Positions 1 through 64,000 of a stretch of 64,000 nt of DNA are shown one piece after another. The notes beneath the pieces were generated by a model. The model searched no databases, had not been told where the DNA came from, and saw nothing but the letters and a program-made list of their open reading frames with translations. The stretch spans positions 13,726 to 77,725 of the forward strand of contig JACPES010000003.1 in the NCBI GenBank assembly GCA_016183365.1, written 5' to 3'. Source of the stretch: Candidatus Collierbacteria bacterium (GTDB lineage Bacteria; Patescibacteriota; Microgenomatia; UBA1400; JACPES01). Position 1 is the stretch's first letter. The number at the start of each line of letters is the position of its first letter. The translations under genes were made by a program, and so were the position numbers.

Positions 1-1149
1 TACCACCAATCCTTGGGCTTTACCAAATTCTTCTGCTTCCCATAACCCTGCAAATTCCCCGGTCTCTCGATTAAGAGCCGTCACCTTTTTATCTTTCCGA
101 CCCAGCACCCAAACTTTTTCTCCCTCCTGGGGAACTGAAAATAATATCGGGTCAGACATAAAACCGGTCAGAACCTGGCGAAAATATATTCTACTCCCGT
201 TTCTAAACCGGCTGATTCTACCGCCTTGATGCAGAACCCAAATATCTCCGTCTACGCCTGTAGCCACAGCATCTGACAGATCAAAATTTAACCCTGGTTT
301 AAACCACTGTCTGCGGCTGCCAAACTCCGGTTTATCGGAATTGTTCTCCCCGCCTTGATATTTTAGGACTTCGGAAACTGATTTATCCAGAACATATAGA
401 TTTCCTCCAAACCAGAACAGTATCGAATCGGCGCCCCACGGCCCGTCTTCTTTGACCGCCTCCGTGGGTTCTCCGCCGTTAAAAGGAAATTCAATAATCC
501 GATTTTCTATTATCCCAAACGCCGAATTGCGGCCCAAAGCCGCACTTTTTATTCCCTCAATTCCCCCGCCGATTACCTGTCCGCTTCTGTCCACGGGCGA
601 CACTGTCGCCAAAATATTATTTTCGTCATCAAAGACCAGCAGACTTTCATTATTGCCGGCCAGAGTTTTCGCCCTTATCTCTTCTGTTAATAAATTTGGG
701 TCTAAAAACTCGCTTAATTTGGCCTGGCGGACAAACCCCAATTCCGATTGGACACTATCTAATTTTTGTTGCAGGCTTTCCAACCGCTTAAGCAATTGTT
801 TATCTCCAATATTTTTCCGGGAATCCTCAACCGACCTTTTCAAATCCAGGCCCAACTCCATGGCCCGAGTTGAATCAACTTTAGCTAAACCGGCGATTTC
901 AGCCAAGACATAATCCGCCTTTTTTTCCAATTTGATTAAGGGCTGCTCTTTGATAAACGCCTGTTTTTTGACAAATCCAAATGTGACAATGAAGCCTAAC
1001 AGAAAAACCAGAACTATCGCCGTTGCCTGATGGGACTTATGCCTCGTTGTTTTTTCTTCTTCGTATACTAGCCTCCCCCCCTGTCCGCCGATTTCAGGCG
1101 GCTTTTTGTTGAGCTTAAATAAATTATCGAATCTAAATCCTTCTCTCAC
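1..1149 (-). CDS. Hypothetical membrane-anchored protein, C-terminus runs off the window start
   Basis: Hand translation of the minus strand gives a continuous frame from a GTG at 1149 (overlapping the TGA of the upstream ORF as GTGA) to position 1. It has a short cytoplasmic N-terminus, one TM helix (TAIVLVFLLGFIVTFGFV) and a long Gly/Asp-rich soluble part. It is not in the ORF track because it lacks a stop in the window; the plus-strand ORF 452..913 is its low-complexity shadow. Confidence 0.5.
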   Translation of the reverse strand, partial: MREGFRFDNLFKLNKKPPEIGGQGGRLVYEEEKTTRHKSHQATAIVLVFLLGFIVTFGFVKKQAFIKEQPLIKLEKKADYVLAEIAGLAKVDSTRAMELGLDLKRSVEDSRKNIGDKQLLKRLESLQQKLDSVQSELGFVRQAKLSEFLDPNLLTEEIRAKTLAGNNESLLVFDDENNILATVSPVDRSGQVIGGGIEGIKSAALGRNSAFGIIENRIIEFPFNGGEPTEAVKEDGPWGADSILFWFGGNLYVLDKSVSEVLKYQGGENNSDKPEFGSRRQWFKPGLNFDLSDAVATGVDGDIWVLHQGGRISRFRNGSRIYFRQVLTGFMSDPILFSVPQEGEKVWVLGRKDKKVTALNRETGEFAGLWEAEEFGKAQGLVV

Positions 1150-1406
1150 AAAACAGCCAGAGAAATTATAAAAATTCCGACCGCAAAAACCAATAACGCT
1201 AAGGCCACCAGCTTTAATCCTCCGGATATAGGCACGGTTAAAACCTGGCTCATCAACTGGACCTGCCTAACCACCACTAAAGAAAAAACTACAAACATTA
1301 AAAGTAGGGCCCATAAAAAAATTCTGACAATTGACAAGAGCCCAAAATCCACTAAATAATTCATATTATTGCTTTTATATCTTTCTAACCATTCTAACCA
1401 TCTCAA
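1146..1406 (-). CDS. Small membrane protein with two TM helices
   Basis: ORF-track protein with two hydrophobic helices. Its N-terminal 14 aa are encoded by a TTAACCA heptamer repeat, so the real start may be the internal Met (MNYLVDFG). Confidence 0.35.
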   Translation of the reverse strand: MRWLEWLERYKSNNMNYLVDFGLLSIVRIFLWALLLMFVVFSLVVVRQVQLMSQVLTVPISGGLKLVALALLVFAVGIFIISLAVL

Positions 1407-1421
1407 CCATTTTAACCATTA

Positions 1422-2021
1422 TTACCTTACCCTTCCCTCTATGGCCTCCTGTTCTTCTTGCGCTATCAACTCCGACAAAACCTTAACCACCTTTTCCGGA
1501 TTGGGAACTTTGTTAAAAACGAATTCCGGAATTTCAGCCGCGGTTTGAATCGAAACATCGCCAAAATTAAAAAACGCCCCCATGATGCCTTTTTGAAAAT
1601 AATTAACATCCTGAATTTTGTTTATTGCAGAAACTCCGACTTTTTTGAACAGCAGTCCATAAAAATCAACGTCTATCACCCGTTCGTCGGTGACAATATT
1701 GACCGAGAAAAACCACATCAAAAACCTCTCGAAAATAAAAGTTAAGATCAGGGCGTACCAAAACAGAGTTAAAATGAACAGGTAATTTTCCGGCAATAAA
1801 GAAATTACCGGTATATACGGCCAAACCAAAGGCGCAAACCCCATCGCCAAGGATATCAATATCCACCAAATGTTGGTCACAAAATGCGGCCGCAACAGTA
1901 ATATTATCCTTTCTTCTTCGTCCTGGGTTTCAAACTTGGTAGCTTTGGGGAAAACCGCCAAGGCGGAAAACAGGCCTCCGGAGCCATGATCTGTTAATAA
2001 CTGCTTAACTGACTCGAGCAT
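1422..2021 (-). CDS. Membrane protein with a bacterial PH (YdbS/YdbT-like, bPH_2) domain
   Basis: Two TM helices followed by a PH-like fold region (VNIVTDERVIDVDFYGLLFKKVGVSAINKIQDV). The architecture matches the YdbS/YdbT family; paralog-like to 22337..22960. Confidence 0.45.
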   Translation of the reverse strand: MLESVKQLLTDHGSGGLFSALAVFPKATKFETQDEEERIILLLRPHFVTNIWWILISLAMGFAPLVWPYIPVISLLPENYLFILTLFWYALILTFIFERFLMWFFSVNIVTDERVIDVDFYGLLFKKVGVSAINKIQDVNYFQKGIMGAFFNFGDVSIQTAAEIPEFVFNKVPNPEKVVKVLSELIAQEEQEAIEGRVR

Positions 2022-2167
2022 GTATTTATCTTATCACTATTTTATTTTTCGGACGAGCCCAGATTTTTCTTGACAGAAAAATCTGCAGGTACGCCCGAAC
2101 CCCGTACCGACGCTCTTCGCGAGCGCTCCCGCTCAGCGGGACGGCGCGAAGCAAGTCTGGTATGGGG

Positions 2168-3961
2168 CTACTTTTTTTCAATATTAAACAATCCGCTCTT
2201 TAAGGCGATTCTGCCCGGGGCCCGTAAATTGAAAGCTTTCTTAAATTCAGATCCGGCAATAGCCACTGATCCTTTATCAGTGTCAAATGTAACACTGGAA
2301 GTTATCCCGTTGTCGGAATAAGTTACCGAAATGCCGTTGACTTTCCCAAATCCCCCGCCGGCGCTTTCCGAGCGCGATTTTAACTCGCCGATAGAATATG
2401 GACTGCCGCCCCAGCAGGGTCCGGCAGGAGTAATCCTGTCGTCACCTTGACCGGATTTCACCAATACCGCCCAAGCGTTTAAAATATCGGCCATTTCCTC
2501 GGAAGTCAACCACGGATGCGACCGGCCGCAGCCATCGCCGGAGCGGCTTCGGTACCAGCCTTTGTAAAACCACGGACTGGCGGCGATTTTTTCATAAGCT
2601 TCTCCGGTCCAACCGCCCCGGCCGGATTTGGTGTCCCAAAACCCGGGGGTCGAATAACCATTGGAGCTATACGATTCCTGATATCCGCCGGAGGTCGAAG
2701 CGTACCAGGCGGAAAACGGCTGGCCGTTGGCAATTAAAACCCAGCCGCTGGTAGCATTGACGGCTTCTTCCCATTTACCGCCTTTATTGGCAGGCTTATA
2801 AACCTGGCACTGCTCGGTAGCGCAAATACTGCCGCTGCCATTGTTGGTATAAGCCAGAGCGTAAGATCGGGCGGCCACCGCCTGGGCTTTCAAAGCCTCC
2901 ATTCCGCCTTCGTCGCCCCAGCTTCCCGGCATTTCATAAATTCTTTTGGCATAGGTCTCTAAATCCACCGATCCGTATCCCCGAACATTAATATTTATGC
3001 CGGTGGAATAATCTTTTTTAATCTCAATTCCCCCGCCGTAATAAGCCTTTAAAATATCTTCGGCCGATTGGCCGTTTTTGGCCCGGCCAAAAGCCCCGTA
3101 CTGGCTCATCCCCTTAAAATGCGGGGCTCCGAATGAAAAAGCGGCGAAAGCCGGAGAAAATCCCGGATTATAATCCGGCCTAGAGGCGGGGTCGTCGGCC
3201 AGGGGCACATCGCCGACAGTAGTCTGAAAAGTTTCCGCTTTTTCGGTTAAAATCGCTTTTTGTCTGGCCGAAAGATCGGCAATTTTACCTGACAATTGGG
3301 CCTGATATTCCTTGGCTCCCTTAATTTCTTTTCTGAAAAAGGCCGCTTCCGTATCCAATTGGGTTTGAAGTTTGGCTAATTGGGTTTTTCTTTCCAGTTG
3401 CTTTTTTTGCTCAATTTCCAATCCTCTTGACTCTTCAGAGATACGGACGATAATTTCCCGGTCTTGGGCGGCGGCGGCCTGGCGGTAGCCCAATTCCCGG
3501 GTTAAATCCGCGGCAGACGAAGACCCCACCAACAATAAAAATGGGCTCATTGATTGTTGGCGTTTATATAAATTTCTGACCCTGATGGATAATAATTGAT
3601 ATTGAACCGCCATTTCAGTTTGTTTGGAATCCAATTCTTTGGCCAGACGTTTATTTTCCGCCACCGCCGCATTAATTCCTTTTTGGGCCGAAACAATTCT
3701 GGCGTCTAATTTTGATACTTCGGCTTCCAACGGGACTGTCGCCGATTCAGACAATTGCCGCAAATGGGATAAATCGTCAATCTGTGCCTGCAAATCGCCT
3801 AGCTCTGTCGCCGAGACGCCGCCATTATTGATAATAGATAAATAGACAAATAGACCCAAAAGTACACTTGCTGCGATTCGTGGTTTACATCCACGTAATC
3901 GTAGGGCGTGACTTCTGGGCGGGCAAATAGACAAATAGACAAATGCCAGAATTTTTCTCAC
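2168..3961 (-). CDS. SpoIID/LytB-domain protein with an N-terminal coiled coil
   Basis: Carries the motifs MSQYGAFGRA, EMPGSWG, EALKAQAVAARSYAL and CATEQCQVY typical of the SpoIID/LytB amidase-enhancer domain. A long Ala/Gln/Leu-rich coiled coil precedes it. The start is uncertain because two AGACAAATAGAC repeat copies and a hairpin lie at 3885-3915. Confidence 0.75.
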   Translation of the reverse strand: MRKILAFVYLSICPPRSHALRLRGCKPRIAASVLLGLFVYLSIINNGGVSATELGDLQAQIDDLSHLRQLSESATVPLEAEVSKLDARIVSAQKGINAAVAENKRLAKELDSKQTEMAVQYQLLSIRVRNLYKRQQSMSPFLLLVGSSSAADLTRELGYRQAAAAQDREIIVRISEESRGLEIEQKKQLERKTQLAKLQTQLDTEAAFFRKEIKGAKEYQAQLSGKIADLSARQKAILTEKAETFQTTVGDVPLADDPASRPDYNPGFSPAFAAFSFGAPHFKGMSQYGAFGRAKNGQSAEDILKAYYGGGIEIKKDYSTGININVRGYGSVDLETYAKRIYEMPGSWGDEGGMEALKAQAVAARSYALAYTNNGSGSICATEQCQVYKPANKGGKWEEAVNATSGWVLIANGQPFSAWYASTSGGYQESYSSNGYSTPGFWDTKSGRGGWTGEAYEKIAASPWFYKGWYRSRSGDGCGRSHPWLTSEEMADILNAWAVLVKSGQGDDRITPAGPCWGGSPYSIGELKSRSESAGGGFGKVNGISVTYSDNGITSSVTFDTDKGSVAIAGSEFKKAFNLRAPGRIALKSGLFNIEKK

Positions 3962-3992
3962 AAATTCAGTATATCAATGATTACAAGATACT

Positions 3993-4277
3993 ATGGTTAT
4001 TATTGAAAGTGGTATCATAAAGCTCATGAAAACTTATTCCTTTAGAACAATTATCGAACCGGATGATCCGTCGGGATATCATGGTTACGTTCCCAAGTTG
4101 AAAGGTGTTCATACCTGCGGAGAAACAATCGATGAAGTTCAACGAAATCTACGCCAGGCCATTAAATGTCATATTGAAGGACTGATGAAAGACGGTGAAC
4201 CAATGCCGACTGAAGAACGTTCAATCGAATCAATTCAAACTTTCTCTCGGCAGGATTTCACTCCAGTTTATGCCTAA
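3993..4277 (+). CDS. hicB: HicB-family antitoxin (UPF0150)
   Basis: The segment YSFRTIIEPDDPSGYHGYVPKLKGVHTCGETIDEVQRNLRQAIKCHIE is a typical HicB RNase-H-like fold signature. Its stop overlaps the ATG of a hicA-like ORF (ATGCCTAA). Confidence 0.8.
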   Translation: MVIIESGIIKLMKTYSFRTIIEPDDPSGYHGYVPKLKGVHTCGETIDEVQRNLRQAIKCHIEGLMKDGEPMPTEERSIESIQTFSRQDFTPVYA

Positions 4278-4496
4278 GTTGCCGGTTGTCAAGGCAAAAG
4301 TTTTGCTGAAAACCCTGCTTAAACTGGGATTTGAGAAGCACCATCAAGCAGGAACCATATCCAGCTGAAACACCCTGATGGGAGAAGGACGACGGTTCCA
4401 TATCATCCGTCCAAAGAAATCAGAAAAGGCACGCTTCGAGGCATTATCAGTGATATCGATTTGACGGTAGAGGAATTCATCCGAGCGCTAAAGTAA
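4270..4496 (+). pseudogene. hicA: HicA toxin disrupted by a frameshift
   Basis: Frame 0 reads MPKLPVVKAKVLLKTLLKLGFEKHHQAG and hits TGA at 4366. The +2 frame continues SRNHIQLKHPDGRRTTVPYHPSKEIRKGTLRGIISDIDLTVEEFIRALK to 4496. Together they form a complete HicA (GSH..HPDG...GTL) split around 4345. Confidence 0.65.
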
Positions 4497-4573
4497 AAAT
4501 CTGCTGGCAAACAAGGTGAAGTGTTAACCCCAAAAAACTTCCCCGGTGAAAGTCTGGTAAAATCGTAGAAGTT

Positions 4574-5371
4574 GTGAAATTTTTTCTGTGTCCCCTTAAT
4601 TTCAAAGTGAAACGCTTATTCAACTTTCAGAGATTAAAACAGTTGTTGGGCATTATGCTTATCTTGTTGGCTATTGTTTTTAGTCAGACTGTTTTAGTAG
4701 AAAAATTTGGTTTCAGTAACGTCGTTTACGCTCAAGTGCAATGCTGTACCTCACCGGCTCAAGTAACATTTGTTGGCGGAAATGTTTATTGTTCACTTCA
4801 TACCGGAACCGGCATTCCGACAAATTGCTCTGGATCAACCCCTAACTGTGATGTTGAAACTAACCAGTGTATTCCTATTCCCGACATTACTAATCCGCAA
4901 TGCTGTACCTCACCGGCTCAAGTAACATTTGTTGGCGGAAATGTTTATTGTTCACTTCATACCGGAACCGGCATTCCGACAAATTGCTCTGGGAACTGCG
5001 ACGTTCTAACTAACCGATGCATCAATTCTCTCCCCGGCGGCGGGCCGACGATCACCGTCTACGATCCGACGTGCAATTCTGGAACTGGATATTACGGTTA
5101 TTCCGGTGTTAAAAGTGCCTTGGGGTGTTTGCCGACTGATCCGCAAACGTTTATTAATACCGCCACCCCTTGGGCGGTGGGGATTGGAGCCGGAATTGCT
5201 TTTCTACTGGGGCTTTATGGAGCGCTGATGATTGTTATTTCCGCCGGCGACCCGGAAAAAATGCAGGCTGGCAAAGAAATTATTACCAGCGCGATTGCCG
5301 GACTATTATTAATAGTTTTTGCGGTTTTTATTTTAAGAATAATTGGGGTTGATGTATTAAAATTGTTTTAG
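4574..5371 (+). CDS. Secreted protein: duplicated Cys-rich module fused to a VirB2/TrbC-like pilin domain
   Basis: The signal peptide probably starts at MLILLAIVF. Two copies of QCCTSPAQVTFVGGNVYCSLHTGTGIPTNCSG are encoded by a 95-nt exact DNA repeat (4739-4833 and 4898-4992). The C-terminal pilin-like segment is TATPWAVGIGAGIAFLLGLYGALMIVISAGDPEKMQAGKEIITSAIAGLLLIVFAVFIL. Confidence 0.55.
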   Translation: MKFFLCPLNFKVKRLFNFQRLKQLLGIMLILLAIVFSQTVLVEKFGFSNVVYAQVQCCTSPAQVTFVGGNVYCSLHTGTGIPTNCSGSTPNCDVETNQCIPIPDITNPQCCTSPAQVTFVGGNVYCSLHTGTGIPTNCSGNCDVLTNRCINSLPGGGPTITVYDPTCNSGTGYYGYSGVKSALGCLPTDPQTFINTATPWAVGIGAGIAFLLGLYGALMIVISAGDPEKMQAGKEIITSAIAGLLLIVFAVFILRIIGVDVLKLF

Positions 5372-5388
5372 TCAAGAGTCATTAAATT

Positions 5389-5721
5389 ATGTTTATATCA
5401 CTAAGCGTGCTAGGTGTAGCTTTACCCGGAGGGGAAAGAGACCTTTTTTGGAGCGATCCGCTAGCGGGAAGGGGGAAGTTTGATGACATTGGAACGACTA
5501 TTACTTCTCTTCTCCCCTACCTTTTCATCATCGGCGGAATCGTGACGGGCGGAATGCTGATAATCGGCGGATTCGACATTTTAACTTCCATGGGCAGCGA
5601 AGAAAAACTAAAAAGCGGAGCGGAGAGAATCAAAAACGCCTTAATAGGGTTTTTATTGTTGTTCGCGGTTTATTGGCTGGCCCAAATCGCTCAAGTCCTT
5701 TTTAAAATACCTATTTTATAG
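5389..5721 (+). CDS. VirB2/TrbC-like pilin paralog 2
   Basis: Two hydrophobic helices separated by a GG..SMGSEEKLKSGAERIKNALIG loop, the same pattern as the other seven paralogs. Confidence 0.5.
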   Translation: MFISLSVLGVALPGGERDLFWSDPLAGRGKFDDIGTTITSLLPYLFIIGGIVTGGMLIIGGFDILTSMGSEEKLKSGAERIKNALIGFLLLFAVYWLAQIAQVLFKIPIL

Positions 5722-5761
5722 GGCCAAGGGACAAAGGCTAAGGGCTAAAGGCAGACAAAAA

Positions 5762-6121
5762 ATGCAAACAAAAAACAACCAGAGAACTGATTTACATGAA
5801 AGAATTTTTCGTTGGATAATTTCAGTTCTTAAACTATTAAAGACTGTCAATAAAGATGTCATCAGCATAGTAATAATTCAACAGTTGGCAAAATCATGTA
5901 CTTCTGTCGGAGCAAATGACCAGGAAGCAGTTACTTCTTCTAGCGACAAAGACTTTGTTTCTAAATATCAAATTGTAAAAAAGGAGCTTTCCGAAAGTAT
6001 TTATTGGCTAAGAATACTTAAAGAGATGTATCCTGACATTGACATTTCAAGCCAGTTAAACGAAAGCATTGAACTTCTTAGAATCATTAGTAAAATCATT
6101 CTCAACGTCAAGAATCGTTAA
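5762..6121 (+). CDS. Four-helix-bundle protein (23S rRNA intervening-sequence protein family)
   Basis: Signature SCTSVGANDQEAV.SSS.KDF..K..IVKKELSESIYWLRIL. The gene is flanked by the inverted repeats GGCTAAGGGCTAAAGG (5739-5754) and CCTTAGCCCTTAGCC (6173-6190). Confidence 0.6.
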   Translation: MQTKNNQRTDLHERIFRWIISVLKLLKTVNKDVISIVIIQQLAKSCTSVGANDQEAVTSSSDKDFVSKYQIVKKELSESIYWLRILKEMYPDIDISSQLNESIELLRIISKIILNVKNR

Positions 6122-6123
6122 GT

Positions 6124-6900
6124 TTGGTAAAATCTTTTCTAGAAATGAAAAAATCGTTTTCCCTTAGCCCTCATCCCTTAGCCCTTAGCCCTTTTCTCCC
6201 CCGGCACATCGCCATCATCATGGACGGCAACCGGAGATGGGCTAAAGCCCGCGGCCTGGCCGCCGTTATGGGCCATGACAAGGCGGCCCGCGACGTCATT
6301 GAGCCGATTGTTGATAGGGCGATCCAATTGGGAATAAAGTTTTTAACCTTTTGGGCTTTTTCCACCGAAAACTGGAAACGGGATAAAGCCGAAATCAGAG
6401 CATTAATGGGGATTTTCCGGGAAGGATTAGATAAATTGGGCGGTAAACTCAACGAAAAAGGCGTTCGTTTGAACGTCATTGGTGAAATGGAAAAATTCCC
6501 TGCAGATATCCAAGAAAAAACCAAGAAGTATATGGAGCTAAGCCGTGACAATATCCAAATCTCCGTCAGCTTCGCCCTGAACTATGGAGGAAGAGACGAA
6601 ATCCTGCGAGCCGTAAGACGGCTCTTCGAAAAAATTCGAAATTCGAAATTCGAAATTCGAAATTTAAACGAAGAAATGTTTGCGAAATTTCTTGACACCG
6701 CGGATATGCCGGACCCGGATTTGATCATTAGAACCGGCGGCGATCTGCGGTTATCCGGCTATTTTCCCTGGCAATCGGTATACTCGGAGTTATATTTCAC
6801 CAAAACCCTGTGGCCGGATTTCACCCCGAAGGAACTGGATAAAGCATTGGAAGATTACGAAAAACGAGAACGGCGATTCGGTGGCGGAGGGAGAAAATAA
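6124..6900 (+). CDS. uppS: Undecaprenyl diphosphate synthase
   Basis: Motif HIAIIMDGNRRWAKARGL and the usual UPP synthase core are present. The likely start is the ATG at 6145. The N-terminal extension is encoded by the CCCTTAGCC repeat, and an in-frame GAAATTC x4 repeat encodes KIRNSKFEIRNL. Confidence 0.85.
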   Translation: MVKSFLEMKKSFSLSPHPLALSPFLPRHIAIIMDGNRRWAKARGLAAVMGHDKAARDVIEPIVDRAIQLGIKFLTFWAFSTENWKRDKAEIRALMGIFREGLDKLGGKLNEKGVRLNVIGEMEKFPADIQEKTKKYMELSRDNIQISVSFALNYGGRDEILRAVRRLFEKIRNSKFEIRNLNEEMFAKFLDTADMPDPDLIIRTGGDLRLSGYFPWQSVYSELYFTKTLWPDFTPKELDKALEDYEKRERRFGGGGRK

Positions 6901-6902
6901 AA

Positions 6903-6985
6903 AAAATTGCTAAATTGTTATATTGTTAAATTGGAATACGCACCAATTAGTCCTGCAAAGCAGGATCTGGCTCTGCCAGACAATC
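6903..6985. repeat. About 80-nt hairpin repeat element, copy 1
   Basis: ATTGCTAAATTGTTATATTGTTAAATTGGAATACGCACCAATTAGTCCTGCAAAGCAGGATCTGGCTCTGCCAGACAATCCAGCAAT, containing a TCCTGC...GCAGGA stem-loop, followed by a CAATCTA heptamer array. Confidence 0.5.
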
Positions 6986-7030
6986 CAGCAATCCAACAAT
7001 CTAGCAATCTAGCAATCTGACAATCTAACA
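6981..7030. repeat. CAATCYA heptamer array running into the start codon of pilin gene 3
   Basis: CAATCCAGCAATCCAACAATCTAGCAATCTAGCAATCTGACAATCTAACAATG. Confidence 0.65.
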
Positions 7031-7360
7031 ATGTATTTATTCACAGTCAACATCGGCCAAGATTTAAAACTCCAGGACGATACTCCAATTGGCGACGTCA
7101 TCCAATTCCAAAGCGTCGGAGCCTTGATTTCCGCCTGGCTGCCAAATATTTATATTTTAGGCGGGATTATCGTCTTGATTCTAATCATTGTTTCCGGGTT
7201 TATGTGGATTACCAATGCCGGAAATATTAAAAAAATTGAAGAGTCTCAAAAGATCCTGACCTTTGCTATAATGGGTTTTATATTTTTGTTCGGGAGTTAT
7301 TGGATTATTCAAATAATTCAAGTCCTGACGGGAATACCGATATTGAATTCAAGTTTATGA
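7031..7360 (+). CDS. VirB2/TrbC-like pilin paralog 3
   Basis: Hydrophobic helix (ISAWLPNIYILGGIIVLILIIVSG), then FMWITNAGNIKKIEESQKILTFAIMGFIFLFGSYW. Confidence 0.5.
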   Translation: MYLFTVNIGQDLKLQDDTPIGDVIQFQSVGALISAWLPNIYILGGIIVLILIIVSGFMWITNAGNIKKIEESQKILTFAIMGFIFLFGSYWIIQIIQVLTGIPILNSSL

Positions 7361-7830
7361 AAATACTGAATGAAAAATACCGAATACTGAATAAAAAAAA
7401 GGGCGCATCTGACTTCCCTTATTCAGTATTCAGTATTCAGAATTCAGCATTCGTTTCTCTTGGCATCTTTGGCACCATTAAAAATCCTCTCGGCGATACT
7501 TTTGATAAAGCCGGAGGATACGCATCGGTTGAGGGCGGATTGGGGTTATTACTCACCAATCTCATCCGCTTAACTACCGTCGGCGCCGGCATTTGGTTTT
7601 TGGTCAATTTGATTACTGCCGGGGTGATGTATATCGGCTCCAACGGCGAAACCGAAAAAATCACTATAGCTTGGGCTAAAATTTGGCAATCGTTGATCGG
7701 CCTTTTGATAATCGTTAGTTCTTTGACCCTGGCAGCTATTATCAGTAAAGTATTTTTCGGTAGCTACTCCACCATTCTTAATCCGGTAATCTATGGTCCG
7801 GGCAATGCCGGAGGAGGAAAAATTCCATGA
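7357..7830 (+). CDS. VirB2/TrbC-like pilin paralog 4
   Basis: Starts at the ATG at 7357 (the ORF-track start at 7300 overlaps the previous gene). Core is GAGIWFLVNLITAGVMYIGSNGETEKITIAWAKIWQSLIGLLIIV. A TATTCAG heptamer repeat sits in the N-terminal region. Confidence 0.45.
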   Translation: MKILNEKYRILNKKKGASDFPYSVFSIQNSAFVSLGIFGTIKNPLGDTFDKAGGYASVEGGLGLLLTNLIRLTTVGAGIWFLVNLITAGVMYIGSNGETEKITIAWAKIWQSLIGLLIIVSSLTLAAIISKVFFGSYSTILNPVIYGPGNAGGGKIP

Positions 7831-8219
7831 CATTGACAGACATTAAGGCCGGCAATATTGGCGGTTTGCCTGACGGCTACCAGGCTATGCCGGCCTCCGA
7901 CGCTCCGGCCACTTTGGAAAAAATAATTTCCAACACAGTCGGATTTTTTACCGTGGTTGGAGGCTTGACATTTATCATTTATATCGTTTTAGCCGGCTTA
8001 ACCTGGATTACTGCCCGGGAAGAAGATGCCAGACTATCAAAAGCCAAACAAATGCTCACCAACGCCCTGATCGGGCTGGCCCTGATAGTTGTTTCTTGGG
8101 CCGTGGCCGGAATAATCGGGACTATTTTTGGATTTGACATTTTAAACCCGGGAAAATATATTGAAATGATATCGCCTGGCGGGAGCGGCGGCGATGAACG
8201 AGAAAAAAGATCATCATGA
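7827..8219 (+). CDS. VirB2/TrbC-like pilin paralog 5
   Basis: FFTVVGGLTFIIYIVLAGLTWITAREEDARLSKAKQMLTNALIGLALIVVSWAVAGII. It overlaps its neighbours by 4 nt, consistent with an operon. Confidence 0.5.
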   Translation: MTLTDIKAGNIGGLPDGYQAMPASDAPATLEKIISNTVGFFTVVGGLTFIIYIVLAGLTWITAREEDARLSKAKQMLTNALIGLALIVVSWAVAGIIGTIFGFDILNPGKYIEMISPGGSGGDEREKRSS

Positions 8220-8617
8220 AACGAATCTTTTATTTATCTATTTGCCTATTTGTCTATTTGTCTATTCTGTCTGCCTCTGCCTATGCCGCCGGCATCACCA
8301 ATCCGGCTCTTGCGGACGATCTGGGGAGGGGGGATCCGGCGAATGTTTTTGGCCGGTTCGTGGGAAGCTGGTGGGGATTGGCGTATGTCATCGGCGGATT
8401 GCTGTTTTTGCTTTACCTGGTGTGGGGCGGAGTGGAATGGATCATGGGCGGTGGCAATAAAGACCGGATCGAAAGCGCCAAAAATAAAATTTCCAACGGT
8501 ATTTTAGGGCTGACCCTGCTGGCTGCGTCGTTCGCGTTGGTAAAGGCAATTGGATTTGTGTTGGGAATTGATTTATTGGAAACTTTGACTTTTGATTTAT
8601 CCAGACTGGCGCCGTAA
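8216..8617 (+). CDS. VirB2/TrbC-like pilin paralog 6
   Basis: Signal peptide MKRIFYLSICLFVYLSILSASAYA. Core is WWGLAYVIGGLLFLLYLVWGGVEWIMGGGNKDRIESAKNKISNGILGLTLLAASFALV. The signal peptide is partly encoded by a TCTATTTG repeat. Confidence 0.5.
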   Translation: MKRIFYLSICLFVYLSILSASAYAAGITNPALADDLGRGDPANVFGRFVGSWWGLAYVIGGLLFLLYLVWGGVEWIMGGGNKDRIESAKNKISNGILGLTLLAASFALVKAIGFVLGIDLLETLTFDLSRLAP

Positions 8618-8669
8618 TCAATGTTTTGGTAAACTAACTGGAATGTGTTTGAAAAGGAGGTGAGAAATT

Positions 8670-9026
8670 ATGTCATTATTATCAACAGTGTTTGCGGCAG
8701 GAAGCGGAGATATTAATATCGGCCCCAAAGCAACGGCGGCCGGAGTGGACAAAGTAGGCACTATCGGTGATTTAATTGGCGCGGCCATTGGCTCGGCATT
8801 CTTAATCGCCTTCCTGCTGGTATTCGTAATGCTGGTTTTTGGCGGCGTCCAATGGATTACTTCCGGCGGAGACAAAGAAAATACCCAAAAAGCCAAAGAC
8901 CGGATAACTTCCGCTTTGGTGGGAATAGCGATCATCGGCGGAGCTTGGGCTTTAATGAGAGTTGTAGAATTTTTCTTCAACATCGATATCTTGGGTGGAT
9001 TCAAATTGCCGTCGGCGGCGCAATAA
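8670..9026 (+). CDS. VirB2/TrbC-like pilin paralog 7
   Basis: Preceded by an AAGGAGGTGAG ribosome-binding site. Core is GAAIGSAFLIAFLLVFVMLVFGGVQWITSGGDKENTQKAKDRITSALVGIAIIGGAWALM. Confidence 0.5.
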   Translation: MSLLSTVFAAGSGDINIGPKATAAGVDKVGTIGDLIGAAIGSAFLIAFLLVFVMLVFGGVQWITSGGDKENTQKAKDRITSALVGIAIIGGAWALMRVVEFFFNIDILGGFKLPSAAQ

Positions 9027-9043
9027 ACGCGATCCGAATAAGA

Positions 9044-9178
9044 TGATGTCTTGAAGGTGGAAGATGGAAGTCCTTGATCTTGAAACCTTGACGAATCACC
9101 ATCGAGGATTCAAGGTAGCAATCACATCAAGTTCAAAAACCTCAAGAGCATCCATCTTCAAAACATCTATTTCGTGGA
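9044..9178 (+). repeat. About 140-nt palindromic intergenic element, copy A (between pilin genes 7 and 8)
   Basis: Starts GATGTCTTGAAG...CTTGATCTTGAA.CCTTGAC and ends ...ATCAAGTTCAA.AA...CAAGAGCATCCATCTTCAAAACATC. The two ends are inverted repeats of each other. Confidence 0.6.
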
Positions 9179-9211
9179 TTAGTATCGCTTTTCTCTGCTA
9201 TACTTTCAGAT

Positions 9212-9547
9212 ATGAGAGTGTGGGCAGTCGGATTAGTCACCAATGATGCTCCGAATTCTTTGGCCGATATTGAAACGGTAATTAAGAATTTATTGGGATC
9301 GGCTGCCAGCCTGATTGGGTTGGCTATTTTTGTGATGCTGGTGGTCGGAGCCTTTCAATACATTACTTCCGGAGCGGACCAAAAAGCTGTGGAAAAATCC
9401 CGACAAGTATTCACTTTTGCCTTGATGGGCGGAGCCGCGATCATAATTTTATGGCTGGTATTTGTTTTCCTGAAAGAATTCACCGGCATTGACTTACTGA
9501 AGTTTAATATTTGTATATTTCAAGATGAATTCTGCAAATTGCCGTGA
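9212..9547 (+). CDS. VirB2/TrbC-like pilin paralog 8
   Basis: ASLIGLAIFVMLVVGAFQYITSGADQKAVEKSRQVFTFALMGGAAIIILWLVFVF. Confidence 0.45.
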   Translation: MRVWAVGLVTNDAPNSLADIETVIKNLLGSAASLIGLAIFVMLVVGAFQYITSGADQKAVEKSRQVFTFALMGGAAIIILWLVFVFLKEFTGIDLLKFNICIFQDEFCKLP

Positions 9548-12408
9548 AAAAATTTACTATTTTGCCAATATTCATGCTTCTGCTCTTGAGTATAAGTTTA
9601 CAACCCACTCCGGCCGACGCTTTGGAAACCTGCGTTCCCCAGCAGATAAATCCCAACGAACCCCATGAATTCCGACCCAATCCCGGGCAAATCTGCACTC
9701 CCGAGATTCCGCAAGCAGCCCGCTTAACCTGCGGCACTGATCTGGTAGCCCAAAAAACCGTCAACGCGGCTCGGGGCGGGACTGGCTGCTCGCCGGCAAA
9801 TCCGACCGTCGGACAAACAGTTACCTGCACTAGGGATCTTAGTGTTGATGTGCCGATTTCCATCGGGCTGGCGGGATTGGAATTACCAATCGCCGGCGTG
9901 GCCAGCAACACCCAAGTCAGCGATACTTTAAACCCCGCCCAAAAAATGAGCCAGTACACCAGTTGGTATCTTCAAGGAGTCAAAGAGGATGGCACCAATG
10001 CCAAAGCCCTGGCCGACTACATGAACGGCATCATCAATAGCACCGGTGGCATCGGTAACCTGAAGCTCCTGTCGCCGGTTTTTAATATCCCCAGCTTCCA
10101 AACGCCCGGTCTGTTTGCCGCCATAGAAGCAGCCGGGGCAAAATTCAGTGAGCTGGATGCTTTCGCCGGCAACACCTACACCTTGGAAGGCCGCAAAGCT
10201 TATGACTGGTACGCCGATTTCCTGAAGGGAAAGGCGGATCAGTACGGCAAAAAAGTGATCTTCACCGAATTCGGTGATTTCGCCACCATCAACACCCAGC
10301 CAGACAACCGCCCGGATGTGGTCGCGACAATGAAGCAAGAGTTTGACCGGACGATGAGTGATGGCAATATTGAATCGGCGTTATATTTCAACGCGCTGGG
10401 AGATAATCCCGGCTTCGGTGGTTTTCGCCTGTCGCCGGATGAGCTGCGGGCGATTACTCAAGGCGCGCCTCGCCGAGCCGGGATTAACTCGGCCTCGCCG
10501 GTAAATGGCGGCGGCGGTTTTGCCACGCGCGTCGCCGACCTTGGTCTGGGTTGGACGCTGGAAATTGCCTACAACCCCAGCGATAAAGACGCTGTCGTCA
10601 GCGCGTTTAACACCGCAATTGCCCGCGGCCTGACACCGATCCTGCGAATCTGCGCCGGCGATGCCTGCGAATTCAGCGATCCGGCCGTCTATGCCCAATT
10701 CCTGCGCGACATTGCTCCCCGGATCAATGGCACCTTTTGGGCGATTGCCGGGCCGAACGAACCGGATATCGAAACTTGGGTAAGTGGAACTTCGAGCGTT
10801 CAGACCGACCAGTTCAGCTTCTTGGGTCCGATCAAAAAACTGGTTTCCGATACCGTCATCGACCAGAAAAAAACCGATCTGATCAATGCCGCAGTCGCCG
10901 GAACCGCGTATAACCAAATTATCGGCTACGTGTACCACAACGCCGTCATTCCTCGGCTGGAAGCAAAGAATTTGCTGCAGCAAAACCCCCGCCAGACTGA
11001 TATCCAGCGGATCCGCCTCACCGATATGGCCAATCATCTTAATCCGGCCTACATCGAAGGGGATCAAGAAGCCCTAAAGTGGTATATCCTCTGGCGCGAC
11101 ATGCCGTTTAGTCAAACCGTGGATCTGCCGGGTGAAATTTTCGCCACCACGTCGCTAGCCGATGCCAACGTCAAAAACGCCAGATTAACAATCACCTCGA
11201 CACTGGCGGACTTCCGGGTGGCCTTCCCCCATTTGGTGGAAGACGACCAAATGAGCCAATTGCTGCAAGCGGTGTTTCGGCCGCTGGGAGTGGCTGAAAC
11301 CAGCGGTTTTTCCGAACCGAATGCGGTGGATTATTCCACCGTCAATCGAGCCACACCGTTTAATACCAACTATTGCGATCTGCGGGAAACTTATAGCAAT
11401 CGCGGCGACAGCCTGGAAACCACCCGAACGATTACCGGCAACTTTAGCTTCACCAAAACCGTTACATATTCTTATACTCATGGAGAAAAAGACGCCAACG
11501 GCAAGCTCCTGACCACGATTGATGTAGATGTGTCGGGGCCGGTGTCGGTTTTCGCCCGCAATCCGCTGTCCATCGACAATATCTACGATCGATTAGTTGG
11601 CGGCCCATCAGCAATTTTTAAAGCCATTTTCCCCAACCCCGATCAAACCCTCGGTGGGATCAAGGACCTGCCGGCGGCAGCGCCGATCTCCATGAATTGC
11701 GGCTCCGGCTGCACGGTGAAACCCGGTAATCAAGAAGGGCGTAAAGCCGAGGTTTTCTTCGCCCACTGGGGCAGCGTGCTGACTTACTTCCACGACAAGC
11801 TCCAAAAAGCCCTTGACCCGCTGGGACGCACTAGCGCAGGTCCGAATCCGCCAGGCGGCGGAGGCTTATCTTGCACTATGCCGATTACTTCCTGCGGCCC
11901 GGTCAATTGGAACCTCGGTCTCTTTGACACTTATTTCAACGCTTACAATTCGGATAACAATAGCTCCTGGAGTCTGATCAAAGAACCATGGGCGCAGCAG
12001 CTGATCGGCCAAACCGCCGGCTGGAGCTGTCCGCAGTTTGTCAGTACCTTGTGGCTTGAGGAATCCGGTGGATCGGCAATCGGGCAGTATGATTTGGGTT
12101 GCATTTATCACCTCGATGGACACAGGGCACTAACCAGTGATCATCGCGGCGGGCCGGCTGATTTTCCCACCTACACCGCCTTTAAAAATCACTATGAACC
12201 CATCCTCAAAGATCAGCTCGCTTGTCTGCGCTCGTATATCGAACCGATCGGTGAAGATTTTCAAACCTTCATGTGTCAGTACAGCGGAGAGACCGATGCC
12301 GATCCGACTAAGCCATTCCGCCAATGCGATACCTTTACTAACAATCCCAATTTCCCCGTCAACATGTGTAAAATCGGCGGCGAAGTGGGAATTGCCACCC
12401 CAAACTAG
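9544..12408 (+). CDS. Large secreted protein (954 aa) with glycoside-hydrolase-like motifs and a Cys-rich C-terminal domain
   Basis: Signal peptide MKKFTILPIFMLLLLSISLQPTPADA. Motifs VIFTEFGDF and WAIAGPNEPD resemble TIM-barrel hydrolase catalytic motifs. Gly/Ala-rich codon use raises local GC. Confidence 0.45.
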   Translation: MKKFTILPIFMLLLLSISLQPTPADALETCVPQQINPNEPHEFRPNPGQICTPEIPQAARLTCGTDLVAQKTVNAARGGTGCSPANPTVGQTVTCTRDLSVDVPISIGLAGLELPIAGVASNTQVSDTLNPAQKMSQYTSWYLQGVKEDGTNAKALADYMNGIINSTGGIGNLKLLSPVFNIPSFQTPGLFAAIEAAGAKFSELDAFAGNTYTLEGRKAYDWYADFLKGKADQYGKKVIFTEFGDFATINTQPDNRPDVVATMKQEFDRTMSDGNIESALYFNALGDNPGFGGFRLSPDELRAITQGAPRRAGINSASPVNGGGGFATRVADLGLGWTLEIAYNPSDKDAVVSAFNTAIARGLTPILRICAGDACEFSDPAVYAQFLRDIAPRINGTFWAIAGPNEPDIETWVSGTSSVQTDQFSFLGPIKKLVSDTVIDQKKTDLINAAVAGTAYNQIIGYVYHNAVIPRLEAKNLLQQNPRQTDIQRIRLTDMANHLNPAYIEGDQEALKWYILWRDMPFSQTVDLPGEIFATTSLADANVKNARLTITSTLADFRVAFPHLVEDDQMSQLLQAVFRPLGVAETSGFSEPNAVDYSTVNRATPFNTNYCDLRETYSNRGDSLETTRTITGNFSFTKTVTYSYTHGEKDANGKLLTTIDVDVSGPVSVFARNPLSIDNIYDRLVGGPSAIFKAIFPNPDQTLGGIKDLPAAAPISMNCGSGCTVKPGNQEGRKAEVFFAHWGSVLTYFHDKLQKALDPLGRTSAGPNPPGGGGLSCTMPITSCGPVNWNLGLFDTYFNAYNSDNNSSWSLIKEPWAQQLIGQTAGWSCPQFVSTLWLEESGGSAIGQYDLGCIYHLDGHRALTSDHRGGPADFPTYTAFKNHYEPILKDQLACLRSYIEPIGEDFQTFMCQYSGETDADPTKPFRQCDTFTNNPNFPVNMCKIGGEVGIATPN

Positions 12409-12411
12409 TAA

Positions 12412-13992
12412 TTGATGGACAAATTTTGTGATATGCTATTTGTAATGAAGCGCGTCTGCCGCCGGCTGACAACTATCTTAACTATCTTAACGATTCTGGC
12501 CCTGCTGCGGCCAGTCTTCGCCCAGGACATCAAGGAAAATCCCTATTGGCGCCAGAGCACCACTTCCCAAGTCCAGGAGGTTGAGGTGGGGCCGGAAAAC
12601 GAAGTCACCGCTCCCCGCTACACCTATTTCCAAACCAATACTACTTTTAACGCCATCAGCGCCGGAATTCTCGATCCCACCGGCCAAAATCAATCGGCAG
12701 CTGTGCCGCTATTGGGCCGGTCCATTGCCTTGCTTACCGGCCGGCCGCCGGTCCAAACCCATGAATATCTGGCGTATATGGCAAGCAAGGCTGGGTTTAT
12801 TGACCAGGCTTACGCCCAGTCAAGAGGCGGGTTTGAGGTCTTACAGCCGATTCAAAAATTATGGATTGCCACCCGAAACATAGCCTACTTGATCACTTCC
12901 CTAACTTTAGTAGTAATTGGATTTATGATCATGCTGCGGAAAAAAATCGACGCCCAGACAATTGTCGGGGTCGAACAGGCTTTGCCGAATTTGGTCATCA
13001 CCCTGCTTTTAATTACCTTTAGCTACGCCATTGCCGGATTTGTGATTGATATGATTTATTTCGTGTCGTTTTTTGGAATTAAATTGCTAGCCCTGAATAA
13101 CATTTTTGCTCCAGGAGACTACGGCAGTGCCGCCATTGAAACCATCAGAACTAAATCCATCTTCTCTATCGGCATCCGGGATCTATTCCGGATTGGCGGC
13201 ACCAGCGCCGGCTCGGCCGAAACCGCCGCGGACGCCGTCGGCAATTTAATCGCGGAATTATTGGGCGAGGGCAAACTGTTCGCGGCTACGCAAATAATTT
13301 CCCAGCCGATCGCTTACGTCATTTTCGCCGTCGCGATTTTGTTCGCGGTTTTTAAGCTGTTCTTTAGCCTTTTGATGGCGTATATCCAAATAATTTTATT
13401 GGCCATATTGGGGCCGCTGCAACTGATGCTCAACGCCTTGCCGGGGAGTGACGCATTTTCTAAATGGTTTAGAAATCTTTTGGCTAACGCCATGGCTTTT
13501 CCGGCTGCCATTATGATGCTGGTCTTCGCCGCCGCTCTGATGGGCCAAACCGGCGAACATTTTAGGATTGCCGACGACATTGGTTTTACCGATAGCGTAA
13601 GCGGGGTTAAATGGATCCCGCCCTTGGTTTTCGGAAGCGGGGCCGGAGCCACCAATCCCGTCGACGCGGTCATCGCCCTGATCGGAATCGGGATCCTGCT
13701 GATGACACCCAAGGTCGTGGATATGGTCAAAGAAGCCATCCAAGCCCCCGAATTCAAGTACGGCTCCGCCATCGGCGAAGCGGTTGGGTTTGGGTGGTCA
13801 CCAATTAAACGTGGTTGGGGAGCGGGAACCGACATAGCAAGACAAGAAAGACAATTCAGAGAACAAGCCAGAATTTGGGGCAAAGAAGATTTATCACCAT
13901 ATCAACCGCCAACAGGACAACAACCTACTCGCTGGACAGATTTGAGGGGTCGCCTCGGTGCATTTGGACGCCGATTTACGGGTTTGCAATAA
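12412..13992 (+). CDS. Polytopic membrane protein, VirB6/TrbL-like
   Basis: Signal peptide followed by at least six TM helices (e.g. LITSLTLVVIGFMIML and LVITLLLITFSYAIAGFVIDMIYFVSFFGI). It sits directly downstream of the pilin array. Confidence 0.4.
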   Translation: MMDKFCDMLFVMKRVCRRLTTILTILTILALLRPVFAQDIKENPYWRQSTTSQVQEVEVGPENEVTAPRYTYFQTNTTFNAISAGILDPTGQNQSAAVPLLGRSIALLTGRPPVQTHEYLAYMASKAGFIDQAYAQSRGGFEVLQPIQKLWIATRNIAYLITSLTLVVIGFMIMLRKKIDAQTIVGVEQALPNLVITLLLITFSYAIAGFVIDMIYFVSFFGIKLLALNNIFAPGDYGSAAIETIRTKSIFSIGIRDLFRIGGTSAGSAETAADAVGNLIAELLGEGKLFAATQIISQPIAYVIFAVAILFAVFKLFFSLLMAYIQIILLAILGPLQLMLNALPGSDAFSKWFRNLLANAMAFPAAIMMLVFAAALMGQTGEHFRIADDIGFTDSVSGVKWIPPLVFGSGAGATNPVDAVIALIGIGILLMTPKVVDMVKEAIQAPEFKYGSAIGEAVGFGWSPIKRGWGAGTDIARQERQFREQARIWGKEDLSPYQPPTGQQPTRWTDLRGRLGAFGRRFTGLQ

Positions 13993-14047
13993 ATTAACTC
14001 ATCCCCCTCCACGACACCAGCAAACGATTTTTTATTCTCGTTTTGTA

Positions 14048-16420
14048 TTAAATAGCTCTCGTAACTTTATGATAGTTTAAACTATTCGGTCCAAAATACT
14101 GCGGCGGGGCCAAACACAAGGAATGATCCGCACCCGCTCCGATTAATCCTTTCTTGGCCAACTTTTCTAGGTTCATTTGCAATACACCTTTTTGGTCACC
14201 ATTGATCAATCCCTCGTTTTCCATAAACTCATACAATTGAGACAAATGGTATAAACCAAATGGAATACGCCCAGCAAGCCAATGCATCGAAAATCTGTTA
14301 TGCCCATTCTGAGTGATAGCCTCATGAGTTTTTACCATCTTATCGACACGATTTCTTTCATCCCCTAATAAATTGGGGTTCTGTTTCATCTCGCTCAATG
14401 ATCGTCCAGCTTCACGGTATAATTCCGCAGTCGTAGCTGTATAAAATAAAGGTCTGCCGCTAGGACCAACTAAAAACCTTTCGGATTCATCTTCAACCCA
14501 CCAACATCCAATTTCTTTTAATGCTTTCTCAAATTCTTGAAGTTCAGCAACTTGTATATTTGCGGAAGCATCTGTAAACCAATCTTTAACCAGACGGTCG
14601 TAAGTAATTCCATCGGGAGCTACCTTTAACCCATTGCTCTTTACGAACTGCTTATAATCAAACATCAGGAAACGGCTTTCTTGATCATCTAATTTCCCAA
14701 CACAGTGCATCCGAGTAAGCCCCTTAAGCCAAAAATAAGTAAATGGAAGCGCCTGCTGATCCTCTGTGAAAGCAAAAAATTTACCTTGGTTATAACTATC
14801 TGCCAGGACCTTGGTTGCGGCTTTGGAAATTTCGATCGCCCTAACTCCCATAAGAAGCACTTGTTCTGGATTACTTTTATAACTCCTTTCACCCTTTGTC
14901 AGTTGTCCACCCCTCGCTTCTATAACTTTATTAACCATCTGTATCACCTCAGCAGTATCCAATACCTTCCCCGCGTAACGAACCCAATTATCAAAATCCC
15001 TTGATCCGATTTTAGACCAGTCAAATATTGCGATTCCTTTCTGGGATGCAAATTTAATCATGTTACGGAATCCTTCCTCGCCATTGTTTTGGCCAACCGG
15101 TAAACCAGAAACATTTCCTAAAATCTTATCCAAGAGGAGGAGGTGATAGATATTCAATTGTTCCTCGAGGGGCAATGTCGCAAAGTTCGCCTTTACGTGC
15201 TGTAATTCATTTGAAATTTGCGCATGCATCTGTACGAAATTAACTCCATTAAAAAGCGTTGAATGACGTTCGGCTCTCGTCTCCCACAGCTCCACCGGCC
15301 TCATATGATCGACTGGAATAAACGCGTATTCCGACACCGTATCCTCCATCTCAGCAGTTGTCATTCGACCGCGTCGCGCCTGTATTGTTGCCGCTAACGC
15401 AATATCAGATTCTCCTTCGCGTGGGCGATAAAGAAAAATATCTTTCAGCGCTTCAATTCGTCTTCTTGCCAAATTTACCTCCGCTGACGGTGCTCCTGGC
15501 GACGCTTCAAATAGACCCCAAAAATAAGATAGGGCATCTTTAGCGTATTTCGACACACCTCCTGGATAAATTGGCGTCAGGTTCGCTTCGGGCGCAATCT
15601 GCGCATCAATCATTCCATACTCTATAAAATAGCGAGCTCCAGGCATTTTCCTGGCATGAAATTCTCGGTGGCTGCCTTTCACTGTTTGCGTGTATTCAAG
15701 GACATCGTTAGTAATATGCAAGAACGCTTCGGCTCCATAAGCAATTGGCGCTAGAAAATCTTCCAACTGTCCTGTCGACTCAATCGGATATCCATTATAT
15801 GTCTGGTACTCTCCCCAACGGACGTTCAAAGACTCACGAGGAATTTCTAATTGATCTTCAACTAACTCATCAATGAGGTGTTTATACTTCGAGGCATGAC
15901 GACCAGGCGTATCGGCTTCTCGAAGCTGACGCGCCATTTCCGGCCTATAAGCCACTCTCCCCATTACATCAGCTAGTGAGAAATCAAGCGGGCGGTTGGC
16001 AAATTCTCCTTCAAGTCGAACCTTCATATCTTTTACGCCGACATAAGGAATAGCCGCAATATTATCGGGAGGAATAGGACTAACCATACCACGAATTTGT
16101 TCAAAATTCGTATATCCTTCAACATCCGAAATCGCCGCGACGTGAGCAACCAATCCGAGAAGAGATCCTATCCCAAGGGTACCAACGTGTTCTCCCCAAT
16201 CAATAGAACCAATGTCATTCGACGTAACCTGCGACCGGAGGAGTTGAAAACTTTGAGGATGTTTAGCAAGTGCTTTCATTAAGTGCCCTCGCATAAACTG
16301 CCCTCGTTCCCGAGGCGAAAGCGTCCTTGCATAATCCATAATTTCAGGAAGTTGATAATATCGGCCAACTCCAAACAACATCTGTTGAAGTAGCCCCATC
16401 ATATCTTCAGGACCTGGCAT
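14048..16420 (-). CDS. Hypothetical cytoplasmic protein (790 aa), last gene of a 4-gene operon
   Basis: Long intact ORF with no signal peptide or TM segment and no domain I can recognise. It lies 4 nt from the upstream gene. Confidence 0.5.
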   Translation of the reverse strand: MPGPEDMMGLLQQMLFGVGRYYQLPEIMDYARTLSPRERGQFMRGHLMKALAKHPQSFQLLRSQVTSNDIGSIDWGEHVGTLGIGSLLGLVAHVAAISDVEGYTNFEQIRGMVSPIPPDNIAAIPYVGVKDMKVRLEGEFANRPLDFSLADVMGRVAYRPEMARQLREADTPGRHASKYKHLIDELVEDQLEIPRESLNVRWGEYQTYNGYPIESTGQLEDFLAPIAYGAEAFLHITNDVLEYTQTVKGSHREFHARKMPGARYFIEYGMIDAQIAPEANLTPIYPGGVSKYAKDALSYFWGLFEASPGAPSAEVNLARRRIEALKDIFLYRPREGESDIALAATIQARRGRMTTAEMEDTVSEYAFIPVDHMRPVELWETRAERHSTLFNGVNFVQMHAQISNELQHVKANFATLPLEEQLNIYHLLLLDKILGNVSGLPVGQNNGEEGFRNMIKFASQKGIAIFDWSKIGSRDFDNWVRYAGKVLDTAEVIQMVNKVIEARGGQLTKGERSYKSNPEQVLLMGVRAIEISKAATKVLADSYNQGKFFAFTEDQQALPFTYFWLKGLTRMHCVGKLDDQESRFLMFDYKQFVKSNGLKVAPDGITYDRLVKDWFTDASANIQVAELQEFEKALKEIGCWWVEDESERFLVGPSGRPLFYTATTAELYREAGRSLSEMKQNPNLLGDERNRVDKMVKTHEAITQNGHNRFSMHWLAGRIPFGLYHLSQLYEFMENEGLINGDQKGVLQMNLEKLAKKGLIGAGADHSLCLAPPQYFGPNSLNYHKVTRAI

Positions 16421-16424
16421 AGCG

Positions 16425-17474
16425 TTATCCTCCGTTCCTTCCCAACATAGACTTTAAAACACGCAAAAGTATGCCAATGTCAGCTCCGGGAGGAATCAAT
16501 CCGATGTCAGGCGAAAAACCCAAAGCGTCATCTCTTCTGAGTCTTTCGTATAGATTGATTAATGATCCGTTCTGTTTTTCTAAATCATTTGGAAATTGAC
16601 CAACTAGTGTCTGTCTCAACTCAACAAGGAAATTAGCAGCAATCTGTTCACCTGTATTCTGTCGATCTGAACTAAGTTTTAGTACATTCTCTATCGCAAA
16701 TTGATGTTGAACCTCTTCACCTAAACGTAGTAATATAACACGCAGCTCGCTCCTATTTCCATTCCATGCCGATAAATTCCCAGAAAGTCGTCTGGGGTTA
16801 GCGTCAATTTCTTTTATCATGCTCTGTAGAGTGAGAAGTGTTCTGTTTTTATCTATTCCAAGATTTCGTTGAAGGCCAGCTAGCCACTGTTGCTGTTCTG
16901 ACGGAAGCCCTATACGCCAATCAGCCGGTTGAATAGCCGCCTGCGGTTCGGGCGGCGACGTCGCCGGACGGCGGGCCTCGCGGATAATTTCCTCAATCGG
17001 CCGCCTGTCGCCCCCGGCTTGAGCCGCCCTAATCGCTTCGTAAATTTTCCGATATTCTTCAAAAGTACAAAGTGGCTTCCCGCCAACCGTTATCTGTTCT
17101 CCGTCACCCAAATCCTTCTGCCGCTGGCTCTCGATATATTGACCTATCTTATCAAGATTTACCTGCCCCGCCATCCCCGCAAAATATTTCTCCACCGGAT
17201 CGACCCCCCCCCCTCCCCCCATCTCCTCCGGATTTGATTCGTCCACCTTTCCCGCCGCCCGCAATTGTTCCAGCGGAGTCGTCGCCGGCCCAAACATTTG
17301 TTCGACATCGGCAGGCCCCAAATCCCTCACTTCGCCAACTCCCGCGTTCGCCTCGTGATTAGTTCCAAGCTGCGGAGCTGTACCTTCCGCCAGTCCGGCC
17401 GGAAACTGTCCTACCGGTAGCCCCTCCGGTCTTTGTCCTGGTGATAATTGTTCTGTGTTCATCTGATCAGGCAT
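16425..17474 (-). CDS. Hypothetical protein (349 aa)
   Basis: Intact ORF with a Gly/Pro-rich N-terminal region; tightly linked to its neighbours. Confidence 0.45.
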   Translation of the reverse strand: MPDQMNTEQLSPGQRPEGLPVGQFPAGLAEGTAPQLGTNHEANAGVGEVRDLGPADVEQMFGPATTPLEQLRAAGKVDESNPEEMGGGGGVDPVEKYFAGMAGQVNLDKIGQYIESQRQKDLGDGEQITVGGKPLCTFEEYRKIYEAIRAAQAGGDRRPIEEIIREARRPATSPPEPQAAIQPADWRIGLPSEQQQWLAGLQRNLGIDKNRTLLTLQSMIKEIDANPRRLSGNLSAWNGNRSELRVILLRLGEEVQHQFAIENVLKLSSDRQNTGEQIAANFLVELRQTLVGQFPNDLEKQNGSLINLYERLRRDDALGFSPDIGLIPPGADIGILLRVLKSMLGRNGG

Positions 17475-17519
17475 TGAGAAGATTATAGCAATGTGAAGAG
17501 ATAGCTACAAACAGAAAAA

Positions 17520-18095
17520 TTACATCCCGTGATCCCTCGGCTCATAAACGGGATTAAAACATCTATGTCTACCCTGCGCAATCTGTTCAGCCAAGCGATT
17601 TTCGATCTTCTCAAGCAATGCCGGATCTTTCACCAAGAACAAATCACTTTTACTATTAACAATCACCGATGCTGCTTCTACCCAAATCTTATTCGGATTA
17701 TCAATTTCTAATTCAACTCCAAGTTTAGTTGTTGTTTCTCCTTCTCCCCTGTCTTTTTCCACAAAAAACCCAACTGTTTCGGCATGATACATTCCACCCT
17801 CTTTATTTTTAAGATCGTAACAATCTACAATCCCCTTTCGTATATGCAATTCGACTGCCGGATCAACCTCCTTAAGAACGCCCAAAACATCTACTAAAAC
17901 TCTTTGGACGCCGGTGGCCTCAAGGGCTTTTTTCCCTTTCTCAAATCTAACCTTTTCCAAGGCCTCTTGTTGTCGTGTTTTTTCTTGATACTCAATGAGC
18001 AATTTGCGCTGCTCCTCCTCCTGCAGCCGTAACTCCGCCGCCTTTTCAGCTTCAGCCCGCTGAATAATTTGTTGGACTTTCTCTTTAATACTCAT
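17520..18095 (-). CDS. Hypothetical protein (191 aa) with an N-terminal coiled coil
   Basis: N-terminus is rich in E, K and Q (AEAEKAAELRLQEEEQRKLLIEYQEKTRQQEALEK). Confidence 0.45.
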   Translation of the reverse strand: MSIKEKVQQIIQRAEAEKAAELRLQEEEQRKLLIEYQEKTRQQEALEKVRFEKGKKALEATGVQRVLVDVLGVLKEVDPAVELHIRKGIVDCYDLKNKEGGMYHAETVGFFVEKDRGEGETTTKLGVELEIDNPNKIWVEAASVIVNSKSDLFLVKDPALLEKIENRLAEQIAQGRHRCFNPVYEPRDHGM

Positions 18096-18129
18096 ATATA
18101 AAATAAAATTTCGGATTGTAAATACCGTC

Positions 18130-19245
18130 TTATCTTTCCATTCCAGCTAAAATGTCCACCATTGCCCTCTTAACATTTGTCTCGTTAGGCTGAGCGATTA
18201 GCTTTCCTCCAAGATTTGCTTCAACCGTTACATAGAGACCTAATTTACCATCAGTTTTCATCGTACTAAAACGAATGGCAAAAGTATCCCGGGAAGACTC
18301 TGGTAGATAAAATTCATCTCCTTCTTTGGCCGGATAAGAAAATCCAAAACATTTCTCTGCTAAATACTTAAAACACCTTTTTTGTGTAATCTCAATTGCG
18401 ATTTCATCTCTAAGACTAATGACGTTTTCAGGTGGGGTGTTGACAATAATATGCTGAGATAGTTCTTTCCCTGTATCTAAGAACGACATCGGCTGGCCAC
18501 AAAACGCCGTAATAGACAAGGTTGGCACCCCCTTGTTAACTCCTATGGCCTTTGCGGCTAAACGGTAAGGTGGCTTACTATCCATATCTTCGATAAAAAA
18601 ACCTTTCCCTGCAAATCTATTCGAACCATCGCTTGTTAGATAATTAGTCGACTCCGATATTAATTGCGGAACGTGTAATCTCTCTAAGGAATCAACTGAT
18701 TCTCTGCACATGGGCGAGTCTGCGCTAATTTTTTTTAATTTATTACTAATTATCTCCGGGCGTAACTGCGCCAAGGCTTCTTCTTGTTCTTTTTTCTTCT
18801 TCGCTTCAGCTTCACCCTCTCGCGTACTTCTCAATGCTTGCACCTCATCTATTAGAGATATTAGAGATGGCTCCGTTCCTATGCCAGCGAGGGGGATGGT
18901 CACCTCAGGTATTACTTGTTGTTTGCGTACGCGGATTTCTTCTAGTCTAGCCCTATAATCAGCAAGTAAAATATCTGCTCCTTGAACTTTCACCGTCTTA
19001 ACGCCGCGTTGTGTTTGCTCATCAGCCCACTGAAGAAATTTATTTGTTTGATCTGCTCCCGCCGTTTCGACTTTACCAAAGTAATCAGCAAATGGATCAT
19101 CTCCGCCGCCCATCGCTTTCGGATTAAAACCAATCTCGACGCCCGCAGCGGTAAGTCTAGCGAGCGCTTCAATTCCGGCAGCAGAACCGGAGCCAAGGTA
19201 GGGAAGATTTTCTTCTAATCTTTTCACTTTATACGAGTATATCAA
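18130..19245 (-). CDS. Hypothetical protein (371 aa), first gene of the operon
   Basis: Starts at a TTG at 19245. Its 5' region (19248-19294) is near-identical to 20716-20762. Confidence 0.45.
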   Translation of the reverse strand: MIYSYKVKRLEENLPYLGSGSAAGIEALARLTAAGVEIGFNPKAMGGGDDPFADYFGKVETAGADQTNKFLQWADEQTQRGVKTVKVQGADILLADYRARLEEIRVRKQQVIPEVTIPLAGIGTEPSLISLIDEVQALRSTREGEAEAKKKKEQEEALAQLRPEIISNKLKKISADSPMCRESVDSLERLHVPQLISESTNYLTSDGSNRFAGKGFFIEDMDSKPPYRLAAKAIGVNKGVPTLSITAFCGQPMSFLDTGKELSQHIIVNTPPENVISLRDEIAIEITQKRCFKYLAEKCFGFSYPAKEGDEFYLPESSRDTFAIRFSTMKTDGKLGLYVTVEANLGGKLIAQPNETNVKRAMVDILAGMER

Positions 19246-19247
19246 AC

Positions 19248-19294
19248 GAAGTCAAGTTTTGAAGTCCAAAAGCATTTTCGCCGTCCCGCCTCCG
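19248..19294. repeat. 47-nt shared 5' leader repeat, copy 1 (start of gene 18130..19245)
   Basis: TATATCAAACGAAGTCAAGTTTTGAAGTCCAAAAGCATTTTCGCCG matches 20716-20762 with 2-3 mismatches. On the coding (minus) strand it reads ...GCTTTTGGACTTCAAAACTTGACTTCGTTTGATATA and includes the TTG start. Confidence 0.6.
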
Positions 19295-19503
19295 ACCGAC
19301 TTCCCAAAAACGGCAATCTCCCCGCCCCGATCTCGGTCGCCTGCCTCCCTTCCGACAGCATCCCCGGTGTTGCTCCTTGTTCTATCTTTGACATATTATC
19401 CATAGGGCAGAAAAATCTTGACAACAATTATATCTTATGGTACATTATCCTTGTTCGTGACCCGCAAGGGTTGTGCGGATAAGACTTAAGCCGCAAGCGA
19501 GTT

Positions 19504-19731
19504 TTATTTCTTCAATCGCAGAAAATCCTCCACCGTCAATCTTGCTCTCTTAATTTGAGATCTAAGCAATCCCGGGGCTAATTCTTTATGATCTGGAATC
19601 GATAAAATCGGAAAACCCGGAGTCGGATGTTCTAAAATGATGTGACTCCCTGCCTGGCGCGCTCGACAATAACCTACTTTCTCAAAACGTTTGACCGCTT
19701 CTCTGCCGGAAATATTGCTTAATTGACCCAT
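19504..19731 (-). CDS. hicA: HicA-family toxin, intact
   Basis: QAGSHIILEHPTPGFPILSIPDHKELAPGLLRSQIKRARLTVEDF matches the HicA/YcfA family. Its start lies 4 nt after the hicB stop. Confidence 0.8.
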   Translation of the reverse strand: MGQLSNISGREAVKRFEKVGYCRARQAGSHIILEHPTPGFPILSIPDHKELAPGLLRSQIKRARLTVEDFLRLKK

Positions 19732-19734
19732 GCA

Positions 19735-19962
19735 TCAAATGGCGACTTGAATTCTGGTAAAACCGAGGTCTCCCACCGGAAACGTTTTTTCTGATTTTTT
19801 CTCCAGAACCTTCATGTAACCGTTAACCGCCTCTTTAATATTCTTAATCGCCTCCCGCTTGGTTTTCCCTTGAGACATGCAGCCGGGAAGACTGGGTATA
19901 TCAATTACGTATCCACCATATTCCAAATCATATTCAATATAAGCCTGAAATGATTTTTTCAT
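19735..19962 (-). CDS. hicB: HicB-family antitoxin
   Basis: YVIDIPSLPGCMSQGKTKREAIKNIKEAVNGYM is a UPF0150/HicB signature. Confidence 0.8.
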   Translation of the reverse strand: MKKSFQAYIEYDLEYGGYVIDIPSLPGCMSQGKTKREAIKNIKEAVNGYMKVLEKKSEKTFPVGDLGFTRIQVAI

Positions 19963-20039
19963 GGTTTAATCATATCATAATTTCAACCTTCATCTTCTGC
20001 CCCCGAATTCTCTTCCGCCCCCAACGCCGCTTGGCTGCC

Positions 20040-20105
20040 TACTGATAAAAGTTCTGATGATTTCATTTCTCCGTCAGGCATTAGGGAGATTATAGCAACG
20101 ATAGT
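20040..20105 (+). repeat. About 65-nt element upstream of a hicB gene, copy 1
   Basis: CTGATAAAAGTTCTGATGATTTCATTTCTCCGTCAGGCATTAGGGAGATTATAGCAACGATAGTC, compared with 21553-21618. The AGATTATAGCAA motif also occurs at 17481. Confidence 0.45.
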
Positions 20106-20274
20106 CTATTCCACGCAAAATCAATTTGAATTATGCTTTCAGGAACCAAATAGTGTCGTTAGCTCCTATAAAGATTACTTAAGTGGATTCTGGTAGTGGT
20201 GCCGTCAGTTCGTTTTCGTCGAGCTAGACGAAGAACTTCACGTCGGCAACGGCAAATTTATTACTTTCGTATTC

Positions 20275-20733
20275 CTATATAGCCGCATCAGTCCATTGGT
20301 TTTCTCTGATTACCTTTAACACTCTTTGGGGTCCACCTCTAGCCTTTACCCACTTTTCGATAGAGCCCTTAGTCCTCTCTGCTCTTTCTATTTCCTCCCA
20401 AGAGAGAGGAAGAGGAGCAACAAATGGTTCGTCGCCTGCGCCCATGTCGATTAATTCCTCTTGCTTGAAGTTACAAGTCGTTGGAATATATTGTTTCCAA
20501 CTAATTTTAACTGGAGGGGAAATTGCCTCGCGTAACCGAGACAACATCCATGTTGCTGTCTCGTCAGATACTCTTCCTGCCTTAACTTCTCCGTCTAAGT
20601 ATAAGAGGAATATTTTTGCAGGTAAACGAGAATTGGAATCAGGTTGCCAAATCTGATTTCCAAAAGAATCTAATGGATTAAATGTTTCACCTAGTGGCAT
20701 AGATATTACTATAACTATATCAAACGAAGTCAA
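20275..20733 (-). CDS. Hypothetical protein (152 aa)
   Basis: Starts at a TTG at 20733. It shares its 47-nt 5' leader and first codons with gene 18130..19245. Confidence 0.4.
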   Translation of the reverse strand: MTSFDIVIVISMPLGETFNPLDSFGNQIWQPDSNSRLPAKIFLLYLDGEVKAGRVSDETATWMLSRLREAISPPVKISWKQYIPTTCNFKQEELIDMGAGDEPFVAPLPLSWEEIERAERTKGSIEKWVKARGGPQRVLKVIRENQWTDAAI

Positions 20734-20762
20734 GTTTTGGGGTCCAAAAGCATTTTCGCCGC
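20716..20762. repeat. 47-nt shared 5' leader repeat, copy 2 (start of gene 20275..20733)
   Basis: TATATCAAACGAAGTCAAGTTTTGGGGTCCAAAAGCATTTTCGCCG. Confidence 0.6.
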
Positions 20763-20926
20763 CTCGCCGGCAACCGACAGCGGTTACAAAATGTTTCCAC
20801 CGCGCCCCTCGCGCCCTGCCCGCTCGCCCGCATTCAGCTCTGCTGATTGAGGCGTCGCCGCCAACGCCGCCATTCCTTGTCCCGGTTGCAGTTCTTTCAT
20901 ATCATTTTCACTCATAGGCAGCTCAT

Positions 20927-20955
20927 TGACAATTTTAACCTCTCGTGTTATATTA
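20927..20955 (+). promoter_or_regulatory. Sigma70-like promoter motif (TTGACA, 17-nt spacer, TATATT)
   Basis: TTGACA at 20927-20932, a 17-nt spacer, then TATATT at 20950-20955. Confidence 0.3.
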
Positions 20956-20966
20956 TATCCAATCAC

Positions 20967-20998
20967 GCCCCGCCGAAAGGCGGGGGCATTTTTTTTAT
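20967..20998 (+). terminator. Rho-independent terminator hairpin
   Basis: GCCCCGCCGAAAGGCGGGGGC followed by ATTTTTTTTAT. It overlaps the 3' end of the NYN gene on the opposite strand. Confidence 0.5.
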
Positions 20999-21540
20999 CC
21001 GGTTAATTTAACTCCTGACTGTTTCTCAAGTTTCTCGATAGAAATCTTATAAATTCCCCTGTTCATTCGATAAATCTCTCGTCCTAAATGTCCGTGCATG
21101 TAAACCACAATTACTTGCTTCTGTTTACCAATCAGCAGTTTATACAACGGCTCAAAGTCCCCATCTCCGGTAAAGAAAATAAATCCCTCAACCCCGTCTG
21201 CTAAATCCTTATGAACGTCAATACACGTCTCCATGTCAAAATCGCACTTGCGAAATTTGAATTTCCTTTTGGTAGTTTCGTCAAAAACCGTAATATATTT
21301 CACCGGTTTCGTCGTCACTTGAAAACTAATATTTTTCGCTTGGCGGATAAACGCTTTTGACTTCGGATGTTTATCTGTGCCAAAATAGAGATTAATTTTC
21401 CCGATTTGGGAATAAGTTTTCAAGTGAGCAAACAGCTTTTCCGGATCAACTTCCCGTTTTAAAGATTTACTCCACCCGTGGATATTCGCCCAATCAAGAT
21501 AGACAACTCAATTCCCTCGAAGTTTTAAAGCTTTAATCAT
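20995..21540 (-). pseudogene. NYN-domain protein with an in-frame TGA after codon 10
   Basis: Translation gives MIKALKLRGN-TGA-VVYLDWANIHGWSKSLKREVDPEKLFAHLKTYSQIGKINLYFG...GDGDFEPL, an NYN/LabA-type domain. The TGA at 21508-21510 is in frame. The ORF-track call begins only at the internal TTG at 21423. Confidence 0.45.
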
Positions 21541-21552
21541 ATCTTAATTCCC

Positions 21553-21618
21553 GCTGATAAAGTTCTGCTGATTTCATTTCTCCGTCGGGCAATTAAACAG
21601 ATTATAGCAATTAGCGTG
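21553..21618 (+). repeat. About 65-nt element upstream of a hicB gene, copy 2
   Basis: CTGATAAAGTTCTGCTGATTTCATTTCTCCGTCGGGCAATTAAACAGATTATAGCAATTAGCGTGC. It ends 14 nt before the hicB ATG at 21632. Confidence 0.45.
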
Positions 21619-21631
21619 CTATAGTAAACAC

Positions 21632-21889
21632 ATGAAGAAAACTGTTAAAGAACTTCAATTCAAGGTCATCATCGAACAAGACGCAGACAGCTGGTATGTG
21701 GCTTCGGTTCCGGAATTGGAGGGTTGCTACACCCAAGGGAAAACCGTCGAACAAGTTAGAGAGAGAATCAAAGAAGTTATCAAGCTGGTTTTAGAAACAG
21801 ATAAAACCGCGGTTAAAGCAAAACTTCAACATCCGATCTCAATACCGAGTTTTCTGGGAATTGAAGACGTCTCCGTTCAATATGCCTAA
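21632..21889 (+). CDS. hicB: HicB-family antitoxin
   Basis: KVIIEQDADSWYVASVPELEGCYTQGKTVEQVRERIKEVIKLVLE. Its stop overlaps the hicA ATG (ATGCCTAA). Confidence 0.75.
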   Translation: MKKTVKELQFKVIIEQDADSWYVASVPELEGCYTQGKTVEQVRERIKEVIKLVLETDKTAVKAKLQHPISIPSFLGIEDVSVQYA

Positions 21890-22105
21890 GCTTAGCCAAT
21901 CAGGGGCAAAGATTTAATTAAAATTTTAGAAAAACAGGGGTTTGTCCAGATTCGCCAACGCGGCAGTCACGCTAGGCTTGTCCATTCAGATGGCAGAAAG
22001 ACTAGCGTACCAATCCATTCTGGAGAAAAAGTCCATCTGGGATTATTGAGGAAAATTCTGCGCGACGCCGGCTTTTCTCCCGAAGAATTCAATCGGCTTC
22101 AATAA
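21882..22105 (+). pseudogene. hicA: HicA toxin disrupted by a frameshift
   Basis: Frame 0 reads MPKLSQSGAKI and stops at 21915. The +2 frame from 21896 reads PIRGKDLIKILEKQGFVQIRQRGSHARLVHSDGRKTSVPIHSGEKVHLGLLRKILRDAGFSPEEFNRLQ, a full HicA. The break is a single-base indel near 21893-21898. Confidence 0.65.
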
Positions 22106-22336
22106 ATAAATTGAATCCTACTGCCCGTCAGATAAAACCACAAACACCCGCCGTCTTCAATTACTTCAATTATTTAAATAATTGAAGTCCCAACCAATTT
22201 ATATAAAACAACTATCATTAACCGGAAATTTCTTAATCCATCAATCATGTAAATTGACTAAGCTATAGCTTAGTCAATTTACAACATAACCTTCAAACCT
22301 GGTAGCCTTTTTAACCTTTAACCTGTTAGCCTGTTC

Positions 22337-22960
22337 TTAATATCTCTTCCCTTTTTTCTTCGGTACGAAGGGCAAAAGAGATTCGATATCTTTGGGCTGT
22401 TTTTTGTAAAGGAACAGAATTTTTTCAATGTAATTCCCCAAATCGCGGTAAAAATAGGCATTTTGGATTTCGACGTCGTCATCGGTAACCAGCCTTTCGG
22501 TCTTTGACACTTCCGGTGTCGCAATCGTAGTTTTGGCATGAACTACCACCGAACCGATCATCAGTTGCTTCCAAATCATGTTCGGAGCGTAGGTTTTGAC
22601 CTTGACCGCTTCCTCCCAATTCAGGCTCCGAATGTTCGTGGCAAACGGAGTTGAAACTTCAAACTTCACTACTCGCCGATCCGTGATATAAGCAATGTTT
22701 TTGAGTCTTGCGTTCCCGACCACCCAAAAGCCAATTGCCGTGATCGCCCCGGCAATGATTCCGCCGCCAACGCCAAATTGGCCCGCGTATTTTTGCATCA
22801 ATCCCTGCCCGCCGATTATCACTGCGATAAAAAACACGATCGCGGCTCCGGCCAGAAATTTTCCGAACAGAATCGTTTGCGACAGCCAATGCGACCGAAC
22901 AACGTACAAAATCCGTTCATCTGTTTGCTGGCCGTAGAAACTCGAATCAGTATTCAACAT
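22337..22960 (-). CDS. Membrane protein with a bacterial PH (YdbS/YdbT-like) domain
   Basis: Two TM helices (FLAGAAIVFFIAVIIGG and GIIAGAITAIGFWVVG) followed by a PH-like segment (YITDRRVVKFEVSTPFATNIRSLNWEEAVKVK). Confidence 0.45.
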   Translation of the reverse strand: MLNTDSSFYGQQTDERILYVVRSHWLSQTILFGKFLAGAAIVFFIAVIIGGQGLMQKYAGQFGVGGGIIAGAITAIGFWVVGNARLKNIAYITDRRVVKFEVSTPFATNIRSLNWEEAVKVKTYAPNMIWKQLMIGSVVVHAKTTIATPEVSKTERLVTDDDVEIQNAYFYRDLGNYIEKILFLYKKQPKDIESLLPFVPKKKGKRY

Positions 22961-22974
22961 AAGTATATGATAAC

Positions 22975-23060
22975 AAAAGGTTAAAAGGCTAACAGGCTAA
23001 AAGGTTAAAAAGGTTAACGGGTTAGAAAGGTTAGAAAAATTAAAAAGTTGAAAAGGCTGA
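22975..23060. repeat. Degenerate AAAGGTT/AAAGGCT tandem array (left flank of the four-helix-bundle gene)
   Basis: GGTTAAAAGGCTAACAGGCTAAAAGGTTAAAAAGGTTAACGGGTTAGAAAGGTTAGAAAAATTAAAAAGTTGAAAAGGCTGAAAA. The reverse complement of this array recurs at 23462-23570, 22290-22335 and 37093-37140. Confidence 0.6.
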
Positions 23061-23458
23061 AAATACAACAAACCATGCAAACCAATAAAGGATATTTTAG
23101 TATTGAGGACACCGGCACGTATAAATTAGCGCATAAAGCTGGAGCAATTGTATGGAACGAAGTCCAAAAATGGTCATGGTTGGCCAAACGAACCTTAGGG
23201 GCTCAATGGATTAATTCAACTGATTCCGTTTCTGCAAATTTAGTAGAAGGTTTCGGAAGATTCCATAAAAAGGATCGCGTTAAGTTCTACTATAACGCCA
23301 AAGGATCAGCATTAGAAAGCCTCGAATGGGCGCGAAAAGCAATAGAAAGAAAGTTAATCGACGAATCAAAGGCAAAAGAAATTATTGCAATCCTAGAACA
23401 GCTTCCTCGAGAGATAAATTTTCAGATAAAATATTCTATGGAGAAATTAAAGAAGTAA
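23048..23458 (+). CDS. Four-helix-bundle protein (23S rRNA intervening-sequence protein family)
   Basis: Signature WINSTDSVSANLVEGFGRFHKKDRVKFYYNAKGSALESLEWARKAIERKLI. Flanked by inverted arrays of AAAGGTT-type repeats (22975-23060 and 23462-23570). Confidence 0.65.
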   Translation: MKRLKIQQTMQTNKGYFSIEDTGTYKLAHKAGAIVWNEVQKWSWLAKRTLGAQWINSTDSVSANLVEGFGRFHKKDRVKFYYNAKGSALESLEWARKAIERKLIDESKAKEIIAILEQLPREINFQIKYSMEKLKK

Positions 23459-23559
23459 TTTTATTTTTTGAGCCTTTTCAACCTTTCTATCCTTCTAACT
23501 TTTCGGTTTTCTTTTTTAACCTTTTTGGCCTTTCCAGCCTTTTTAACCTTCTGACCTTT

Positions 23560-23862
23560 TTATCCTGCCTTCAAATACCCGTCCGCAAAGGCTTCCTGTG
23601 CCCGTTGCACGAGTTGGTCAATTGTCATTCCCGTCCTCTCCGCGAACAGCTCTTCCATCCGCTTTTTGGCCTGCTCCTCATCACCAATCGCTTCCACTTC
23701 TTTCATATCCTCTTCCGTCAAACTCGTCATTAAAGCCGCGTACACGTCCAAGGCCGACAATTTCGCCACCCCGGACAACAACTGCCCGACCTCTTCGTCG
23801 GTCTTTCCCTCGGTTTTAAGTTTGGCAAGCCAATCAGAAAAGACTGTTGTTGGTTGATTCAT
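23560..23862 (-). CDS. Small acidic helical protein (100 aa)
   Basis: Intact ORF, last gene of a 3-gene operon that overlaps the upstream gene by 4 nt. Confidence 0.4.
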   Translation of the reverse strand: MNQPTTVFSDWLAKLKTEGKTDEEVGQLLSGVAKLSALDVYAALMTSLTEEDMKEVEAIGDEEQAKKRMEELFAERTGMTIDQLVQRAQEAFADGYLKAG

Positions 23863-25166
23863 TTTATTACCGGCCCAATGACATTATTAAGCAAATTACT
23901 AGCAGCTTCAAGATCTCCCATATTCGCAGCCCGAATCGCTTGAGCTTCCGGACTATTAAAACCTCTCAAGGCTTCAACCGCTGCTCGTCCACCTTCAGTA
24001 TAAGTCGCTCCGCTGCCAGTCACCACTTTATCAATATTATCGAAAATCGGCCGCAGAGCGTCAGCTGCTGCTTTAATTGCTCCTTGGTTGAGATTATTAA
24101 CCTTATCTCCAATAGCCCTGAAAAGAACATTTGTTACTTCTCCGCGATGCGGGACATTTCCAATCATTTGATAAATCGCTTCTGAAATCGTGTGTTTTGG
24201 CATATTGGCCGCCAATTCCGCCACCGTCGGCCCCTGTTGCAGGGCTGCTATCCTCGCCACCTCGGCGGTTTGGGCAGCAGCTTGAGCCGCAGCTCCCTGG
24301 GCAGCTTCTGCCATTTCTCTCGCCTGTGGAGAAAGAACTACCGGCGACTGTGGCAAATTCGCGTCCGAAACCCTGTGATAATAATCTCCAATTTCGTTAC
24401 CGCCGTGGACAGGCATCGCAGGTGTCGGACCGCCGGGACCCTCTCCCGAACCACCACCTATCACTGCCGGCTGGGCGGCGGCATGTGCCTGAAACAAGCG
24501 GTCTAACCCTTCAGCGCCAACAATCCCAATCCCGGCCGAAGCGGATATTTGGGCAATTAACAATCCCGTTCCCCTTCTGGCCGCTGCTTCACGCGCCAAA
24601 CCGGCAAAGCGGGGATGAATCCTCTCGGCTTGTGATAATACCTCAAGAAATCCTTCTGCCAAAAACCCGCCGATCATTCCGCCGCCAACAAATAATTTCA
24701 GCGCCTGATGCAACTGCGGAACAGTTTCCCACAAGATTCCGGAAAATATCGCTGGTCCGAGCATCAGCGCTCCCTCTTTGGCCGCATTTTTCCAATCCAC
24801 ATCTCTTAACCAACCTACCAATCTATTTTGAATTCTTTCTTCAACTTCCTCTTCTGATTCACCGGCCGGAGAAATTATCACTTCTCCCATCGCCTCTTCC
24901 GCCGTCGGTTCGTCTAAAACCGGTTTTTCCTGAAGTTGCACGGACGGAAAAACTTCTTCTGCTCCGGCCGGCTCAAAAGTTAAACTATTCAAGCTCGCCA
25001 AAACCCCGCTTATATCCCATGCTCTGAAACTGTTCATTTCATCCGCGGACAAATCCGCAACCGACAGCCTTCTCGACTCTGCTGTCGGAACAAAATCCAA
25101 ACCTGCTCTTGCTTCCTGAAGACTTAATCCATCAAGTTGGGCCAACGCTTCCGGAGATAGGCTCAT
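23859..25166 (-). CDS. Ala/Gly-rich hypothetical protein (435 aa)
   Basis: Low-complexity A/G/E-rich protein with no signal peptide. Overlaps both neighbours by 4 nt. Confidence 0.4.
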   Translation of the reverse strand: MSLSPEALAQLDGLSLQEARAGLDFVPTAESRRLSVADLSADEMNSFRAWDISGVLASLNSLTFEPAGAEEVFPSVQLQEKPVLDEPTAEEAMGEVIISPAGESEEEVEERIQNRLVGWLRDVDWKNAAKEGALMLGPAIFSGILWETVPQLHQALKLFVGGGMIGGFLAEGFLEVLSQAERIHPRFAGLAREAAARRGTGLLIAQISASAGIGIVGAEGLDRLFQAHAAAQPAVIGGGSGEGPGGPTPAMPVHGGNEIGDYYHRVSDANLPQSPVVLSPQAREMAEAAQGAAAQAAAQTAEVARIAALQQGPTVAELAANMPKHTISEAIYQMIGNVPHRGEVTNVLFRAIGDKVNNLNQGAIKAAADALRPIFDNIDKVVTGSGATYTEGGRAAVEALRGFNSPEAQAIRAANMGDLEAASNLLNNVIGPVIK

Positions 25167-27043
25167 TTTCCTCCACCAGTGGCAGACTGGACCTCGGTAA
25201 TTACCGCTCCAATCGTCTTATCAGTAAAATTCATCCCCAATTCAAGCAGGAGTTCTAATAACCCCAAAAGTCCCGCCTGTTCCAACTTTTTCTTCTTCTC
25301 TCCCGTCGGCGCTCCGGTCACTCCCGTCTCATCCATTCTGCTTCTCACCGCTATTTCCGTTAATTTCCGCCCGCCCGGAGTTCCCAAGGCTCCGGCAAAA
25401 AATCCTTTGACAACTTCTTTAGCCGCTTCACCCTCTTCCATAAATTCCATCGCCGACCCGATCGCCTGATTGTATGCTTCCGCCAACCTGACTTTTTGTT
25501 CTCCTTCGGTACCACTGGTATCATTTCTCGCTTTATCCAACTCCGCCAGCGCTCCGGCAAATCCTTGTTTTCTTCTTTCAAATTTCTGCTTTGACATCTC
25601 CTCGGCTGCTTTCGGCATCGGTTCGAAGGAGGTATGAACCAACTCTTCACGTAGCACCTCTCCGGGCCTAAGCCCTCCGCCGCCGATGTAAGAGACGCCA
25701 TCAATAACTGCTTGGTTAGCCGGAACAACAGCCCCCTCTTCATCTTCAAAAGCCGGGGACAGAGGCAAATCTGCCGGAAATTCATCGACTGAAGACGGGA
25801 CAGGAGTTTCCGTAGTAACTGGCACAGGTGGCTCTTCAGCCACTTCGATAACAGGCAATTCTGGTGCGGCAATCACTTCCGGAGTTGCTTCCGCTTCAGG
25901 CGGCTCTGACATCTCCGCCGGCGCGCCTTCCTCTGACAGAACCGACGTCTCCGCCACTGTCACCGCTTCTGGGCTAGAGGTTTTAGCTTCATCAGCCAAC
26001 CGAAGTTGCGCTAGCTCCCACTGTGTTAATAATGTTCCCTCCGCTTGTTTCCGTCTAATTTGTGCCACTGGATCTTCCGGCGCCATTGGCGGTTCTCCGA
26101 TTTCCCCTATTTCATCCTGTGGCTTTTCTGGCACTAACGCCGAGAATGTTTCAAGCTCCTGTCTTAATCGCTTTAGTTTGGCGTATTCCTCGTCACCGAT
26201 AGACTCTGCGGTCTTAATCGTCGCTATTTCCACAGCGGTCAACAACAATCCAGACTTCTGTTTTTCCTGCAAGTCACGAACTGCGGTTTTGGAATGTATT
26301 TTTGCCAGTAGGCCGGATATATCTTGTTTCAATTCTTGCAGCCGCGTTTCAACCAAAGTTCTATCTTGACCTTCCATTTGCGCTATTTCCACAGCGGTCA
26401 ACAATTTCCCGGCCGCCTTACGATCAAACACATCTTTAACAGCCGCCATTGATTTCATCTCTGAAACCACTTGCTGAACTGATTCAACGAGATCTGCGGG
26501 TTGTGCGGCGGCTTCGGCAGCTACCGACACCAGTTCAGCTGCTGGTTCAAGACCTGGAGCAGCCGGAGCTTCCCCGACTGCCTCGGGAACTGACTCAACC
26601 GGAACGGAAATTTGCGGTTCGACTTCAGCTCTCGCTTCGGAAGAAGGCGCCGGGGCTTCTGCTACCGTTAACGCTGGCGGAGCTTCTGGAGCTGGAATCG
26701 GCGCTGGCGCCTCCGTTTCTGGCAAAGGCACTTCGAAAGTCGGCGCAACTACCGCTTCTCCCTGTCCGCCCTGCAGCCAATCCGGAAATTCATCGATTAA
26801 GGTCGGGACTGCGGTTGCTACCGCCGGCGCCGGAACTTCTATCACCGCTGGTTCAGGCCTTCGCGCCAAACCAGGCGCATCTGCCGGGATCAGTTCTACT
26901 GCTTCCGGCAGAAGGGACACACCTGCAGGTTGCGGAACGGCCGTTGGAGTTTCTGTCGGCTTTTTCAGTCTCAAATTAAGAGTCCTTTTTAGAGAATCTA
27001 ATAATCCAACTACACTTGGTTTTGCTTCTGGAGAATCGGACAT
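25163..27043 (-). CDS. Pro/Ala/Glu-rich repeat protein (626 aa)
   Basis: Contains internal peptide repeats (LLTAVEIAQM, LLTAVEIATI, LLTQWELAQL) and DNA repeats (GCTATTTCCACAGCGGTCAACAA at about 26220 and 26385). No signal peptide. Confidence 0.4.
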   Translation of the reverse strand: MSDSPEAKPSVVGLLDSLKRTLNLRLKKPTETPTAVPQPAGVSLLPEAVELIPADAPGLARRPEPAVIEVPAPAVATAVPTLIDEFPDWLQGGQGEAVVAPTFEVPLPETEAPAPIPAPEAPPALTVAEAPAPSSEARAEVEPQISVPVESVPEAVGEAPAAPGLEPAAELVSVAAEAAAQPADLVESVQQVVSEMKSMAAVKDVFDRKAAGKLLTAVEIAQMEGQDRTLVETRLQELKQDISGLLAKIHSKTAVRDLQEKQKSGLLLTAVEIATIKTAESIGDEEYAKLKRLRQELETFSALVPEKPQDEIGEIGEPPMAPEDPVAQIRRKQAEGTLLTQWELAQLRLADEAKTSSPEAVTVAETSVLSEEGAPAEMSEPPEAEATPEVIAAPELPVIEVAEEPPVPVTTETPVPSSVDEFPADLPLSPAFEDEEGAVVPANQAVIDGVSYIGGGGLRPGEVLREELVHTSFEPMPKAAEEMSKQKFERRKQGFAGALAELDKARNDTSGTEGEQKVRLAEAYNQAIGSAMEFMEEGEAAKEVVKGFFAGALGTPGGRKLTEIAVRSRMDETGVTGAPTGEKKKKLEQAGLLGLLELLLELGMNFTDKTIGAVITEVQSATGGGK

Positions 27044-27173
27044 TAATTTGAATTAGATCACGCGGACAACTCGTGTGTCAACCCCTGAATAAACCCCAAA
27101 TAGTATATCATAATCTCCTTACGGTACTCGTTGCCTCGGAACGATTTTTATGTCGCCGCCTCTAACCATTTGT

Positions 27174-27537
27174 TCAAACCTCTCTTTTGTTTGTTTTGCT
27201 CGCCTCATCTGGTCCGCCACTATCCTCCGTCAGAACATAGAAAACCTTCGGCGCAGTCCCTACTTTAATTAAAATTCCAGCAGTAACCAATTTCTTTAGC
27301 TGTCGATGAATGGCAATACTCCCTATCCTTAGAAACTCTACCAAGTCGATGACTCTAGCCCGACTGTTCGCTTGGATAAAAATGTATGGCCGTCCCGCCT
27401 TTAAAAACGATTTGGTGATTTTTGGAATATTCATAAAGCCGGCTCAAGAAAAGCAATTGCAGGTATTCGCGGACCACTGTCGCGTCATTGGTCTTATATT
27501 GGCGGGAAAAAGGTGTTAATTGGGCCAGGGAAATCAT
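27174..27537 (-). pseudogene. AbiEii-like nucleotidyltransferase toxin, frameshifted and truncated
   Basis: One frame gives the N-terminus ...LYEYSKNHQIVFKGGTAIHFYPSEQSG then a stop. A second frame continues SRARVIDLVEF... (RxSxDIDL-like). The total is far shorter than a full AbiEii. It is adjacent to the abiEi-like gene. Confidence 0.4.
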
Positions 27538-28100
27538 ATTGCAAGGTTGGGATACATTTTGGCGTAATTTAGCAACTTTTTCTTATCGATTAAGGACCAG
27601 TCCAATTCATCTTTGGAAAAAGATTTTAAGCCTTTGGAGGCCAAATATGCCTGATCAAGAACGGCTTTTTCCGGGTCAGCGATTAAGAAACCCTCCTGTT
27701 TTTTGTCATAGCCCCAGAATAAATCTTTTTTGAGATGAGAATATGAATATATCTGGTTTTTTAGATTGTATTTAGCGGTTTTTAGAGATGTAACGCTGGT
27801 AACTCCAACCGCAAATTGGGATAAAATGCCGTAGTAGGAAAGAGCTGATTCAAAAGAAATATAAGAAGGCCGGTAATAATAATTGGCAATTAAAAATTGA
27901 TGCGCCGGTTTCTGGGCAAGAATGTAACAATTTTTTCCCATCTTCTCTAGGATGCCGTTTTTCAGCAATTTGGAAATGACAGAAAACGCCGACCTTTCTT
28001 TAGATATTTTTAATATATCAGCCAGTGATTCGCTGGAAAAAACGGTAATCGGAGAAATAAACAGGGTTTGGGTGGCTCGGGCTAAATTATACGTTTCCAT
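27534..28100 (-). CDS. AbiEi-family antitoxin / transcriptional regulator
   Basis: Has the conserved PSYISFESALSYYGILSQ...VTSVTSLKTAKY block typical of AbiEi-type antitoxins. A perfect 9-bp inverted repeat lies in its promoter region. Confidence 0.5.
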   Translation of the reverse strand: METYNLARATQTLFISPITVFSSESLADILKISKERSAFSVISKLLKNGILEKMGKNCYILAQKPAHQFLIANYYYRPSYISFESALSYYGILSQFAVGVTSVTSLKTAKYNLKNQIYSYSHLKKDLFWGYDKKQEGFLIADPEKAVLDQAYLASKGLKSFSKDELDWSLIDKKKLLNYAKMYPNLAI

Positions 28101-28126
28101 TTACTGCATATTATGTGCAGTAAAAT
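28098..28126. promoter_or_regulatory. Perfect inverted repeat TTTACTGCA-N7-TGCAGTAAA, candidate AbiEi operator
   Basis: Palindrome seen in the sequence, overlapping the abiEi start codon. AbiEi antitoxins are known autoregulators that bind inverted repeats. Confidence 0.4.
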
Positions 28127-28165
28127 AGAACGTGTCAGCAGTAATTTTAATGCTAAGATAATCGT

Positions 28166-31100
28166 ATGGTAACCACTACCCGCGATCAAATTGCCGTCGC
28201 CGCCATCCAAGACATTCTCCGCCGTGAAGATTATCAGCCCGAACTCTTAAAAGACATGGCCAAAGCCTTGGCCAAGGCCAGGAATGTTCTGCCGCCGCCG
28301 GATGCCATCATCGTCCGGAACAAAGTTTATTCCTTAAAAACCATCGAGGAACGCCTGGTTCAATTTATCCACTATCTGCCGCCGGATAATCGTCCGGAAA
28401 TTACCGATACATCCTTCTATGACGAAAATTTCTTGAATCAATTAATTTCTATTATTGACGAAGTCTCGGGATTCGCTCCATCCCCTAAGGCAAAAGTTTC
28501 CATGGACGCGGTAGTCCCTGCTAATCTCCAAGAATTGCTCGAGGCCCAAGCCAAAGCCACCGCCGAAAAAAAACAAGCCCTCGGCCGGCCGTCGCAACTT
28601 ACGCAACAAATCAAACAAGCCCAGGAAATCGGCATCCGCAGCCAGCTTTTAAGGGTCGCCGTTTCCCGGCGCTTGTACTTGACACTGTTGGAATCTTCAT
28701 ACATCAAAGACTTGCAAGTTATCTATGGCAAAGAAACAGTCAATCAATTTTTAACGCAAAGAATTGACTTAGCCGTCAATCAGTCCATCACTGCCTTGGC
28801 GATGAACCAGCTGGGATTATCCGATCCCGCCAATGCCGCCGCCTATTTCACCTCTCAATTGGAAAAAAATCTCAAAACCGATCGCAACCTGGCAGTGGCT
28901 TTGGCCAAAACCCCCAAAATCAGCCGGAAAAACGCCTTGGTTGACGCTAAAAATTTAGCCGGGGATGCGGTTGCCGAAATCCAACCCGCCGCCGAAGCAT
29001 TTAGGGCCGAACAGGATTCCTCTCCGATTTATCGCGCCACAGCCCAAGAAATTGCCCAAGGCGAGATTGAGGCCGCCCTGGCAAAATCCGGACAACAACT
29101 TTCCAAAAAACAAGCTAGCCGTCTGGCTGATACCTTGGCTAAATACTCCGATCACTCGGACAAACAATTGCTGATTCTAAAACGGATTCTCCCCGGAATT
29201 TCACCGGAAACAGGACAGGAAATGATTGGTCGTCTTCAACCGGCTATTTCGGCTTTAGCCAGAAGCTCCGACCATCCGTCTATCGCCGAGACTATAAATG
29301 AAGCCTCGTTGATTAATTTGGCCCGGACTAATCCGGCCCTTTTCCCTTTTAGATTAATGGCGGCCATCCGCGGCAATCGGCTGTCTGACGGAGAAACCGT
29401 CGCCTTAACTGTCAGACTCTCGCAACAATTAAGGGTTTCTCTTGATTATGTCGCTCTAAGATTATCAGGGATCAATGCCAAAGATTTGCAAGGCCATCTT
29501 GTTTCTTTAACCAAAGGCCTGCCAGTATTAGGACTTTTGCCTACTCGGCCACCCATAAATCCCAATAGTCCCATTTTCAGACGCTTGAATGACGCCTTGC
29601 CCGGAGTTAGTCAGATAGATAGGGCCAAAGAAGAATTTCAATTCAATCCGATTGCTTCCGGCCTTAATCTGCGGAGCAACTGGTACTCAATAACTCACTT
29701 TTTTAATGTCGGTAAAGCTATTCGCTACAACCTGGGCCGCTTGCCATCAATCAATAGAATGGCTTCTTCCGCTCAAACCGTATTCTCCGGGTTAAGGATC
29801 CGGTCAGGAATCGCCAATTCTGCTTTCAGTTTCTTTACCTCGGTTTCCGGAGGCATTGGCAAACTTAGGTCGGCCGCCGCCTACCCTTTCCGGGCCGTAG
29901 GCTCTGTAATCTCCGCCGGCTGGAGTAAGGCCAAATCCTGGGCCGGAATCCAAGTTAAAGCCGGTCTGGCTAAGGCCGGAGCCTGGCTGGCCAAAAAAGG
30001 CGTCACTGCCGCTGCCACTAAATTAGGTCTGATAGCGGTAGGCAAGGGAGCGGCCGCGCTTTTGGCTCAAGCCGTCCCCATCGCCGGCCAGATCTTCGCC
30101 GCCGCCCTAATCGGCGGCGACATCCTCAAATTCCTCTGGAATAACCGCAAAGAAATCGGGGCTGGCTTGGCGGGGATGTTTTTCCTGGGACAAATGATTT
30201 TGGCAAAAATTCTGGGATTCCTTGGCGCTGCCGCGTGGACCTTGGGCGGGGGGATTCTTGGAGGAGTTATCGGATTCGCGATCGGCGGACCGATTGGAGC
30301 CGTCGTCGGAACTCTGGTCGGCGGCACAATCGGCTATTTGATTTCTTCCGGCGCCCTCGGTTCCGCTCTTGCCGGCGTCGCCGGGTGGCTGGGCTCGATC
30401 GCCGTCGGAATTGGCTCATTCATCGCTACGATTACTTCACCCGCCGCTCTTGCCGGCGTCGCCGGCACGGTGGCCACCGTCAGCGTCGTCGGCGCCATCG
30501 GCGGCGGGGCTTTTCTGGCAATCCAAAACCAGCATGCCCAAACCGCCGCCCTCTATGTCCAAACCGCTGCTCCAGACAGTTTCGGCCGCGGCCGGGGGGC
30601 GGATATTCCCGCTTGCTGGCCGACGTCAGGAACCATCGCCCAAGGGCCATATAACGACCGGCCGATTGTTTGCCAAAGCGGTGGCAAGGTGGTAACTTGT
30701 TCTCATGCCGCTTACAATTCCAACGCCGTCGACATTGCCAAGAGCCCTGTCGGCGAGCCGGTTTACGCCAGCCACGACGGTGTCGCCACCGCTTTCGCCT
30801 TCAGCCCGGTGGCCGAATTTGGCAATTACGTGATCGTCCAGTCTTCTCCTAAAGGTTTCCTGACTATCTATGCCCACCTCCTAGAATTCGACTTACCCAC
30901 CGGAGTTCCCACTCAAATCACCGGCGGCACGCGAATCGGCCTCATGGGTACCAGCGGTAACAGCACCGGACCACATCTGCACTATGAGCTAAATAATGAC
31001 GGACACATCGATACAATTGTGCCACAATACAATCTTTACGATACCGTCGCCTACGACCCGGTTTGCATCGGCCAGTCATCATCCTCGATCAGTGGCTGGA

Positions 31101-31768
31101 TTTCTCGGGTGTCCGGCGCCAACAACGTCATCGCCACCACTAACACCGAATACGACGCCACCGGCGGCGAGGGGATAAACGCCTGCACTTGGCTGGAAAA
31201 ACACGGTGAAGCGTCGGTGGCTGTCAACGCCAATTTCTTCGAAGCCCAAAGCACCAAGAAAATTCCTCGCGGTCCGGCGTCATACCGGCTGGATCCGATT
31301 CCCCATTCGCTGGATCCCCGCTACAGTTTTTGGAGCATTTATGCCAGTGGCTCGAACTTCACGCTTGGACCGGCAGACATTGCTACCCGGCCGCATCAGT
31401 TTGCCGTCTCCGGTTCGCCATTACTAATTCGCGGCAACACAGCGATGCCAATCCCCGATACCTCTGATGGTCCGCAGCATTTTGTCTGGCACACCAAAGA
31501 TACCCGACTAGCGATGGGCTTCACTGGCGCGTCAGCCGTGATCGTCGTTCTGGATAATGCTACGGTCAAGGACATGCAAAAATTCCTACTGTCACAGAAT
31601 ATCCAGAACGCCATCAATCTCGACGGCGGCTCGTCGGCGACGCTGTGCGAGCGAACCGGCTCGGGCGTCATATCCATCATCAGCACCGGCCGAAAGTCGG
31701 CCAACAGCATTGGCTTTATCGGCGGGACGATCGAAAAAATTACCGGCGGACTGGCTCCGGGACCCTAG
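28166..31768 (+). CDS. 1200-aa cell-wall hydrolase: cytoplasmic N-domain, glycine-zipper TM cluster, M23 peptidase and phosphodiester-glycosidase domains
   Basis: M23 motifs HDGVATAF...GTSGNSTGPHLHYE. C-terminal NAGPA-like NLDGGSSATL. The central Gly-rich region has multiple predicted TM helices (GAGLAGMFFLGQMILAKILGFLGAAAW...). It sits at the start of the second T4SS block, in the position a PrgK/VirB1 analogue would occupy. Confidence 0.65.
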   Translation: MVTTTRDQIAVAAIQDILRREDYQPELLKDMAKALAKARNVLPPPDAIIVRNKVYSLKTIEERLVQFIHYLPPDNRPEITDTSFYDENFLNQLISIIDEVSGFAPSPKAKVSMDAVVPANLQELLEAQAKATAEKKQALGRPSQLTQQIKQAQEIGIRSQLLRVAVSRRLYLTLLESSYIKDLQVIYGKETVNQFLTQRIDLAVNQSITALAMNQLGLSDPANAAAYFTSQLEKNLKTDRNLAVALAKTPKISRKNALVDAKNLAGDAVAEIQPAAEAFRAEQDSSPIYRATAQEIAQGEIEAALAKSGQQLSKKQASRLADTLAKYSDHSDKQLLILKRILPGISPETGQEMIGRLQPAISALARSSDHPSIAETINEASLINLARTNPALFPFRLMAAIRGNRLSDGETVALTVRLSQQLRVSLDYVALRLSGINAKDLQGHLVSLTKGLPVLGLLPTRPPINPNSPIFRRLNDALPGVSQIDRAKEEFQFNPIASGLNLRSNWYSITHFFNVGKAIRYNLGRLPSINRMASSAQTVFSGLRIRSGIANSAFSFFTSVSGGIGKLRSAAAYPFRAVGSVISAGWSKAKSWAGIQVKAGLAKAGAWLAKKGVTAAATKLGLIAVGKGAAALLAQAVPIAGQIFAAALIGGDILKFLWNNRKEIGAGLAGMFFLGQMILAKILGFLGAAAWTLGGGILGGVIGFAIGGPIGAVVGTLVGGTIGYLISSGALGSALAGVAGWLGSIAVGIGSFIATITSPAALAGVAGTVATVSVVGAIGGGAFLAIQNQHAQTAALYVQTAAPDSFGRGRGADIPACWPTSGTIAQGPYNDRPIVCQSGGKVVTCSHAAYNSNAVDIAKSPVGEPVYASHDGVATAFAFSPVAEFGNYVIVQSSPKGFLTIYAHLLEFDLPTGVPTQITGGTRIGLMGTSGNSTGPHLHYELNNDGHIDTIVPQYNLYDTVAYDPVCIGQSSSSISGWISRVSGANNVIATTNTEYDATGGEGINACTWLEKHGEASVAVNANFFEAQSTKKIPRGPASYRLDPIPHSLDPRYSFWSIYASGSNFTLGPADIATRPHQFAVSGSPLLIRGNTAMPIPDTSDGPQHFVWHTKDTRLAMGFTGASAVIVVLDNATVKDMQKFLLSQNIQNAINLDGGSSATLCERTGSGVISIISTGRKSANSIGFIGGTIEKITGGLAPGP

Positions 31769-31786
31769 TTTTGGAAATTCGTTACA

Positions 31787-32785
31787 ATGACAGCAGTGAA
31801 AAACAAATTAAACCAACTATTACGACTGCTGCAGACCCACTGGCTGCTTACTGTCCTGGGCCTGGTTATCATCTTAATACCCATAATTATTTTGATCCGC
31901 GGGCAAAGACCGCCCCGGGTGACTGTGCCGCCGCCAGAAATTACCGGTCAGGTTCCGAATAAAGCCGTCCGCAGCATCACCTACACTGGCCAACAGTTAA
32001 TCCTGCCAAAGACAATGGTTGTTTACCGTAACACTGCCAGTGAACTATCGCTGATGAACCTAGTCAAACGGATCGCTACCAGCCGAAATTTACCTCCCTC
32101 CCCCAACAGTTCCACCCTGTGGGTGTCTGGCGAAACCGGCGAGTATGTCCATTTGGATCAAGCCCACGGCGTGGTCACTTACGGCCAAAATTTACCACCG
32201 GAAGATGCGCCCGCTCCCCAGACAGACCGCGCTCGCCAGCTGGCCCAGCAGTGGGTAAAAGACACGCTATCGCTGACGGTCCGCCCGGATGAGAAAAATA
32301 TCAAGTATTTTGCCGTTTCCGGCTCACAACTGGTGCCGGTCGATCCCGGCAGCGCAGAGGTGATCGAGATCCCGTTGAATTTAACGATTGGCCAATACCC
32401 GGTGATGATTGGCAATGCGGCTATTCCAGTTGCCACCGTCAGCGTCGGCCGCAATCACACAATCAATCGAGCCATCCTCAAACCATTTGCCCTGACTCCG
32501 ATGTCCGCTAGCGAACTACCAACAATTGATTTATCCACCATCGTCAAAAACCTGACGGATAAAGCCGAGATTATTAGCATTATGCCGGAAGCGCCAATTG
32601 ATACCAACGCTCATCCGCCCACGGAAATTACCCTAACCGAAGTCCAAATCCAATATCGTCTCGATCCCAATACCAATCTCATCTACCCTTATGTCGCTTT
32701 TACCGGCACCGCCAAACTCCAGGGTGAATCTGTCACGGCCGACGTAAACGTGATTTCTCCCGTCGTTAACACCGCTGCCCCCTAA
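31787..32785 (+). CDS. Bitopic membrane protein, possible VirB8/TcpC/PrgL analogue
   Basis: N-terminal TM helix (LLTVLGLVIILIPIIILI) followed by a ~300-aa extracytoplasmic domain. The size and position match a VirB8-like component, but no motif confirms it. Confidence 0.3.
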   Translation: MTAVKNKLNQLLRLLQTHWLLTVLGLVIILIPIIILIRGQRPPRVTVPPPEITGQVPNKAVRSITYTGQQLILPKTMVVYRNTASELSLMNLVKRIATSRNLPPSPNSSTLWVSGETGEYVHLDQAHGVVTYGQNLPPEDAPAPQTDRARQLAQQWVKDTLSLTVRPDEKNIKYFAVSGSQLVPVDPGSAEVIEIPLNLTIGQYPVMIGNAAIPVATVSVGRNHTINRAILKPFALTPMSASELPTIDLSTIVKNLTDKAEIISIMPEAPIDTNAHPPTEITLTEVQIQYRLDPNTNLIYPYVAFTGTAKLQGESVTADVNVISPVVNTAAP

Positions 32786-32844
32786 CAACCGCGCGACCGA
32801 CAACATGATCCTCAAACAATTCCTCGAACTGGCAGACGGAATTT

Positions 32845-34035
32845 TTGGGAAGTTTCGCAAGCTTCCGTCTCTCCTTGTTACCCCTCTTCCACCAGTATAA
32901 AATTAACCCTATGATTGAACACCCTATTCCTCAAAATGTCACCAGCTACCAGTTCCGCCTCATCGGCGATATGACTTTAAAACAATTCATCGAATTGGCC
33001 GGAGGAGTAGTGGCCGGCTGGCTGATTTGGAGCCTTGATCTGCCAGCAATTATCCGGTGGCCCATGGTAATCATGGCGGTAATTTTGGGGTTTGGATTGG
33101 CGTTTATGCCCCTGGAAGATCGGCCGCTGGATCAATGGTTTATCGCCTTTTTCCGGGCCATTTACCGGCCAACCATTTTTGTCTGGAAAAAAGCTGTCCG
33201 CGATGATATTTTAAGCTTTCAGGCTAGCCCGGCAGAATCAAAATCCGTTTTAGAATCTGCGGTTAAAATGCCCACGGCCAAGCTTGAGTCTTTGTTGGCC
33301 GGCTATAAGATAAATGAGGCAGTAGAAGCCGATCCATTACTGGATGCTTGGGAAAAACGCTTGGCAGCCGTTCCGCAATTATTTTCCGAAGTCACGGTGC
33401 CTAAAAAACTAGCCGACGTAACCGTCTTTCCTCAAGTCAGGGCGGTAGATTTAAGCTATCACGTTTCGGATTTAACCCCAGTCCTCCATCCATTAACTCC
33501 ACCAGAGGATCCGGATGCCATTCTGCGGGGGGAAATTACTTTACCGGCCCACCGTCTCCGAGTCCCGCAGAATTTACCGATAGCCATTGGCGATGCCCCG
33601 GCTAAACCTGCACTTCTCGTCAAACGCGGAGATTCTTTAAGTCAAATAGGGACATCTGAAATCAAACTCCCGTCTTTTAATACGGCCGTTGTCAAGTCCA
33701 GAACCGGAGCCGTTTCGGCAACAGTAATGCAATCCTTAATCTTGCCATCCAGCCCATCTATTCCTAATGTCCTGACCGGAATTGTGGTAACTTCAGACGG
33801 ACAAATCGCTGACAATGCCATTGTTGAAATCCGGCGCCTGACCGATCATCTACCGGTTAGAGCCGTTAAATCCAATAAACTCGGACATTTTGCCATTGCC
33901 ACTCCTTTAGAAAATGGAAGTTATGAAATCCTGACGGACAAAGACGGTCTGGCCTTTGGTATACTCAAAATTGACGTCGGGGGCTTGATTATGCCGCCGA
34001 TTGAAATTAGAGCAAAAAAAGAAAAGATGTCTTGA
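32845..34035 (+). CDS. PrgI/VirB3-like membrane protein with a C-terminal beta-sandwich extension
   Basis: N-terminus YQFRLIGDMTLKQFIELAGGVVAGWLIW...PMVIMAVILGFGLAFMPLEDRPLDQWFIAFFRAIYRP matches the PrgI-family layout. It lies upstream of VirB4, as prgI does before prgJ. Confidence 0.5.
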   Translation: MGSFASFRLSLLPLFHQYKINPMIEHPIPQNVTSYQFRLIGDMTLKQFIELAGGVVAGWLIWSLDLPAIIRWPMVIMAVILGFGLAFMPLEDRPLDQWFIAFFRAIYRPTIFVWKKAVRDDILSFQASPAESKSVLESAVKMPTAKLESLLAGYKINEAVEADPLLDAWEKRLAAVPQLFSEVTVPKKLADVTVFPQVRAVDLSYHVSDLTPVLHPLTPPEDPDAILRGEITLPAHRLRVPQNLPIAIGDAPAKPALLVKRGDSLSQIGTSEIKLPSFNTAVVKSRTGAVSATVMQSLILPSSPSIPNVLTGIVVTSDGQIADNAIVEIRRLTDHLPVRAVKSNKLGHFAIATPLENGSYEILTDKDGLAFGILKIDVGGLIMPPIEIRAKKEKMS

Positions 34036-34168
34036 AGATAGAAAATAGATATTCTTGATCTTGAATTCTTGACAGCTTGACTATCTGATCAAGGAATCAA
34101 AAAATCAATCCGCCAGCCGGCGGATCAAGTTCAAGAATTTCAAGAATATCCATCTTCAAAATATCTTA
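34026..34168 (+). repeat. About 140-nt palindromic intergenic element, copy B (between the prgI-like gene and ORF 34178)
   Basis: Shares the GATGTCTTGAAG start, the CTTGATCTTGAA(TT)CTTGAC block and the ATCAAGTTCAAGAA...TATCCATCTTCAAAATATC end with copy A. Its centre is CCGCCAGCCGGCGG. Confidence 0.6.
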
Positions 34169-34177
34169 AATTAACAA

Positions 34178-34870
34178 TTGCCTATGCCTGTCCAACCTAT
34201 AATTTCTACCACCCAGGATCATTTACCCGTCCACGACATCCAGGAAAATCTGGTAGTTTTAAAAAACGGCTCGGCGGCCATGGTAATCGAAACCTCGGCG
34301 GTTAATTTCGGCTTGTTATCTCAAGGAGAACAAGACGCGATTATTTACGCTTACGCCGCTCTATTAAATTCTCTCAATTTCCCGATTCAAATTTTAATCC
34401 GCTCCGAAAGAAAAGATATCAGCGCCTATCTAGGATTATTGGCCGCGGCGGCAAAAAAACAAATGTCTCCCACTAAACGGGCTTGGATTGAATCTTACCG
34501 CCATTTTGTGGCCGAAACCGTCCAGCGCCGCAACGTCTTAGACAAAAAATTTTATATTATTTTACCCTTTTTGTCATTAGAACTGGGCTCTGCCAAATCT
34601 TTGGGGCTAGCCGTAACCAGCCAAAATCGGCTGCCGGCGCCGTTGACAGAAATTGTCAAAAAGGCTTTGGTGGCCCTGGGGCCGAAGCGCGACCACGTTA
34701 TCAGGCAATTGGAAAGAATCGGTTTAACCGCCAGGCAATTAATCAATAAAGAACTTTTGTCTCTTTTATACCGCACTTATAACCCCGGATACGCCGCCCC
34801 GGAAATCGATGCCGTCAACTTAACCGCTCCCCTGGTGGAGCCGATTATCAAAGATAACAAAATATTATGA
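34178..34870 (+). CDS. Hypothetical protein resembling a VirB4 N-terminal domain
   Basis: TTQDHLPVHDIQENLVVLKNGSAAMVIETSAVNFGLLSQGEQDAIIYAYAALLNSLNFPIQILI parallels the N-terminus of the adjacent VirB4 (TTIQDILAPDAIEVDFTHLKIGNRLVRTLFVAGYP). It overlaps the virB4 start by 4 nt. Confidence 0.35.
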   Translation: MPMPVQPIISTTQDHLPVHDIQENLVVLKNGSAAMVIETSAVNFGLLSQGEQDAIIYAYAALLNSLNFPIQILIRSERKDISAYLGLLAAAAKKQMSPTKRAWIESYRHFVAETVQRRNVLDKKFYIILPFLSLELGSAKSLGLAVTSQNRLPAPLTEIVKKALVALGPKRDHVIRQLERIGLTARQLINKELLSLLYRTYNPGYAAPEIDAVNLTAPLVEPIIKDNKIL

Positions 34871-37092
34871 AGATTCCTTTAATCACCAATATTTTTAAGA
34901 CTAAAAAACCGGAGAATCCAAAAAATCAAGATATTTCGCCGGCAATGCAGTTTGCCCAGGGAATTACCACTATTCAGGATATCTTGGCCCCGGATGCAAT
35001 TGAGGTTGACTTTACCCACCTTAAAATCGGCAACCGGCTGGTCCGAACCCTATTTGTGGCCGGTTATCCGCGTTTTGTGGCCGCCAACTGGCTGTCTCCT
35101 TTGATAAACTTTGACCACTCTTTGGACGTTTCCATGTTTGTTTATCCGGTTGAAGGCAAGGGCGTTTTGGAAAATCTGCGGCGGAAAATCACCGAAATGG
35201 AAGCCGAGATTAATTCCGACCTGCAGCGCGGCCGGCTGGCCAATATTGATACTCAAGTCAAGCTGGAAGACGCCAAAGGGCTGCAGGAACAGTTGGCCAA
35301 GGGGTCTGAACGTTTTTATCAATTTAGCCTGTACGTGACCATCGGATCAGACACCGAAGAAGAACTGAATCAGATCTCCAAACAAATTCAATCCACATTA
35401 GGGTCTCTTTTGATCATTGCCAAACCGGCGTCTTTCGTCATGGAACAAGCCTTTAAAACCACTCAACCGCTGGGTCAGGATTTTTTAAATATTACCCGGA
35501 ATATGGATACCACTTCTCTGGCAACCACTTTTCCGTTTACTTCCAGCGAACTCTCGGCCAATGAGGGAATTTTATACGGAATCAACGAGCATAATGATAG
35601 TTTGGTGGTATTTGACCGCTTTTCCAGAGAGAACGCGAATATGGTCGTATTTGCAAAATCGGGCGCGGGAAAGTCGTTTTTCGTCAAACTTGAAGCCCTG
35701 CGGTCGTTAATGTTTGACACCGAAGTTATCGTCATCGATCCGGAGGACGAATATCACCGGATGGCCGACGCCGTCAACGGCCAATATATTGATTTTAGTT
35801 TTTCATCCAAGGTTAAAATAAATCCTTTTGACCTTCCCTCTTACGCCCGCGGAGAATCCGGACAGGCAGGAGAAAACGAACTATCGCAAAAATTGCTTTC
35901 GCTTCACGCCCTAATGAAAATAATGCTTGGGAGCATGGACGCCACCCAAGAGGCCATCTTAGATCGAGCCTTAATCGCCGCCTATAAAGCCAAAGGCATC
36001 AGCCCCAATCCGGAATCGTTTAATAACGAACCCCCTCTTTTGGAGGATTTATATAAATCTTTGATTGGAATGGAGGCCCCGGGAGCCGAGAACTTGGCCG
36101 CCAGATTGGAAAAATTTGTCAAAGGCAGTTTCCGCGGACTGGTGGACCAAAAAACCAATGTCAACTTGACCAGCGACTTTATCGTCTTTGGAATCAAGAA
36201 TCTGGAAGACGCGCTCCGGCCGGTGGCCATGTTTATGATTCTGGATTTTATTTGGACCAAAGTAAAATCCCAACTTAAGCGCCGGCTATTAATAGTAGAC
36301 GAGGCTTGGTATTTGATGAAAAACCAGGATTCAGCCCTGTTTTTATACTCTATGGCCAAACGAGCCCGTAAATATTATTTGGGGTTGACTACCATTACTC
36401 AAGACGTCGAGGACTTCTTGCATTCTGACTACGGTAAGGCTATCGTCACCAATTCCAGCATTCAAGTCCTGATGAAGCAGTCGGCGGCGGCGGTTGACTC
36501 TCTCCAAGAAGCCTTTTATCTATCCGCCGGGGAGAAACAACTCTTAATGGCTTCAGAAATTGGCGAAGGGTTGTTTTTTGCCGGCCAAAACCATGTGGCC
36601 ATTAAGGTTGTCGCCAGCCCGGAAGAACACAAATTAATCACCAGCAAGCCGCAGGAAATATTAGAAATGGCAAAGCAACGGGGACAACCCGAGGAGAGCG
36701 CCAACCCCGTAATTGCGACACCACAACGTCCCGATTTGATCGGGGGGAGTGGCGAGCATACTACTGGGGTTCCGGAGAGCAATTACTGGAAACCTCCAAA
36801 ACCGGCCGGACAGGAGTCTTTGGCTCTAAATGAAATCGAAGTGGACGTAATTAAAGATCAGAATACTCTAAAAACTCAGATTGCCGGAGAATCGGAAAAT
36901 AAGAGAGTCGGGCTATCGGATAATCGAATTTCCAGGAAGCCGGCAACTCCCGAGCCTCCGAATCTCCGGCAATCTGGCCATCCGAGTGTTCCGAGTATTC
37001 AGAAAACTCCGCTAGCCCCAAATGCCGCCGTCCAACCATCCATCGAATTTACTTCGATATTTGAAACTCAGCCGAAAAAAACAACAGAATAG
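34867..37092 (+). CDS. virB4: VirB4/TrbE/PrgJ-family T4SS ATPase
   Basis: Walker A VFAKSGAGKSFFV, Walker B RRLLIVDEAWYLM, and the TTITQDVEDF motif. The N-terminal domain pattern is typical of Gram-positive VirB4. It has a C-terminal Pro-rich tail. Confidence 0.8.
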   Translation: MKIPLITNIFKTKKPENPKNQDISPAMQFAQGITTIQDILAPDAIEVDFTHLKIGNRLVRTLFVAGYPRFVAANWLSPLINFDHSLDVSMFVYPVEGKGVLENLRRKITEMEAEINSDLQRGRLANIDTQVKLEDAKGLQEQLAKGSERFYQFSLYVTIGSDTEEELNQISKQIQSTLGSLLIIAKPASFVMEQAFKTTQPLGQDFLNITRNMDTTSLATTFPFTSSELSANEGILYGINEHNDSLVVFDRFSRENANMVVFAKSGAGKSFFVKLEALRSLMFDTEVIVIDPEDEYHRMADAVNGQYIDFSFSSKVKINPFDLPSYARGESGQAGENELSQKLLSLHALMKIMLGSMDATQEAILDRALIAAYKAKGISPNPESFNNEPPLLEDLYKSLIGMEAPGAENLAARLEKFVKGSFRGLVDQKTNVNLTSDFIVFGIKNLEDALRPVAMFMILDFIWTKVKSQLKRRLLIVDEAWYLMKNQDSALFLYSMAKRARKYYLGLTTITQDVEDFLHSDYGKAIVTNSSIQVLMKQSAAAVDSLQEAFYLSAGEKQLLMASEIGEGLFFAGQNHVAIKVVASPEEHKLITSKPQEILEMAKQRGQPEESANPVIATPQRPDLIGGSGEHTTGVPESNYWKPPKPAGQESLALNEIEVDVIKDQNTLKTQIAGESENKRVGLSDNRISRKPATPEPPNLRQSGHPSVPSIQKTPLAPNAAVQPSIEFTSIFETQPKKTTE

Positions 37093-37188
37093 AAGGTTAA
37101 AAGGATTAAAAAGGTTGAAAGGTTACAAGGCTGGAAGGTGAGTTTTTTTCAACCTGCCAACTTTTAGCCTGCCGACCTGGATTTCTCG

Positions 37189-38271
37189 TTATTTCTGGAC
37201 GCGGACCGGCATAATCACATGAAGATAATTTTTCGACTTAAATACTCCCGGCTTTAGAGAATCCACCATACTAAAATTTATGGTTTCTTCATCCGTCGAC
37301 CCTAAATAATCTAATAAATAGCGGCCGTTAAAAGCCATTTCCCCCTCGCCCTTTCCTTCGACCTCCAAGATTGTCTCGTTCTCGCCTATTTGAGGAGAAT
37401 TGGCCGACACTTTTAATTTACCATTTTTAATCTTCCACTTAATTATATTGGCCGCGCTTCTGGCGAAAATAGCCGCCACTTTAACCGCCCGCTCCAATTC
37501 TGATCGATTAACGGAGATTGATAAATCAAATGTTTGGGGAACAATTTTTTCCGTCGGCGGAAAATCTCCAGCTATTGTCCGTCCGGACAGCCACCCTTTA
37601 TCTCCGATAATCCCGACTTCCCCGGATTGGCCAAGATTCAAACTAATCTTTTCGACATCCGAAAATTTATCGGCCTCTGACAAAAACCGGGCCGGGATAA
37701 TTATTGTTTTTTCTACCCGGCCGCGGGCCGGGACAGTGGCGAGGCTAAGCCTATAACCATCTGTAGCCATCATTTTCATTTCCTCGCTTTCCGCTGTCGT
37801 CAATTTTATTCCGGTCAAAACCGGCCGGGAATCGTCTTTGGCTGTGGCGAAAACCGTTCTTTTTAAAAGAAATGATAACTCTTCAGGCTTCATCTCCAGA
37901 TCTGATCCGACAGGCGGCTCGATTTTAGGAAATTCTTCTCCGGAAATCCCCACCAATCGGGCTTTAAATGAACCGGATTTGATTAATAACGAATCCTTTT
38001 CAGATGATAGATCGACTTTCCCGGCTATCAATTGGGAAATCAAAGCCGAGAACTCTTTAGCCGGAATTGAAATTTCTCCTTCTTCCTCAATTTTTCCTCC
38101 TACTGTTAATCCCATTGAAATTGACAGGTCTGTGGCTAAAAAAACTATTTTTCCTTTTTCTGCTTTTAATAAAATATTAGACAGAATCGGCAACTGCGGT
38201 TTTGACGACACAATTTTAGAGATAGTCAAGGCCGCTTTAGTTAAATTTTCCTGCAAAATTGATATTTTCAT
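37189..38271 (-). CDS. dnaN: DNA polymerase III beta sliding clamp
   Basis: MKISILQENLTKAALTISKIVSSKPQLPILSNILLKAEKGKIVFLATDLSIS is a typical DnaN N-terminus. It lies directly downstream of dnaA. Confidence 0.9.
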   Translation of the reverse strand: MKISILQENLTKAALTISKIVSSKPQLPILSNILLKAEKGKIVFLATDLSISMGLTVGGKIEEEGEISIPAKEFSALISQLIAGKVDLSSEKDSLLIKSGSFKARLVGISGEEFPKIEPPVGSDLEMKPEELSFLLKRTVFATAKDDSRPVLTGIKLTTAESEEMKMMATDGYRLSLATVPARGRVEKTIIIPARFLSEADKFSDVEKISLNLGQSGEVGIIGDKGWLSGRTIAGDFPPTEKIVPQTFDLSISVNRSELERAVKVAAIFARSAANIIKWKIKNGKLKVSANSPQIGENETILEVEGKGEGEMAFNGRYLLDYLGSTDEETINFSMVDSLKPGVFKSKNYLHVIMPVRVQK

Positions 38272-38503
38272 TGTTTCGTTTTGTCTCTATATTAATTAGT
38301 CCTAGTATATAGGAATGTGGATTTGTCGAGAACTATTAAAAAACCCCTTTTCTCTGGCATTTTTTCTTATAAACCTTTGTTTATAAGAAAAGTGGACAAA
38401 TTGTTAACTCTCCAATTGCCCTGGGAATTATCAACAACCCTAAAAAGTTTTTCGCGACTAATTCACCAGTTATCCACAGAGTTATCCACGGATTGTGGAC
38501 AAC
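38272..38503. promoter_or_regulatory. Candidate oriC: DnaA-box cluster and AT-rich region between dnaA and dnaN
   Basis: TTATCCACA (38471), TTATCCACG (38484), TTGTGGACA (38493), AGTGGACAA (38390), TGTGGATTT (38305). There is also the palindrome CTTATAAACCTTTGTTTATAAG and A/T tracts. Confidence 0.6.
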
Positions 38504-39931
38504 CTAGGCTATTCTCTTTCTGACTTCAGCTAAAGCCCCCCTCAAATGGGCGTTGGTGGCTAGCTCGGCTGTTATTTTATCCGTGGCGTGAATAACAGTG
38601 GAATGGTCTCTGCCTCCAAAAATCCGGCCAATGGAGACCAATGGTAACTGGGCTTCGGTTTTTAAAATATACATGGCTAAATGGCGCGGAATAACCAAAT
38701 CTTTTTGACGACGGCCCCCCTTTATCTCTGCGGACCTGATCCCGAAAACCTCGCAAACAGCGGAGATAACACTGTTGGGAGAAATTTTAGTCAACGGCTG
38801 ATTTTGATTACTGCTTTCAGATGTATTTGCCTTGAACGATTTAATTACTTTCTCGGCAACCTCAATTGTAATTTTATTCCCATGGATTTGGGTTTCCGCC
38901 AATAGTCGTTTTAAGACACCTTCCAAAAAGCGGGTGCTTTCGATATTTCCGGCGATTAATTGAGCCACGTCCATGGGGATGTCTATCCCCCAAGCTTTAG
39001 CCTTAATTAAGACGATGGCAGCGCGTAATTCAAAACTAGGCTGTTGGATATCAATGGTTAAGCCACCCTCAAAACGGCTTTTTAATCTGGCTTCCAACCC
39101 CAAGATTTCGCTGGGGAACTGGTCGCTGGTTAGGACAATTTGTCCGCCCTCCTGATGGATGGCGTTGAAAGTATGGAAAAATTCTTCCTGGACCTTGTCT
39201 TTGCCCCCGATAAATTGGATGTCATCAAGCATCAGGGCTTTGACGGATCGGTATCTTTTACGGAATTCGGCCGTGGTTTTATATTGAATGGCCTCGATAA
39301 TTTCATTGGTAAATTGTTCAGCGCTGCGGTAAATGACTTTGGTTTGAGGGTCGGCTTCCAAAATCCGATGGCCGATCCCCTGCATCAAATGGGTTTTGCC
39401 CACTCCCACTCCGCCAAACAAAAATAACAGGTGGTAGGCTTGACCCGGATTGCGGCTAACGGCTTGAGCGGCGGCATAGGCCATTTCGTTGGTGGAACTA
39501 ACGGCGAATTGTTCAAACGTAAAATCCGGCCTTAAATGGGCGGCTTGAGTACTGCGGTGATAGGCGGCCCGGGAATCATCGGCCGCCGAAAAAAGCGGCC
39601 CGTATGAAGATAACGGTAAAGTCTGTTTGGAGTCCGGGGCGGCCAAAGTAAACTGCAGCTCGCAGCTTTTATGAGTAACTCTTTCAAAAGCATCTTTAAT
39701 CTGTTGGCTGCAGTTGGTTTTAATCCATTGTTGGTGGAAAGATGACGAGGCTGCTAGCAGGGCGGAAATTTTTTCTTCGTCTTCTTCTACTTTTTCTAAT
39801 TTGGTCTGGGAAATAAAGGAGCTGAAGGTTCCGGCAGACAGCTCCACCCTTAAATCTTCCTGAACAGTTTTCCACAGCTCAATCGTATTCATATCTAGGG
39901 CAAATTTATAAAGTTTTCCACACTTAGTCAA
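38504..39931 (-). CDS. dnaA: Chromosomal replication initiator DnaA
   Basis: AAA+ Walker A LFLFGGVGVGKTHL, Walker B ALMLDDIQF, and a C-terminal DNA-binding domain (VIPRHLAMYIL). Confidence 0.92.
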   Translation of the reverse strand: MTKCGKLYKFALDMNTIELWKTVQEDLRVELSAGTFSSFISQTKLEKVEEDEEKISALLAASSSFHQQWIKTNCSQQIKDAFERVTHKSCELQFTLAAPDSKQTLPLSSYGPLFSAADDSRAAYHRSTQAAHLRPDFTFEQFAVSSTNEMAYAAAQAVSRNPGQAYHLLFLFGGVGVGKTHLMQGIGHRILEADPQTKVIYRSAEQFTNEIIEAIQYKTTAEFRKRYRSVKALMLDDIQFIGGKDKVQEEFFHTFNAIHQEGGQIVLTSDQFPSEILGLEARLKSRFEGGLTIDIQQPSFELRAAIVLIKAKAWGIDIPMDVAQLIAGNIESTRFLEGVLKRLLAETQIHGNKITIEVAEKVIKSFKANTSESSNQNQPLTKISPNSVISAVCEVFGIRSAEIKGGRRQKDLVIPRHLAMYILKTEAQLPLVSIGRIFGGRDHSTVIHATDKITAELATNAHLRGALAEVRKRIA

Positions 39932-39948
39932 GAAGAAAAAAAGACGAA

Positions 39949-39977
39949 GGGCTTGTTAAGTCAATAAAGACCAAGTA
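39949..39977 (+). promoter_or_regulatory. Sigma70-like promoter for rpmH (TTGTTA, 17-nt spacer, TAGAAT); mRNA probably leaderless
   Basis: The -10 element ends 4-10 nt before the rpmH ATGs at 39981 and 39987. Confidence 0.4.
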
Positions 39978-39980
39978 GAA

Positions 39981-40151
39981 TATGTTCATGGCGAAAACGA
40001 AAAGAACTTATCAGCCTTCCAAAGTCCACCGGGCCCGGACGCACGGATTCAGAAAAAGAAGCTCGACTAAAAGCGGAAAGAACATTTTACGCGACCGTCG
40101 CCGAAAAGGCCGGAAAAAAATGGCGGTAAAAGTGTGGAAAAAGGCTCATTG
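39981..40151 (+). CDS. rpmH: 50S ribosomal protein L34
   Basis: Hand translation: (MF)[54 protein letters not shown]. It is missing from the ORF track because it is under 60 aa. Confidence 0.85.
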
Positions 40152-40160
40152 AAAGAAGGA

Positions 40161-40240
40161 ATGGCTACAATGGCTACAATGACTACAATGGTTTGATACT
40201 TTTAACCATTTTAACCATTTAACCATTTTAACCATTTAGT
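40161..40240. repeat. Heptamer tandem-repeat arrays (GGCTACAAT x3, then TTTTAACCA x4)
   Basis: Direct tandem repeats seen in the sequence between rpmH and rnpA. The same TTAACCATT motif recurs at 1383-1425 and 48858-48900. Confidence 0.7.
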
Positions 40241-40243
40241 CGT

Positions 40244-40575
40244 TTGCTCCCTAAACGTTTCAGACTCTCCAAACAAGAATTTAAACAGGTAATGGACGAT
40301 GGCCAAATGGCGTCGGGAAGGCTGATGGGGATAATAATAGGGACAAGGGACAAGGGACAAGGGAATTGCCAAAAGCGGGAATTATTGTCAGCAAGAAATT
40401 GTCGAATAAAGCCGTGGTCAGAAATAAATTAAAACGGCGGTTGCGGGCGGCGCTGCAGGCTGTTTTGCCGGAAATTCATTCAGAACCGCACTTGGTAGTA
40501 CTGCCCAATCGTCGCGCCCTCAACACTTCTGTCGGGGAATTGGAATCCGAGCTTCGTTCTATCCTAACAATTTAA
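40244..40575 (+). pseudogene. rnpA: RNase P protein component, reading frame broken at a GGGACAA heptamer repeat
   Basis: Frame 0 reads MLPKRFRLSKQEFKQVM...IIIGTRDKGQGN and stops at 40432. The +2 frame from the TTG at 40366 reads LPKAGIIVSKKLSNKAVVRNKLKRRLRAALQ..., the RnpA core. The junction is the GGGACAA x3.6 repeat at 40340-40365, and removing two units restores one ORF. Confidence 0.6.
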
Positions 40576-40601
40576 CAATTCAGCAATGTACCAATGAAAT
40601 A

Positions 40602-40817
40602 ATGAAACGCTTATTTATTTTCGCCATTAACTTTTATCAACGCCTGAAGCGTTTTTTAGGCCTGTCTTCAGTTTGCCGTTTTACACCGTCTTGTTCCGAA
40701 TACGCTAAACAAGCCATAGACCGCCATGGTATCATCAGGGGATCGTCGCTGGGGTTTAAACGAATCTTTCGTTGTCATCCGTGGTCAAAAGGAGGATTAG
40801 ACTCAGTGCCGAAATAA
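40602..40817 (+). CDS. yidD: Membrane protein insertion efficiency factor YidD
   Basis: FYQRLKRFLGLSSVCRFTPSCSEYAKQAIDRHGIIRGSSLGFKRIFRCHPWSKGGLD. Confidence 0.85.
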   Translation: MKRLFIFAINFYQRLKRFLGLSSVCRFTPSCSEYAKQAIDRHGIIRGSSLGFKRIFRCHPWSKGGLDSVPK

Positions 40818-40819
40818 AA

Positions 40820-40955
40820 AAATTTCCAATTTACAATTTACAATTTTCAATCAAATCTCAATTAACCAATTTTCAATTTTTAATTAAATGCTTGTGTCAT
40901 TTAAAATTCATTCTTTGAAAATTCATTGTAAATTGAAAATTGAGAATTGAAAATT
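40820..40955. repeat. AT-rich tandem-repeat array (CAATTT/CAATTTA/GAAAATT units) upstream of yidC
   Basis: TCCAATTTACAATTTACAATTTTCAATC...AATTGAAAATTGAGAATTGAAAATTAG. The left and right halves are inverted copies. Confidence 0.6.
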
Positions 40956-41744
40956 AGTCAAGCCATGTTCAACACTTATCTCTATCAACCAATCTTGCAG
41001 TCTTTGATCTTTTTCTATCACCTGTTGGGAGATTCCTTCGGGTGGGCGATTATCGGAATGACTTTTGTGATCCGGTTGCTTTCGGCCCCATTAACAATTC
41101 CGGCCATGCGGGTCCAACAGAAACTGCAGAAACTCCACCCCGAATTGGAAAAACTTAAAAAGACACATACTGATAAGAAGGAACTGCAAAAAGCCCAACT
41201 GGAACTTTACCGCCAACATGGAGTTAATCCCGGCGCCGGGTGTCTGCCGCAAATCGTTCAGATAGTTATTTTGATCGCCCTTTATCAAGTATTTATGAAA
41301 TTTTTAAATGGCGGAATGGTTGATGGTCAGGCCGTAAATATGAACTTTTGGTGGCTAGATTTATCCAAACCGGATAAATATTATATTTTGCCCTTCTTGG
41401 CCGGAACCACCCAGCTGGTTTTTTCCATGATGCTAAAGCCGGGAACGGAACACCATGAAGAAAGCAGAAAGATTGTTGAAAGAAAAGAAGAGTCCCGCGG
41501 AACGGGATCCGGCTCCGCCGGAAAAACAGAAATGGATATGGCCACTGAAATCCAAAACCAAATGTTGTTTATGATGCCGCTGATGACAACCATAATCTCG
41601 TTAAAATTCCCCTCCGGCCTGGCCCTATATTGGGTAATGACCACTGTTTTTTCCATAATCCAGCAATGGATAATGACCGGTCCCGGAGGCTTAAGATATT
41701 TTTTCAAAAAAGCCCTTGATATAATTGGCATATGGAAGAAATAA
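40947..41744 (+). CDS. yidC: YidC/Oxa1-family membrane protein insertase
   Basis: Core segments IRLLSAPLTIPAMRVQQKLQKLHPELEKLKK and GCLPQIVQIVILIALYQVF, in the conserved rnpA-yidD-yidC-jag order. Confidence 0.85.
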   Translation: MKISQAMFNTYLYQPILQSLIFFYHLLGDSFGWAIIGMTFVIRLLSAPLTIPAMRVQQKLQKLHPELEKLKKTHTDKKELQKAQLELYRQHGVNPGAGCLPQIVQIVILIALYQVFMKFLNGGMVDGQAVNMNFWWLDLSKPDKYYILPFLAGTTQLVFSMMLKPGTEHHEESRKIVERKEESRGTGSGSAGKTEMDMATEIQNQMLFMMPLMTTIISLKFPSGLALYWVMTTVFSIIQQWIMTGPGGLRYFFKKALDIIGIWKK

Positions 41745-42211
41745 ATAAAAAAATAAAAAAAGTTTTGGAAGAATTGTTGAAACTGATGGGAATTGCAGAT
41801 TTTTCGGTGGAAGTCAGTCAACTAGATGAAAACGTAATGGCTGCGGTAACGGTTCCCCAGGAAGAATCCGGAATTCTAATCGGCTATCACGGCGAGACGC
41901 AAGCGGCCTTACAGTATTTAACCGGTCAAATTGTTAATAAGGGTCAGGAAAAATGGGATAGGATTATAGTTAATATAAACGGTTATCGCGATCAGCGCGA
42001 GGCCCAATTGAAACAAATGGCCAACAATGCGGCGGACAGGGCCCTATCTTCAGGCAATGAAATTGAGATGCCCTTTTTAACTCCGGCCGAGAGAAGAATT
42101 ATTCACCTGGAATTATCTACCCGCCCCGATATTTCTTCTTATTCCGAAGGCGAGGGCCGAGATAGAAGATTGGTTATCGCTCCTAAAACCGCCGATCAGG
42201 ACAAAGCCTAA
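41732..42211 (+). CDS. jag: Jag/KhpB-like RNA-binding protein (KH plus R3H)
   Basis: GYHGETQAALQYL and ERRIIHLELS (R3H) motifs. Located downstream of yidC. Confidence 0.7.
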   Translation: MEEINKKIKKVLEELLKLMGIADFSVEVSQLDENVMAAVTVPQEESGILIGYHGETQAALQYLTGQIVNKGQEKWDRIIVNINGYRDQREAQLKQMANNAADRALSSGNEIEMPFLTPAERRIIHLELSTRPDISSYSEGEGRDRRLVIAPKTADQDKA

Positions 42212-43285
42212 ATAAATTCCCAAGATTATTCTATTCTGTTGTGATGTTACCCAATAGTGGTCAAGAAGTGAGGTGGAGAAAACCGTTATTAGTCCGGGAA
42301 GAAGTGTCGGGGTTCTTTTCAAGACAGGATAAATTTTCAGCAATCCGATAAGTAAAATTGCGAATCCGAATATTCCGGTTTCGGCTAGAATAAGGAGAAA
42401 AACATTATGTGGAGGTTGGATGCTCCAAAAGCCCGGCGGAAAATAATTTGGAAGTTCTGTTAGTAATTTCCCCGGCCCGATTCCAAAAATCGGGAAATCG
42501 GAAAAAACCTTTAATGCGACCCGATTAAGAATGACGCGTCCGCTGGAACCCGATTCGGAAAAGGATATTATAGACTGGATGTAGGGTTTGTTAGCTAAAA
42601 CAAAATAAGACATAGACCCAATGAAAATTGCCAAAAGAGCGTTTCTGGAAAAGGTAAGCAAAATTCCTCCAATTGCCATCAGTCGCTGGGGCTTATTTTT
42701 CCATAGAATAAACGCCGCCAGTAACAGCCAGCCAGCCAAAGCATTTGGATGGGAAAAGGTTGCATAGGGTCGCAAAAATCTCTGACCAAAAAGATCAATC
42801 GTGGCGATATTAGGGGTAGCCAGAGAAAAAGTTCTTTCGCCGAATATCCACCACCAGCCGGTAGATTTTTTAATTGAGAATTGGACAACTTCTAATATCA
42901 GAGAAAATATCAAAGGGAAAAATAAACATTTTTTTATGCCTCGAATGATGCCAAAATTCCTGCCGTTGATATAAATAATCCAAGCCAGCGCCGGTATTTG
43001 AAGATATCTTAAAGACCAATAGACGGAGGGAATATTTCCTTTTCCTGAAAAAAGTGATAATCCCAAAAAAATCGTAATTAATATTTTTGGGAATAAAGCT
43101 TGACGGAATTTAATGAAAGAAATAATTAGTACCCCTATAAATATTAAGTCGGTTAAATAAATAGTAGGAGACAGATAGTCAACTTTTATTCCATTAACCA
43201 AACTCCACGCCGGCCAAAAATGAAATCCCAGCTGGGCGGGAGACAACAGTACCAAAAGTATTATCAGCCAGTAGTTGATTTTCAT
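42113..43285 (-). CDS. Polytopic membrane protein, O-antigen ligase (Wzy_C/WaaL)-like
   Basis: At least 10 TM helices and the motif QPPHNVFLLILAETGIFGF (H-N...E-G signature). Confidence 0.45.
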   Translation of the reverse strand: MKINYWLIILLVLLSPAQLGFHFWPAWSLVNGIKVDYLSPTIYLTDLIFIGVLIISFIKFRQALFPKILITIFLGLSLFSGKGNIPSVYWSLRYLQIPALAWIIYINGRNFGIIRGIKKCLFFPLIFSLILEVVQFSIKKSTGWWWIFGERTFSLATPNIATIDLFGQRFLRPYATFSHPNALAGWLLLAAFILWKNKPQRLMAIGGILLTFSRNALLAIFIGSMSYFVLANKPYIQSIISFSESGSSGRVILNRVALKVFSDFPIFGIGPGKLLTELPNYFPPGFWSIQPPHNVFLLILAETGIFGFAILLIGLLKIYPVLKRTPTLLPGLITVFSTSLLDHYWVTSQQNRIILGIYLGFVLIGGFRSDNQSSISALAFGIRRNIGAGR

Positions 43286-43308
43286 AAGTAAATGTACAAT
43301 ATCACCAA

Positions 43309-43752
43309 ATGAAATTAGTTATTCATGCCGACGGAGGCTCCAGGGGAAATCCGGGCCCGGCCGCCTATGGCGTCATCATCGTCGATGAAACCGGGAAACA
43401 AATAGCCATATTAGGGAAATCCATTGGGGTTAGCACCAACAATCAGGCCGAGTATAAGGGAGTAATTGTCGCGTTGGAACTAGTTAAACAATTGATATTG
43501 GCAGGGAAAAAATTTTCCTCGCTGGAATTTTATTTGGATTCTGATTTAATCGTCAATCAACTGTCCGGGAAATATAAAATCAAGTCGCCCGTGTTGGCGA
43601 TGCTGGCGATAAAAGCCAAAAACTTAGAAAAAGAAATTTCTGTCTCCACGGTTTATAATTATATTCCCCGAGAGCAAAATAAATTGGCAGATAAAATTGT
43701 TAATCAGGTTCTTGACTTAAAAATGCCGGTATATGAAATAGATTTAGCCTGA
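43309..43752 (+). CDS. rnhA: Ribonuclease H-family protein
   Basis: IHADGGSRGNPGPAAYGVII...TNNQAEYKGVIVALE are RNase HI catalytic motifs. Confidence 0.7.
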   Translation: MKLVIHADGGSRGNPGPAAYGVIIVDETGKQIAILGKSIGVSTNNQAEYKGVIVALELVKQLILAGKKFSSLEFYLDSDLIVNQLSGKYKIKSPVLAMLAIKAKNLEKEISVSTVYNYIPREQNKLADKIVNQVLDLKMPVYEIDLA

Positions 43753-43906
43753 TCCCAGTCAATCTATTGAAATTTCAATTGACCAAAATATGACCGAATG
43801 GGTACTTTCGCCAGCGAAAGTACCTACTTTCGTTCCCCAAGTTGACCTGAATAACCAAAAATAACTTGGCACTAATGACATCGCAGTATTTTTTTGGTAA
43901 AGTAAT

Positions 43907-44755
43907 ATGAAAGACATGAAAAATTATTTGGTAGAAGTCGAAACAGTTAATAGCGAGATTAGGTCTGTGCTGATCGGAGGTGGATATATCGCTCAAAAGT
44001 TAGCATTTATTTTGCATAACAGAGGGTTGTCATGCGCGATTATTTCCAGCCCGAAAGACTTAGACTTATCAGCCTCGCCGGAATTTATTTTTTTATTTAT
44101 GGATGGATTGGAATTGGTGCCGGAAATGATTTTAAATTTTGTGGAGTCAGTCAGGACAAAATTAATTATAGTTACCGCTGACGGTGCTCCCGCGGAAGAT
44201 GTGGTTCGACAATGTTTGTCCAAAGATATTGATTTTTGTTCAGCCTCAATTTACAACCTCTATGGAGGCGGAGAATTTGGCGGAATTTTGGACGCTATTT
44301 TTTCTGAAGTTAAAGATGGCAAACTTTATACTTTTAAAAATGATCAAATTATTGTAACCCCACTTTATATTGACGACGCCGTGGAAGGTCTTTGCCGGAT
44401 AGCGTTTTCTACCCAAACTTTTAAAAAAAACTTTTTGTTAACCGGAATAGAAGAAGTTCCGTTGGTGGGCTTTGTAAACAGAATCGCGGCAGAAGCAGGC
44501 AGAATCTTTGGATTTATATTAAAGTCTGAAGAACACCGTCAAGCATATCCGGACATCGTTGTCCGCCATGAAAAAATCTTACAAAGAGATGAATCATGTT
44601 TATTGCTTAACTGGCAGCCGGAAGTCGGTTTATCTGAGGGGATTAAGACGGCCTTAGAATTATTAAAGTCCATAAATAATAACTTGAGAGGCCAGATTGC
44701 AGAGGTTGCAAAGGAGCAACCGGAAGTTAAAAAAAAAACGACTTTAAGCCTATAA
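43907..44755 (+). CDS. NAD-dependent epimerase/dehydratase-like protein (divergent)
   Basis: Weak Rossmann-like segments and TPLYIDDAVEGL. Confidence 0.3.
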   Translation: MKDMKNYLVEVETVNSEIRSVLIGGGYIAQKLAFILHNRGLSCAIISSPKDLDLSASPEFIFLFMDGLELVPEMILNFVESVRTKLIIVTADGAPAEDVVRQCLSKDIDFCSASIYNLYGGGEFGGILDAIFSEVKDGKLYTFKNDQIIVTPLYIDDAVEGLCRIAFSTQTFKKNFLLTGIEEVPLVGFVNRIAAEAGRIFGFILKSEEHRQAYPDIVVRHEKILQRDESCLLLNWQPEVGLSEGIKTALELLKSINNNLRGQIAEVAKEQPEVKKKTTLSL

Positions 44756-44799
44756 AATCTTCATCTAAGCCGCGACTTAAATTTACAAAAAAAATTCTT

Positions 44800-46458
44800 G
44801 TGTTAATAATTCTATTGCCAAGCGTTGTCTTTTTGCCATTGTTGGCATTATTTAGCTTAAAGGTTTTGGCGAATAAAATAATGGAATCAAAGCCTTCAGA
44901 TTCTGGGTTAGGAATGATGGCAGAATTATCACAGGCAGGAATAACTTTAACCAGGGTTTATTCTTCAATTTTGCCGGAAGACATGGGAACATTTTTCAGA
45001 ACGGCTGAAAAAAAATACTCATCCCGACTTTTAATTTATGGTCTAAAAAATCAAACCGAAATGGCTATTAGTCAGGTCATAAACGGGGGATCTGGAACGC
45101 CTGAAGCATTTTCATCAATGGAACAAAAGGCAAATGATTTATTAAAGCAACTAGACCCCGGGGATAGTTCCAGAAAACCAATCGCTTTCGGAAGAGAATT
45201 GTTACCTTTGGCCAAATGGGCAATGGGCTTTGACCGAAAAAAAACATTTTTATTAGTTTTACAAAATTCTATGGAACAAAGGCCAACCGGAGGGTTAATC
45301 GAAGGATTGGGAGTGGCGGTTTTGGAAAAAGGCCGACTGCTGGATTTGACATGGTCTAGACCGGACGATGTTGAGGTAGCTTTAACCGGGACGGAGGACT
45401 CACCCCAGCCGATCAAAACCATGTTGGCAGAATCCAGGTTATTATTCCGCGATGCCAATTGGTCAATCGACGGCCCGAGCGCCGCGGTTCAATTAAAAAA
45501 AATGTATGAAAGGGCTACCGGCCGCGGAGCGGATGGAGTAATATTCTTTTCCACCAAAGGATTTGAAGATATTATTTCTGAAGTTGGAAAAGTGCCAATC
45601 GGGCCTAATCTAGAAATAACCGCCGAAAACTTAAAAGAAAAATCTGCCTTCGCCGGACCGGAATTTACTCTCCAAATCGCCGGAGCGATGTTTGAAACCT
45701 TTAAAGCCGTGCCTTTTCCGGTAATCCAAGGGATTATCAAGGCTTTACAAAACGAGAATATTCTGGTTGTTCCTTTCGCAGCGGATTCGGCCAGACTGGC
45801 GGCCCAACAGGGAATTGACGGCGGGGTAAGAAAACTTTTATGCCCGGCTCAATTATATTCGTCAAAATGTTCCCAAAATTTTATTTATTTAGTTGACGCG
45901 AATTTGGGAGCCAAGAGATCAGATTATTTTCTTAAAAAAGGCCGTCGGGCCTTGGTGACTTTAGCCCCTGATTCTCCGCCGGCTGTAACTTTGGAATTAG
46001 CTTATGCCAATACCTCGACAGTCGGCGGTTCGTCTACGGCTTATCGCGGATATACCCGGGCAGTTATTCCGCTAGAGAGCGTGATTCAGTCTGTTATTGA
46101 GGTGAAAAACGGTCAGGCGGTCCAAATCATGCCAGATAATTATATCGAATTTGGCCAACATATCATTGGTTTTCCTGTTGAAATAATGCCGGGAGAGGCC
46201 TTGTTGATAAAAATAAATTATATTTCGACGAATAAAATTCCAATCGAAAGAGGAATCGGAGCGTACGTCTTGAACCTTAAAAAACAGGCGGGGGATTCCG
46301 TGGAAACCGAAGTCCAGATTAAATTGGGGAATGGCATGACTCCTTTATCGGTTTATCCCCGGGCCGGAATTTCGGATAGCAGCCTGATTTTTAGGCTGAC
46401 TATGGAAAAGTCCGATTCGGCGGCAGTCGAGTTCGCCCTAAACGATTTATTTCGCTAG
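44800..46458 (+). CDS. Secreted/membrane-anchored protein, DUF4012-like
   Basis: N-terminal hydrophobic anchor and an MEQRPTGGLIEGLGVAVLEKG motif resembling E.RxTGG of DUF4012 proteins. Confidence 0.35.
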   Translation: MLIILLPSVVFLPLLALFSLKVLANKIMESKPSDSGLGMMAELSQAGITLTRVYSSILPEDMGTFFRTAEKKYSSRLLIYGLKNQTEMAISQVINGGSGTPEAFSSMEQKANDLLKQLDPGDSSRKPIAFGRELLPLAKWAMGFDRKKTFLLVLQNSMEQRPTGGLIEGLGVAVLEKGRLLDLTWSRPDDVEVALTGTEDSPQPIKTMLAESRLLFRDANWSIDGPSAAVQLKKMYERATGRGADGVIFFSTKGFEDIISEVGKVPIGPNLEITAENLKEKSAFAGPEFTLQIAGAMFETFKAVPFPVIQGIIKALQNENILVVPFAADSARLAAQQGIDGGVRKLLCPAQLYSSKCSQNFIYLVDANLGAKRSDYFLKKGRRALVTLAPDSPPAVTLELAYANTSTVGGSSTAYRGYTRAVIPLESVIQSVIEVKNGQAVQIMPDNYIEFGQHIIGFPVEIMPGEALLIKINYISTNKIPIERGIGAYVLNLKKQAGDSVETEVQIKLGNGMTPLSVYPRAGISDSSLIFRLTMEKSDSAAVEFALNDLFR

Positions 46459-46467
46459 ATCAAGGCG

Positions 46468-46476
46468 TGTTATAAT
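46468..46476 (+). promoter_or_regulatory. Extended -10 element TGTTATAAT upstream of rplY
   Basis: TGnTATAAT motif located 13 nt before the rplY GTG start. Confidence 0.35.
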
Positions 46477-46488
46477 CTTAATCTATTT

Positions 46489-47214
46489 GTGAGTTCTCAA
46501 AAGTTATTATTAACCAGCGCTAAAAGAAAGATAGTCGGCCGCAAAGTAAAGTCTTTAAGAAAGGAAGGTCAGGTTCCCGCTAACGTTTTTGGGAAAAAGA
46601 TTAAATCATTGGCTGTTTCAGTTAAATCTATTGACTTCCGGAAAATTTTCTCAAAGGCGGGAGCCACAGGGATAATTTATTTAGAAGTAACCGGCGAAAA
46701 AGAACTAAGGCCGGTTTTAGTATCAACCATTCAAAAACACCCTCTGAACGGGAGTTTATTGCATATTGATTTCAGGCAGGTGGATTTAGCCGAAAAAGTG
46801 AAGGCCGAAGTTCCGATTAGAATAATCGGGGAGTCTTTGGCCGTTAAAGACAAAAACGGAGTTTTGGTTTTAGTTTTATCGCAGGTAATGGTGGAGGCTT
46901 TGCCGGCCGATTTGCCGGAAAGCTTAGACATTAGTATTCAAAGCTTGGTTGAGATCGGTCAAAGCGTTCATATCAAAGACATTAAGGTCGACAAAGCAAA
47001 GGTTAAAATTGAAGCCGGAGAAGATGAAACAGTGGTTATTATTCAAGAACCCAGAGCGGAAGAAGTTGAAGTGAAACCGGTAGTCGAGGTTGCCGCAATT
47101 GAAGGGGAGGAAGCTGCTAAGACCGAAGGAGAGAAGTTGCCGGCAGATGAAAAAAATCTTCAGCCGGGGACCTCCGCCAAGTCAACCGCCAAGCCTGCCG
47201 ATAAACAAAAATAA
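46489..47214 (+). CDS. rplY: 50S ribosomal protein L25 / general stress protein Ctc
   Basis: KRKIVGRKVKSLRKEGQVPANVFGKKIKSLAVSV is an L25 N-domain, followed by a Ctc-type acidic C-terminal extension. GTG start. Confidence 0.8.
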   Translation: MSSQKLLLTSAKRKIVGRKVKSLRKEGQVPANVFGKKIKSLAVSVKSIDFRKIFSKAGATGIIYLEVTGEKELRPVLVSTIQKHPLNGSLLHIDFRQVDLAEKVKAEVPIRIIGESLAVKDKNGVLVLVLSQVMVEALPADLPESLDISIQSLVEIGQSVHIKDIKVDKAKVKIEAGEDETVVIIQEPRAEEVEVKPVVEVAAIEGEEAAKTEGEKLPADEKNLQPGTSAKSTAKPADKQK

Positions 47215-47657
47215 TGTCCGACTGTATATTTTGTCTGATCGTTTCCGGCCAGATTCCATGCCACAAGGTTTTCGAAAATGAACATTTTTTGGGGTTTCTG
47301 GATATTTCGCCGGTGGTTGAAGGTCATGCTTTGGTCATTCCAAAAAAACACTTCAGGTGGGTTCATGAAGTTGAGGAATTCGGAGAGTTTTGGGAGGCAG
47401 CTCAAAAAGTAGGCCAAGCTCAAATTAATGGATTAAAAGCGGCCACTGTAGTATTTGCCACTGCCGGTTTCCAGGTTCCCCACGCTCATATTCACGTTAT
47501 GCCTTGTCTCGCAGTGGCCCGTAAGGGCGAAGGCGGACCCATGCCGCTGAAACAAAAAGGCGAGTACCTTCCGGGCGTCGAGTCAGCCAAGAGAATTAAT
47601 ATGTCTCCGTCCCAACTTCAAGAAGTGGCCGCCAAACTTCGGAATTCGGTAAAATAA
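47214..47657 (+). CDS. HIT-family (histidine triad) protein
   Basis: CIFCLIVSGQIPCHKVFENEHFLGFLDISPVVEGHALVIPKKH and the HAHIHVMP triad. Confidence 0.8.
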   Translation: MSDCIFCLIVSGQIPCHKVFENEHFLGFLDISPVVEGHALVIPKKHFRWVHEVEEFGEFWEAAQKVGQAQINGLKAATVVFATAGFQVPHAHIHVMPCLAVARKGEGGPMPLKQKGEYLPGVESAKRINMSPSQLQEVAAKLRNSVK

Positions 47658-47675
47658 TCTCCGGAAGATTGCTAA

Positions 47676-47756
47676 ATTGTCCTGCGGAGCAAGATCCTGC
47701 TTTGCAGGACTAAATGCCTCCACAATTTAACAATCTAACAATTTAACAATCTAACA
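47676..47756. repeat. Partial third copy of the hairpin element plus a CAATCTA/CAATTTA heptamer array
   Basis: GATTGCTAAATTGTCCTGCGGAGCAAGATCCTGCTTTGCAGGACTAAATG then CAATTTAACAATCTAACAATTTAACAATCTAACAATG, which runs into the tsaC-tsaE start codon. Confidence 0.4.
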
Positions 47757-48857
47757 ATGAAAATCCTTAACCTGAAAGAAACCTCTAAACATGACGCTAC
47801 CGCTCAATCAGTTAAAATTCTCCGAGCTGAGGGCCTTGTCATCTACCCCACCGAAACCGTTTACGGCGCCGGAGTTGATGCTACCAATCCGGCGGCGGTA
47901 AAAAAACTGGGCGAATATAAATCTAGGCCATTCGGCAAACCTTTTTCAATTGCCGTAGCCGATTGGAAAATGGCGGAAAAATATGTGGTTTTGAATGAAA
48001 CCGCCAAAAAACTTTACCGGCAATTTTTGCCCGGTCCGTTAACAATAATATCTAAACTAAAAACACTTAATTCTTCTAACCCTTCTAACCATTTTCTTTC
48101 TCCCGGCGTCGCCTCTGAAGCCGGAACACTGGGGATTAGGATTTCATCGTATCCGCTGGTTGCGAAAATTGTCAGGTCGTTGGGCAGGCCAATTACCGCC
48201 ACATCCGCCAACGAGGCTTACAAAAAAAGGCCATATCAGATATCAGATATTTTATTTAATATTTCAGACAGGAAGAAACAGCTGATAGATTTAATTATTG
48301 ATGCCGGAGAATTGCCGAGAAATGAACCGTCAACAGTTATAGACACCACTTTGGACGATCAGACAGTTCTGCGTCAGGGAGATATTCAATTAAAAGATAA
48401 AATCCACATTTTGTCCAGGACTCCGGAAAATACTCAAAATCTGGCCAAAGAACTATGGCAAAAATATGAGGGGTTCGTTGGAAAACGAGCGATTATTTTT
48501 GCTCTCGAAGGCCAACTCGGAGCAGGCAAAACCGAATTTACCAAAGGCCTGGCCCGGGCAATGGGGATAAAAAAGGAAATTACCTCGCCAACATTCAATT
48601 TGGTGAATCATTATTCTTTACTCTTTACTCCCTACTCCTTACTCCATATTGACGCTTGGCGTCTTGAATCATCATCAGAACTTGGATCATTGGACTTTTC
48701 TAAAACAATATCCGATAAGTCGGTGATAGCGGTAGAATGGGCCGATCGGGTAACAAACGTCATTCGCCGCTATCAGGAAGAAGCTGTCATCATCTGGGTC
48801 AAAATTAAATACGGAAAGTCCAAAAACGACCGTTTAATCAGCTGGGGAATTTTTTAG
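47757..48857 (+). CDS. Fusion of threonylcarbamoyl-AMP synthase (TsaC/YrdC domain) with the tRNA t6A ATPase TsaE
   Basis: N-half: LVIYPTETVYGAGVDA, SANEAYKKRP, PSTVIDTT (YrdC). C-half: EGQLGAGKTEFTKGLARAMGI, SPTFNLVNHY, HIDAWRL (TsaE). Two heptamer repeats are embedded in frame (LNSSNPSNHF and SLLFTPYSLLH). Confidence 0.7.
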   Translation: MKILNLKETSKHDATAQSVKILRAEGLVIYPTETVYGAGVDATNPAAVKKLGEYKSRPFGKPFSIAVADWKMAEKYVVLNETAKKLYRQFLPGPLTIISKLKTLNSSNPSNHFLSPGVASEAGTLGIRISSYPLVAKIVRSLGRPITATSANEAYKKRPYQISDILFNISDRKKQLIDLIIDAGELPRNEPSTVIDTTLDDQTVLRQGDIQLKDKIHILSRTPENTQNLAKELWQKYEGFVGKRAIIFALEGQLGAGKTEFTKGLARAMGIKKEITSPTFNLVNHYSLLFTPYSLLHIDAWRLESSSELGSLDFSKTISDKSVIAVEWADRVTNVIRRYQEEAVIIWVKIKYGKSKNDRLISWGIF

Positions 48858-48903
48858 CCCTTTAACCATTCTAACCATTTAAATAATTTTAACCATTTAT
48901 CTT

Positions 48904-50004
48904 ATGACAATTCTTTCTATCGACACCAGTTGCGACGAAACAGCTGTCGCGGTTACAGACGGAAACAGGGTTTTAAGCAATATTATCTGGTCCCAGGCCT
49001 TGCTCCATTCTAAATGGGGTGGCGTTGTTCCGTCTCTTGCCAAGCGCGCCCACCAAGAACGTCTTCCTTGGGTTGTCTCCAAAGCGGTTCACGATTCACG
49101 GTTAACGATTAACGAAATTGATGCCATTGCGGCAACGATTGGGCCGGGATTGGCGATTGCGCTGGAGGTGGGAATTGCCAAGGCAAAAGAATTGGCCCTG
49201 AAGTGGCATAAGCCATTAATTCCGGTGAATCACCTCGAGGGCCATATCTTAAGCCCGTTAGCCTGGTCAACAATCAGCAATCAGCAATTAACAATTAACA
49301 ATTTAAACTTTCCCTTCGCGGCCCTCGTAGTTTCCGGCGGTCACACAGAGCTTGTTTTAGTTAAAAAGATAGGCGAATATCAAATTTTAGTCCGAACAAT
49401 AGATGATGCTTTGGGAGAGGCTTTGGATAAAGCCGCCAGGATGTTAGGATTGGGGTATCCGGGAGGCGCGGTGTTGGAAAAATTGGCCAAAACCGGAAAT
49501 CCTTCAACCTATAAACTGCCATTGCCATTATTAGGCCGGGAAAACCAAGGTAAATTCAGTTATTCAGGATTAAAAACCGCTTTTTATCGGTTAACAAACG
49601 AAAAAAGTTTAACGAAGCAAGAAATTTACGATCTAGCCGCCAGTTTTCAAAACACTTCTTTTGAGCATTTGATAAGAATTGTTAAAAAGTCGGTTTTGTC
49701 ATTGCGAGCCACGCTACAGACGGGACGTGGCAATCCAGAAATTACTGATTTTCTAGTCGGCGGCGGCGTCGCCTCCAACATCGAACTTCGCAAAAGGCTG
49801 CGGAATCTTGGAAAAAAATTCGGACTGAAAATTCATTTTCCCTATTCCAAAAAACTCTGTACCGACAATGCCGCCATGATTGGTCTGGCAGGGCAATGGG
49901 CCTTTGCGAGAGGCGAACTGAAACGAACAAAAGAAGAAATAGAATCAATTGACAGAATTCCCGGACTGGATTTTTCTTTAGGCCTACCTCTTTCTCGCGC
50001 ATAA
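48904..50004 (+). CDS. tsaD: tRNA N6-adenosine threonylcarbamoyltransferase TsaD (Kae1/Gcp)
   Basis: ILSIDTSCDETAVAV, HLEGHIL and VSGGHTELV motifs. An in-frame CAATTAA-type repeat encodes STISNQQLTINNLNF. Confidence 0.85.
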   Translation: MTILSIDTSCDETAVAVTDGNRVLSNIIWSQALLHSKWGGVVPSLAKRAHQERLPWVVSKAVHDSRLTINEIDAIAATIGPGLAIALEVGIAKAKELALKWHKPLIPVNHLEGHILSPLAWSTISNQQLTINNLNFPFAALVVSGGHTELVLVKKIGEYQILVRTIDDALGEALDKAARMLGLGYPGGAVLEKLAKTGNPSTYKLPLPLLGRENQGKFSYSGLKTAFYRLTNEKSLTKQEIYDLAASFQNTSFEHLIRIVKKSVLSLRATLQTGRGNPEITDFLVGGGVASNIELRKRLRNLGKKFGLKIHFPYSKKLCTDNAAMIGLAGQWAFARGELKRTKEEIESIDRIPGLDFSLGLPLSRA

Positions 50005-50032
50005 CTCAAGCAAAGTTGACAAGCATGGTATA

Positions 50033-50536
50033 GTGGACGAGAAAATGGATCAACGACAGCGCGAGCAACTTCTTGCCCAAATCCCAACCACAAGTCTCCG
50101 ATCAGAGGCTTTCGAAAAACTTGGAGACGACGCGTCAGTCGCGTTGATGTTTGAGTACCAGTACCAGCTGGAACAGATCCGAGCAAATGCAGAGACGCAA
50201 GTTCCCGTGAGGCGCATCTATGCCCGCGCAGCATTGATCGGCGCGCTTGCTGGGGCAGGTCTTGGGGGCTTGGCATTCCTTTCAGGCAGGGAAGACGTTG
50301 CCAACTCTTCGTTTGAGGCGATCCAAGGCGGAATTGTGTTTCTTGCTGGAGGTGCAGCTTTTGGAGGGATCATGGGTCTAGCTCTTGGTGGTTGCACATC
50401 TGTTGAGCAAGCCAAAAGAATATTTATCCGGCAAGGGGAAAAGTCGGTCCTAGCGGAACACCGGACGTTTCTTGAAAAACGACTTACTGATGATCAGGTA
50501 ACAGATCTGTTTCTCCAAAGTGCCGCAGAAGAATAA
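50033..50536 (+). CDS. Hypothetical membrane protein (167 aa)
   Basis: Two Gly/Ala-rich TM helices (ALIGALAGAGLGGLAFL and GGIVFLAGGAAFGGIMGLALGG). Confidence 0.35.
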   Translation: MDEKMDQRQREQLLAQIPTTSLRSEAFEKLGDDASVALMFEYQYQLEQIRANAETQVPVRRIYARAALIGALAGAGLGGLAFLSGREDVANSSFEAIQGGIVFLAGGAAFGGIMGLALGGCTSVEQAKRIFIRQGEKSVLAEHRTFLEKRLTDDQVTDLFLQSAAEE

Positions 50537-50622
50537 AAATTTTTCCCCTTGACAACATACAACATATAATAAGCGCATGATCAGAACCCAAGGTTTATAT
50601 TCAGGAGGACTTACATAGGGAT

Positions 50623-50832
50623 ATGGCTCTTTTGATGAGACGAGAGAAGATGAATTTTTCTCAACTAATTAGAGAAGGAGTGGAAACGGTAATAAGAAAG
50701 AAAAAGATAAAGAAGAACAAAAAATGGGGAGAGGGATTTATTGGGGCGGTAAAAGGCGGACCCAAGAATTTGTCTTCTAGGATTGATTATTACTTATATG
50801 GAAAGGGTAACCCCAAATGGGCAGGAAAATAG
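50623..50832 (+). CDS. Small basic protein, possible RHH-type antitoxin
   Basis: MNFSQLIREGVETVI resembles RHH antitoxin helices. An AGGAGG ribosome-binding site lies upstream. A PIN-toxin N-terminal fragment follows. Confidence 0.25.
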   Translation: MALLMRREKMNFSQLIREGVETVIRKKKIKKNKKWGEGFIGAVKGGPKNLSSRIDYYLYGKGNPKWAGK

Positions 50833-50900
50833 CCTTGGATTCAAATGTGTTGGTAGCGTTGTATAAGTTTGACGACTCAACCCAATTCTTAATTAGATAA
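50817..50900 (+). pseudogene. Remnant of a PIN-domain (VapC-like) toxin, N-terminal 27 aa only
   Basis: MGRKIALDSNVLVALYKFDDSTQFLIR then a stop. The IALDSNVL block is the canonical start of the first PIN strand. Its ATG overlaps the upstream stop. Confidence 0.35.
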
Positions 50901-51245
50901 GGAAATACCCAGGCTGCCGGCAATTTTTATCAAGATCTCATTGTTGGGATCCAGGTATCTAGCCCGATTTAAAGCTTCTTTGGCGGCGTCATCGTTTCCC
51001 AGCTCTGATTGAGAAATAGCCAGGCGATACAAAAGATCGCGATAATCCGGATATTGGATGGATAATTCCACTAATTTTTCCAATTTGGCTTCTTTATCGC
51101 GGCGGATTTCCCATAATTTGTTAACCCTTTTTTCTTCCAGAACAGTAATTGCGGAAGCCAGCCAAACGACAATTAACAAAACCGAAATGACAACTTCCAG
51201 CCTCCTGACTTTCACAGAATAAATTAAATTTCCCCATCGTTTCAT
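50889..51245 (-). CDS. Membrane-anchored TPR-like protein
   Basis: N-terminal TM helix (VVISVLLIVVWLASAITVL) and a C-terminal TPR-like segment (AKEALNRARYLDPNN). Confidence 0.3.
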   Translation of the reverse strand: MKRWGNLIYSVKVRRLEVVISVLLIVVWLASAITVLEEKRVNKLWEIRRDKEAKLEKLVELSIQYPDYRDLLYRLAISQSELGNDDAAKEALNRARYLDPNNEILIKIAGSLGISLSN

Positions 51246-51300
51246 ATTTACTCCTTCCGTTTGAAATATGTTAAATGATTTGAATCATTTAACCTTTGTT

Positions 51301-53520
51301 TTATTTCGGCCATTTGGATGCAATTAGCATCTGCTTCGGATATTTTCTGAAATCTTTTATCTCTTCCCAAATCGCTTCGGTCACGAAGGGGACAAACGGA
51401 TGTAGTAATTTTAAAAAAGTGATTAATCCATGAAAAATTGCCTTATCGCTAAGTTTACCGGTCTTATTTTTCTCTATTGCTTCATCGCAAAACCAATGCC
51501 AAAATTCGTTATACACCGTCTCCGCCGCCAGTCCCAGTCGGTAATTTTCTAAATTTTTGGTAACGCTGCCAATTACGGCATTAAGTTTATCGAGAAATTC
51601 CTGATCTCTGCTCTCTGATCTCTGTTCTCTGCTCATCACATATCGCGCAGCATTCCAAATTTTATTCGAGAAATTTCTCATCCCTCGCACCTTATCTTCC
51701 GAGAGGGGAATGGCGCTCCCCGGCGCTACGCCGTAGAGCAATGTCATTCGCAACGCATCCGCGCCGTATTTATCCACCAGCTCAATCGGATTAATTACGT
51801 TCCCTTTTGACTTGCTCATCTTTACCCCCTTAGCATCGGTCACCATTGACCACAGATAAACATCCCTAAACGGCACCTCTTTCTTCAAATAAAGCGAAAA
51901 TATGATCATCCGGGAAATCCAAAATGGCAGAATATCTGACAGCGTGCCGATCACGTCAGTGGGGAAGCGAGTTTTAAATTCATTTTGTTTAAGCGTCACC
52001 AACGGCCATTGTCCTGAAGAAAACCAAGTGTCAAAAGTGTCGGTTTCTTGAAGATAGTCCTCGCCCGGGGCGGAAACCGAAACAGTATATTTTATTCCAA
52101 CAGCTGCCCGCAACTCCTGTAAGCCGTTTTTAACTTCAACCAACGAATAATCTTTCAGCAATTCGCCAATTTTCCCCCTGATTAACTTTTTATTCTTATC
52201 AATGAATTTTACTTCAATATCGCCATTTTGTTTTTTGTTTTTTGTTTTTTGTTTTTTACCGATCTGGTACCACACCGGAATCCTGATTCCCCAGCAAATC
52301 TGCCGGCTAATTGGCCAGTCGTGCATCATCGTCAGCCAGGTCAGTATCTGCTTTTTAAATCTCGTCGGGTAAAACTTGATTTTATTTTCCCGCACTGCTT
52401 CCACCACCGGTTTTTTCAGCGACTCGACTTTGATAAACCAATTGGGAATTACCGTTGGCTCCAGAACCCGCTTGCACTTGTAACACAATCCGACCGAGTG
52501 TTTATAATTTTCATCTATTTTGACCATCAGCCCAGCCGCTTGAAGATCATCAGCTACCTTTTTTCTGGCTTCGGCGACTCGCAAACCTTGATAAATGCCG
52601 CATTTTTCATTGAGTTTCCCGTCCGGCCCAATCACTTGTTTGATTTCCAGCCCGTGACGCAGCCCCATTTGAAAATCATTTGGGTCATGAGCCGGCGTCA
52701 CCTTAACCACGCCGGTGCCGAATCTTGGATCTACCGTTTCATCGGCAATTACTTTTACTTTGAATTTTCCGATTAAGCCCTCAACTGTAATTTCCTGCCC
52801 AATATATTTTTTATATCGTTTATCTCTTGGATGAACCGCGACAGCCGTATCCCCAAATTTAGTCTCCGGTCTCACCGTCGCCAGGATAAATGGGCCGTAT
52901 TTAATGTAATAGAGCGGATCAACTCTTTCTTCGTGTACTACTTCCAATTCTGCCAGCGAAGTTCCGCAACGAGTACAGAAATTAACGATATAACTGTCTT
53001 TATAAATTAATCTTTCTTTCTCCATCCGGATAAAAGTTTCCCAAACCTGTTTCAAAACATGGTCATCTAAAGTAAAAACGCTCCGGCTCCAATCGGCGGA
53101 AAATCCCAGACGCTTAAATTGCTCATAGATCATCCCTGAATTGTCTTTAACGAATTGAAAAATATTTTGGTAAAGCGTTTGCCGGTCAAAATCCAGCCGC
53201 GACTTTCCTTGTTTTGCCAAATTTTTCTCGTACACAAATTGGGTCTCAAATCCGGCGTGGTCCATCCCCGGCAGCCAGACGGTCGAGTACCCCTGCATTC
53301 TTTTCCAGCGGATTAACACGTCGTCAACCGTATACATGGCGTGTCCGGCGTGAAGCGAGGCATTTGCGTTTGGCGGCGGCATCAAAATCGTAAAATTGCC
53401 CCTCTTGTCCTTCTGATCCTTCTCTCCGAATTCCGCCTTAAACGCCCCGCTCTCCTCCCATTTGCGGTAAATTTCTTTCTCAAACTTCTCCGGCTGATAA
53501 ACTTTATCCATAGCCATCAA
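51301..53520 (-). CDS. valS: Valine--tRNA ligase (compact, no C-terminal coiled coil)
   Basis: PPPNANASLHAGHAM (HIGH region), WLPGMDHAGFETQ and KMSKSKGNVI. The overall collinearity is with ValRS. An in-frame GTTTTTT repeat encodes KQKTKNKKQNG. Confidence 0.7.
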   Translation of the reverse strand: MMAMDKVYQPEKFEKEIYRKWEESGAFKAEFGEKDQKDKRGNFTILMPPPNANASLHAGHAMYTVDDVLIRWKRMQGYSTVWLPGMDHAGFETQFVYEKNLAKQGKSRLDFDRQTLYQNIFQFVKDNSGMIYEQFKRLGFSADWSRSVFTLDDHVLKQVWETFIRMEKERLIYKDSYIVNFCTRCGTSLAELEVVHEERVDPLYYIKYGPFILATVRPETKFGDTAVAVHPRDKRYKKYIGQEITVEGLIGKFKVKVIADETVDPRFGTGVVKVTPAHDPNDFQMGLRHGLEIKQVIGPDGKLNEKCGIYQGLRVAEARKKVADDLQAAGLMVKIDENYKHSVGLCYKCKRVLEPTVIPNWFIKVESLKKPVVEAVRENKIKFYPTRFKKQILTWLTMMHDWPISRQICWGIRIPVWYQIGKKQKTKNKKQNGDIEVKFIDKNKKLIRGKIGELLKDYSLVEVKNGLQELRAAVGIKYTVSVSAPGEDYLQETDTFDTWFSSGQWPLVTLKQNEFKTRFPTDVIGTLSDILPFWISRMIIFSLYLKKEVPFRDVYLWSMVTDAKGVKMSKSKGNVINPIELVDKYGADALRMTLLYGVAPGSAIPLSEDKVRGMRNFSNKIWNAARYVMSREQRSESRDQEFLDKLNAVIGSVTKNLENYRLGLAAETVYNEFWHWFCDEAIEKNKTGKLSDKAIFHGLITFLKLLHPFVPFVTEAIWEEIKDFRKYPKQMLIASKWPK

Positions 53521-53525
53521 TTGTA

Positions 53526-53912
53526 TCAGAGCTTTCCCGCGGAGTGTTTCTTCAGCCAGGCGGCAATTTCGTCGACTGAAAGATTTTCATTGGCGACCTT
53601 AAGCATCCATTTAACGGCTTGATTTGTATTTGCAGAGATAAACACTCCATTTGCCAAAAGAAATGCTATTGTTCCGGAAAAAGCCGTTCTTTTATTTCCA
53701 TCGACAAAAGGATGATTTTTAACGATAGATTGAATAAAAGCTCCTGCCTTCATGAGAGTATCAGGATAAAGATCTTCTCCGCCAAACGTCGCGAACGGCC
53801 TCCCCACCGCCGACTCCAACATCCCCATATCGCGAGCACCGGAAGAGCCGCCGTATTTTTGAATCATCCGTTCATGGAGAATTAAAACCTGACGTACAGT
53901 AAAGACTTTCAC
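53526..53912 (-). CDS. doc: Doc (death-on-curing) Fic-family toxin
   Basis: Fic motif HPFVDGNKRTAF, about 128 aa. Overlaps the upstream antitoxin by 4 nt. Confidence 0.8.
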   Translation of the reverse strand: MKVFTVRQVLILHERMIQKYGGSSGARDMGMLESAVGRPFATFGGEDLYPDTLMKAGAFIQSIVKNHPFVDGNKRTAFSGTIAFLLANGVFISANTNQAVKWMLKVANENLSVDEIAAWLKKHSAGKL

Positions 53913-54172
53913 GGAAGCTTAGCCAATTTCTCTAGGGTTTCTCCATAGATTGACTCAATGCGGATAATCAGCCTAGAAAATTCTTCATCGGATATTCTCT
54001 GGTAATCAGTTGTATTTCCCTTCGACGTAGCATATTTTATTTCCCCGTTTACTGACTGAGAAAACGCTACCCCGCCGGCTTTGAGACGATGGCGCTTCAC
54101 AAAATCTTTTGGCAGCGTTACTGCCAAAGAATTTCCCACTTGAATAATTTTATGAGCAACTGGCGTAATCAT
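53909..54172 (-). CDS. AbrB/MazE/SpoVT-type antitoxin paired with Doc
   Basis: IQVGNSLAVTLPKDFVKRHRLKAG is a swapped-hairpin AbrB-type DNA-binding domain. Confidence 0.65.
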   Translation of the reverse strand: MITPVAHKIIQVGNSLAVTLPKDFVKRHRLKAGGVAFSQSVNGEIKYATSKGNTTDYQRISDEEFSRLIIRIESIYGETLEKLAKLP

Positions 54173-54202
54173 GATTTAATTATAACCCGTTATAACATCC
54201 TG

Positions 54203-55517
54203 TCAAGAACCGCCGGTACCGCGCAAGTATACCGCTTGCCAGGGGCGGTAATTTGAAGAAAATGTTTGATGAATCAAAGTTTCTCCATTGCGTTCGACGT
54301 GATAATCGAATTTTACTTTTGCTCCCCAGGCTTTCCAATCGACTTGTTTTACTGTTCCGGCCGGGAGAGTCGGGTCATCCTGATATATATCTTCCGGCGG
54401 CGGGATCTGATCGATAATTATTGGTTTAGTAGTTTTAGCTATCCGGCCGTCGTTGGTTCCCCAAAGTTCAATAATCAAAGTAGAGGCCTGATTATCCGCT
54501 TTAGCCTGGATCAAAATATAGGCAGGAGTGTCGTTTTTAAACTTAAAATCTACCGTCGGGGAAAACACTGTGGCGTCAAACCCCGGGGGAGAATTCTGTT
54601 CGTAGTATCCCACCCGGTAGCTATGAGCCCGTCTTTCCACTATCGGCAATCCGGCCGCTAAAACTGCCCGGAATAGAGTGGTGGAATCCTGGCAAACTCC
54701 GCCGCCGTCTCCCAAGACTGTACGGCCTTCCTTAATTACATATGCCTCCAGAAAACCGGTTTCGCGGCTGATGTCGCCGACGGTATCATTAAATGAAAAA
54801 ATAGCCCCAGGCGGGATCAAGGTGCCGTCAATTTTAGTAGCTGTTAGGGCGACGTTGTGTTGTCTGCCCGGAATTGAGCCTTTATAAGTTGAAATTCCCC
54901 GGCCCAATAAAGAGTTTATCCCCAAATTGTCGGCGGTCATTTTGCCGCTAGGAATAGAGGGTTCGATTATAGAAACCGGAATTTCCACGGTCTGATAATC
55001 TTCTCCGCCGAAAACCGCGGTCAGGATTCTTCCTTTCAGCAATTCTTCATCCACTTGTTTGCCGGGTGATCCGGTCTGAAATTCAACCACTTTGTCTCCC
55101 GCGAGTTTAAATTTTGGTTCGACTACCGGAATATTTATTTTGGTAGCTGTGGAAGCAATAAAATCTTGAAGCAGAGCAGTATCATAATTAATTACAGGAT
55201 CAACAGAAATAGTATGATTGTAGGCGGCATATTTAATCATTAAATCATTGATAAAATTCCCGCTTCGACCGACGAACAAAAGTTTTTTTCTGCTTTCCGG
55301 CCAGTCTATATTCACATTGATGTTTTCGGGGGAAAATGTCAATTCGCCGACGGCAATCTGTTTGTTGCGGATTGTGGAAAAGGCCGGAGATAACTTAACC
55401 CCGGGATATGGCCTGTTCTTAAATGCTGTTTCAAAAGCGATAAAGATAGTTGGCGGCAACAGAATTATAAATGTCACCGCGAAACCGACAATTATTTTCC
55501 AATAAGGTTTCAACATG
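54203..55517 (-). CDS. VanW-family protein
   Basis: VanW core GGGVCQDSTTLFRAVLAAGLPIVERRAHSYRVGYY. The likely start is MLKPYWKII (the ORF-track N-terminus overlaps the divergent gene). Confidence 0.75.
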
Positions 55518-56918
55518 GTATATTTTACCTGTATGCCAAAACTACCGGATCCAACCTTAGGGATTAACCCTGTGGCCAGTGTACCAGTGGTTAGTGTTTC
55601 AGATGCCAAAAAGCCCAGCTTAGGGATTTTAGTTGCAATCGCAGCGGCAATAATTTTGGGGCTGGCAGGATTTTTACTTCCCAAGCTTTTTATTTTACCG
55701 CGTTTATCAAAACAAGCCGTAACTTTAACCTATTGGGGTTTATGGGAACCGGCCGAAGTTATGGCCCCGGTTATCGCCAAATATGAATCTGCTCATTTAG
55801 GTGTAAAAATTAACTATCAGATGCAGTCTAAAACCGACTATCGGGAAAGGCTTCAGTCGGTTTTGGCCAGAAAAGAAGGTCCGGACATTATGAGAATTCA
55901 TCAGTCATGGATGCCGATGTTTGCTTCCGAACTGGAGCCGGCTCCGGCGGACATCTTGTCATTAGATGAATTTGATAAGTCATTTTATAAAGACGCGCTG
56001 GCCGATATTACCCCCGGCGGCAAAGTTCTGGCGGTGCCGCTGATGACGGAAAGTTTGGGATTGTTTGTCAACAACGAAATTTTGGCGGCCACCGACTCCG
56101 GCGTGCCGGCCACTTGGGACGATCTGCGGAAAACGGCTTTTGCTTTAACCAAATGGGATGAACAGGGCAGGATTGTTCGGTCTGGAATGGCCATGGGAAC
56201 GACCAATAACATTTCCAGTTGGCCGGATATTTTGGCTCTGCTGATGCTGCAAAACAGCGTTGATTTGGTTAAACCGAACGCCACAATTGACGCTCGGGGC
56301 CGGAATTTAGGGGCTGACGCTTTGAAGTTTTATACCATTTTTGCTACTAAAGATAGAATTTGGGATAAAACTTTGCCCCCTGACATAGTGGCTTTTGCGA
56401 CCGGAAAAGTAGCCATGATGATTGGTCCTTCCTGGCAAGTTCACCAAATTGTGACTCTTAACCCCAAATTGGATTTTTCGATTCATCCGGTGCCGCAGTT
56501 AACCAGCCAGCGCCGGATATCCTGGTCATCGGCTTGGGTGGAGGGGGTATCTAAAAACTCAAAATATAAAAAGCAATCTTGGGAGTTTTTAAAATATTTA
56601 TCCTCTCAAGAATCTTTGCAGATGATGTATACCGAAGCGGCTAAGATCCGGCCTTTCGGAGAAATTTATCCCCGCCGCGATATGGCTCAATCATTATCCG
56701 GCGCTAAGTACGTCGAACCATTTGTTAAACAGGCGGAGTTTGGAAAATCTTGGTATATGGCTTCTCAAACCCAAGATAATGGGATCAATGACGAAATAAT
56801 TGCCTATTATGAAGACGCCATTAACGGAATAGTGGAAAAACAAATGACGCCGGAAATAGTGATTGAAACCGTGGCCCAAGGAGTAAAGCAGGTGTTGACA
56901 AAGTTCGGAGTGAAATAA
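55516..56918 (+). CDS. ABC transporter extracellular solute-binding protein (family 1)
   Basis: Signal/anchor followed by a type-1 SBP fold (TLTYWGLWEPAE..., ALPFTY-type pattern). Its start overlaps the VanW start as CATG. Confidence 0.65.
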
Positions 56919-56930
56919 ATAGCGATCCGA

Positions 56931-57878
56931 ATGACACGAATCGGAAGAAAAATCTTCTCTACCCTGCTATATCATTCTATTTTTGACTATCCTTTAACTA
57001 TTGATGAAATACACCACTATTTAATTTCCGAGAAAATTGTGCCGTTGTCAACGTTAAAAGAGGAAATTGGTGTTTTGCTAAAAGTTGGGAAAATTTTGTC
57101 AGGCGGCGAATTCTTTATTTCATCATCTATCATCCATTATCCATTATCCATCATTGTCCTCCGCCGCCACCGGAAGGATATAAGCCAAAAGAAACTGATG
57201 ATTGCGAAACGGGCATCAAGGGTCATTTCAATAATTCCGTGGGTCAAAATGATAGCCATTACCGGAGCTTTGGCGATGGAAAACGTCGACGAGAAAGACG
57301 ATATTGACCTTATGATTATTACCTCAAAAAATCGCCTATGGATTGTCCGCCCATTGGTTCTCTTGTTTGTCTCTCTTTTCTTCAAACGCCGTCATCCTTT
57401 GTCCAACGCTACAACTAACCACCAATCCGGCGGAGCCGGATCCCGCTCCGCGGGACAACTAATAACCCATAACAATGAAATTTGTGTAAATTTGTGGCTT
57501 GATGAATCTGCTCTGGTTATTCCCGAAGGCCAACGAAATCTTTACACTGCCCATGAATTGGCCCAAATGAAGCCGATTGTCAACAAAGAAAAAACATATG
57601 AAAAAATGCTTATTCGGAATAAATGGGGAGAAAAATTCTTAGCAAATTTTTGGTCAACAATTCAGCAATTTAACAATTTAACAATTAACAATCAGCAATT
57701 TGCTACTAACAACCCGTTGAACTTACTGAATCTATTTCTCTTTTGCCTCCAATTTACTTATATGAAAGCAAAGATGACCAACGAACGCGTCTCGCTTCAT
57801 GCCGCTTTCTTTCATCCGGGGAACAGGGCTGATACAATTCTTACCGCATATGACCGTCTTCGTCACCGGGATTTTTGA
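56931..57878 (+). CDS. Nucleotidyltransferase-fold (Pol-beta superfamily) protein
   Basis: ITGALAMENVDEKDDIDLMIIT is a GS...D.D-type NTase motif. Two heptamer repeats are in frame (SSSIIHYPLSII and QQFNNLTINNQQF). Confidence 0.4.
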   Translation: MTRIGRKIFSTLLYHSIFDYPLTIDEIHHYLISEKIVPLSTLKEEIGVLLKVGKILSGGEFFISSSIIHYPLSIIVLRRHRKDISQKKLMIAKRASRVISIIPWVKMIAITGALAMENVDEKDDIDLMIITSKNRLWIVRPLVLLFVSLFFKRRHPLSNATTNHQSGGAGSRSAGQLITHNNEICVNLWLDESALVIPEGQRNLYTAHELAQMKPIVNKEKTYEKMLIRNKWGEKFLANFWSTIQQFNNLTINNQQFATNNPLNLLNLFLFCLQFTYMKAKMTNERVSLHAAFFHPGNRADTILTAYDRLRHRDF

Positions 57879-58269
57879 TTTGTTGCACATCGAGCATCTG
57901 AATTTTTTGCGCGCCGCTAAGAAATTGGGAGGCAAACTGGTGGTGGGGATTGAATCTGATGCCAGAACAAAACAGTTGAAGGGGTCAAATCGGCCAATCA
58001 TGAATCAGGCTGAAAGAAAACAAATGCTGGAAGCCTTGGATTGCGTCGACGAAGTCATAGTTTTGCCCGATAAATTTAACTCCGATCAAGAATATGAGAA
58101 AATACTTTTGTCGGTTGGGGCGGATACTTACGCAGTATCGGAAAACAGTCCCTTTATGGAAAATAAAAAAAGAATTTGTCAGAGAGCCGGAGTTACGATT
58201 AAGGTTGTTAATCGGTATAATCCTGAATATTCGACTACTAAATTGATTGAAAAATTGTCATATTGTTAA
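57846..58269 (+). CDS. Cytidylyltransferase-like (HxGH) nucleotidyltransferase
   Basis: VFVTGIFDLLHIEHLNFL is an HxGH motif, as in RibL/TagD-like enzymes. The likely start is MTVFVTG; the ORF-track start at 57799 overlaps the previous gene. Confidence 0.55.
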
Positions 58270-58340
58270 ATTGTTAATTGAAATACACGCCAATTAGTCC
58301 TGCGAAGCATGATCTGGCCCCGCCAGACAATCTAGCAAAT
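58258..58340. repeat. About 80-nt hairpin repeat element, copy 2
   Basis: TATTGTTAAATTGTTAATTGAAATACACGCCAATTAGTCCTGCGAAGCATGATCTGGCCCCGCCAGACAATCTAGCAAAT, about 85% identical to copy 1. It lies immediately before the start of the YidC-like gene. Confidence 0.5.
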
Positions 58341-59106
58341 GATTATGAATTTATTCACCCAGATTTTCTACCAGCCATTTATAAATCTTTTGGTCGTGAT
58401 TTATTACGGCCTGCGGTTTATTTTGGGCTCAAATGCCGATATGGGCATGGCGGTAATATTGTTTACAGTGGCTATCAGAATAATCTTATTGCCGTTGACT
58501 ATTTCCGGAGATCGGACAGAAGCCGAAAGGTATAAATTGTCCGGAGAGGTTGACGAGCTTAAAAAAAGGTTTTCCGCCGATCCGGTGGCCCGCGATGCTC
58601 ACGTCAAGAATTTATTGAGATCAAACCGGAAAATTGTATTTTTATCTGGTCTTAATCTTGTCATCCAAACCATTGTAGCTTTAATGCTATGGCGGATATT
58701 TGCCAAAGGTTTATTGGGGGCCGACTTTCACTTTTTATATGATTTTGTCCCCCAGCCAAAAGAAACGCTTAATTTAACCTTTATGGGTCAGTATGATTTA
58801 ACCAAGCCAAATCCTACTCTCAACGTCTTGCAGTCAATCCTGATTTTTATTTTTGAAATTGAGGCTAGCTTATTTTCATTGTTTCCTATCACCAGGAAAG
58901 AAATAATCCTGGCCCAGCTTACCCTGCCGATAGGCTCATATATTATTTTTTCCCAACTTCCGGCCGGGAAAAAGTTGTTCATTATTACCACCTTGATTTT
59001 TAGCATTGGCTACACTACTTTTAGCCAGATAAAATATTGGTGGTATAGGTTGGAAAAAACAATGAACAGAAAACCTGCCTCGCCGGCAGGCGGGCAAGAA
59101 GCATGA
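58339..59106 (+). CDS. YidC/Oxa1-like membrane insertase paralog
   Basis: MAVILFTVAIRIILLPLTISGDRTEAERYKLSGEVDELKKRF...SNRKIVFLSGLNLVIQTIVALMLWRIF parallels the YidC core. Confidence 0.5.
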   Translation: MIMNLFTQIFYQPFINLLVVIYYGLRFILGSNADMGMAVILFTVAIRIILLPLTISGDRTEAERYKLSGEVDELKKRFSADPVARDAHVKNLLRSNRKIVFLSGLNLVIQTIVALMLWRIFAKGLLGADFHFLYDFVPQPKETLNLTFMGQYDLTKPNPTLNVLQSILIFIFEIEASLFSLFPITRKEIILAQLTLPIGSYIIFSQLPAGKKLFIITTLIFSIGYTTFSQIKYWWYRLEKTMNRKPASPAGGQEA

Positions 59107-59201
59107 AACAATGACAAGTTAGGAAACAATGAGGCTCCCGACTTGTAATTTGCCCTGGTTGTTAATTAGAGAGTACAATATACAACAATATTTCTTAATT
59201 T

Positions 59202-59759
59202 ATGTTTGATAGATTAGTGGTTTCATTCTTTGTCGACGAAGTGGTCGGCGGTTTTTTTATTTCTGTCCCCCCCGGCCATATTGCCTGCGTTTATGACCGT
59301 GGCCGTGGAGTTTTGCCGCACATTTGGGGTCCGGGACTCCATTTAAAAATTCCTTTTTGGCAGGTGGCCAAACTGTTTAACGCCCAGATTTTGGAATATA
59401 CGATTATTGATAATGCGGATTTATCGAATAAAGAAGCCCTAGGAGATAGGCCGATTCACGCCACTACCAAAGATGGAATCAGCTTAATAATTACCGGCTC
59501 GATCCTGTTTAAGATTGACAAAAATAATGCCCCGGAATTATGGGAAAGCATCGGCGAAAATTTTGTTTCCAAAGTTGTCAGACCGGTTAGCCGCAGTAAA
59601 ATCGCCTCGGTTGTCAGCACTTTATCCTTAGAGCGGTTGCAAAATGATCGGCCTTTGATCGAAAAACAGTTGAAAGAAGAGTTTAATACCGAGTTTCAGA
59701 ACAAGGGGTTGATTTGCGAAGGGGTGCTGTTGTCCGAAATCCAAAAATCCTCCTCTTGA
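59202..59759 (+). CDS. SPFH/band-7-domain protein
   Basis: HIACVYDRGRGVLPHIWGPGLHLKIPFWQVAKLFNAQILEYTI is an SPFH N-terminal pattern. Confidence 0.55.
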   Translation: MFDRLVVSFFVDEVVGGFFISVPPGHIACVYDRGRGVLPHIWGPGLHLKIPFWQVAKLFNAQILEYTIIDNADLSNKEALGDRPIHATTKDGISLIITGSILFKIDKNNAPELWESIGENFVSKVVRPVSRSKIASVVSTLSLERLQNDRPLIEKQLKEEFNTEFQNKGLICEGVLLSEIQKSSS

Positions 59760-59830
59760 CAGATTTTCCAATCTGTTTTATATTACCCCTCTAGTACTTT
59801 GGTTAAAAGAATGATAAGATATACATATCT

Positions 59831-60142
59831 ATGGCAATGGCAAAATTAATTGACCCCAAATCCCTTAAACCCCTACCGGGATATATTCTAGTTGAACCGG
59901 TAAAGGCCGACAAGAAAACCATTTCCGGAATTTATTTACCCGACTCTCACGACGAAAAACCCCAACAGGGGGTGGTTTTGGCTGTAGGCGGAGATTGGGA
60001 GACCGAGCATGGCGCCAAAATAGCCTGTCCGGTTAAAAAGGGAGACCACGTGATATATAAAAAATGGGGCGGAAATGACGTTAAGATCGGTGAAGTAGAA
60101 TACCAGTTCCTTAAATTTGAGGATGTGTTAGCAATAATTTAA
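59831..60142 (+). CDS. groES: Co-chaperonin GroES
   Basis: IKPLPGYILVEPVKADKKTISGIYLPDS, about 100 aa, immediately upstream of groEL. Confidence 0.9.
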   Translation: MAMAKLIDPKSLKPLPGYILVEPVKADKKTISGIYLPDSHDEKPQQGVVLAVGGDWETEHGAKIACPVKKGDHVIYKKWGGNDVKIGEVEYQFLKFEDVLAII

Positions 60143-60215
60143 AATTTCAGATTTCAGAATTCATATTTTCTGAAAAAATCTGCAATCTGAAATATAAAAT
60201 CTGAAATAATTCAAT

Positions 60216-61835
60216 ATGGCAAAACAATTACTTTTTTCTGATCAGGCTCGGAATAAACTCATTTCTGGAGTTAATCAGCTGGCCAAAGCGGTTATCACTA
60301 CTTTGGGACCTCGGGGCCGTAATGTCGCTTTGGATAAAAAATGGGGGGCTCCGGCCGTGGTCCACGACGGAGTTTCAGTTGCCAAAGAAATAGAACTGAA
60401 AGATCCTTTTGAAAATATGGGAGCCCAGTTGGTGAAGGAAGCAGCCAGCAAAACCAATGACGTGGCCGGCGACGGAACCACCACGGCTACGGTTTTGGCT
60501 CAAACTATCGTTTCCGCCGGTATGAAAAATATTACCGCCGGGGCTAACCCTATGCTGATTAAACACGGCATTGACAAGTCGGTTGAGGCGTTAGTAACCG
60601 AATTAAAACGGATAGCCAAAGACGTTAAGCCCGAAGATTGGGAATCGGTGGCGACTATTTCTGCCGGCGACCAGAAAATCGGGAAAAAGATTGCCGAGGC
60701 CCTGAAATTGGTCGGACGTGATGGGTTGGTAGAAGTGGAAGAGGGCAAAGGTTTTGAAATCGAGATTGACCATAAAGAGGGGATGGCCTTTGATAAAGGC
60801 TACGCTTCTCCATATTTTTCCACTAACGCCGACACCATGGAATCGGAAATCAGCGATGCCTATATTTTAATTACAGATCAAAAAGTCAGCTCTATCTCCG
60901 ACCTTTTACCATTCTTGGAGAAATTCGTCAAAGTTAGCAAGAATTTGGTAATCGTAGCCGACGAAGTCGAAGGCGAAGCCTTGGCGACCTTGGTGGTCAA
61001 CAAAATGCGCGGTTCATTTAATGTTTTGGCAGTTAAAGCTCCGGGATTTGGCGACAGGCGCAAGGCCATGCTGGAAGATATCGCGATTTTAACCGGCGGG
61101 TCGTTTATTTCTGAAGATGCTGGCCGGAAATTGGATTCGGTAACCGTGGAAGATTTGGGCCGGGCCGATAGGGTGATAGCCGATAAGGATAATACCAGAA
61201 TTATCGGCGGCGGTGGAGCAAAGGCCGCAATTCAAGCCCGAATTCAATCGATTAGATCAGAGATGGACAGGACTACCAGCGACTTTGATAAAGAGAAATT
61301 GCAGGAGAGATTGGCCAAGCTGTCCGGCGGAGTGGCGGTAATCAGTGTCGGGGCGGCAACGGAAGTTGAGCTTAAAGAGCTCCAGGAAAGAGTCAAAGAC
61401 GCGGTAGAAGCGACAAAAGCGGCGATAGAAGAGGGAATTGTGCCGGGCGGAGGGGTAGCCTTGCTAAGATCGGCCAAAGTTTTGGATAAATTGACCGTCA
61501 GCGGGAATGACGAAAAAGTCGGAGTCGACATTATGCGCGACGTTTGCCAGCAACCCTTAAGATGGTTGGCAACGAACTCTGGCATGGACGCAGGTTGGGT
61601 GGTGCGGAAAGTTGCCGACTCGGCTGTCGCGGATTACGGTTTTGACGCCCTGACTCTTGATTTCGGTTCGATGCTCAAGAAAGGGATTATCGATCCGGTC
61701 AAAGTTACCAGAACCGCTTTGCAAAACGCGGCTTCGGTGGGATCGATGATTTTGACCACGGAGGCCTTGGTTACAGATATTGAGAAAAAAGACGATAAAT
61801 CATCTACTCCGGACATGTCCGGGATGGACATGTAA
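60216..61835 (+). CDS. groEL: Chaperonin GroEL
   Basis: [15 protein letters not shown] and [10 protein letters not shown], 539 aa, with a C-terminal GM-rich tail (MSGMDM). Confidence 0.95.
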
Positions 61836-61861
61836 TTTAAATCTTAACCCCGGCTTTAAGC

Positions 61862-62330
61862 TTGGCCGATTTATTCCGCAGGGCAAAAGTAATAGAACGC
61901 AGGCCGTTTGCTAAAGAAGCCGACGGGCGAAAGATTACGGTTCTCATGGACGGCAAAGATATTTCCTGGGCGATCCGGACTCATGAAATCGATGATTTAG
62001 TGGCTAAATTTGGCGAACACAAAGAGATTATCCAGGCGGTACACGAAAAAGAACGGAAACTGGCCAGCAGGCAGGATGTGGTGATTGAAGACCGGGAGAT
62101 TGGGACGGCGGTTTCAAGAGTATGAAGCGCGGGGGAATAACGTGCCGCATAGCGAAATTGTCAGGGCGTTGAAGGAGCGGGATGAGCTGAATATGCGGCG
62201 GGCGTACGCGCCGCTAAGGAAGGCGGAAGATGCGATGGTGATTGATACTAGTAATAGAACTATCGAAGAGGTAGTGGAGATGATCATTAAGATGGTACCA
62301 AAAGAATTTCCATCTTCAAGAAATCTGTAG
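61862..62330 (+). pseudogene. cmk: Cytidylate kinase remnant: P-loop missing, internal deletion and frameshift
   Basis: ORF1 covers only the middle of Cmk (ITVLMDGKDISWAIRTHEI...VIEDREIGTAV). ORF2 in another frame covers the C-terminus (YEARGNNVPHSEIVRALKERDELNMRRAYAPLRKAEDAMVIDTS). There is no N-terminal GxxGxGKS and about 20 aa are missing at the junction. Confidence 0.5.
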
Positions 62331-62343
62331 ACAAATAGATTAA

Positions 62344-62910
62344 TTACAGCTCTGGCAGAATCTGTTTTGGATTAAGGTATCCGGAATCATTTCTAACCTC
62401 AAAATGTAGATGCGGGCCGGTGGTCCAACCGGTCATACCGACGGTTCCCAAAACAGTTTCTTTGGTGACTGAATCGCCGACATTAACGTTAATCGTGTCC
62501 AGGTGGGCGTAAAGCGTCTGTAATTGGCCGGCATGTTCCACTACTACTTTGTTGCCATACCCAAACCTTTTGCGTTCGATTTCGACCACTTTACCTGTCG
62601 CTGCCGCTAAAATCGAAGTGCCGCGTTTGGCCCTGATATCTACTCCGGGGTGTTGATTACGGAATCCTTGGGAAAATCCGTTATCTTCAGCCACAGGAAT
62701 CCTAAAGGTGGTTTCAGTAATAACCTTGATCGCATTCGGGGTTAATGTGGCTATGTCGACGGTTTCGACCGGAACCTGTCCGCCGACTGGCCCCATTAAA
62801 TTGACCAGAATTATCGATAAAGCTAGATTCCCTCCGACTATTAACTTAATCTTTCGATTTTCAAAGATAGGTCGTAGCCGACGGGATAAAAAGTGACTTT
62901 TCCATAACAT
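62344..62910 (-). CDS. M23-family metallopeptidase, membrane-anchored
   Basis: HPGVDIRAKRGTSILAAATGKVV and GMTGWTTGPHLHFEV. Confidence 0.8.
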   Translation of the reverse strand: MLWKSHFLSRRLRPIFENRKIKLIVGGNLALSIILVNLMGPVGGQVPVETVDIATLTPNAIKVITETTFRIPVAEDNGFSQGFRNQHPGVDIRAKRGTSILAAATGKVVEIERKRFGYGNKVVVEHAGQLQTLYAHLDTINVNVGDSVTKETVLGTVGMTGWTTGPHLHFEVRNDSGYLNPKQILPEL

Positions 62911-63000
62911 AATTAGGCTTAATTTAGGCCCTATTAATAATTAACCTACGCTTGGTGGCGTAGGCTAATAGATACGTGTATGATATACCAAAAGGCCGAA

Positions 63001-64000
63001 AATGTCAAGAAAACCCGAAGGAGCTGGTTGGTTGAGAATGATAAGAGAGGTGGATGTCATGCATAAAAATGTGCTGGTCCGGTTGGATTTGGATGTGCCG
63101 TTAGAAAAACCAAAAATCAAAAATCAAAAATCAAAAATAACGGATGAGTCAAGACTAATAAATTCTTTGCAAACGATTCAGTATTTGGTTGATAGACAGG
63201 CAAAAATAACCATAATTGGACATTTGGGAAGGCCTCATGGCAAGAGGGTAGAAAGGTTAAGCTTACAGCCGGTAACTGACTGGTTTGAGATTAAGTTCCC
63301 CGGAGCGGGGATTAAGGTGGAAGAGAATTTGCGGTTTGATCCGAGAGAAGAAGCAAACTCCCCTACTTTTGCCCAAAATATTGTGCGACGTTTATCTCCG
63401 GACGTTTATGTCTTTGATGCTTTCGGATCTTACCGGCCCCACGCTTCGGTGATTTCAGTGCCTAAATTGGTGCCTACAGTGGCAATTGGATTTAGATTCG
63501 CGGCCGAAATATCGCATTTATCTAAAGTCCTGGAAAATCCGAAGAAACCGGTAATATTTATCATAGGCGGAGTCAAAGCTGATACTAAGATAAGCCTAAT
63601 TCCGAAGCTGGCGGAACGGGCCGATGAGGTGTTGGCAGGAGGGTTACTGGTAAGAAGAGTACAAGAAAGTATAAAAAAGTACAAGAAAGCCCAAGAAGGC
63701 TACGATTCTAAATTGCAAATTGCCGAATTGAGACCGGATGGGCTGGATATTACGGAAGAATCGGCCAGAATGTTTGCCGATAAAATTTTGTCAGCCGGAA
63801 CTGTGGTCTGGAATGGGCCGATGGGCAAGTTCGAGGACGGCAAACATTCAGTTGGGACAGAGATTATTGCTAGGGCGGTGAATGAAACCAAAGCTTATAC
63901 CGTGGTTGGCGGCGGAGACACAGAGACAGCCTTGACGGAGCTTGGATTGGAAAACGGGATCGATTGGATCTCCAGTGGCGGCGGGGCGATGCTTTATTAT
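63001..64000 (+). CDS. pgk: Phosphoglycerate kinase, 3' end beyond the window
   Basis: VLVRLDLDVPL, RFDPREEAN and the C-terminal AYTVVGGGDTETALTELG...ISSGGGAMLYY segment. An in-frame AAAAATC x4 repeat encodes KIKNQKSKI. The likely start is the internal MIREVD. Confidence 0.85.

Follow-up and report, generated by a model that had tools for sequence, protein, structure and literature searches.

What are the many short tandem arrays that stud both genes and spacers in a 64,000-nucleotide stretch of a Candidatus Collierbacteria contig (hereafter the window)? The first-pass annotation saw a lineage-specific microsatellite family that either drives phase variation or is tolerated as linker insertions, and this interpretation as a whole is partly supported. 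We think it probable that the arrays belong to a family of STRR-like heptamer repeats with a mechanistic link to IVS-like cassettes and that its solo members are tolerated passengers.

Abundance and placement of the arrays

Short tandem repeats had been reported from the letters alone, and they are real: arrays with three or more copies numbered 14 at period 7 and 7 at period 8 in a scan of the 64-kb window, versus 0.15 and 0.0, respectively, in the 20 dinucleotide shuffles that served as the null. TRF yielded ~40 distinct arrays with periods of 7-10 and 2.6-9.8 copies (Table 1). The modal array has ~4.5-5 units, and array lengths show a second mode at 31-34 nt, with no monotonic decay. Arrays had been placed in most intergenic regions, but the actual share is about one third (13 of the 36 gaps of at least 40 nt). 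Gap DNA makes up 12.7% of the window yet contains 22 of the 40 arrays, an enrichment of ~8-fold. Many different units coexist within this one genome, in either strand orientation relative to transcription. Array pairs with common 6-mers numbered 218, compared with 36 in composition-matched random arrays, which bears out a dispersed family, and one restricted by lineage, being patchy even within Microgenomates. Several units described as shared between sites are in fact reverse complements: the 6160 unit is that of 5722 read on the opposite strand, and the 8240 unit relates in this way to that of 3836.

The coordinates, genes, and peptides originally quoted are all correct (uppS KIRNSKFEIRNL, tsaD STISNQQLTINNL, valS KKQKTKNKKQN, pgk EKPKIKNQKSKI), and Pfam confirmed the gene identities. 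The same is true of the two array sites in the ORF at 56931, those in tsaC-tsaE, and the peptide FVYLSI in the SpoIID and pilin signal peptides alike, which GACAAATA arrays encode twice in the SpoIID-domain protein. Coding arrays occupy loops, termini, and signal peptides, sites that tolerate them, and most preserve the reading frame; they are present in the essential single-copy genes uppS, tsaD, tsaC-tsaE, valS, pgk, and rnpA. Their description as insertions holds for one TsaC site (+8 aa versus distant homologues) and for the TsaD array at 49269-49303 (+9-10 aa versus solved homologues). It fails for the TsaD array at 49091-49115, where length is unchanged versus distant homologues, and for UppS, where the loop of distant homologues is equally long and the array re-codes an existing loop. 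Signal peptides aside, we found no concentration of arrays in surface genes in the window.

Table 1. Arrays and associated features in the window
Position	Strand	Feature	Context
1383..1420		TTCTAACCA x4.2	spacer between two minus-strand genes; TTTAAC[CA]A superfamily
3833..3944	-	two GACAAATA arrays (3833-3855, 3924-3944)	SpoIID-domain protein N-terminus
5720..5752	+	cassette 1, 5' arm, AGGGCYA x4.7	immediately past pilin stop codon
5762..6121	+	cassette 1 cargo, four-helix-bundle gene 1	PF05635 23S_rRNA_IVP, TIGR02436
6161..6196	+	cassette 1, 3' arm, CCCTTAG x4.7	read as UppS N-terminal extension SLSPHPLALSPF
6632..6664	+	GAAATTC x4.7, perfect, in frame	UppS loop IRNSKFEIRN
6904..7032		inverted pair AAATTGTT x3.8 / ACAATCTA x6.6	MFE -38.5, z -5.7
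7362..7452		inverted pair AATACYG / TATTCAG x4.7	z -5.3
8231..8272	+	TATTTGTC x5.1	encodes T4SS-type pilin signal peptide
22287..22335		TTAACCT-type arm	inverted relative to 22975-23027
22975..23072	+	cassette 2, 5' arm, AAAAGGTT x9.8	
23048..23458	+	cassette 2 cargo, four-helix-bundle gene 2	PF05635 E 3.7e-16, TIGR02436
23461..23566	+	cassette 2, 3' arm, TTTTTAACC x6.1 region	
34051..34147		inverted pair ATTCTTGA / TTCAAGAAT	around GC hairpin; MFE -40.2, z -6.6
37093..37130		AAGGTTAA x4.5, solo	between convergent genes; no predicted structure
40160..40237	+	AATGGCTAC x3.6 then TTTTAACCA x4.3	rpmH-rnpA spacer; z -3.0
40244..40575	+	rnpA	frameshifted at AGGGACA x3.7 (40339-40364)
40565..40595	+	TAACAATT x3.9	rnpA stop / yidD start
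40821..40961		inverted AATTTAC / CAATTTT vs ATTGAAA	yidD-yidC spacer; z -2.4
47722..47758	+	ACAATYTA x4.6	unstructured leader adjoining tsaC-tsaE start codon; MFE 0
48073-48090, 48233-48250, 48618-48645	+	three in-frame arrays	tsaC-tsaE
48861..48898	+	TTTAACCAT x4.2	tsaCE-tsaD spacer; no predicted structure
49091-49115, 49269-49303	+	two in-frame arrays	tsaD
51601-51631, 52226-52257	-	two in-frame arrays	valS
57121..57700	+	two in-frame arrays, second AACAATTT x6	ORF 56931-57878
58252..58277		AAATTGTT x3.2	inverted partner of 57656-57700
60144..60207		inverted pair ATTTCAG x3.6 / AAATCTG x4.6	fills groES-groEL spacer
63105-63138, 63652-63697	+	two in-frame arrays (periods 7 and 10)	pgk

Inverted pairs and PF05635 cassettes

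Absent from the earlier account is a new result, the inverted array pairs. Such pairs account for about half of all arrays and fold into long predicted hairpins, with folding z of -5.3 to -6.6 for three of the spacers that contain them. The two arrays of the rpmH-rnpA spacer have partial mutual complementarity, and the second arm of the pair at 7362..7452 encodes YSVFSIQNSAF within ORF 7300-7830. Some pairs flank genes: the arms at 22287-22335 and 22975-23027 lie on either side of the minus-strand ORF 22337-22960, and the arrays at 57656-57700 and 58252-58277 flank a cytidylyltransferase-like ORF. The pair at 6904..7032 also encloses two small GC hairpins, and its second array reaches the ATG at 7031.

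Both PF05635/TIGR02436 genes of the window are enclosed by inverted array pairs, with arms that pair across the ORF in the MFE and centroid structures alike. Four-helix-bundle gene 1 (PF05635 E 4.7e-11; TIGR02436 E 4.7e-17) has the PDB relatives 2RLD and 2GSC, each deposited as five chains. Among four relatives, cassette presence or absence varies at two sites, and relative L082 is without both cassette 1 and the UppS N-terminal extension. When orthologous cassettes are compared, the complementary arms change together, being CTAAGGG in the window and AATACTG in L081, and the PF05635 genes of L081, L083, L011, and L057 are likewise array-flanked. As a -10 box apparently belonging to uppS lies within cassette 1, the mRNA of this gene alone would hold only one arm.

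The association is also seen across phyla. Arrays of 7-9 nt lay at the ends of 62 of 79 unrelated PF05635 genes (both sides, 31; one side, 31; neither, 17), compared with 33 of 160 control ORFs drawn from the same loci (3, 30, and 127, respectively), so that arrays on both sides marked 39% of PF05635 genes and 1.9% of controls. In an autocorrelation analysis, peaks at lags of 7, 14, and 21 were limited to the flanks of PF05635 genes. Arm periods in this wider set were 7 (80 arrays), 8 (33), and 9 (4), a ranking that matches the window, and arm lengths ranged widely, from 19 to 48 nt, and did not peak sharply at five units. The link was seen in named Cyanobacteria, Bacteroidota, Gemmatimonadota, and Armatimonadota and in an Azospirillum 23S IVS. 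Because PF05635 genes sit inside the cargo-carrying pairs, the family appears to be tied to IVS-like cassettes across phyla.

Of 170 arrays distant from the gene, 87 had 6-mers in common with the IVP arms at the same locus (35 in the control). Array density away from the gene was 0.35 per kb in IVP loci versus 0.07 per kb in uppS loci, although the metagenome loci were chosen for containing PF05635, and the high density there could therefore reflect shared host taxa rather than mechanism. No PF05635 gene was found in the 10-20 kb covered of each of five heptamer-rich loci, including L082. In the window, sequence flanking PF05635 genes accounts for only 2 of ~40 arrays' worth; most arrays are solo or empty pairs, and the cassette link may thus cover only a subset.

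Orthologous sites and the rnpA frame break

The UppS of the window matches a Collierbacteria protein encoded on a 588-kb contig at 100% identity. Arrays are also abundant in three syntenic relatives (L081, L082, and L083), and richness is patchy more widely, with only a few Microgenomates and Fervidibacter rich among 80 uppS loci. Across six genomes with UppS protein identities of 54-84%, the UppS-loop array has 4.4-4.9 copies; its site and length are constant in relatives, whereas its units differ (ATTCGAA, GTTCAAC, CGATTAA, and GTTCAAA). Between the window and L011, this array is identical at 40 of 42 nt, with proteins 54% identical and differing flanking synonymous sites. The RnpA loop array behaves in the same way, with a constant site and a changing unit. 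That orthologous arrays stay periodic at ~4.5 copies despite unit change implies ongoing homogenisation. However, slippage in a frame-constrained coding array is limited to three-unit steps, which makes homogenisation through simple slippage awkward.

The rnpA gene is the sole frame-breaking case found, and it agrees with the earlier statement that a one-unit change breaks frame. Relatives carry an in-frame array at this site, and the window copy is exactly one unit short, such that the frame could be restored by one unit more or two fewer. Public annotation retains only the C-terminal 69 aa.

Origin and role of the arrays

An assembly or sequencing artefact, a possibility raised with the first description, is scarcely credible. 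In rnpA, the frameshift could reflect an error in the consensus at the repeat, but most coding arrays are in frame, arrays also occur in cyanobacterial plasmids from isolates, and arrays at orthologous sites recur in independent assemblies from NCBI, JGI, ENA, and Logan, which argues against an artefact. We also consider it very unlikely that the arrays are contingency loci, at which copy-number change switches genes by phase variation or tunes promoters and leaders. Such a general role, proposed in the first-pass annotation, would suit unit lengths that are not multiples of three, the rnpA offset of exactly one unit, the arrays that adjoin start codons or code for the signal peptides of pilin and the SpoIID protein, and the orthologous pilin arrays with 5.1 copies in the window, 6.2 in L083, and 2.4 in L081; heptamer number also differs among strains in the Coxiella IVS (PMC4990558). 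On the other hand, switching off the essential single-copy genes listed above would be lethal, copies at the UppS site are held within a narrow range, and the signal peptides, where any surface-gene signal ends, tolerate any T-rich repeat.

Alternatively, the arrays might be putative binding sites for a trans-acting protein (e.g., the pentameric four-helix-bundle product of the cassettes, S1, or a CsrA-like factor) that makes one contact per unit and regulates the translation or transcription of neighbours. Immediately before some start codons, arrays form unstructured C/A-rich leaders, much as has been proposed for the TAACTGA repeats of Beggiatoaceae (PMC4679880). The unit vocabulary is genome specific and common to IVP arms, 2RLD and 2GSC have five chains each, and the modal array has ~4.5-5 units. 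The many unrelated units in one genome, the broad IVP arm lengths, and the occurrence of arrays on either strand make this improbable. A pure mutational by-product, in which a lineage-specific replication or repair bias slips 7-8-nt units (along the lines of the polymerase-footprint idea reportedly offered by Mrazek et al. in 2007), arrays pile up where tolerated, and PF05635 genes merely occupy array-rich spacers, is conceivable but rather unlikely. It would account for the non-coding enrichment, the variety of units, and the one-unit slip in rnpA; moreover, according to work cited in PMC4679880 and PMC4692102, no other long SSR class is as over-represented as heptamers in many prokaryotes. 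It does not predict the excess of two-sided flanking over control ORFs of the same loci, complementary arms that co-vary between orthologous cassettes, units that form dispersed families rather than local-seed origins, or the second length mode.

For the cassette-linked repeat family that we favour, slipped-strand mispairing would generate the arrays and continually homogenise them. Two inverted arrays would supply the arms of a long stem enclosing either a PF05635/TIGR02436 four-helix-bundle gene or a short spacer only (an "empty" pair). Where transcription reads through, the arms would anneal to give ~25-50-bp double-stranded RNA and, being built of repeats, would remain pairable following a one-unit slip. 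Solo arrays would be dispersed copies from the unit family of the cassette arms, and genic arrays would survive only where in-frame segments of ~7-14 residues do no harm, with an occasional one-unit slip breaking a gene, as in rnpA.

The window cassettes have the same architecture as 23S rRNA intervening sequences bearing S23p, namely, arms around a PF05635 gene, and the arrays probably work like cyanobacterial STRRs and the GGGAATC repeats of Xanthomonas, in which inverted heptamer pairs are common (PMC4692102). The Coxiella 23S IVS with its S23p ORF has 3-4 GACAGAT heptamers in the terminal stem, within which RNase III cleaves (PMC4990558). Processing by RNase III and cassette mobility may likewise apply here, and the arrays probably have no switching function. 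As the predicted double-stranded RNA of the arms is the stem type cut by RNase III in 23S IVSs, the paired arrays would most likely contribute to the processing, insulation, or stability of RNA or simply be selfish.

A dispersed, genome-specific family of short tandem arrays

Tandem Repeats Finder detects about 40 distinct arrays in the window, with periods of 7 to 10 nt and 2.6 to 9.8 copies. In an independent scan of the window, arrays of at least three copies numbered 14 at period 7 and 7 at period 8, compared with 0.15 and 0.0 in 20 dinucleotide-preserving shuffles, and periods 5, 10, 11, and 12 showed no enrichment over the shuffles. The coordinates, units, and peptides reported for these repeats in the first-pass annotation all proved correct when re-checked, and its gene names are backed by Pfam (uppS, the tsaC-tsaE fusion, tsaD, valS, pgk, a SpoIID-domain protein, and T4SS-type pilins). 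Its placement of arrays in most intergenic regions was too broad, as they occupy 13 of the 36 gaps of at least 40 nt, but they are clearly gap enriched: 22 of the 40 lie in gaps, which make up 12.7% of the window. The units at 6160 and 8240, listed there as the same as those at 5722 and 3836, are their reverse complements.

The units, which include TTAACCA, ACAATCT, CTAAGGG, and GACAAATA, are related to one another. Window arrays formed 218 pairs that shared 6-mers; composition-matched random arrays gave 36 such pairs on average and 54 at most. About half of the arrays belong to one TTTAAC[CA]A(T) superfamily. The dominant unit family differs between relatives, being AATACTG in the syntenic locus L081 and GGGACGA in the Candidatus Fervidibacter locus L057. 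Lengths of period-7 arrays do not decay monotonically but have a second mode at 31 to 34 nt. All three syntenic relatives (L081, L082, and L083) come from independent assemblies and are as array rich as the window, which excludes the assembly artifact that the first-pass annotation had named as a counterexplanation. Taken together, these data show a dispersed, genome-specific family of 7- to 9-nt arrays that is strongly enriched in spacers.

The genes dnaN and dnaA on the minus strand lie divergent from rpmH-rnpA-yidD-yidC on the plus strand at 37 to 41 kb, and the cumulative GC skew has its minimum at about 36 to 40 kb; the window therefore spans the replication origin. The origin-proximal spacers are the densest in arrays, with seven in about 1 kb. 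Inspection by eye revealed no switch of array strand at the origin (dnaA/dnaN, 37 to 40 kb). Despite the presence of the origin region, the 64-kb window has no tRNA genes, and no Rfam family reached the gathering score in it. A run of large ORFs (954, 526, 790, 349, 371, 435, and 626 aa) without a Pfam match is almost array free and has a somewhat raised G+C content (0.47 to 0.53). It adjoins a T4SS-like cluster with PrgI and a TraG/VirB4-like ATPase and, in addition, many paralogous PF18895 pilins, the latter being consistent with Patescibacteria. The window UppS matches, at 100% identity, a Candidatus Collierbacteria protein encoded on a 588-kb contig.

Among 80 uppS loci from GTDB species, period-7/8 arrays were common only in a few Microgenomates (L001 from Chisholmbacteria, L011, L019, L023, and L038) and in Candidatus Fervidibacter. 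They were essentially absent from the uppS loci of Collierbacteria GWC2_44_18, of Woese-, Shapiro-, Pace-, and Gottesmanbacteria, and of some 50 Clostridia. It is also worth pointing out that several loci in this set (L006, L008, L009, L011, L016, L019, L022 to L024, and others) encode an UppS nearest to that of Microgenomates and come from binchicken co-assemblies titled "uncultured Pseudomonadales" or "Gammaproteobacteria"; these MAGs look mislabeled.

Solo C/A-rich arrays beside start codons are predicted to be wholly unstructured. The idea that arrays substitute for Shine-Dalgarno sites was rejected, because most genes lack such a site whether an array is present or not. A Shine-Dalgarno-like motif was seen in only about 10 of 60 window genes. 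Many starts have a TATAAT-like or extended -10 box 6 to 12 nt upstream (e.g., at 16425-17474, 21632, 46489, 53909-54172, and 6124), a spacing that suggests leaderless or very short-leader mRNAs.

Arrays inside coding sequences

The first-pass annotation had described the coding arrays as insertions, which holds for some of them. Compared with solved homologs, the second TsaD array adds 9 to 10 residues and one TsaC site adds 8, but the first TsaD array leaves the length unchanged. In UppS, the loop is encoded by a perfect array of 4.7 copies of GAAATTC, and the clostridial loop, VKNGKIDIEDINE, is nonrepetitive and of exactly equal length. The UppS array thus re-codes a preexisting loop and, with the first TsaD array, rules out that coding arrays are always insertions.

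Nor is the UppS array specific to this lineage. Orthologs with 54 to 90% identity have heptad-periodic peptides in the corresponding position (IQHSTFNIQH, IQNSKFKIQN, and VQSSKFKVQS), encoded in six genomes by arrays of equal length (4.4 to 4.9 copies) whose unit is ATTCGAA (window, L083, and L011), GTTCAAC (L081), CGATTAA (L082), or GTTCAAA (L001). The loop DNA of the window matches that of the Microgenomates locus L011 at 40 of 42 nt; the two proteins are 54% identical, and neighboring synonymous sites mostly differ. Arrays therefore last long at orthologous sites while their unit turns over, and near-perfect periodicity at a fixed site with a changing unit argues for continuous homogenization rather than decaying relics. 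Slipped-strand mispairing would both generate and homogenize the arrays. Identical units are translated in different frames and from different strands in unrelated proteins, which makes the repeats a DNA-level phenomenon. Selection for a shared peptide was rejected on the same grounds and because orthologous sites carry different units.

In essential genes, these coding arrays survive in frame where they encode loops, termini, or signal peptides. One large secreted protein has a different T-rich signal-peptide array in each relative (see table) and an array-free signal peptide in the window. Repeats appear to be used freely to rebuild signal peptides. The array-bearing TsaC (Sua5/YrdC domain) and TsaE form a single 366-aa fusion ORF immediately 5' of tsaD. 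In Candidatus Fervidibacter sinensis (L057), an A2M-like ORF of 1,757 codons stays open across an inserted four-helix-bundle cassette, whose own gene is read in another frame, and contains at least five more in-frame heptamer arrays of alternating orientation, about 340 to 540 nt apart.

Phase variation and tolerated linkers were the two roles first proposed for the repeats. As at contingency loci, 7- and 8-nt units lie within ORFs and beside start codons, where gain or loss of a unit would shift the frame or the spacing of a promoter, and rnpA is indeed one unit off. Its assembled consensus is broken into two frames exactly at 3.7 copies of AGGGACA, and the public annotation retains just 69 residues from the C terminus (P0132). 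In relatives, RnpA is full length and has a heptad-periodic loop, RTKDEGRRTKE, in frame at the break point, and adding one unit to the window gene yields a protein of matching length. This is direct evidence, read from the assembly consensus, that unit slippage happens occasionally. However, rnpA is the only one of about 18 coding arrays with a broken frame, and the arrays show no clustering in dispensable surface or host-interaction genes; their hosts are uppS, tsaD, tsaC-tsaE, valS, pgk, and rnpA. Copy number ranges from 2.4 to 6.2 at the pilin site but is conserved in UppS. Because the host genes are essential and the UppS copy number is conserved, phase variation is unlikely as a general role, although it may operate at individual loci. 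The solo and coding arrays would instead be tolerated members of one family and not switches.

Four-helix-bundle genes between inverted arrays

In an inverted-repeat search of the window, many arrays turned out to be the arms of inverted pairs. In three spacers the hairpins, with small GC hairpins in their loops, are far more stable than those of shuffles (z, -5.3 to -6.6), and the groES-groEL and yidD-yidC spacers are likewise built of inverted array pairs. Both pairs that enclose about 400 nt hold a gene of the four-helix-bundle family PF05635/TIGR02436 (cassettes 1 and 2), with PDB relatives 2RLD and 2GSC. The cassette arms are 25 to 57 nt long and 70 to 88% complementary, and folding of whole cassettes brings them together across the ORF in the MFE structure and in the centroid structure alike, in L081 as well as in the window. 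Two defining features of the intervening sequences (IVSs) of 23S rRNA, an ORF of this family and enclosing long-stem terminal inverted repeats, are thus present. The third, insertion in a 23S rRNA helix, is not, as the window has no rRNA and the cassettes are located between protein-coding genes or partly within them. We therefore regard them as IVS-like rather than as IVSs in the strict sense.

Coordinates of the features discussed, with repeat unit or sequence where applicable
Feature	Locus	Position	Unit or sequence
Four-helix-bundle gene, cassette 1 (pilin-uppS), with arm unit	Window	5762-6121	CTAAGGG
Extended -10-like box (sequence given) and uppS start inside cassette 1	Window	6100-6147	TGGTAAAAT
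Counterpart of this box (sequence given) and start	L081	9975-10003	TGCTACAAT
Four-helix-bundle gene, cassette 2	Window	23048-23458	
Large ORFs, almost array free	Window	9544-27043	
T4SS-like cluster, TraG/VirB4-like ATPase	Window	32845-37092	
dnaN, dnaA, and rpmH-rnpA-yidD-yidC	Window	37189-41744	
Origin-proximal spacers, seven arrays	Window	39932-40946	
RNase H/RVT_3 domain	Window	43309-43752	
TsaC-TsaE fusion	Window	47757-48857	
Signal-peptide array, large secreted protein	L083	4074-4133	TATTGGCT
Signal-peptide array, large secreted protein	L081	13368-13405	TTATTCGT
Signal-peptide array, large secreted protein	L082	12976-13020	CTTTCTTGTA
A2M-like ORF, Candidatus Fervidibacter sinensis	L057	10888-16161	
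Four-helix-bundle gene within this ORF	L057	11609-11983	GGGACGN (arms)
Four-helix-bundle gene with its arrays, Pseudanabaena galeata plasmid pPg_01	L168	398-2562	AAAAGCT, ~17 copies; AAAAGCC, ~10 copies
Four-helix-bundle ORF, Azospirillum lipoferum 4B plasmid AZO_p2	L170	1457-1925	GACRGAG (arms)

Close relatives differ in the presence of these cassettes. At the pilin-uppS locus, a gene of this kind is also present in L081, with AATACTG in both arms in place of the CTAAGGG of the window, a comparison which shows that, judging from the units, the arms changed together and stayed complementary. L082 has neither gene nor arms at this locus, and its UppS does not have the N-terminal extension, which is a product of the 3' arm in both the window and L081. 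L083 carries a cassette at a second site, which is empty in the other three genomes. In cassette 1 and its L081 counterpart, an extended -10-like box and a new ATG-AAA-AAA start of uppS lie inside the cassette, 3' of the four-helix-bundle gene. The cassette appears, from these sequence elements, to donate a promoter and an N terminus to the downstream essential gene. Transcribed from its apparent own box, uppS would be on an mRNA of its own that contains the 3' arm only.

As for the features of MITEs, the cassettes have inverted arms and are present or absent at two sites, with no direct duplication evident at the junctions; no transposase is found in the window. We suggest that the cassettes are, or formerly were, mobile. 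By analogy with 23S IVSs, the paired arms would form double-stranded RNA stems on read-through transcripts and may serve RNase III-type processing, insulation, or stability.

We then have the question of whether the link extends beyond these genomes. In a metagenome set of 80 loci, found with a two-sequence alignment of the PF05635 protein (IVP) and thus chosen through this gene, flanking inverted arms were clearly above shuffles in 37 of 77 testable loci, and period 7 was best for 26 of the 37. Of 79 testable IVP genes, 31 had arrays of period 7 to 9 within 220 nt on both sides, another 31 had them on one side, and 17 had none; among 160 other long ORFs of the same loci, the corresponding numbers were 3, 30, and 127. 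A threshold-free autocorrelation of the 150-nt flanks peaked at lags of 7, 14, and 21, and these peaks were absent inside the IVP genes and 900 to 1,200 nt away. Arm periods were 7 (80 arrays), 8 (33), or 9 (4), and the 5' arm is C poor on the sense strand. The array length has a mode at 31 to 34 nt in Collierbacteria-type loci. A correspondence of one heptamer per subunit of the pentameric protein, and hence five units, is only speculation, as the arms of the wider set span 19 to 48 nt with no sharp peak.

Arrays elsewhere in these loci are related to the arms. Among 170 arrays located beyond 400 nt from the gene, 87 had 6-mers in common with the arms of their own IVP locus and 35 with those of another. 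IVP loci are also denser in arrays away from the gene, at 0.35 per kb, than the whole set of uppS loci, at 0.07 per kb.

When 72,556 plasmids were searched by tblastn, the family was found almost only in heterocystous cyanobacteria, and also in Riemerella, Azospirillum, and Gemmatirosa. We checked eight cases from named organisms. The gene has flanking arrays in Stanieria (CAGAGGG), Calothrix (TTAGCTG), Riemerella (AACCTTG), and Gemmatirosa (CTCCTGC) and very long flanking arrays in Pseudanabaena galeata, where its neighbors are the cas6 and cas4 genes of a CRISPR-Cas locus, one on each side. In Azospirillum lipoferum 4B the ORF, in a stretch with no listed gene, lies amid conserved 23S rRNA; its sequence context identifies the element as a classical 23S IVS, carried by a plasmid or chromid, and its arms resemble those of Coxiella. 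The two Nostoc PCC 7120 cases have a downstream array only, with transposase genes nearby. These results show that inverted array arms and PF05635 genes are strongly associated across phyla, at least six in number. Most window arrays, however, do not flank a PF05635 gene, and several array-rich loci have none within the 10 to 20 kb examined. We found no paper that generalizes this link, although coverage of the literature was incomplete and an earlier description is possible; in the literature searched, a coupling of four-helix-bundle genes and inverted heptamer arrays as a general rule appears undescribed.

Relation to known repeats and elements

Heptamer arrays, the cyanobacterial STRRs and their relatives, have been catalogued since 1990 and are the dominant long SSR class in many bacteria. 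STRR heptamers were reportedly described in Calothrix and Anabaena by Mazel et al. in 1990, and STRR1 to STRR3 of heterocystous cyanobacteria have the units CCCCAGT, TTGGTCA, and CAACAGT. Like the window arrays, STRRs are dispersed, genome-specific heptamer arrays in spacers, and their taxa are the same ones that dominate the PF05635 plasmid matches. They differ in their units and in phylum, the host here being Collierbacteria. To our knowledge, STRRs have not been described as arms around four-helix-bundle genes, and we know of no Avd genes of diversity-generating retroelements that are flanked by heptamer arrays.

Avd, an accessory protein of those retroelements, belongs to the same Pfam family, PF05635 (PMC10053308). 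Unlike in such retroelements, Pfam scans of the main window ORFs gave no match to the reverse transcriptase domain RVT_1, the only related match being an RNase H/RVT_3 domain. The long simple-sequence repeats (LSSRs) of Mrazek, Guo & Shah (2007), as summarized in PMC4679880 and PMC4692102, have units of 5 to 11 nt with heptamers predominant, and polymerase slippage is their proposed origin. The window arrays share with them head-to-tail units of this size, longer than chance in that genome, a mostly intergenic location, and a scattered occurrence across phyla. They differ in their host, which has a small Patescibacteria genome rather than a large free-living one, in the many in-frame arrays in essential genes, in a mode of about 4.5 copies, and in the PF05635 cassette link.

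Xanthomonas GGGAATC and Nostoc GGGGAYT arrays are intergenic, with 70 to 75 convergent (inverted) pairs per Xanthomonas genome; from species to species, an array keeps its position and its type, single or pair, but differs in length and sequence (Rehm et al. 2015, PMC4692102). Those repeats are G rich and discussed as G-quadruplexes, whereas the window units are mostly A/T rich and cannot form them; a cargo gene, as in our cassettes, is not noted there. In marine Beggiatoaceae, TAACTGA occurs in 2 to 6 copies, often a few bases 5' of starts, including those of essential genes; Shine-Dalgarno sites are rare, and the few copies in ORFs are at protein termini (MacGregor 2015, PMC4679880). There a single unit dominates, but the window has many units and in-frame arrays inside conserved enzymes. 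TAACTGA is absent from the Tandem Repeats Finder table of the window, and only some of its arrays abut starts. Finally, 23S IVSs with an ORF of the same family (S23p) are known in Leptospira, Coxiella, and Brucella, and that of Coxiella has 3 to 4 GACAGAT heptamers in a 28-bp terminal stem, their number varying between strains, with RNase III cutting within the stem (Warrier et al. 2016, PMC4990558). The window cassettes likewise loop such an ORF out on a long stem of terminal inverted repeats but lie outside rRNA, one of them between a pilin gene and uppS with its 3' arm translated. As a repeat class, the window arrays belong with the heptamer LSSRs and STRRs; the phylum is new, and their in-frame occupancy of essential genes is unusual.

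It is possible, though on balance we think it rather doubtful, that four-helix-bundle genes together with inverted heptamer arrays constitute a single cassette, widespread and either mobile or self-propagating, of which the classical 23S IVS is just one insertion context, and that the cassette, or its pentameric protein by acting on heptamer units, is the source or the maintainer of heptamer arrays genome wide. If true, this reading would cover Cyanobacteria, Xanthomonas-like genomes, some Patescibacteria, and others.

The S23p family is large and structurally solved, and, apart from the retroelement relative Avd, we know of no function for it. A cassette that is the source of the arrays would, if real, explain both the decades-old STRR puzzle and the function of the S23p protein, and our findings make the two questions testable. 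For the annotation of candidate-phylum genomes, they flag array-borne frameshifts, such as that in rnpA, and cassette-donated N-terminal extensions, such as that of UppS.

Follow-up and report, generated by a model that had tools for sequence, protein, structure and literature searches.

We analyzed a 64,000-nucleotide stretch of DNA (hereafter the window; JACPES010000003.1:13726-77725) from the metagenome-assembled genome GCA_016183365.1 (locus tags HYU89_) of Candidatus Collierbacteria, a groundwater bacterium with a small genome. The window carries six toxin-antitoxin (TA) pairs, comprising three hicBA pairs, one abiE pair, one vapBC pair, and a doc gene with its AbrB-type antitoxin (Table 1). 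The window ORFs were searched against Pfam and PADLOC profiles in unrepaired, repaired, or read-through form. The loci were compared with those of relatives, namely the sister genome GCA_016219325.1 (L126) and L128, L129, and L130. The reproducibility of the lesions was assessed in Logan assemblies, each built from a single sequencing run, for at least 12 runs (range SRR12113383-433).

Table 1. Toxin-antitoxin genes and associated features of the window.
Feature	Coordinates	Strand	Details
hicB1 antitoxin, intact	3993..4277	+	94-aa ORF; Pfam HicB_lk_antitox E = 4.6e-11
hicA1 toxin pseudogene	4270..4496	+	codon 29 lacks 1 nt (4354/4355)
hicA3 toxin, intact	19504..19731	-	75 aa; 54.9 bits on Pfam HicA_toxin (positions 1-57 of 58)
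hicB3 antitoxin, intact	19735..19962	-	75 aa; Pfam HicB_lk_antitox E = 1.7e-8
NYN (LabA-like) nuclease gene with nonsense codon	20995..21540	-	TGA at 21510..21508, codon 11
hicB2 antitoxin, intact	21632..21889	+	85 aa; Pfam HicB_lk_antitox E = 6.5e-9
hicA2 toxin pseudogene	21882..22105	+	one T missing between 21895 and 21896
86-aa ORF across the abiEii breakpoint	27174..27434	-	codons 1 to ~18 read the abiEii remnant in another frame
abiEii toxin remnant	27380..27537	-	codons 1-52 only; PADLOC AbiEii positions 1-52 of ~260
abiEi antitoxin/regulator, intact	27534..28100	-	188 aa; PADLOC AbiEi E = 1.6e-33
vapB-like RHH antitoxin pseudogene	50577..50832	+	frameshift from an additional G in codon 6 (50592/50593)
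vapC (PIN) remnant	50817..50900	+	27 codons after in-frame internal deletion of ~318 nt
doc toxin (Fic/Doc), intact	53526..53912	-	128 aa; Pfam Fic 68.7 bits
AbrB/MazE-type antitoxin of doc, intact	53909..54172	-	87 aa; Pfam MazE_antitoxin 28 bits

The three hicBA pairs resemble known HicAB type II TA modules in having a dsRBD-type HicA with a Gly-Ser-His motif, a HicB antitoxin of the partial RNase-H-like fold, and adjacent, overlapping genes. They differ in that hicB precedes hicA, that hicA is frameshifted in two of the three pairs, and that the HicB proteins of 75-94 residues match the Pfam model in its N-terminal half only. All three HicBs are of the short UPF0150 type and score above the cutoff on PF15919 (UPF0150), and each hicB runs in the direction of the hicA that it overlaps or abuts. 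Since the Pfam matches of these short proteins span only positions 1-65 of 123, no C-terminal DNA-binding domain (RHH or HTH) was detected in them. The hicB1 sequence is the same in seven Logan contigs, and Met12 may be its true start. HicB2 shares 88-89% identity with its L129 and L130 orthologues, which are full length.

The HicA toxin domain (PF07927), including the catalytic His, lies in one frame in hicA3, and in hicA1 and hicA2 only after one nucleotide is added back, in agreement with the frameshifts initially reported for these two genes. Three-frame translation placed the hicA1 deletion inside the catalytic Gly-Ser-His motif, where homologues read HQVGSHIQLKHPDGRRTT, and revealed a premature TGA at 4366-4368. 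Restoring the nucleotide yields a 75-residue protein with 68 bits on Pfam HicA_toxin. In hicA2, DNA alignment with the intact orthologues of L129 and L130 (92% and 85% amino acid identity, respectively) shows AGT reduced to AG- in codon 5, with a premature TAA at 21915-21917; the repaired ORF reaches 70.8 bits. Both repaired genes match the whole Pfam model with higher scores (68-71 bits) than the intact hicA3 (55 bits), and hicA2 has accumulated five nonsynonymous and six synonymous changes in the window lineage. As far as such small counts can tell, the hicA2 changes do not resemble prolonged neutral drift, and both lesions look recent. Among some 82 copies of hicA from metagenome loci, a sample biased to intact copies, 76 are full length and two are clearly damaged.

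AbiEi matches its profile over positions 14-183 of 199, including the N-terminal winged helix and the C-terminal domain, and homologues of 188 residues are 84-87% identical with 100% coverage. The locus resembles the AbiE type IV TA/abortive infection system in that abiEii comes after a full abiEi and its start overlaps that gene; other genomes of the Candidate Phyla Radiation (CPR) have also been reported to carry AbiE (PMC8080830). Here, however, AbiEii is down to 52 of ~255 residues, having lost the nucleotidyltransferase (PF08843) motif RFSEDLDF and the next ~200 residues. L128 carries abiEi together with an intact 255-residue AbiEii, in which RFSEDLDF occupies residues 59-66. This protein aligns with the window over residues 1-52 only, and it found no other match anywhere in the window. 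Of the frameshift and truncation originally assigned to abiEii, only the truncation holds, as homology to the intact gene just ends after codon 52. The remainder of the 86-residue ORF across the breakpoint has a faint winged-helix likeness, with weak HTH_27 and HTH_24 matches (E ~0.02) and an E-value of 0.002 on the PADLOC AbiEi N-terminal profile.

At the site syntenic to the vapBC pair, the sister genome encodes an 84-residue VapB and a 133-residue VapC with the PIN domain PF01850. The 27-residue stub initially noticed in the window is what is left of such a PIN gene: residues 1-22 remain, as do the final 4-5, with the junction at ~50884 according to BLAST and alignment breakpoints. The RHH gene had been regarded as a full-length partner starting at 50623, but DNA alignment with L126 identified a 1-nt insertion. 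The 84-residue homologues begin MIRTQVYIPDDLH at an ATG equivalent to window position 50577, and the residual ORF (50623..50832, 69 residues) begins only at residue 16 of these homologues. The extra G thus leaves an ORF without the N-terminal, DNA-binding ribbon strand. Pfam RHH_3 is present in some of the 84-residue homologues, and the repaired window VapB reaches E = 0.025 and 15 bits, under the 21.6-bit cutoff.

The doc/abrB and hicBA3 pairs are intact by their Pfam matches, as already proposed. Doc contains the motif HxFx(D/E)GNKR as HPFVDGNKRTA, and its antitoxin gene lies upstream with a 4-nt overlap.

The initial annotation also listed the NYN gene as toxin-type with an in-frame TGA. 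The TGA is present, located inside the conserved N-terminal block LxLxG..V.IDWAN upstream of the invariant Asp, where homologues have a sense codon, and the read-through product scores 52.5 bits on Pfam NYN (PF01936). The toxin assignment could not be upheld: profile searches found no adjacent partner gene, as same-strand neighbouring ORFs lack family matches and hicB2 is divergent. The NYN gene is not established as a TA toxin.

All five lesions described at the outset (hicA1, hicA2, NYN, abiEii, and vapC) exist, and intact copies of the damaged genes were found in close relatives at the same position or nearby. Alignment to these copies placed the lesions exactly for hicA2 (L129 and L130), vapBC (L126), and abiEii (L128). 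Among the six pairs, three have lost only the toxin (hicA1, hicA2, abiEii), one is damaged in both genes (vapBC), none is damaged only in the antitoxin, and two are intact. Toxin genes are disrupted far more often than non-TA genes (4/6 vs. 2/62, Fisher p = 2.6e-4), which bears out the preferential disruption noted earlier beside mostly whole antitoxins, of which hicB1, hicB2, and abiEi are indeed full length. The enrichment also holds for TA genes overall (5/12 vs. 2/62, p = 8.6e-4). The asymmetry between toxins and antitoxins within the window (4/6 vs. 1/6) is by itself not significant in this small sample (p = 0.24).

It is extremely improbable that the toxin genes are truly intact and that consensus errors from sequencing or assembly account for the frameshifts and the stop codon, a concern raised with the initial annotation. 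Metagenome-assembled genomes can contain indel errors, and rnpA, which is normally essential, is split in the window as well. However, at least 12 runs, assembled independently in Logan, agree with the window at 100% identity over each of the lesions, with the hicA1, hicA2, and NYN lesions each the same in seven runs. Intact alleles may occur as a minority in the population. Moreover, neither hicA deletion lies at a homopolymer longer than 2 nt (GGAACC, TAGCC), the vapC and abiEii lesions amount to hundreds of bases deleted or truncated, and the long genes of the window are uninterrupted, with ORFs of 1200, 954, 790, 741, and 739 residues. We consider it scarcely more credible that the interrupted genes are expressed at a low level through ribosomal frameshifting, transcriptional slippage, or TGA read-through, as a kind of dose throttle. 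Such expression would suit the single lesion each in hicA1, hicA2, and the NYN gene, the rest of each ORF being fully open, and hicA2 has a CAAAG ahead of its 0-frame stop, at which Lys-tRNA would return to the reading frame by slipping -1. Yet CAAAG also occurs in the intact hicA2 orthologues and so has not evolved for frameshifting, and neither hicA site has an X XXY YYZ slippery heptamer. The orthologues use a single frame for HicA, the hicA1 lesion falls in the catalytic His motif, and the two paralogues are broken at different positions. The broken genes presumably give rise to no active toxin.

General reductive decay of an episymbiont genome, with nothing specific to toxins, also appears unlikely to us. 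Some general gene decay is ongoing, as rnpA is interrupted at a heptamer repeat and cmk is a two-piece remnant without the P-loop, but the TA lesion rate is far above that of the other genes, and most window genes, all long ones included, are intact. Similarly doubtful is the view that the orphan antitoxins HicB1, HicB2, and AbiEi are kept by selection, either as anti-addiction or immunity factors against mobile-element toxins or as regulators. Three whole antitoxin ORFs beside dead toxins fit this view, and the anti-addiction concept is established for ccd (PMC2654758, PMC7354431), the example being the chromosomal ccd of Erwinia chrysanthemi against that of the F plasmid (Saavedra De Bast et al., 2008, cited in PMC2654758). 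As in that case, the chromosomal antitoxin genes of the window could in principle neutralise incoming homologous toxins. The TA genes are also much more similar to those of the sister genome than housekeeping genes are (see below), and lateral traffic would be the setting in which anti-addiction pays. There is a small chance that TA cassettes circulate laterally among co-resident Collierbacteria and that hicB and abiEi are kept as immunity against re-invading toxins, which would make them an adaptive anti-addiction repertoire of an ultra-small episymbiont instead of products of passive decay. Unlike in Erwinia, however, the vapB antitoxin is decaying, no cognate mobile-element toxin was identified, and neutralisation is putative. 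In vapBC, the pair with the heaviest damage, the antitoxin is frameshifted too, which is the reverse of being retained. Because hicA1 and hicA2 carry single 1-nt deletions in otherwise well-preserved ORFs, intact hicB genes would be expected from lack of time alone and need no selective cause. The six nonsynonymous and eight synonymous lineage-specific changes in hicB2 do not differ from the pattern in its relatives, at few sites and with an apparently recent lesion. The three HicA/HicB pairs share just 30-44% identity among themselves, so that cross-neutralisation is not obvious. The retention of orphan antitoxins as anti-addiction or regulatory factors, as suggested initially, is thus unsupported by the present sequence data.

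The window most probably holds ordinary chromosomal type II and type IV TA cassettes at different stages of a known two-step erosion. A mutation killing the toxin would be harmless or even beneficial and could become fixed; one killing the antitoxin would be lethal as long as the toxin is active. Toxin genes would consequently break first, leaving the antitoxin to drift and be lost later. On this reasoning, hicA1 and hicA2 with their single, seemingly recent 1-nt deletions would represent an early stage, abiEii and vapC, with the greater part of each gene gone, a further one, and the additional frameshift in vapB the last stage seen, while hicBA3 and doc/abrB would be still unhit. Such an ordering constraint on TA loss would explain the pattern without any new antitoxin function.

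Toxin-first TA decay is an already documented pattern. Two-step erosion of a chromosomal type II TA system is described for the decay of ccdO157 in E. coli (Mine et al., 2009, cited in PMC2654758), and a survey of Photorhabdus counted 185 toxin-only, 186 both-damaged, and eight antitoxin-only cases (Belot et al., 2026; PMC13617665), with which the 3/1/0 tally of the window agrees. In these systems as in the window, toxins are lost by point mutation, small indels, and truncation while antitoxin ORFs persist, some pairs have lesions in both partners, and lesions confined to the antitoxin are few or lacking altogether. The host differs, being a member of the CPR/Patescibacteria with a 588-kb contig and not a gammaproteobacterium, and our comparison draws on the sequences of one clonal population and a few relatives instead of a phylogeny-wide survey or kill-rescue assays. 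The window opens no new question, since pattern and explanation alike were already established from better-sampled systems. It provides a clean CPR snapshot of toxin-first TA erosion with lesions mapped exactly against intact relatives, and the annotation of about six loci is corrected, their lesions being real and no by-product of metagenome assembly.

More interesting as a lead is the conservation of TA genes above their housekeeping neighbours between Collierbacteria genomes, which bears on lateral TA traffic in streamlined genomes. Doc, AbrB, and the RHH protein are 87%, 86%, and 83% identical to their counterparts in the sister genome, compared with 54% for the neighbouring ValRS and 48% for TsaD, which hints that related cassettes are still being exchanged laterally.

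Damage in the window is concentrated in toxin genes. The toxins of four of its six toxin-antitoxin (TA) pairs (hicBA1, hicBA2, hicBA3, abiE, vapBC and doc/abrB) are disrupted, against 2 of 62 other genes (p = 2.6e-4); for all TA genes together, the comparison is 5/12 vs 2/62 (p = 8.6e-4). The asymmetry between toxins and antitoxins alone amounts to 4/6 vs 1/6 (p = 0.24), or 5/7 vs 1/6 (p = 0.10) with the NYN gene counted as a toxin. By pair, the lesions affect only the toxin in three cases, both genes in one and only the antitoxin in none, and two pairs are intact.

The hicB1/hicA1 and hicB2/hicA2 pairs have a common layout, in which the end of hicB and the hicA ATG overlap (ATGCCTAA), and the frameshifts that the initial annotation had read in both toxins were confirmed by comparison with homologues. 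hicA1 encodes MPKL...HHQAG in frame 0 and then HIQLKHPDGRRTTVPYHP...IRALK in the -1 frame; homologues of 65-76% identity read HHQVGSHIQLKHPDGRRTT in a single frame. The lesion falls in the Gly-Ser-His motif, which carries the catalytic histidine, and one additional base gives a 75-aa protein scoring 68 bits across the entire Pfam HicA_toxin model. hicA2 aligns base for base with intact orthologues from two relatives (L129 and L130, 92 and 85% amino acid identity), from which it differs by one absent T (AGT CCA to AG- CCA), and the repaired protein scores 70.8 bits with the same model. The changes specific to the window lineage, five nonsynonymous and six synonymous, are small counts that can only suggest that hicA2 has not been long in neutral drift. 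The third pair, hicBA3, is whole according to Pfam, as first described. The three pairs are old paralogues: their HicA and HicB proteins share 30-44% identity. Two broken hicA genes out of three within one genome is unusual, because only two of about 82 hicA copies in metagenome loci are clearly damaged and 76 are full length, in a sample biased towards good matches. Several HicA relatives elsewhere (P0049, P0051, P0055; L133:319-540; L136:693-1026) are likewise damaged or fused, with a C-terminal fusion to a PF04365 sequence, a HicB-HicA fusion without the HicA N-terminus, a frameshifted C-terminus, an in-frame stop at codon 19, or, in one copy, the first 31 residues missing.

Positions in the window of the lesions, repeats and other features discussed
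Feature	Position	Remark
hicA1 lesion	after 4354	site of the restoring base
T4SS-pilin-like gene	4574-5371	
96-nt repeat copies	4738-4833 and 4897-4992	159 nt spacing
Tandem repeats (examples)	6980-7032, 40160-40238, 47722-47758, 48861-48898, 52226-52257	
Flanks common to hicBA3 and NYN cassettes	19238-19300 / 20716-20778; 20048-20080 / 21559-21591	
NYN gene	21540..20995 (-)	single TGA, codon 11
hicA2 lesion	between 21895 and 21896	T absent
86-aa ORF	27174..27434	straddles abiEii breakpoint; winged-helix-like, weakly
End of abiEii homology	27380	past codon 52
rnpA	40244-40575	RNase P protein
Heptamer repeat in rnpA	40339-40364	(AGGGACA)x3.7
Contig ends	52228; about 40925	at or near tandem repeats
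167-aa ORF	50033-50536	between tsaD and vapB
Region compared with sister	50577-54172	
Additional G, RHH antitoxin gene	50592/50593	
vapC deletion junction	near 50884	
cmk remnant	61862-62330	directly after groEL

No species-level relative was found among GTDB representatives, the nearest being Ca. Amesbacteria and other Microgenomates (best ValRS match 64-66% identity), and this limited comparison of the inactivation events to the HZB78 sister genome and metagenome contigs. Since Pfam was uninformative or weak on AbiEi, the abiEii fragment and the vapC stub, we used PADLOC profiles and sister-genome alignment instead. AbiEi (188 aa) is complete, as initially annotated (PADLOC E = 1.6e-33; 188-aa homologues at 84-87% identity). 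At a relative's abiE locus (L128, 85.6% DNA identity, with an M23-peptidase gene upstream in both), abiEi is followed by a 255-aa abiEii with a Pfam AbiEii domain. Because homology to this protein ends at codon 52 and its remainder has no match in the window, even at E = 10, the abiEii lesion is a truncation or replacement; of the "frameshift and truncation" first described, only the latter stands.

The sister Collierbacteria locus L126 (GCA_016219325.1) is syntenic, with tsaE, tsaD, an 84-aa RHH gene, a 133-aa PIN gene, a TPR gene, valS, doc and abrB. As had been noticed, vapC is a 27-aa stub: it consists of residues 1-22 and the final 4-5 residues of the sister protein, left by an internal in-frame deletion of about 318 nt. 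The RHH antitoxin gene, initially taken to be full length, is damaged as well. Its homologues have 84 aa and the N-terminus MIRTQVYIPDDLH; in the window, an additional G closes their frame after 13 codons, and the 69-aa ORF begins at homologue residue 16, without the ribbon strand of the ribbon-helix-helix fold. The doc/abrB pair is indeed intact, with a whole Doc (Fic, 68.7 bits) and 86-87% identity of Doc and its AbrB/MazE-type antitoxin to those of the sister.

The NYN gene opens with ATG ATT AAA GCT TTA AAA CTT CGA GGG AAT TGA GTT GTC TAT CTT GAT. The peptide before the stop, ALKLRGN, matches the conserved LxLxG block of the homologue alignment, and homologues have a sense codon at the TGA position and an invariant DWAN motif five residues on. 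Because no ATG, GTG or TTG lies in frame between the stop and the DWAN Asp, the gene is a nuclease gene with a nonsense mutation. The in-frame TGA was correctly read, but designation of the gene as the toxin of a TA pair is unjustified, since it has no partner gene.

Consensus error, the alternative named in the initial annotation, does not explain the lesions. Logan assemblies of at least 12 individual runs (SRR12113383 to SRR12113433) contain the same population. All fetched contigs that overlap a TA locus match the window with 100% identity, except for a single substitution in one of them; the lesions are therefore not errors of one assembly. A programmed -1 frameshift at CAAAG was considered for hicA2 and rejected as the main reading, as the orthologues contain CAAAG too and have MPKLSPIRG in one frame; a slippery heptamer is absent from both hicA lesions, whose positions differ between the two genes. 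Continuation of abiEii in another frame through the 86-aa ORF was likewise discarded, given the lack of similarity to L128 AbiEii beyond codon 52. An alternative code with TGA as a sense codon was considered for the NYN stop and rejected, as table 11 leaves every long ORF (at least 150 aa) uninterrupted and 10 of these 39 end in TGA. The genetic code is standard, and genes of 1200, 954, 790, 741 and 739 aa are uninterrupted.

Damage also affects two genes outside the TA loci, rnpA and cmk. At a heptamer repeat, rnpA breaks into two ORFs that overlap, and one more repeat unit gives a 112-aa protein (68.5 bits, Pfam Ribonuclease_P); the split could reflect repeat-number variation or an assembly problem. 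The cmk (cytidylate kinase) remnant comprises two ORFs, which match Pfam positions 66-126 and 143-210 out of 211; the P-loop region and positions 127-142 are absent. Exact-protein look-ups for ValRS, YidD and the two rnpA fragments gave no match, and tRNA and Rfam scans of the whole window gave no hits. Dozens of tandem repeats (7-9 nt, 3-6 copies; e.g., ACAATCTA, TTTAACCAT, TTTTGTT) occur window-wide, mostly in intergenic spacers and a few within ORFs (ValRS, rnpA). Several contigs of independent assemblies terminate at or near them, including those reached via the Jag/KhpB gene. The T4SS-pilin-like gene contains a perfect 96-nt repeat; this duplication is polymorphic or assembled differently among samples, because contigs from two runs (L095, L097) have a single copy (185-aa vs 265-aa protein).

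Events of this kind are already known: a Photorhabdus survey counted 185 toxin-only, 186 both and 8 antitoxin-only cases (PMC13617665), and earlier examples include ccdO157 and hok-sok (PMC2654758). The underlying logic is one of order, as an active toxin would forbid the loss of its antitoxin. Reports of TA systems in CPR genomes exist and include AbiE (PMC8080830); a common assumption is that small genomes contain few of them (PMC12455944). The window offers a neat case of a known phenomenon in a new host. Retention of antitoxins for anti-addiction or regulation (review: PMC7354431), as the initial annotation proposed, is possible but unsupported here: the lesions in hicA look recent, and in the pair with the heaviest damage the antitoxin is decaying as well.

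Of most interest beyond this is how much better TA genes are conserved than flanking housekeeping genes across the two Collierbacteria genomes. Identity to the sister L126 reaches 87% for Doc, 86% for AbrB and 83% for RHH, against 54% for ValRS, 48% for TsaD and 43% for HIT, suggesting that TA cassettes have recently been exchanged laterally or have recombined at syntenic sites. The 167-aa ORF has no family match and is missing in the syntenic region of the sister. The hicBA3 and NYN cassettes have flanking elements in common: upstream, a 33-nt element and the leader AATTAWGATATGATTAAA, start codon included; downstream, a 46-63-nt promoter-like element (TTGACT...GATATA), part of which recurs upstream of the L129 hicB2 orthologue. 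This arrangement looks cassette-like.

Follow-up and report, generated by a model that had tools for sequence, protein, structure and literature searches.

A chromosomal type IV secretion system locus of the Patescibacteria clade beside the replication origin of a Candidatus Collierbacteria genome

[quoted passage not shown] According to the latter report, the Patescibacteria VirB4 clade is nested in MPF_FATA, and arrays of 2–11 pilins are abundant in Microgenomatia, where VirB6 is scarce. The same report gives VirD4-type homologs for 2,918 Patescibacteria genomes out of a dataset of 3,035, most of them remote from virB4, and relaxases for only 103 of the 3,035 genomes. The homologous cluster of Southlakia epibionticum (SEML1_0006-0019) and its pilins are essential by Tn-seq for growing on the host, and it has no recognisable coupling protein or relaxase (PMC10633639). 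The Patescibacteria system has been reviewed as the first essential T4SS (PMC12857230).

Here we analyse a 64-kb stretch (the window) of a metagenome-assembled genome of Candidatus Collierbacteria (Microgenomatia). We consider it highly probable (roughly 85%) that the region encodes a chromosomal Patescibacteria-clade T4SS of this member of the class Microgenomatia, serving non-conjugative, contact-dependent exchange with a host. The locus is a real, complete-looking example of the origin-adjacent CPR T4SS and not a new kind of system; a monoderm-style T4SS by oriC, with neither coupling protein nor relaxase nearby and with a non-conjugative role, is already published for Patescibacteria. What the locus adds is a VirB6-like family in Microgenomatia and an orthologous ORF convergent on virB6 whose sequence nevertheless changes at two to three times the rate of VirB6.

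Results and Discussion

Gene content of the locus

The features are collected in Table 1. A sequence-only reading had proposed a monoderm-style T4SS-like locus by oriC, and every ORF that it listed was present on inspection, at the coordinates given. Searches with Pfam and NCBIfam matched the VirB4, PrgI, and pilin families, and together with a DnaA-box cluster they confirmed that proposal. Its VirB4 ATPase, VirB4-N-terminal-like ORF, PrgI/VirB3-like protein, M23+NAGPA hydrolase, and eight VirB2/TrbC-like pilins were likewise upheld by the matches given below and in Table 1, its 954-aa secreted protein by a signal-like N-terminal helix, and its VirB6-like protein at the level of fold. The 4-nt overlaps that it saw throughout were found as ATGA-type overlaps at five junctions (7357, 7827, 8216, 9544, and 34867) and not at the others.

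Table 1. Features of the T4SS locus, in window coordinates
Feature	Coordinates	Strand	Evidence
Pilin paralog 1	4574..5371	+	C-terminal VirB2-like pilin domain after two Cys-rich module copies; T4SS_pilin 42.1 bits; paralogy
Pilin paralog 2	5389..5721	+	T4SS_pilin 37.8 bits; weak Mbov_0395 pilin-like match, E 2.4e-6
Pilin paralog 3	7031..7360	+	No Pfam match; 37% identity to 5389, E 3.5e-12; two TM helices
Pilin paralog 4	7357..7830	+	No Pfam match; 32% identity to 7827, E 6.5e-8
Pilin paralog 5	7827..8219	+	T4SS_pilin 32.1 bits; weak TrbC/VirB2 match
Pilin paralog 6	8216..8617	+	T4SS_pilin 31.7 bits
Pilin paralog 7	8670..9026	+	T4SS_pilin 37.9 bits
Pilin paralog 8	9212..9547	+	T4SS_pilin 23.4 bits, under the 26.6 cut-off; paralogy
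954-aa secreted mosaic protein	9544..12408	+	Signal-like N-terminal helix; slot between pilin array and virB6
VirB6-like polytopic membrane protein	12412..13992	+	526 aa, ~8 TM segments; fold matches
790-aa protein convergent on virB6	14048..16420	-	No signal peptide; a single weak hydrophobic segment at most
349-aa companion of the 790-aa ORF	16425..17474	-	23% identity over 318 aa to the 331-aa gene of L007, same position
1200-aa polytopic cell-wall hydrolase	28166..31768	+	~620 cytoplasmic N-terminal residues, followed by five TM helices and the M23 and NAGPA domains
332-aa bitopic protein	31787..32785	+	Single N-terminal TM helix; slot where VirB8-like proteins sit
PrgI/VirB3-like protein	32911..34035	+	N-terminal PrgI domain 33.2 bits (cut-off 27); ~280-aa extracytoplasmic C-terminal extension
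TrsD-like protein	34178..34870	+	NCBIfam TrsD E 6.8e-8, model positions 14-200 of 201, below cut-off
VirB4 ATPase, CD1110 (MPF_FATA) type	34867..37092	+	NCBIfam conju_CD1110 379 bits (cut-off 325); Pfam P-loop_TraG
DnaA-box cluster, probable oriC element	38428-38502	.	Four boxes between dnaN and dnaA, perfect TTATCCACA at 38470

The eight pilin paralogs share 24–38% pairwise identity, and two hydrophobic helices were predicted in each of them. In the Pfam scan, the genes at 4574, 5389, 7827, 8216, and 8670 scored above the curated T4SS_pilin (PF18895) cut-off of 26.6 bits and the gene at 9212 just below it. Those at 7031 and 7300/7357 gave no Pfam match in that scan but are clear paralogs; the count of eight is correct. 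A Mycoplasma-ICE pilin-like model was matched weakly by six of the seven pilins scanned. The fourth pilin likely starts at ATG 7357, which overlaps the preceding stop codon, in an ORF opening at 7300. Two genes inside this first block are not T4SS genes, namely a four-helix protein of the 23S-rRNA-IVP type (5762-6121) and uppS (6124-6900).

The AF2 model of the 954-aa protein (pLDDT 82) comprises an N-terminal β domain, a TIM barrel (residues 150-415), an α/β domain with a long hairpin (430-757), and a helical C-terminal domain (790-940). A Pfam scan found no family in it, and a structure search of the model returned GH53, GH17, GH10, and GH5 among the matches of the TIM-barrel fold; the core is of hydrolase type. 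The protein has 470 representative homologs, and its relatives carry SLT_3/SLT, GDSL lipase, GH5, NAGPA, and 3D domains. Among the proteins in the slot between the pilins and virB6, 48 of 51 belong to one BLAST-connected family. For the VirB6-like protein, the top five Foldseek matches are all TrwI, DotA is also among the best fold matches, and hhalign ties it to a Bacillota counterpart.

In the second block, the hydrolase matches Peptidase_M23 (E 1.5e-16) and NAGPA (E 5.4e-12) in Pfam, and NCBIfam models as well, and it stands in for VirB1. Its orthologs are 48–60% identical in the N-terminal and TM part and vary in the C-terminal enzymatic domains. The 332-aa bitopic protein had only two homologs in a word search of 5.8 billion proteins; positional orthologs of 316–378 aa occur in at least 14 loci at 16–24% identity. 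It gave no match in the PDB or Pfam by sequence or structure, and naming it VirB8-like is a positional guess. The PrgI-like protein likely starts at 32911 within an ORF given as 32845-34035, and its relatives add a CarboxypepD_reg domain. The TrsD-like protein also matches positions 103-233 of VirB4_plasma, and its orthologs, 90–95% identical in close relatives, carry the TraC-like domain PF26593. It represents the N-terminal domain of VirB4, encoded as a gene of its own.

Clade membership and the neighbouring origin

At least 8000 relatives of the VirB4 ATPase were scored. The best 120 are 60–83% identical to it, and those with a source name come from Patescibacteria lineages, whereas no plasmid copy exceeds 37.5% identity, the best-ranked among the matches listed being from Bacillota and Actinomycetota. 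The locus therefore belongs to the CPR clade, and this pattern of identity fits vertical inheritance. No relatives were found on viral contigs.

The genes dnaN (37189-38271) and dnaA (38504-39931) follow virB4, whose end lies ~1.4 kb from the DnaA-box cluster. Because this cluster coincides with the minimum of the cumulative GC skew (~38–40 kb), we place oriC between dnaN and dnaA. The position next to dnaN/dnaA is conserved in Collierbacteria, Beckwithbacteria, and a third lineage.

As the sequence-only reading had reported, the window holds no coupling protein (T4CP) or relaxase by ORF inspection of the 64 kb and by Pfam searches of ~30 ORFs at 1–37 kb, and tblastn with a CPR T4CP-like protein detected no T4CP in it. 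Nor was an integrase found in the 64 kb. A coupling protein may exist elsewhere on the 588-kb contig or in the rest of the genome, since VirD4-type homologs in Patescibacteria lie mostly far from virB4. The locus could provide mating-pair formation for a conjugative or integrative element, or be the decayed remnant of such a module, and move DNA with a T4CP and a relaxase encoded elsewhere. The conjugative CD1110 family of its VirB4, the monoderm plasmids that carry the nearest non-CPR relatives, and a T4CP-like ATPase inside the cluster in 4 of 80 related loci speak for such a module. We nevertheless regard it as highly improbable, because the same dnaN/dnaA-adjacent site is kept in several CPR lineages, the window also lacks a tRNA target and flanking repeats, VirB4 is far closer to the listed CPR proteins than to plasmid copies, and relaxases are rare in the genomes surveyed in PMC12102498.

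Comparison with described systems

The locus shares with the published Patescibacteria systems, Southlakia included, the CPR-clade VirB4 with adjacent TrsD and PrgI/VirB3, the divergent VirB2-like array (mean identity 25% in PMC12102498), the chromosomal site by dnaA/dnaN, a peptidase-type wall hydrolase, and a cluster free of relaxase and T4CP. It differs in its length of ~32 kb, in the uppS and IVP genes within the pilin array, and in ~10 kb of toxin-antitoxin (TA) and unknown genes in mid-locus. In contrast to the scarcity of VirB6 in Microgenomatia given in PMC12102498, a divergent family of VirB6 fold is present here, and the accessible part of that report does not mention the conserved, fast-evolving convergent ORF or the conserved mosaic secreted protein.

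With the conjugative MPF_FATA systems of monoderms (CTn2/CD1110 type, pGO1 Trs, pCF10 Prg/Pcf, and the Mycoplasma ICE Mbov_0395-0397), it has in common a VirB4 that passes the CD1110 model cut-off, TrsD, PrgI, a polytopic protein in the VirB6/PrgH position, and a large wall hydrolase anchored in the membrane. The gene order is colinear with that of a cluster on a Pontibacillus megaplasmid (pilin-like, polytopic 779 aa, small PrgI-like, TrsD-like, VirB4, M23 peptidase). Unlike MPF_FATA systems, the locus has an eight-fold pilin array, a fixed chromosomal site at oriC instead of a mobile element, an M23+NAGPA instead of an SLT+CHAP hydrolase, and no coupling protein, relaxase, oriT, or surface adhesin. 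Compared with the Gram-negative VirB/Trw systems (R388, Agrobacterium), it lacks the outer-membrane core (VirB7/9/10), VirB5, VirB11, and VirD4, and its VirB4 is distantly related (TIGR00929, 104 bits against a cut-off of 643).

Proposed function

By analogy with the Southlakia cluster, VirB4 and TrsD would power the assembly of a membrane channel from PrgI, the VirB6-like protein, and possibly the bitopic protein, together with a pilus-like filament that crosses the cell wall where it has been opened locally. Such a machine would exchange material with a host cell on contact, by exporting proteins or by taking up host material, rather than conjugate plasmids. The non-conjugative, host-interaction role suggested from the sequence agrees with that proposed in the literature, and a role in growth on a host may be inferred by analogy with S. 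epibionticum, a member of a different class (Saccharimonadia).

The sequence-only reading had also put forward DNA uptake. A machine for DNA uptake or release like Helicobacter ComB or Sulfolobales Ced could feed a nucleotide-auxotrophic cell, as CPR bacteria lack nucleotide synthesis, and VirB4 weakly matches the archaeal DNA-import ATPases CedB (47 bits) and CedD. These scores are, however, far below those of the conjugative VirB4 models, and DNA-processing genes are absent from the locus. In Southlakia, deletion of comEC ended transformation and left the cells viable, whereas the T4SS is still essential (PMC12857230, summarising PMC10633639). We judge a DNA-transport machine very unlikely and favour host exchange.

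The convergent ORF and the stretched layout

The common Microgenomatia layout comprises the pilin array, the secreted protein, virB6, the convergent ORF, the hydrolase, the bitopic protein, prgI, trsD, virB4, dnaN, and dnaA, and the present locus is a lineage-specific stretched form of it. In 35 of the 50 species-level relatives with enough flank, VirB6 and PrgI are separated by 1.8–9.9 kb (median 7.1 kb). The sequence-only reading saw in the 14–28 kb segment an insertion that had interrupted a formerly unbroken operon, considered here as one discrete mobile element, and comparison with relatives bore this out only in part. The blocks do lie less than 10 kb apart in most relatives, TA modules (HicAB-like, NYN, AbiEi) abound in the segment, and local rearrangement has left scars, namely an AbiEi without its partner and, at 27174-28100, a truncated copy of a 324-aa gene. 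However, the blocks are truly contiguous in none of the 41 loci examined, as in all 41 the slot convergent on virB6 is occupied by an ORF on the minus strand, 538 aa or longer, and the segment's first gene fills this slot. The wide split recurs in the closest relatives, including both edges (left in L007 and L010, right in L001–L004) and several internal genes. The segment contains no integrase, tRNA, phage-family match, or long flanking or terminal repeat, and it is mostly 42–47% GC like the window, only the Pro/Ala-rich genes (24–26 kb) being higher. A single insertion therefore seems unlikely, and the ~10 kb of TA modules and genes of unknown function that separate the convergent ORF from the hydrolase gene look like a gradual, lineage-specific accretion.

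Since the slot always holds such an ORF in relatives, the 790-aa ORF belongs to the T4SS locus. It had no match in Pfam, NCBIfam, PHROG, PADLOC, or the PDB and aligns with its L007 ortholog at 26% identity over 100 aa. Across relatives, proteins in the slot have few or no TM segments and no signal peptide; in close pairs, they are orthologous and colinear, with the faster evolution noted above. We infer that this conserved and rapidly evolving gene of the locus is a candidate for a substrate or a specificity factor. Its 349-aa companion shares an N-terminal motif with the gene at 18130-19245 (33% identity over 85 aa).

A Patescibacteria-Clade T4SS Next to the Replication Origin

The T4SS locus in the Collierbacteria window is a further member of a known system, the Patescibacteria-clade T4SS, and not a new kind. 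In a survey of 3,035 Patescibacteria genomes, VirB4 was found in 2,417, almost always as part of a single clade that falls within the MPF_FATA class of monoderms (PMC12102498). In the same survey, TrsD outnumbered all other accessory proteins, PrgI/VirB3 homologs were present, and VirB2-like pilins formed arrays of 2-11 genes, above all in Microgenomatia and Saccharimonadia; dnaA/dnaN often lay near the T4SS genes, relaxases occurred in only 103 genomes, and T4CP homologs were mostly far from virB4 (PMC12102498). Our metagenome-assembled genome, a member of the Microgenomatia in the scheme of that study, has no entry in its supplement; two ORFs of the window are identical or nearly so to the NCBI proteins MBI2309549.1 (HYU89_01500) and MBI2309529.1 (HYU89_01400) from a 588-kb contig. 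The locus shares the traits of the clade: an array of eight divergent VirB2-like pilins, TrsD-like and PrgI/VirB3-like genes directly upstream of virB4, and a chromosomal position near dnaA/dnaN with no relaxase nearby in the 64 kb.

We scored at least 8000 relatives of VirB4, of which the best 120 are 60-83% identical; wherever a source is named among these 120, it is a Patescibacteria lineage. No relative was located on a viral contig. Plasmid matches are at most 37.5% identical; the best-ranked among those listed, annotated as VirB4 of the CD1110 family, belong to Bacillota and Actinomycetota. Judged by this similarity, the protein appears to fall within the CPR-specific VirB4 clade.

A sequence-only reading had described the locus as Gram-positive-style and as lying beside oriC, and both descriptions held. 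Our locus is colinear with the nearest cluster on a plasmid, that of a Pontibacillus megaplasmid (pilin-like, polytopic protein of 779 aa, small PrgI-like, TrsD-like, VirB4, M23 peptidase), and a Mycoplasma-ICE pilin-like model gave weak matches for six of the seven window pilins scanned; the label is therefore correct. The Pontibacillus sp. ALD_SL1 cluster (NZ_CP062975.1, 351801-361354) is the closest non-CPR relative found. It adjoins flagellar genes on an 898-kb replicon termed 'non-mobilizable' and may represent another non-conjugative monoderm T4SS.

The four clustered DnaA boxes and the minimum of the cumulative GC skew at ~38-40 kb place oriC directly to the right of the T4SS locus, where virB4 ends at 37092, facing the 3' end of dnaN. 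All genes to the right of oriC are housekeeping genes (yidC, jag, RNase H, L25, TsaC/E/D, ValRS, GroES/EL). The plus-strand T4SS genes (4574-37092) all lie to the left of oriC (~38.4-40.3 kb) and point at the origin, hence they lie on the lagging strand and their transcription meets the replication fork head-on; dnaN, dnaA, and the minus-strand genes between the blocks run with the fork. Relatives also show the convergent virB4/dnaN layout.

Features of the T4SS locus and its surroundings, and T4CP-like genes of related loci. Identities are to the closest relatives.
Feature	Position	Strand	Group	Identity or remark
SpoIID-domain protein, 597 aa, membrane-anchored, coiled-coil	2168-3961	-		upstream of pilin array
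VirB2-like pilins (8)		+	conserved	63-90%
Mosaic secreted protein, 954 aa	9544-12408	+	fast	35-38%, partial
VirB6-like protein, 526 aa	12412-13992	+	conserved	62-65%
Convergent ORF, 790 aa	14048-16420	-	fast	undetectable at E 1e-5
Companion of convergent ORF, 349 aa	16425-17474	-	fast	undetectable at E 1e-5
371-aa protein			fast	undetectable at E 1e-5
Orphan AbiEi antitoxin and 86-aa fragment of 324-aa gene	27174-28100	-		PADLOC E 1.6e-33 (AbiEi)
M23/NAGPA hydrolase, 1200 aa	28166-31768	+	fast	48-60%, N-terminal and TM part only
Bitopic protein, 332 aa	31787-32785	+	fast	undetectable at E 1e-5
PrgI	32845-34035	+	conserved	72-85%
TrsD	34178-34870	+	conserved	90-95%
VirB4, 741 aa	34867-37092	+	conserved	76-83%
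dnaN	37189-38271	-		stop codon (3' end) at 37189
DnaA-box cluster (n=4)	38428-38502
dnaA	38504-39931	-
T4CP-like ATPases of related loci	L045 16924-19119, L061 16225-18411, L069 15732-18059, L075 16445-18631	-
T4CP-like ATPase of related locus	L006 20404-21887			~8.5 kb from virB4

Components of the Two Blocks

Every gene listed by the sequence-only reading is present. The presumed eight pilins are indeed two-helix proteins, six of which match Pfam T4SS_pilin (five above the curated cut-off); the two without a Pfam match are clear paralogs of the other six by BLAST, and all are BLAST-linked at 24-38% pairwise identity. Block 1 also holds uppS and a four-helix gene of the 23S-rRNA-IVP family. 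Overlaps of 4 nt, thought to run throughout the locus, occur at five junctions only.

The pair of uppS and the IVP gene lies inside the pilin array in the window (5762-6900) as well as in three related loci (L007 2666-3844; L008 1400-2880; L009 262-3376), and 14 of the 80 related loci have uppS no more than 10 kb from virB6. In other lineages, the pilin array is flanked by polyprenyl synthase or mevalonate-pathway genes (HMG-CoA reductase, thiolase) and an ECF sigma factor. The 597-aa SpoIID-domain protein (peptidoglycan lytic transglycosylase family), encoded on the strand opposite to the pilin array, recurs at the same position in 18/80 related loci and may assist the T4SS as one more partner in wall remodelling.

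In block 2, the expected M23+NAGPA hydrolase begins with an N-terminal region of ~620 aa, followed by five TM helices and then the M23 and NAGPA domains. The PrgI/VirB3-like protein carries a PrgI domain, its real start being probably at 32911, and the ORF noted as resembling the VirB4 N-terminus matches the TrsD model end to end, while also aligning with N-terminal positions 100-230 of VirB4 models. The VirB4 ATPase itself scored 379 bits against the CD1110 cut-off of 325 (NCBIfam conju_CD1110) over model positions 181-734, a VirB4 of the CD1110/MPF_FATA type. VirB4 is in effect split into TrsD and a core, joined by an ATGA overlap. The PrgI-TrsD-VirB4 trio is also found in six related loci (L001-L005, L008) and 35 further ones. 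The bitopic protein is a putative VirB8-like candidate by position; proteins of the VirB8/PrgL/TcpC family are bitopic with an extracytoplasmic NTF2-like domain. It has one N-terminal TM helix and only two homologs by word search; it matched nothing in Pfam or PDB, a profile of 17 positional orthologs against PDB was also empty, and hhalign gave no match with a protein of a Bacillota cluster.

Three close Collierbacteria relatives carry a LAGLIDADG intein at the P-loop of VirB4 (approximately query residues 258-270), e.g., in the orthologs L001 10001-13819 and L003 10001-13894; the VirB4 of the window is intein-free.

Fold of the VirB6-Like Protein

VirB6 homologs were reported as scarce in Microgenomatia, where extreme divergence was suspected (PMC12102498). 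The 526-aa protein has about eight hydrophobic segments, i.e., it is a polytopic membrane protein, and in 35/50 loci its gene is placed after the pilins and before the VirB4 block. The family is large: a word search gave 287 matches, and GTDB genomes hold at least 558 loci. The 526-aa protein gave no Pfam match and, with the family profile, no PDB sequence match; among 40 family members searched for TrbL/VirB6 or PrgH profiles, one showed a weak TrbL match (E 0.003). The AlphaFold2 model from a 40-sequence alignment reached a pLDDT of 75.7, exceeding 90 across the membrane core, and its best five Foldseek matches in PDB were all TrwI/VirB6 of R388. The most conserved motif (APLQLM.NALPGS..W.RN) was linked to the Pontibacillus polytopic protein by profile comparison (probability 79.5%). 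The earlier VirB6-like assignment is thereby supported at the fold level by the model and the structural matches, with modest scores, and provides a fold-supported VirB6 candidate in Microgenomatia, where profile searches have largely missed it.

Coupling Protein, Relaxase, and Probable Function

As the sequence-only reading had stated, neither a coupling protein nor a relaxase, two traits of MPF_FATA conjugative systems, was seen in the window. None of the roughly 30 ORFs scanned with Pfam in 1-37 kb carries a domain of either, reading the ORF translations of 40-64 kb by eye identified no VirD4/TcpA or relaxase, and tblastn with a CPR T4CP-like protein found no T4CP in the window. In four of the 80 related loci, a T4CP-like ATPase of ~730 aa (TrwB_AAD_bind, TraG-D_C, DUF87) lies inside the VirB6-PrgI gap. 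Together with the gene in L006, these indicate that some CPR lineages keep a coupling-protein-like gene in the cluster.

The components are read from sequence, and the function as a T4SS is predicted. Most likely, by analogy with Southlakia and monoderm T4SS, VirB4/TrsD would energise a PrgI/VirB6-based channel and a VirB2-type filament, and the M23/NAGPA hydrolase would open the wall for both, the purpose being contact-dependent exchange with the host cell. A T4SS for conjugation is less likely, and so is a T4SS for DNA uptake. In Southlakia epibionticum, whose cluster is without coupling protein and relaxase, Tn-seq found the T4SS cluster and the pilins essential for epibiotic growth, and the requirement in host-associated growth has been demonstrated only for this species (PMC10633639). 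The Patescibacteria T4SS has been reviewed as the first essential T4SS (PMC12857230), and no other T4SS is known to be indispensable to the bacterium that carries it; our locus is a clean Microgenomatia example of this system. What the locus adds is a VirB6 fold assignment for Microgenomatia and two regular locus members: the conserved but fast-evolving ORF that converges on virB6, and the secreted mosaic protein.

The Segment Between the Two Blocks

The sequence-only reading had further interpreted the two blocks as a once-contiguous operon split by an insertion at 14-28 kb. This was the part of its interpretation that was only partly supported: the blocks are close together in most relatives, but a single insertion does not explain the split. 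A VirB6-like profile scan of GTDB with one genome per species yielded 80 loci, 50 of which extend at least 9.5 kb downstream of virB6 and were used for gap statistics. In 35 of the 50, prgI/trsD/virB4 follow on the same strand within 10 kb, with a VirB6-to-PrgI gap of 1.8-9.9 kb (median 7.1 kb) compared to 18.8 kb in the window; three show the hydrolase slot alone at the edge and 12 nothing within 10 kb. The gap starts with a minus-strand ORF of 538-1490 aa convergent on virB6 in all 41 loci with both ends visible, followed by an optional plus-strand protein of 800-1575 aa (hydrolase slot) and then one of ~200-380 aa (bitopic slot). The 790-aa ORF of the window occupies the first of these slots. 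The first inter-block gene hence belongs to the T4SS locus, as do probably the first two.

The closest relatives with block 1, L007 and L010 (VirB6 62-65% identical), share with the window uppS and the IVP gene inside the pilin array and, between the blocks, the NYN gene, a 191-aa gene, HicB, a 207-aa membrane protein, and a 100-aa gene. L010 and L001 are different contigs of one genome, which fits a similarly wide split there. The segment at 14-28 kb has no integrase or transposase, no tRNA, no phage-family match, and no long flanking repeats that could serve as attachment sites, and searches of its genes against Pfam, NCBIfam, PHROGs, PADLOC, and PDB gave no match. Given the conserved first slot, the shared genes, and the absence of mobile-element marks, we rejected the insertion of a single mobile element, thereby correcting the idea of a locus split by one event; the wide split has rather built up gradually and is shared within a Collierbacteria subclade.

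On the other side of the split, four close Collierbacteria relatives have the order hydrolase, variable small gene(s) with or without a TA pair, prgI, trsD, virB4, dnaN, and dnaA, and share with the window an AbiEi-containing TA region upstream of the hydrolase. The PrgI-TrsD-VirB4 group of a Beckwithbacteria genome also adjoins dnaN/dnaA, as does that of a third lineage, where virB4 lies across the origin genes, on the opposite side. Immediately before the hydrolase gene, the orphan AbiEi antitoxin and the adjacent gene fragment mark a rearrangement or deletion scar; in relatives, the 324-aa gene is intact, the AbiEii toxin is kept, and the gene order is different.

Several repeats were observed between the blocks. 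On both sides of a second IVP four-helix gene (23048-23458) stand arrays of AAAAGGTT-type repeats, inverted relative to each other, and the unit (22975-23566) resembles a small cassette. A 63-nt direct repeat with 89% identity (19238-19300 and 20716-20778) covers the 5' end of each of two minus-strand genes that are unrelated to one another, and three intergenic regions (17467-17492, 20048-20099, 21559-21611) beside HicB-type or unknown genes share an element of 25-50 nt; both may be shared promoter or leader modules.

Fast-Evolving Members of the Locus

The identities to the closest relatives fall into two groups, conserved and fast. Across species, the convergent ORFs form tiny BLAST/HMM clusters only, and iterative HMM clustering did not unite the convergent-slot proteins of distant species; only close pairs align. 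In close pairs, they are colinear orthologs diverging two to three times as fast as VirB6: VirB6 identities of 80, 64, and 59% correspond to convergent-ORF identities of 56, 31, and 23%. They have no signal peptide and mostly no TM helices, with a C-terminal hydrophobic tail in a few. The 790-aa ORF has no match in Pfam, NCBIfam, PHROGs, PADLOC, or PDB, and no relatives in JGI metagenome contigs.

The secreted proteins upstream of virB6 form one connected mosaic family across species. The 954-aa protein has 470 representative homologs, with SLT, GDSL-lipase, GH5, NAGPA, and 3D domains among its relatives. Its AlphaFold2 model (pLDDT 82) contains a TIM barrel and three further domains, and 'TEFG', 'NEP', and 'EES' can be read as putative GH-A or SLT catalytic motifs. 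A role in degrading the cell envelope is plausible. Residues 585-668 (11296-11547) weakly matched parasporin-2 (E 0.035, PDB 2ztb), an aerolysin-type pore-forming toxin, over a Ser/Thr-rich alternating stretch, where the model has a long β-hairpin (629-674); matches to the TIM-barrel domain prevailed in the fold search, which did not confirm the parasporin-2 match.

The convergent ORF and the mosaic hydrolase-like protein are natural candidates for the material handled by the machine or for the means of breaching the host envelope. It is conceivable, though rather improbable, that the convergent ORF is translocated cargo or an arms-race host-specificity factor, with the companion as its adaptor or chaperone. 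Were this so, the substrate of the essential CPR T4SS would become directly testable.

Composition and Repeats of the Window

Promoter and terminator scans did not exceed chance level. The GC content reaches 55-57% at 10001-12000 and 30001-32000, compared to ~42-45% elsewhere in the window. The first bin corresponds to the 954-aa gene, the second to the bitopic gene and the 3' half of the hydrolase gene; their elevated GC could stem from the amino-acid composition of the proteins or from a foreign origin. Short tandem arrays, about 30 in number and with units of 7-9 nt in 4-6 copies each, are scattered over the window with no specificity for the T4SS locus (e.g., 6161-6193, 6632-6664, 6980-7032, 7420-7452, 8231-8272, 22975-23056, 40200-40237, 47722-47758, 49269-49303, 52226-52257). 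They occur in intergenic regions and within ORFs, including housekeeping genes (uppS, ValRS, TsaD); the arrays inside ORFs total ~32-33 nt, so that the reading frame is preserved.
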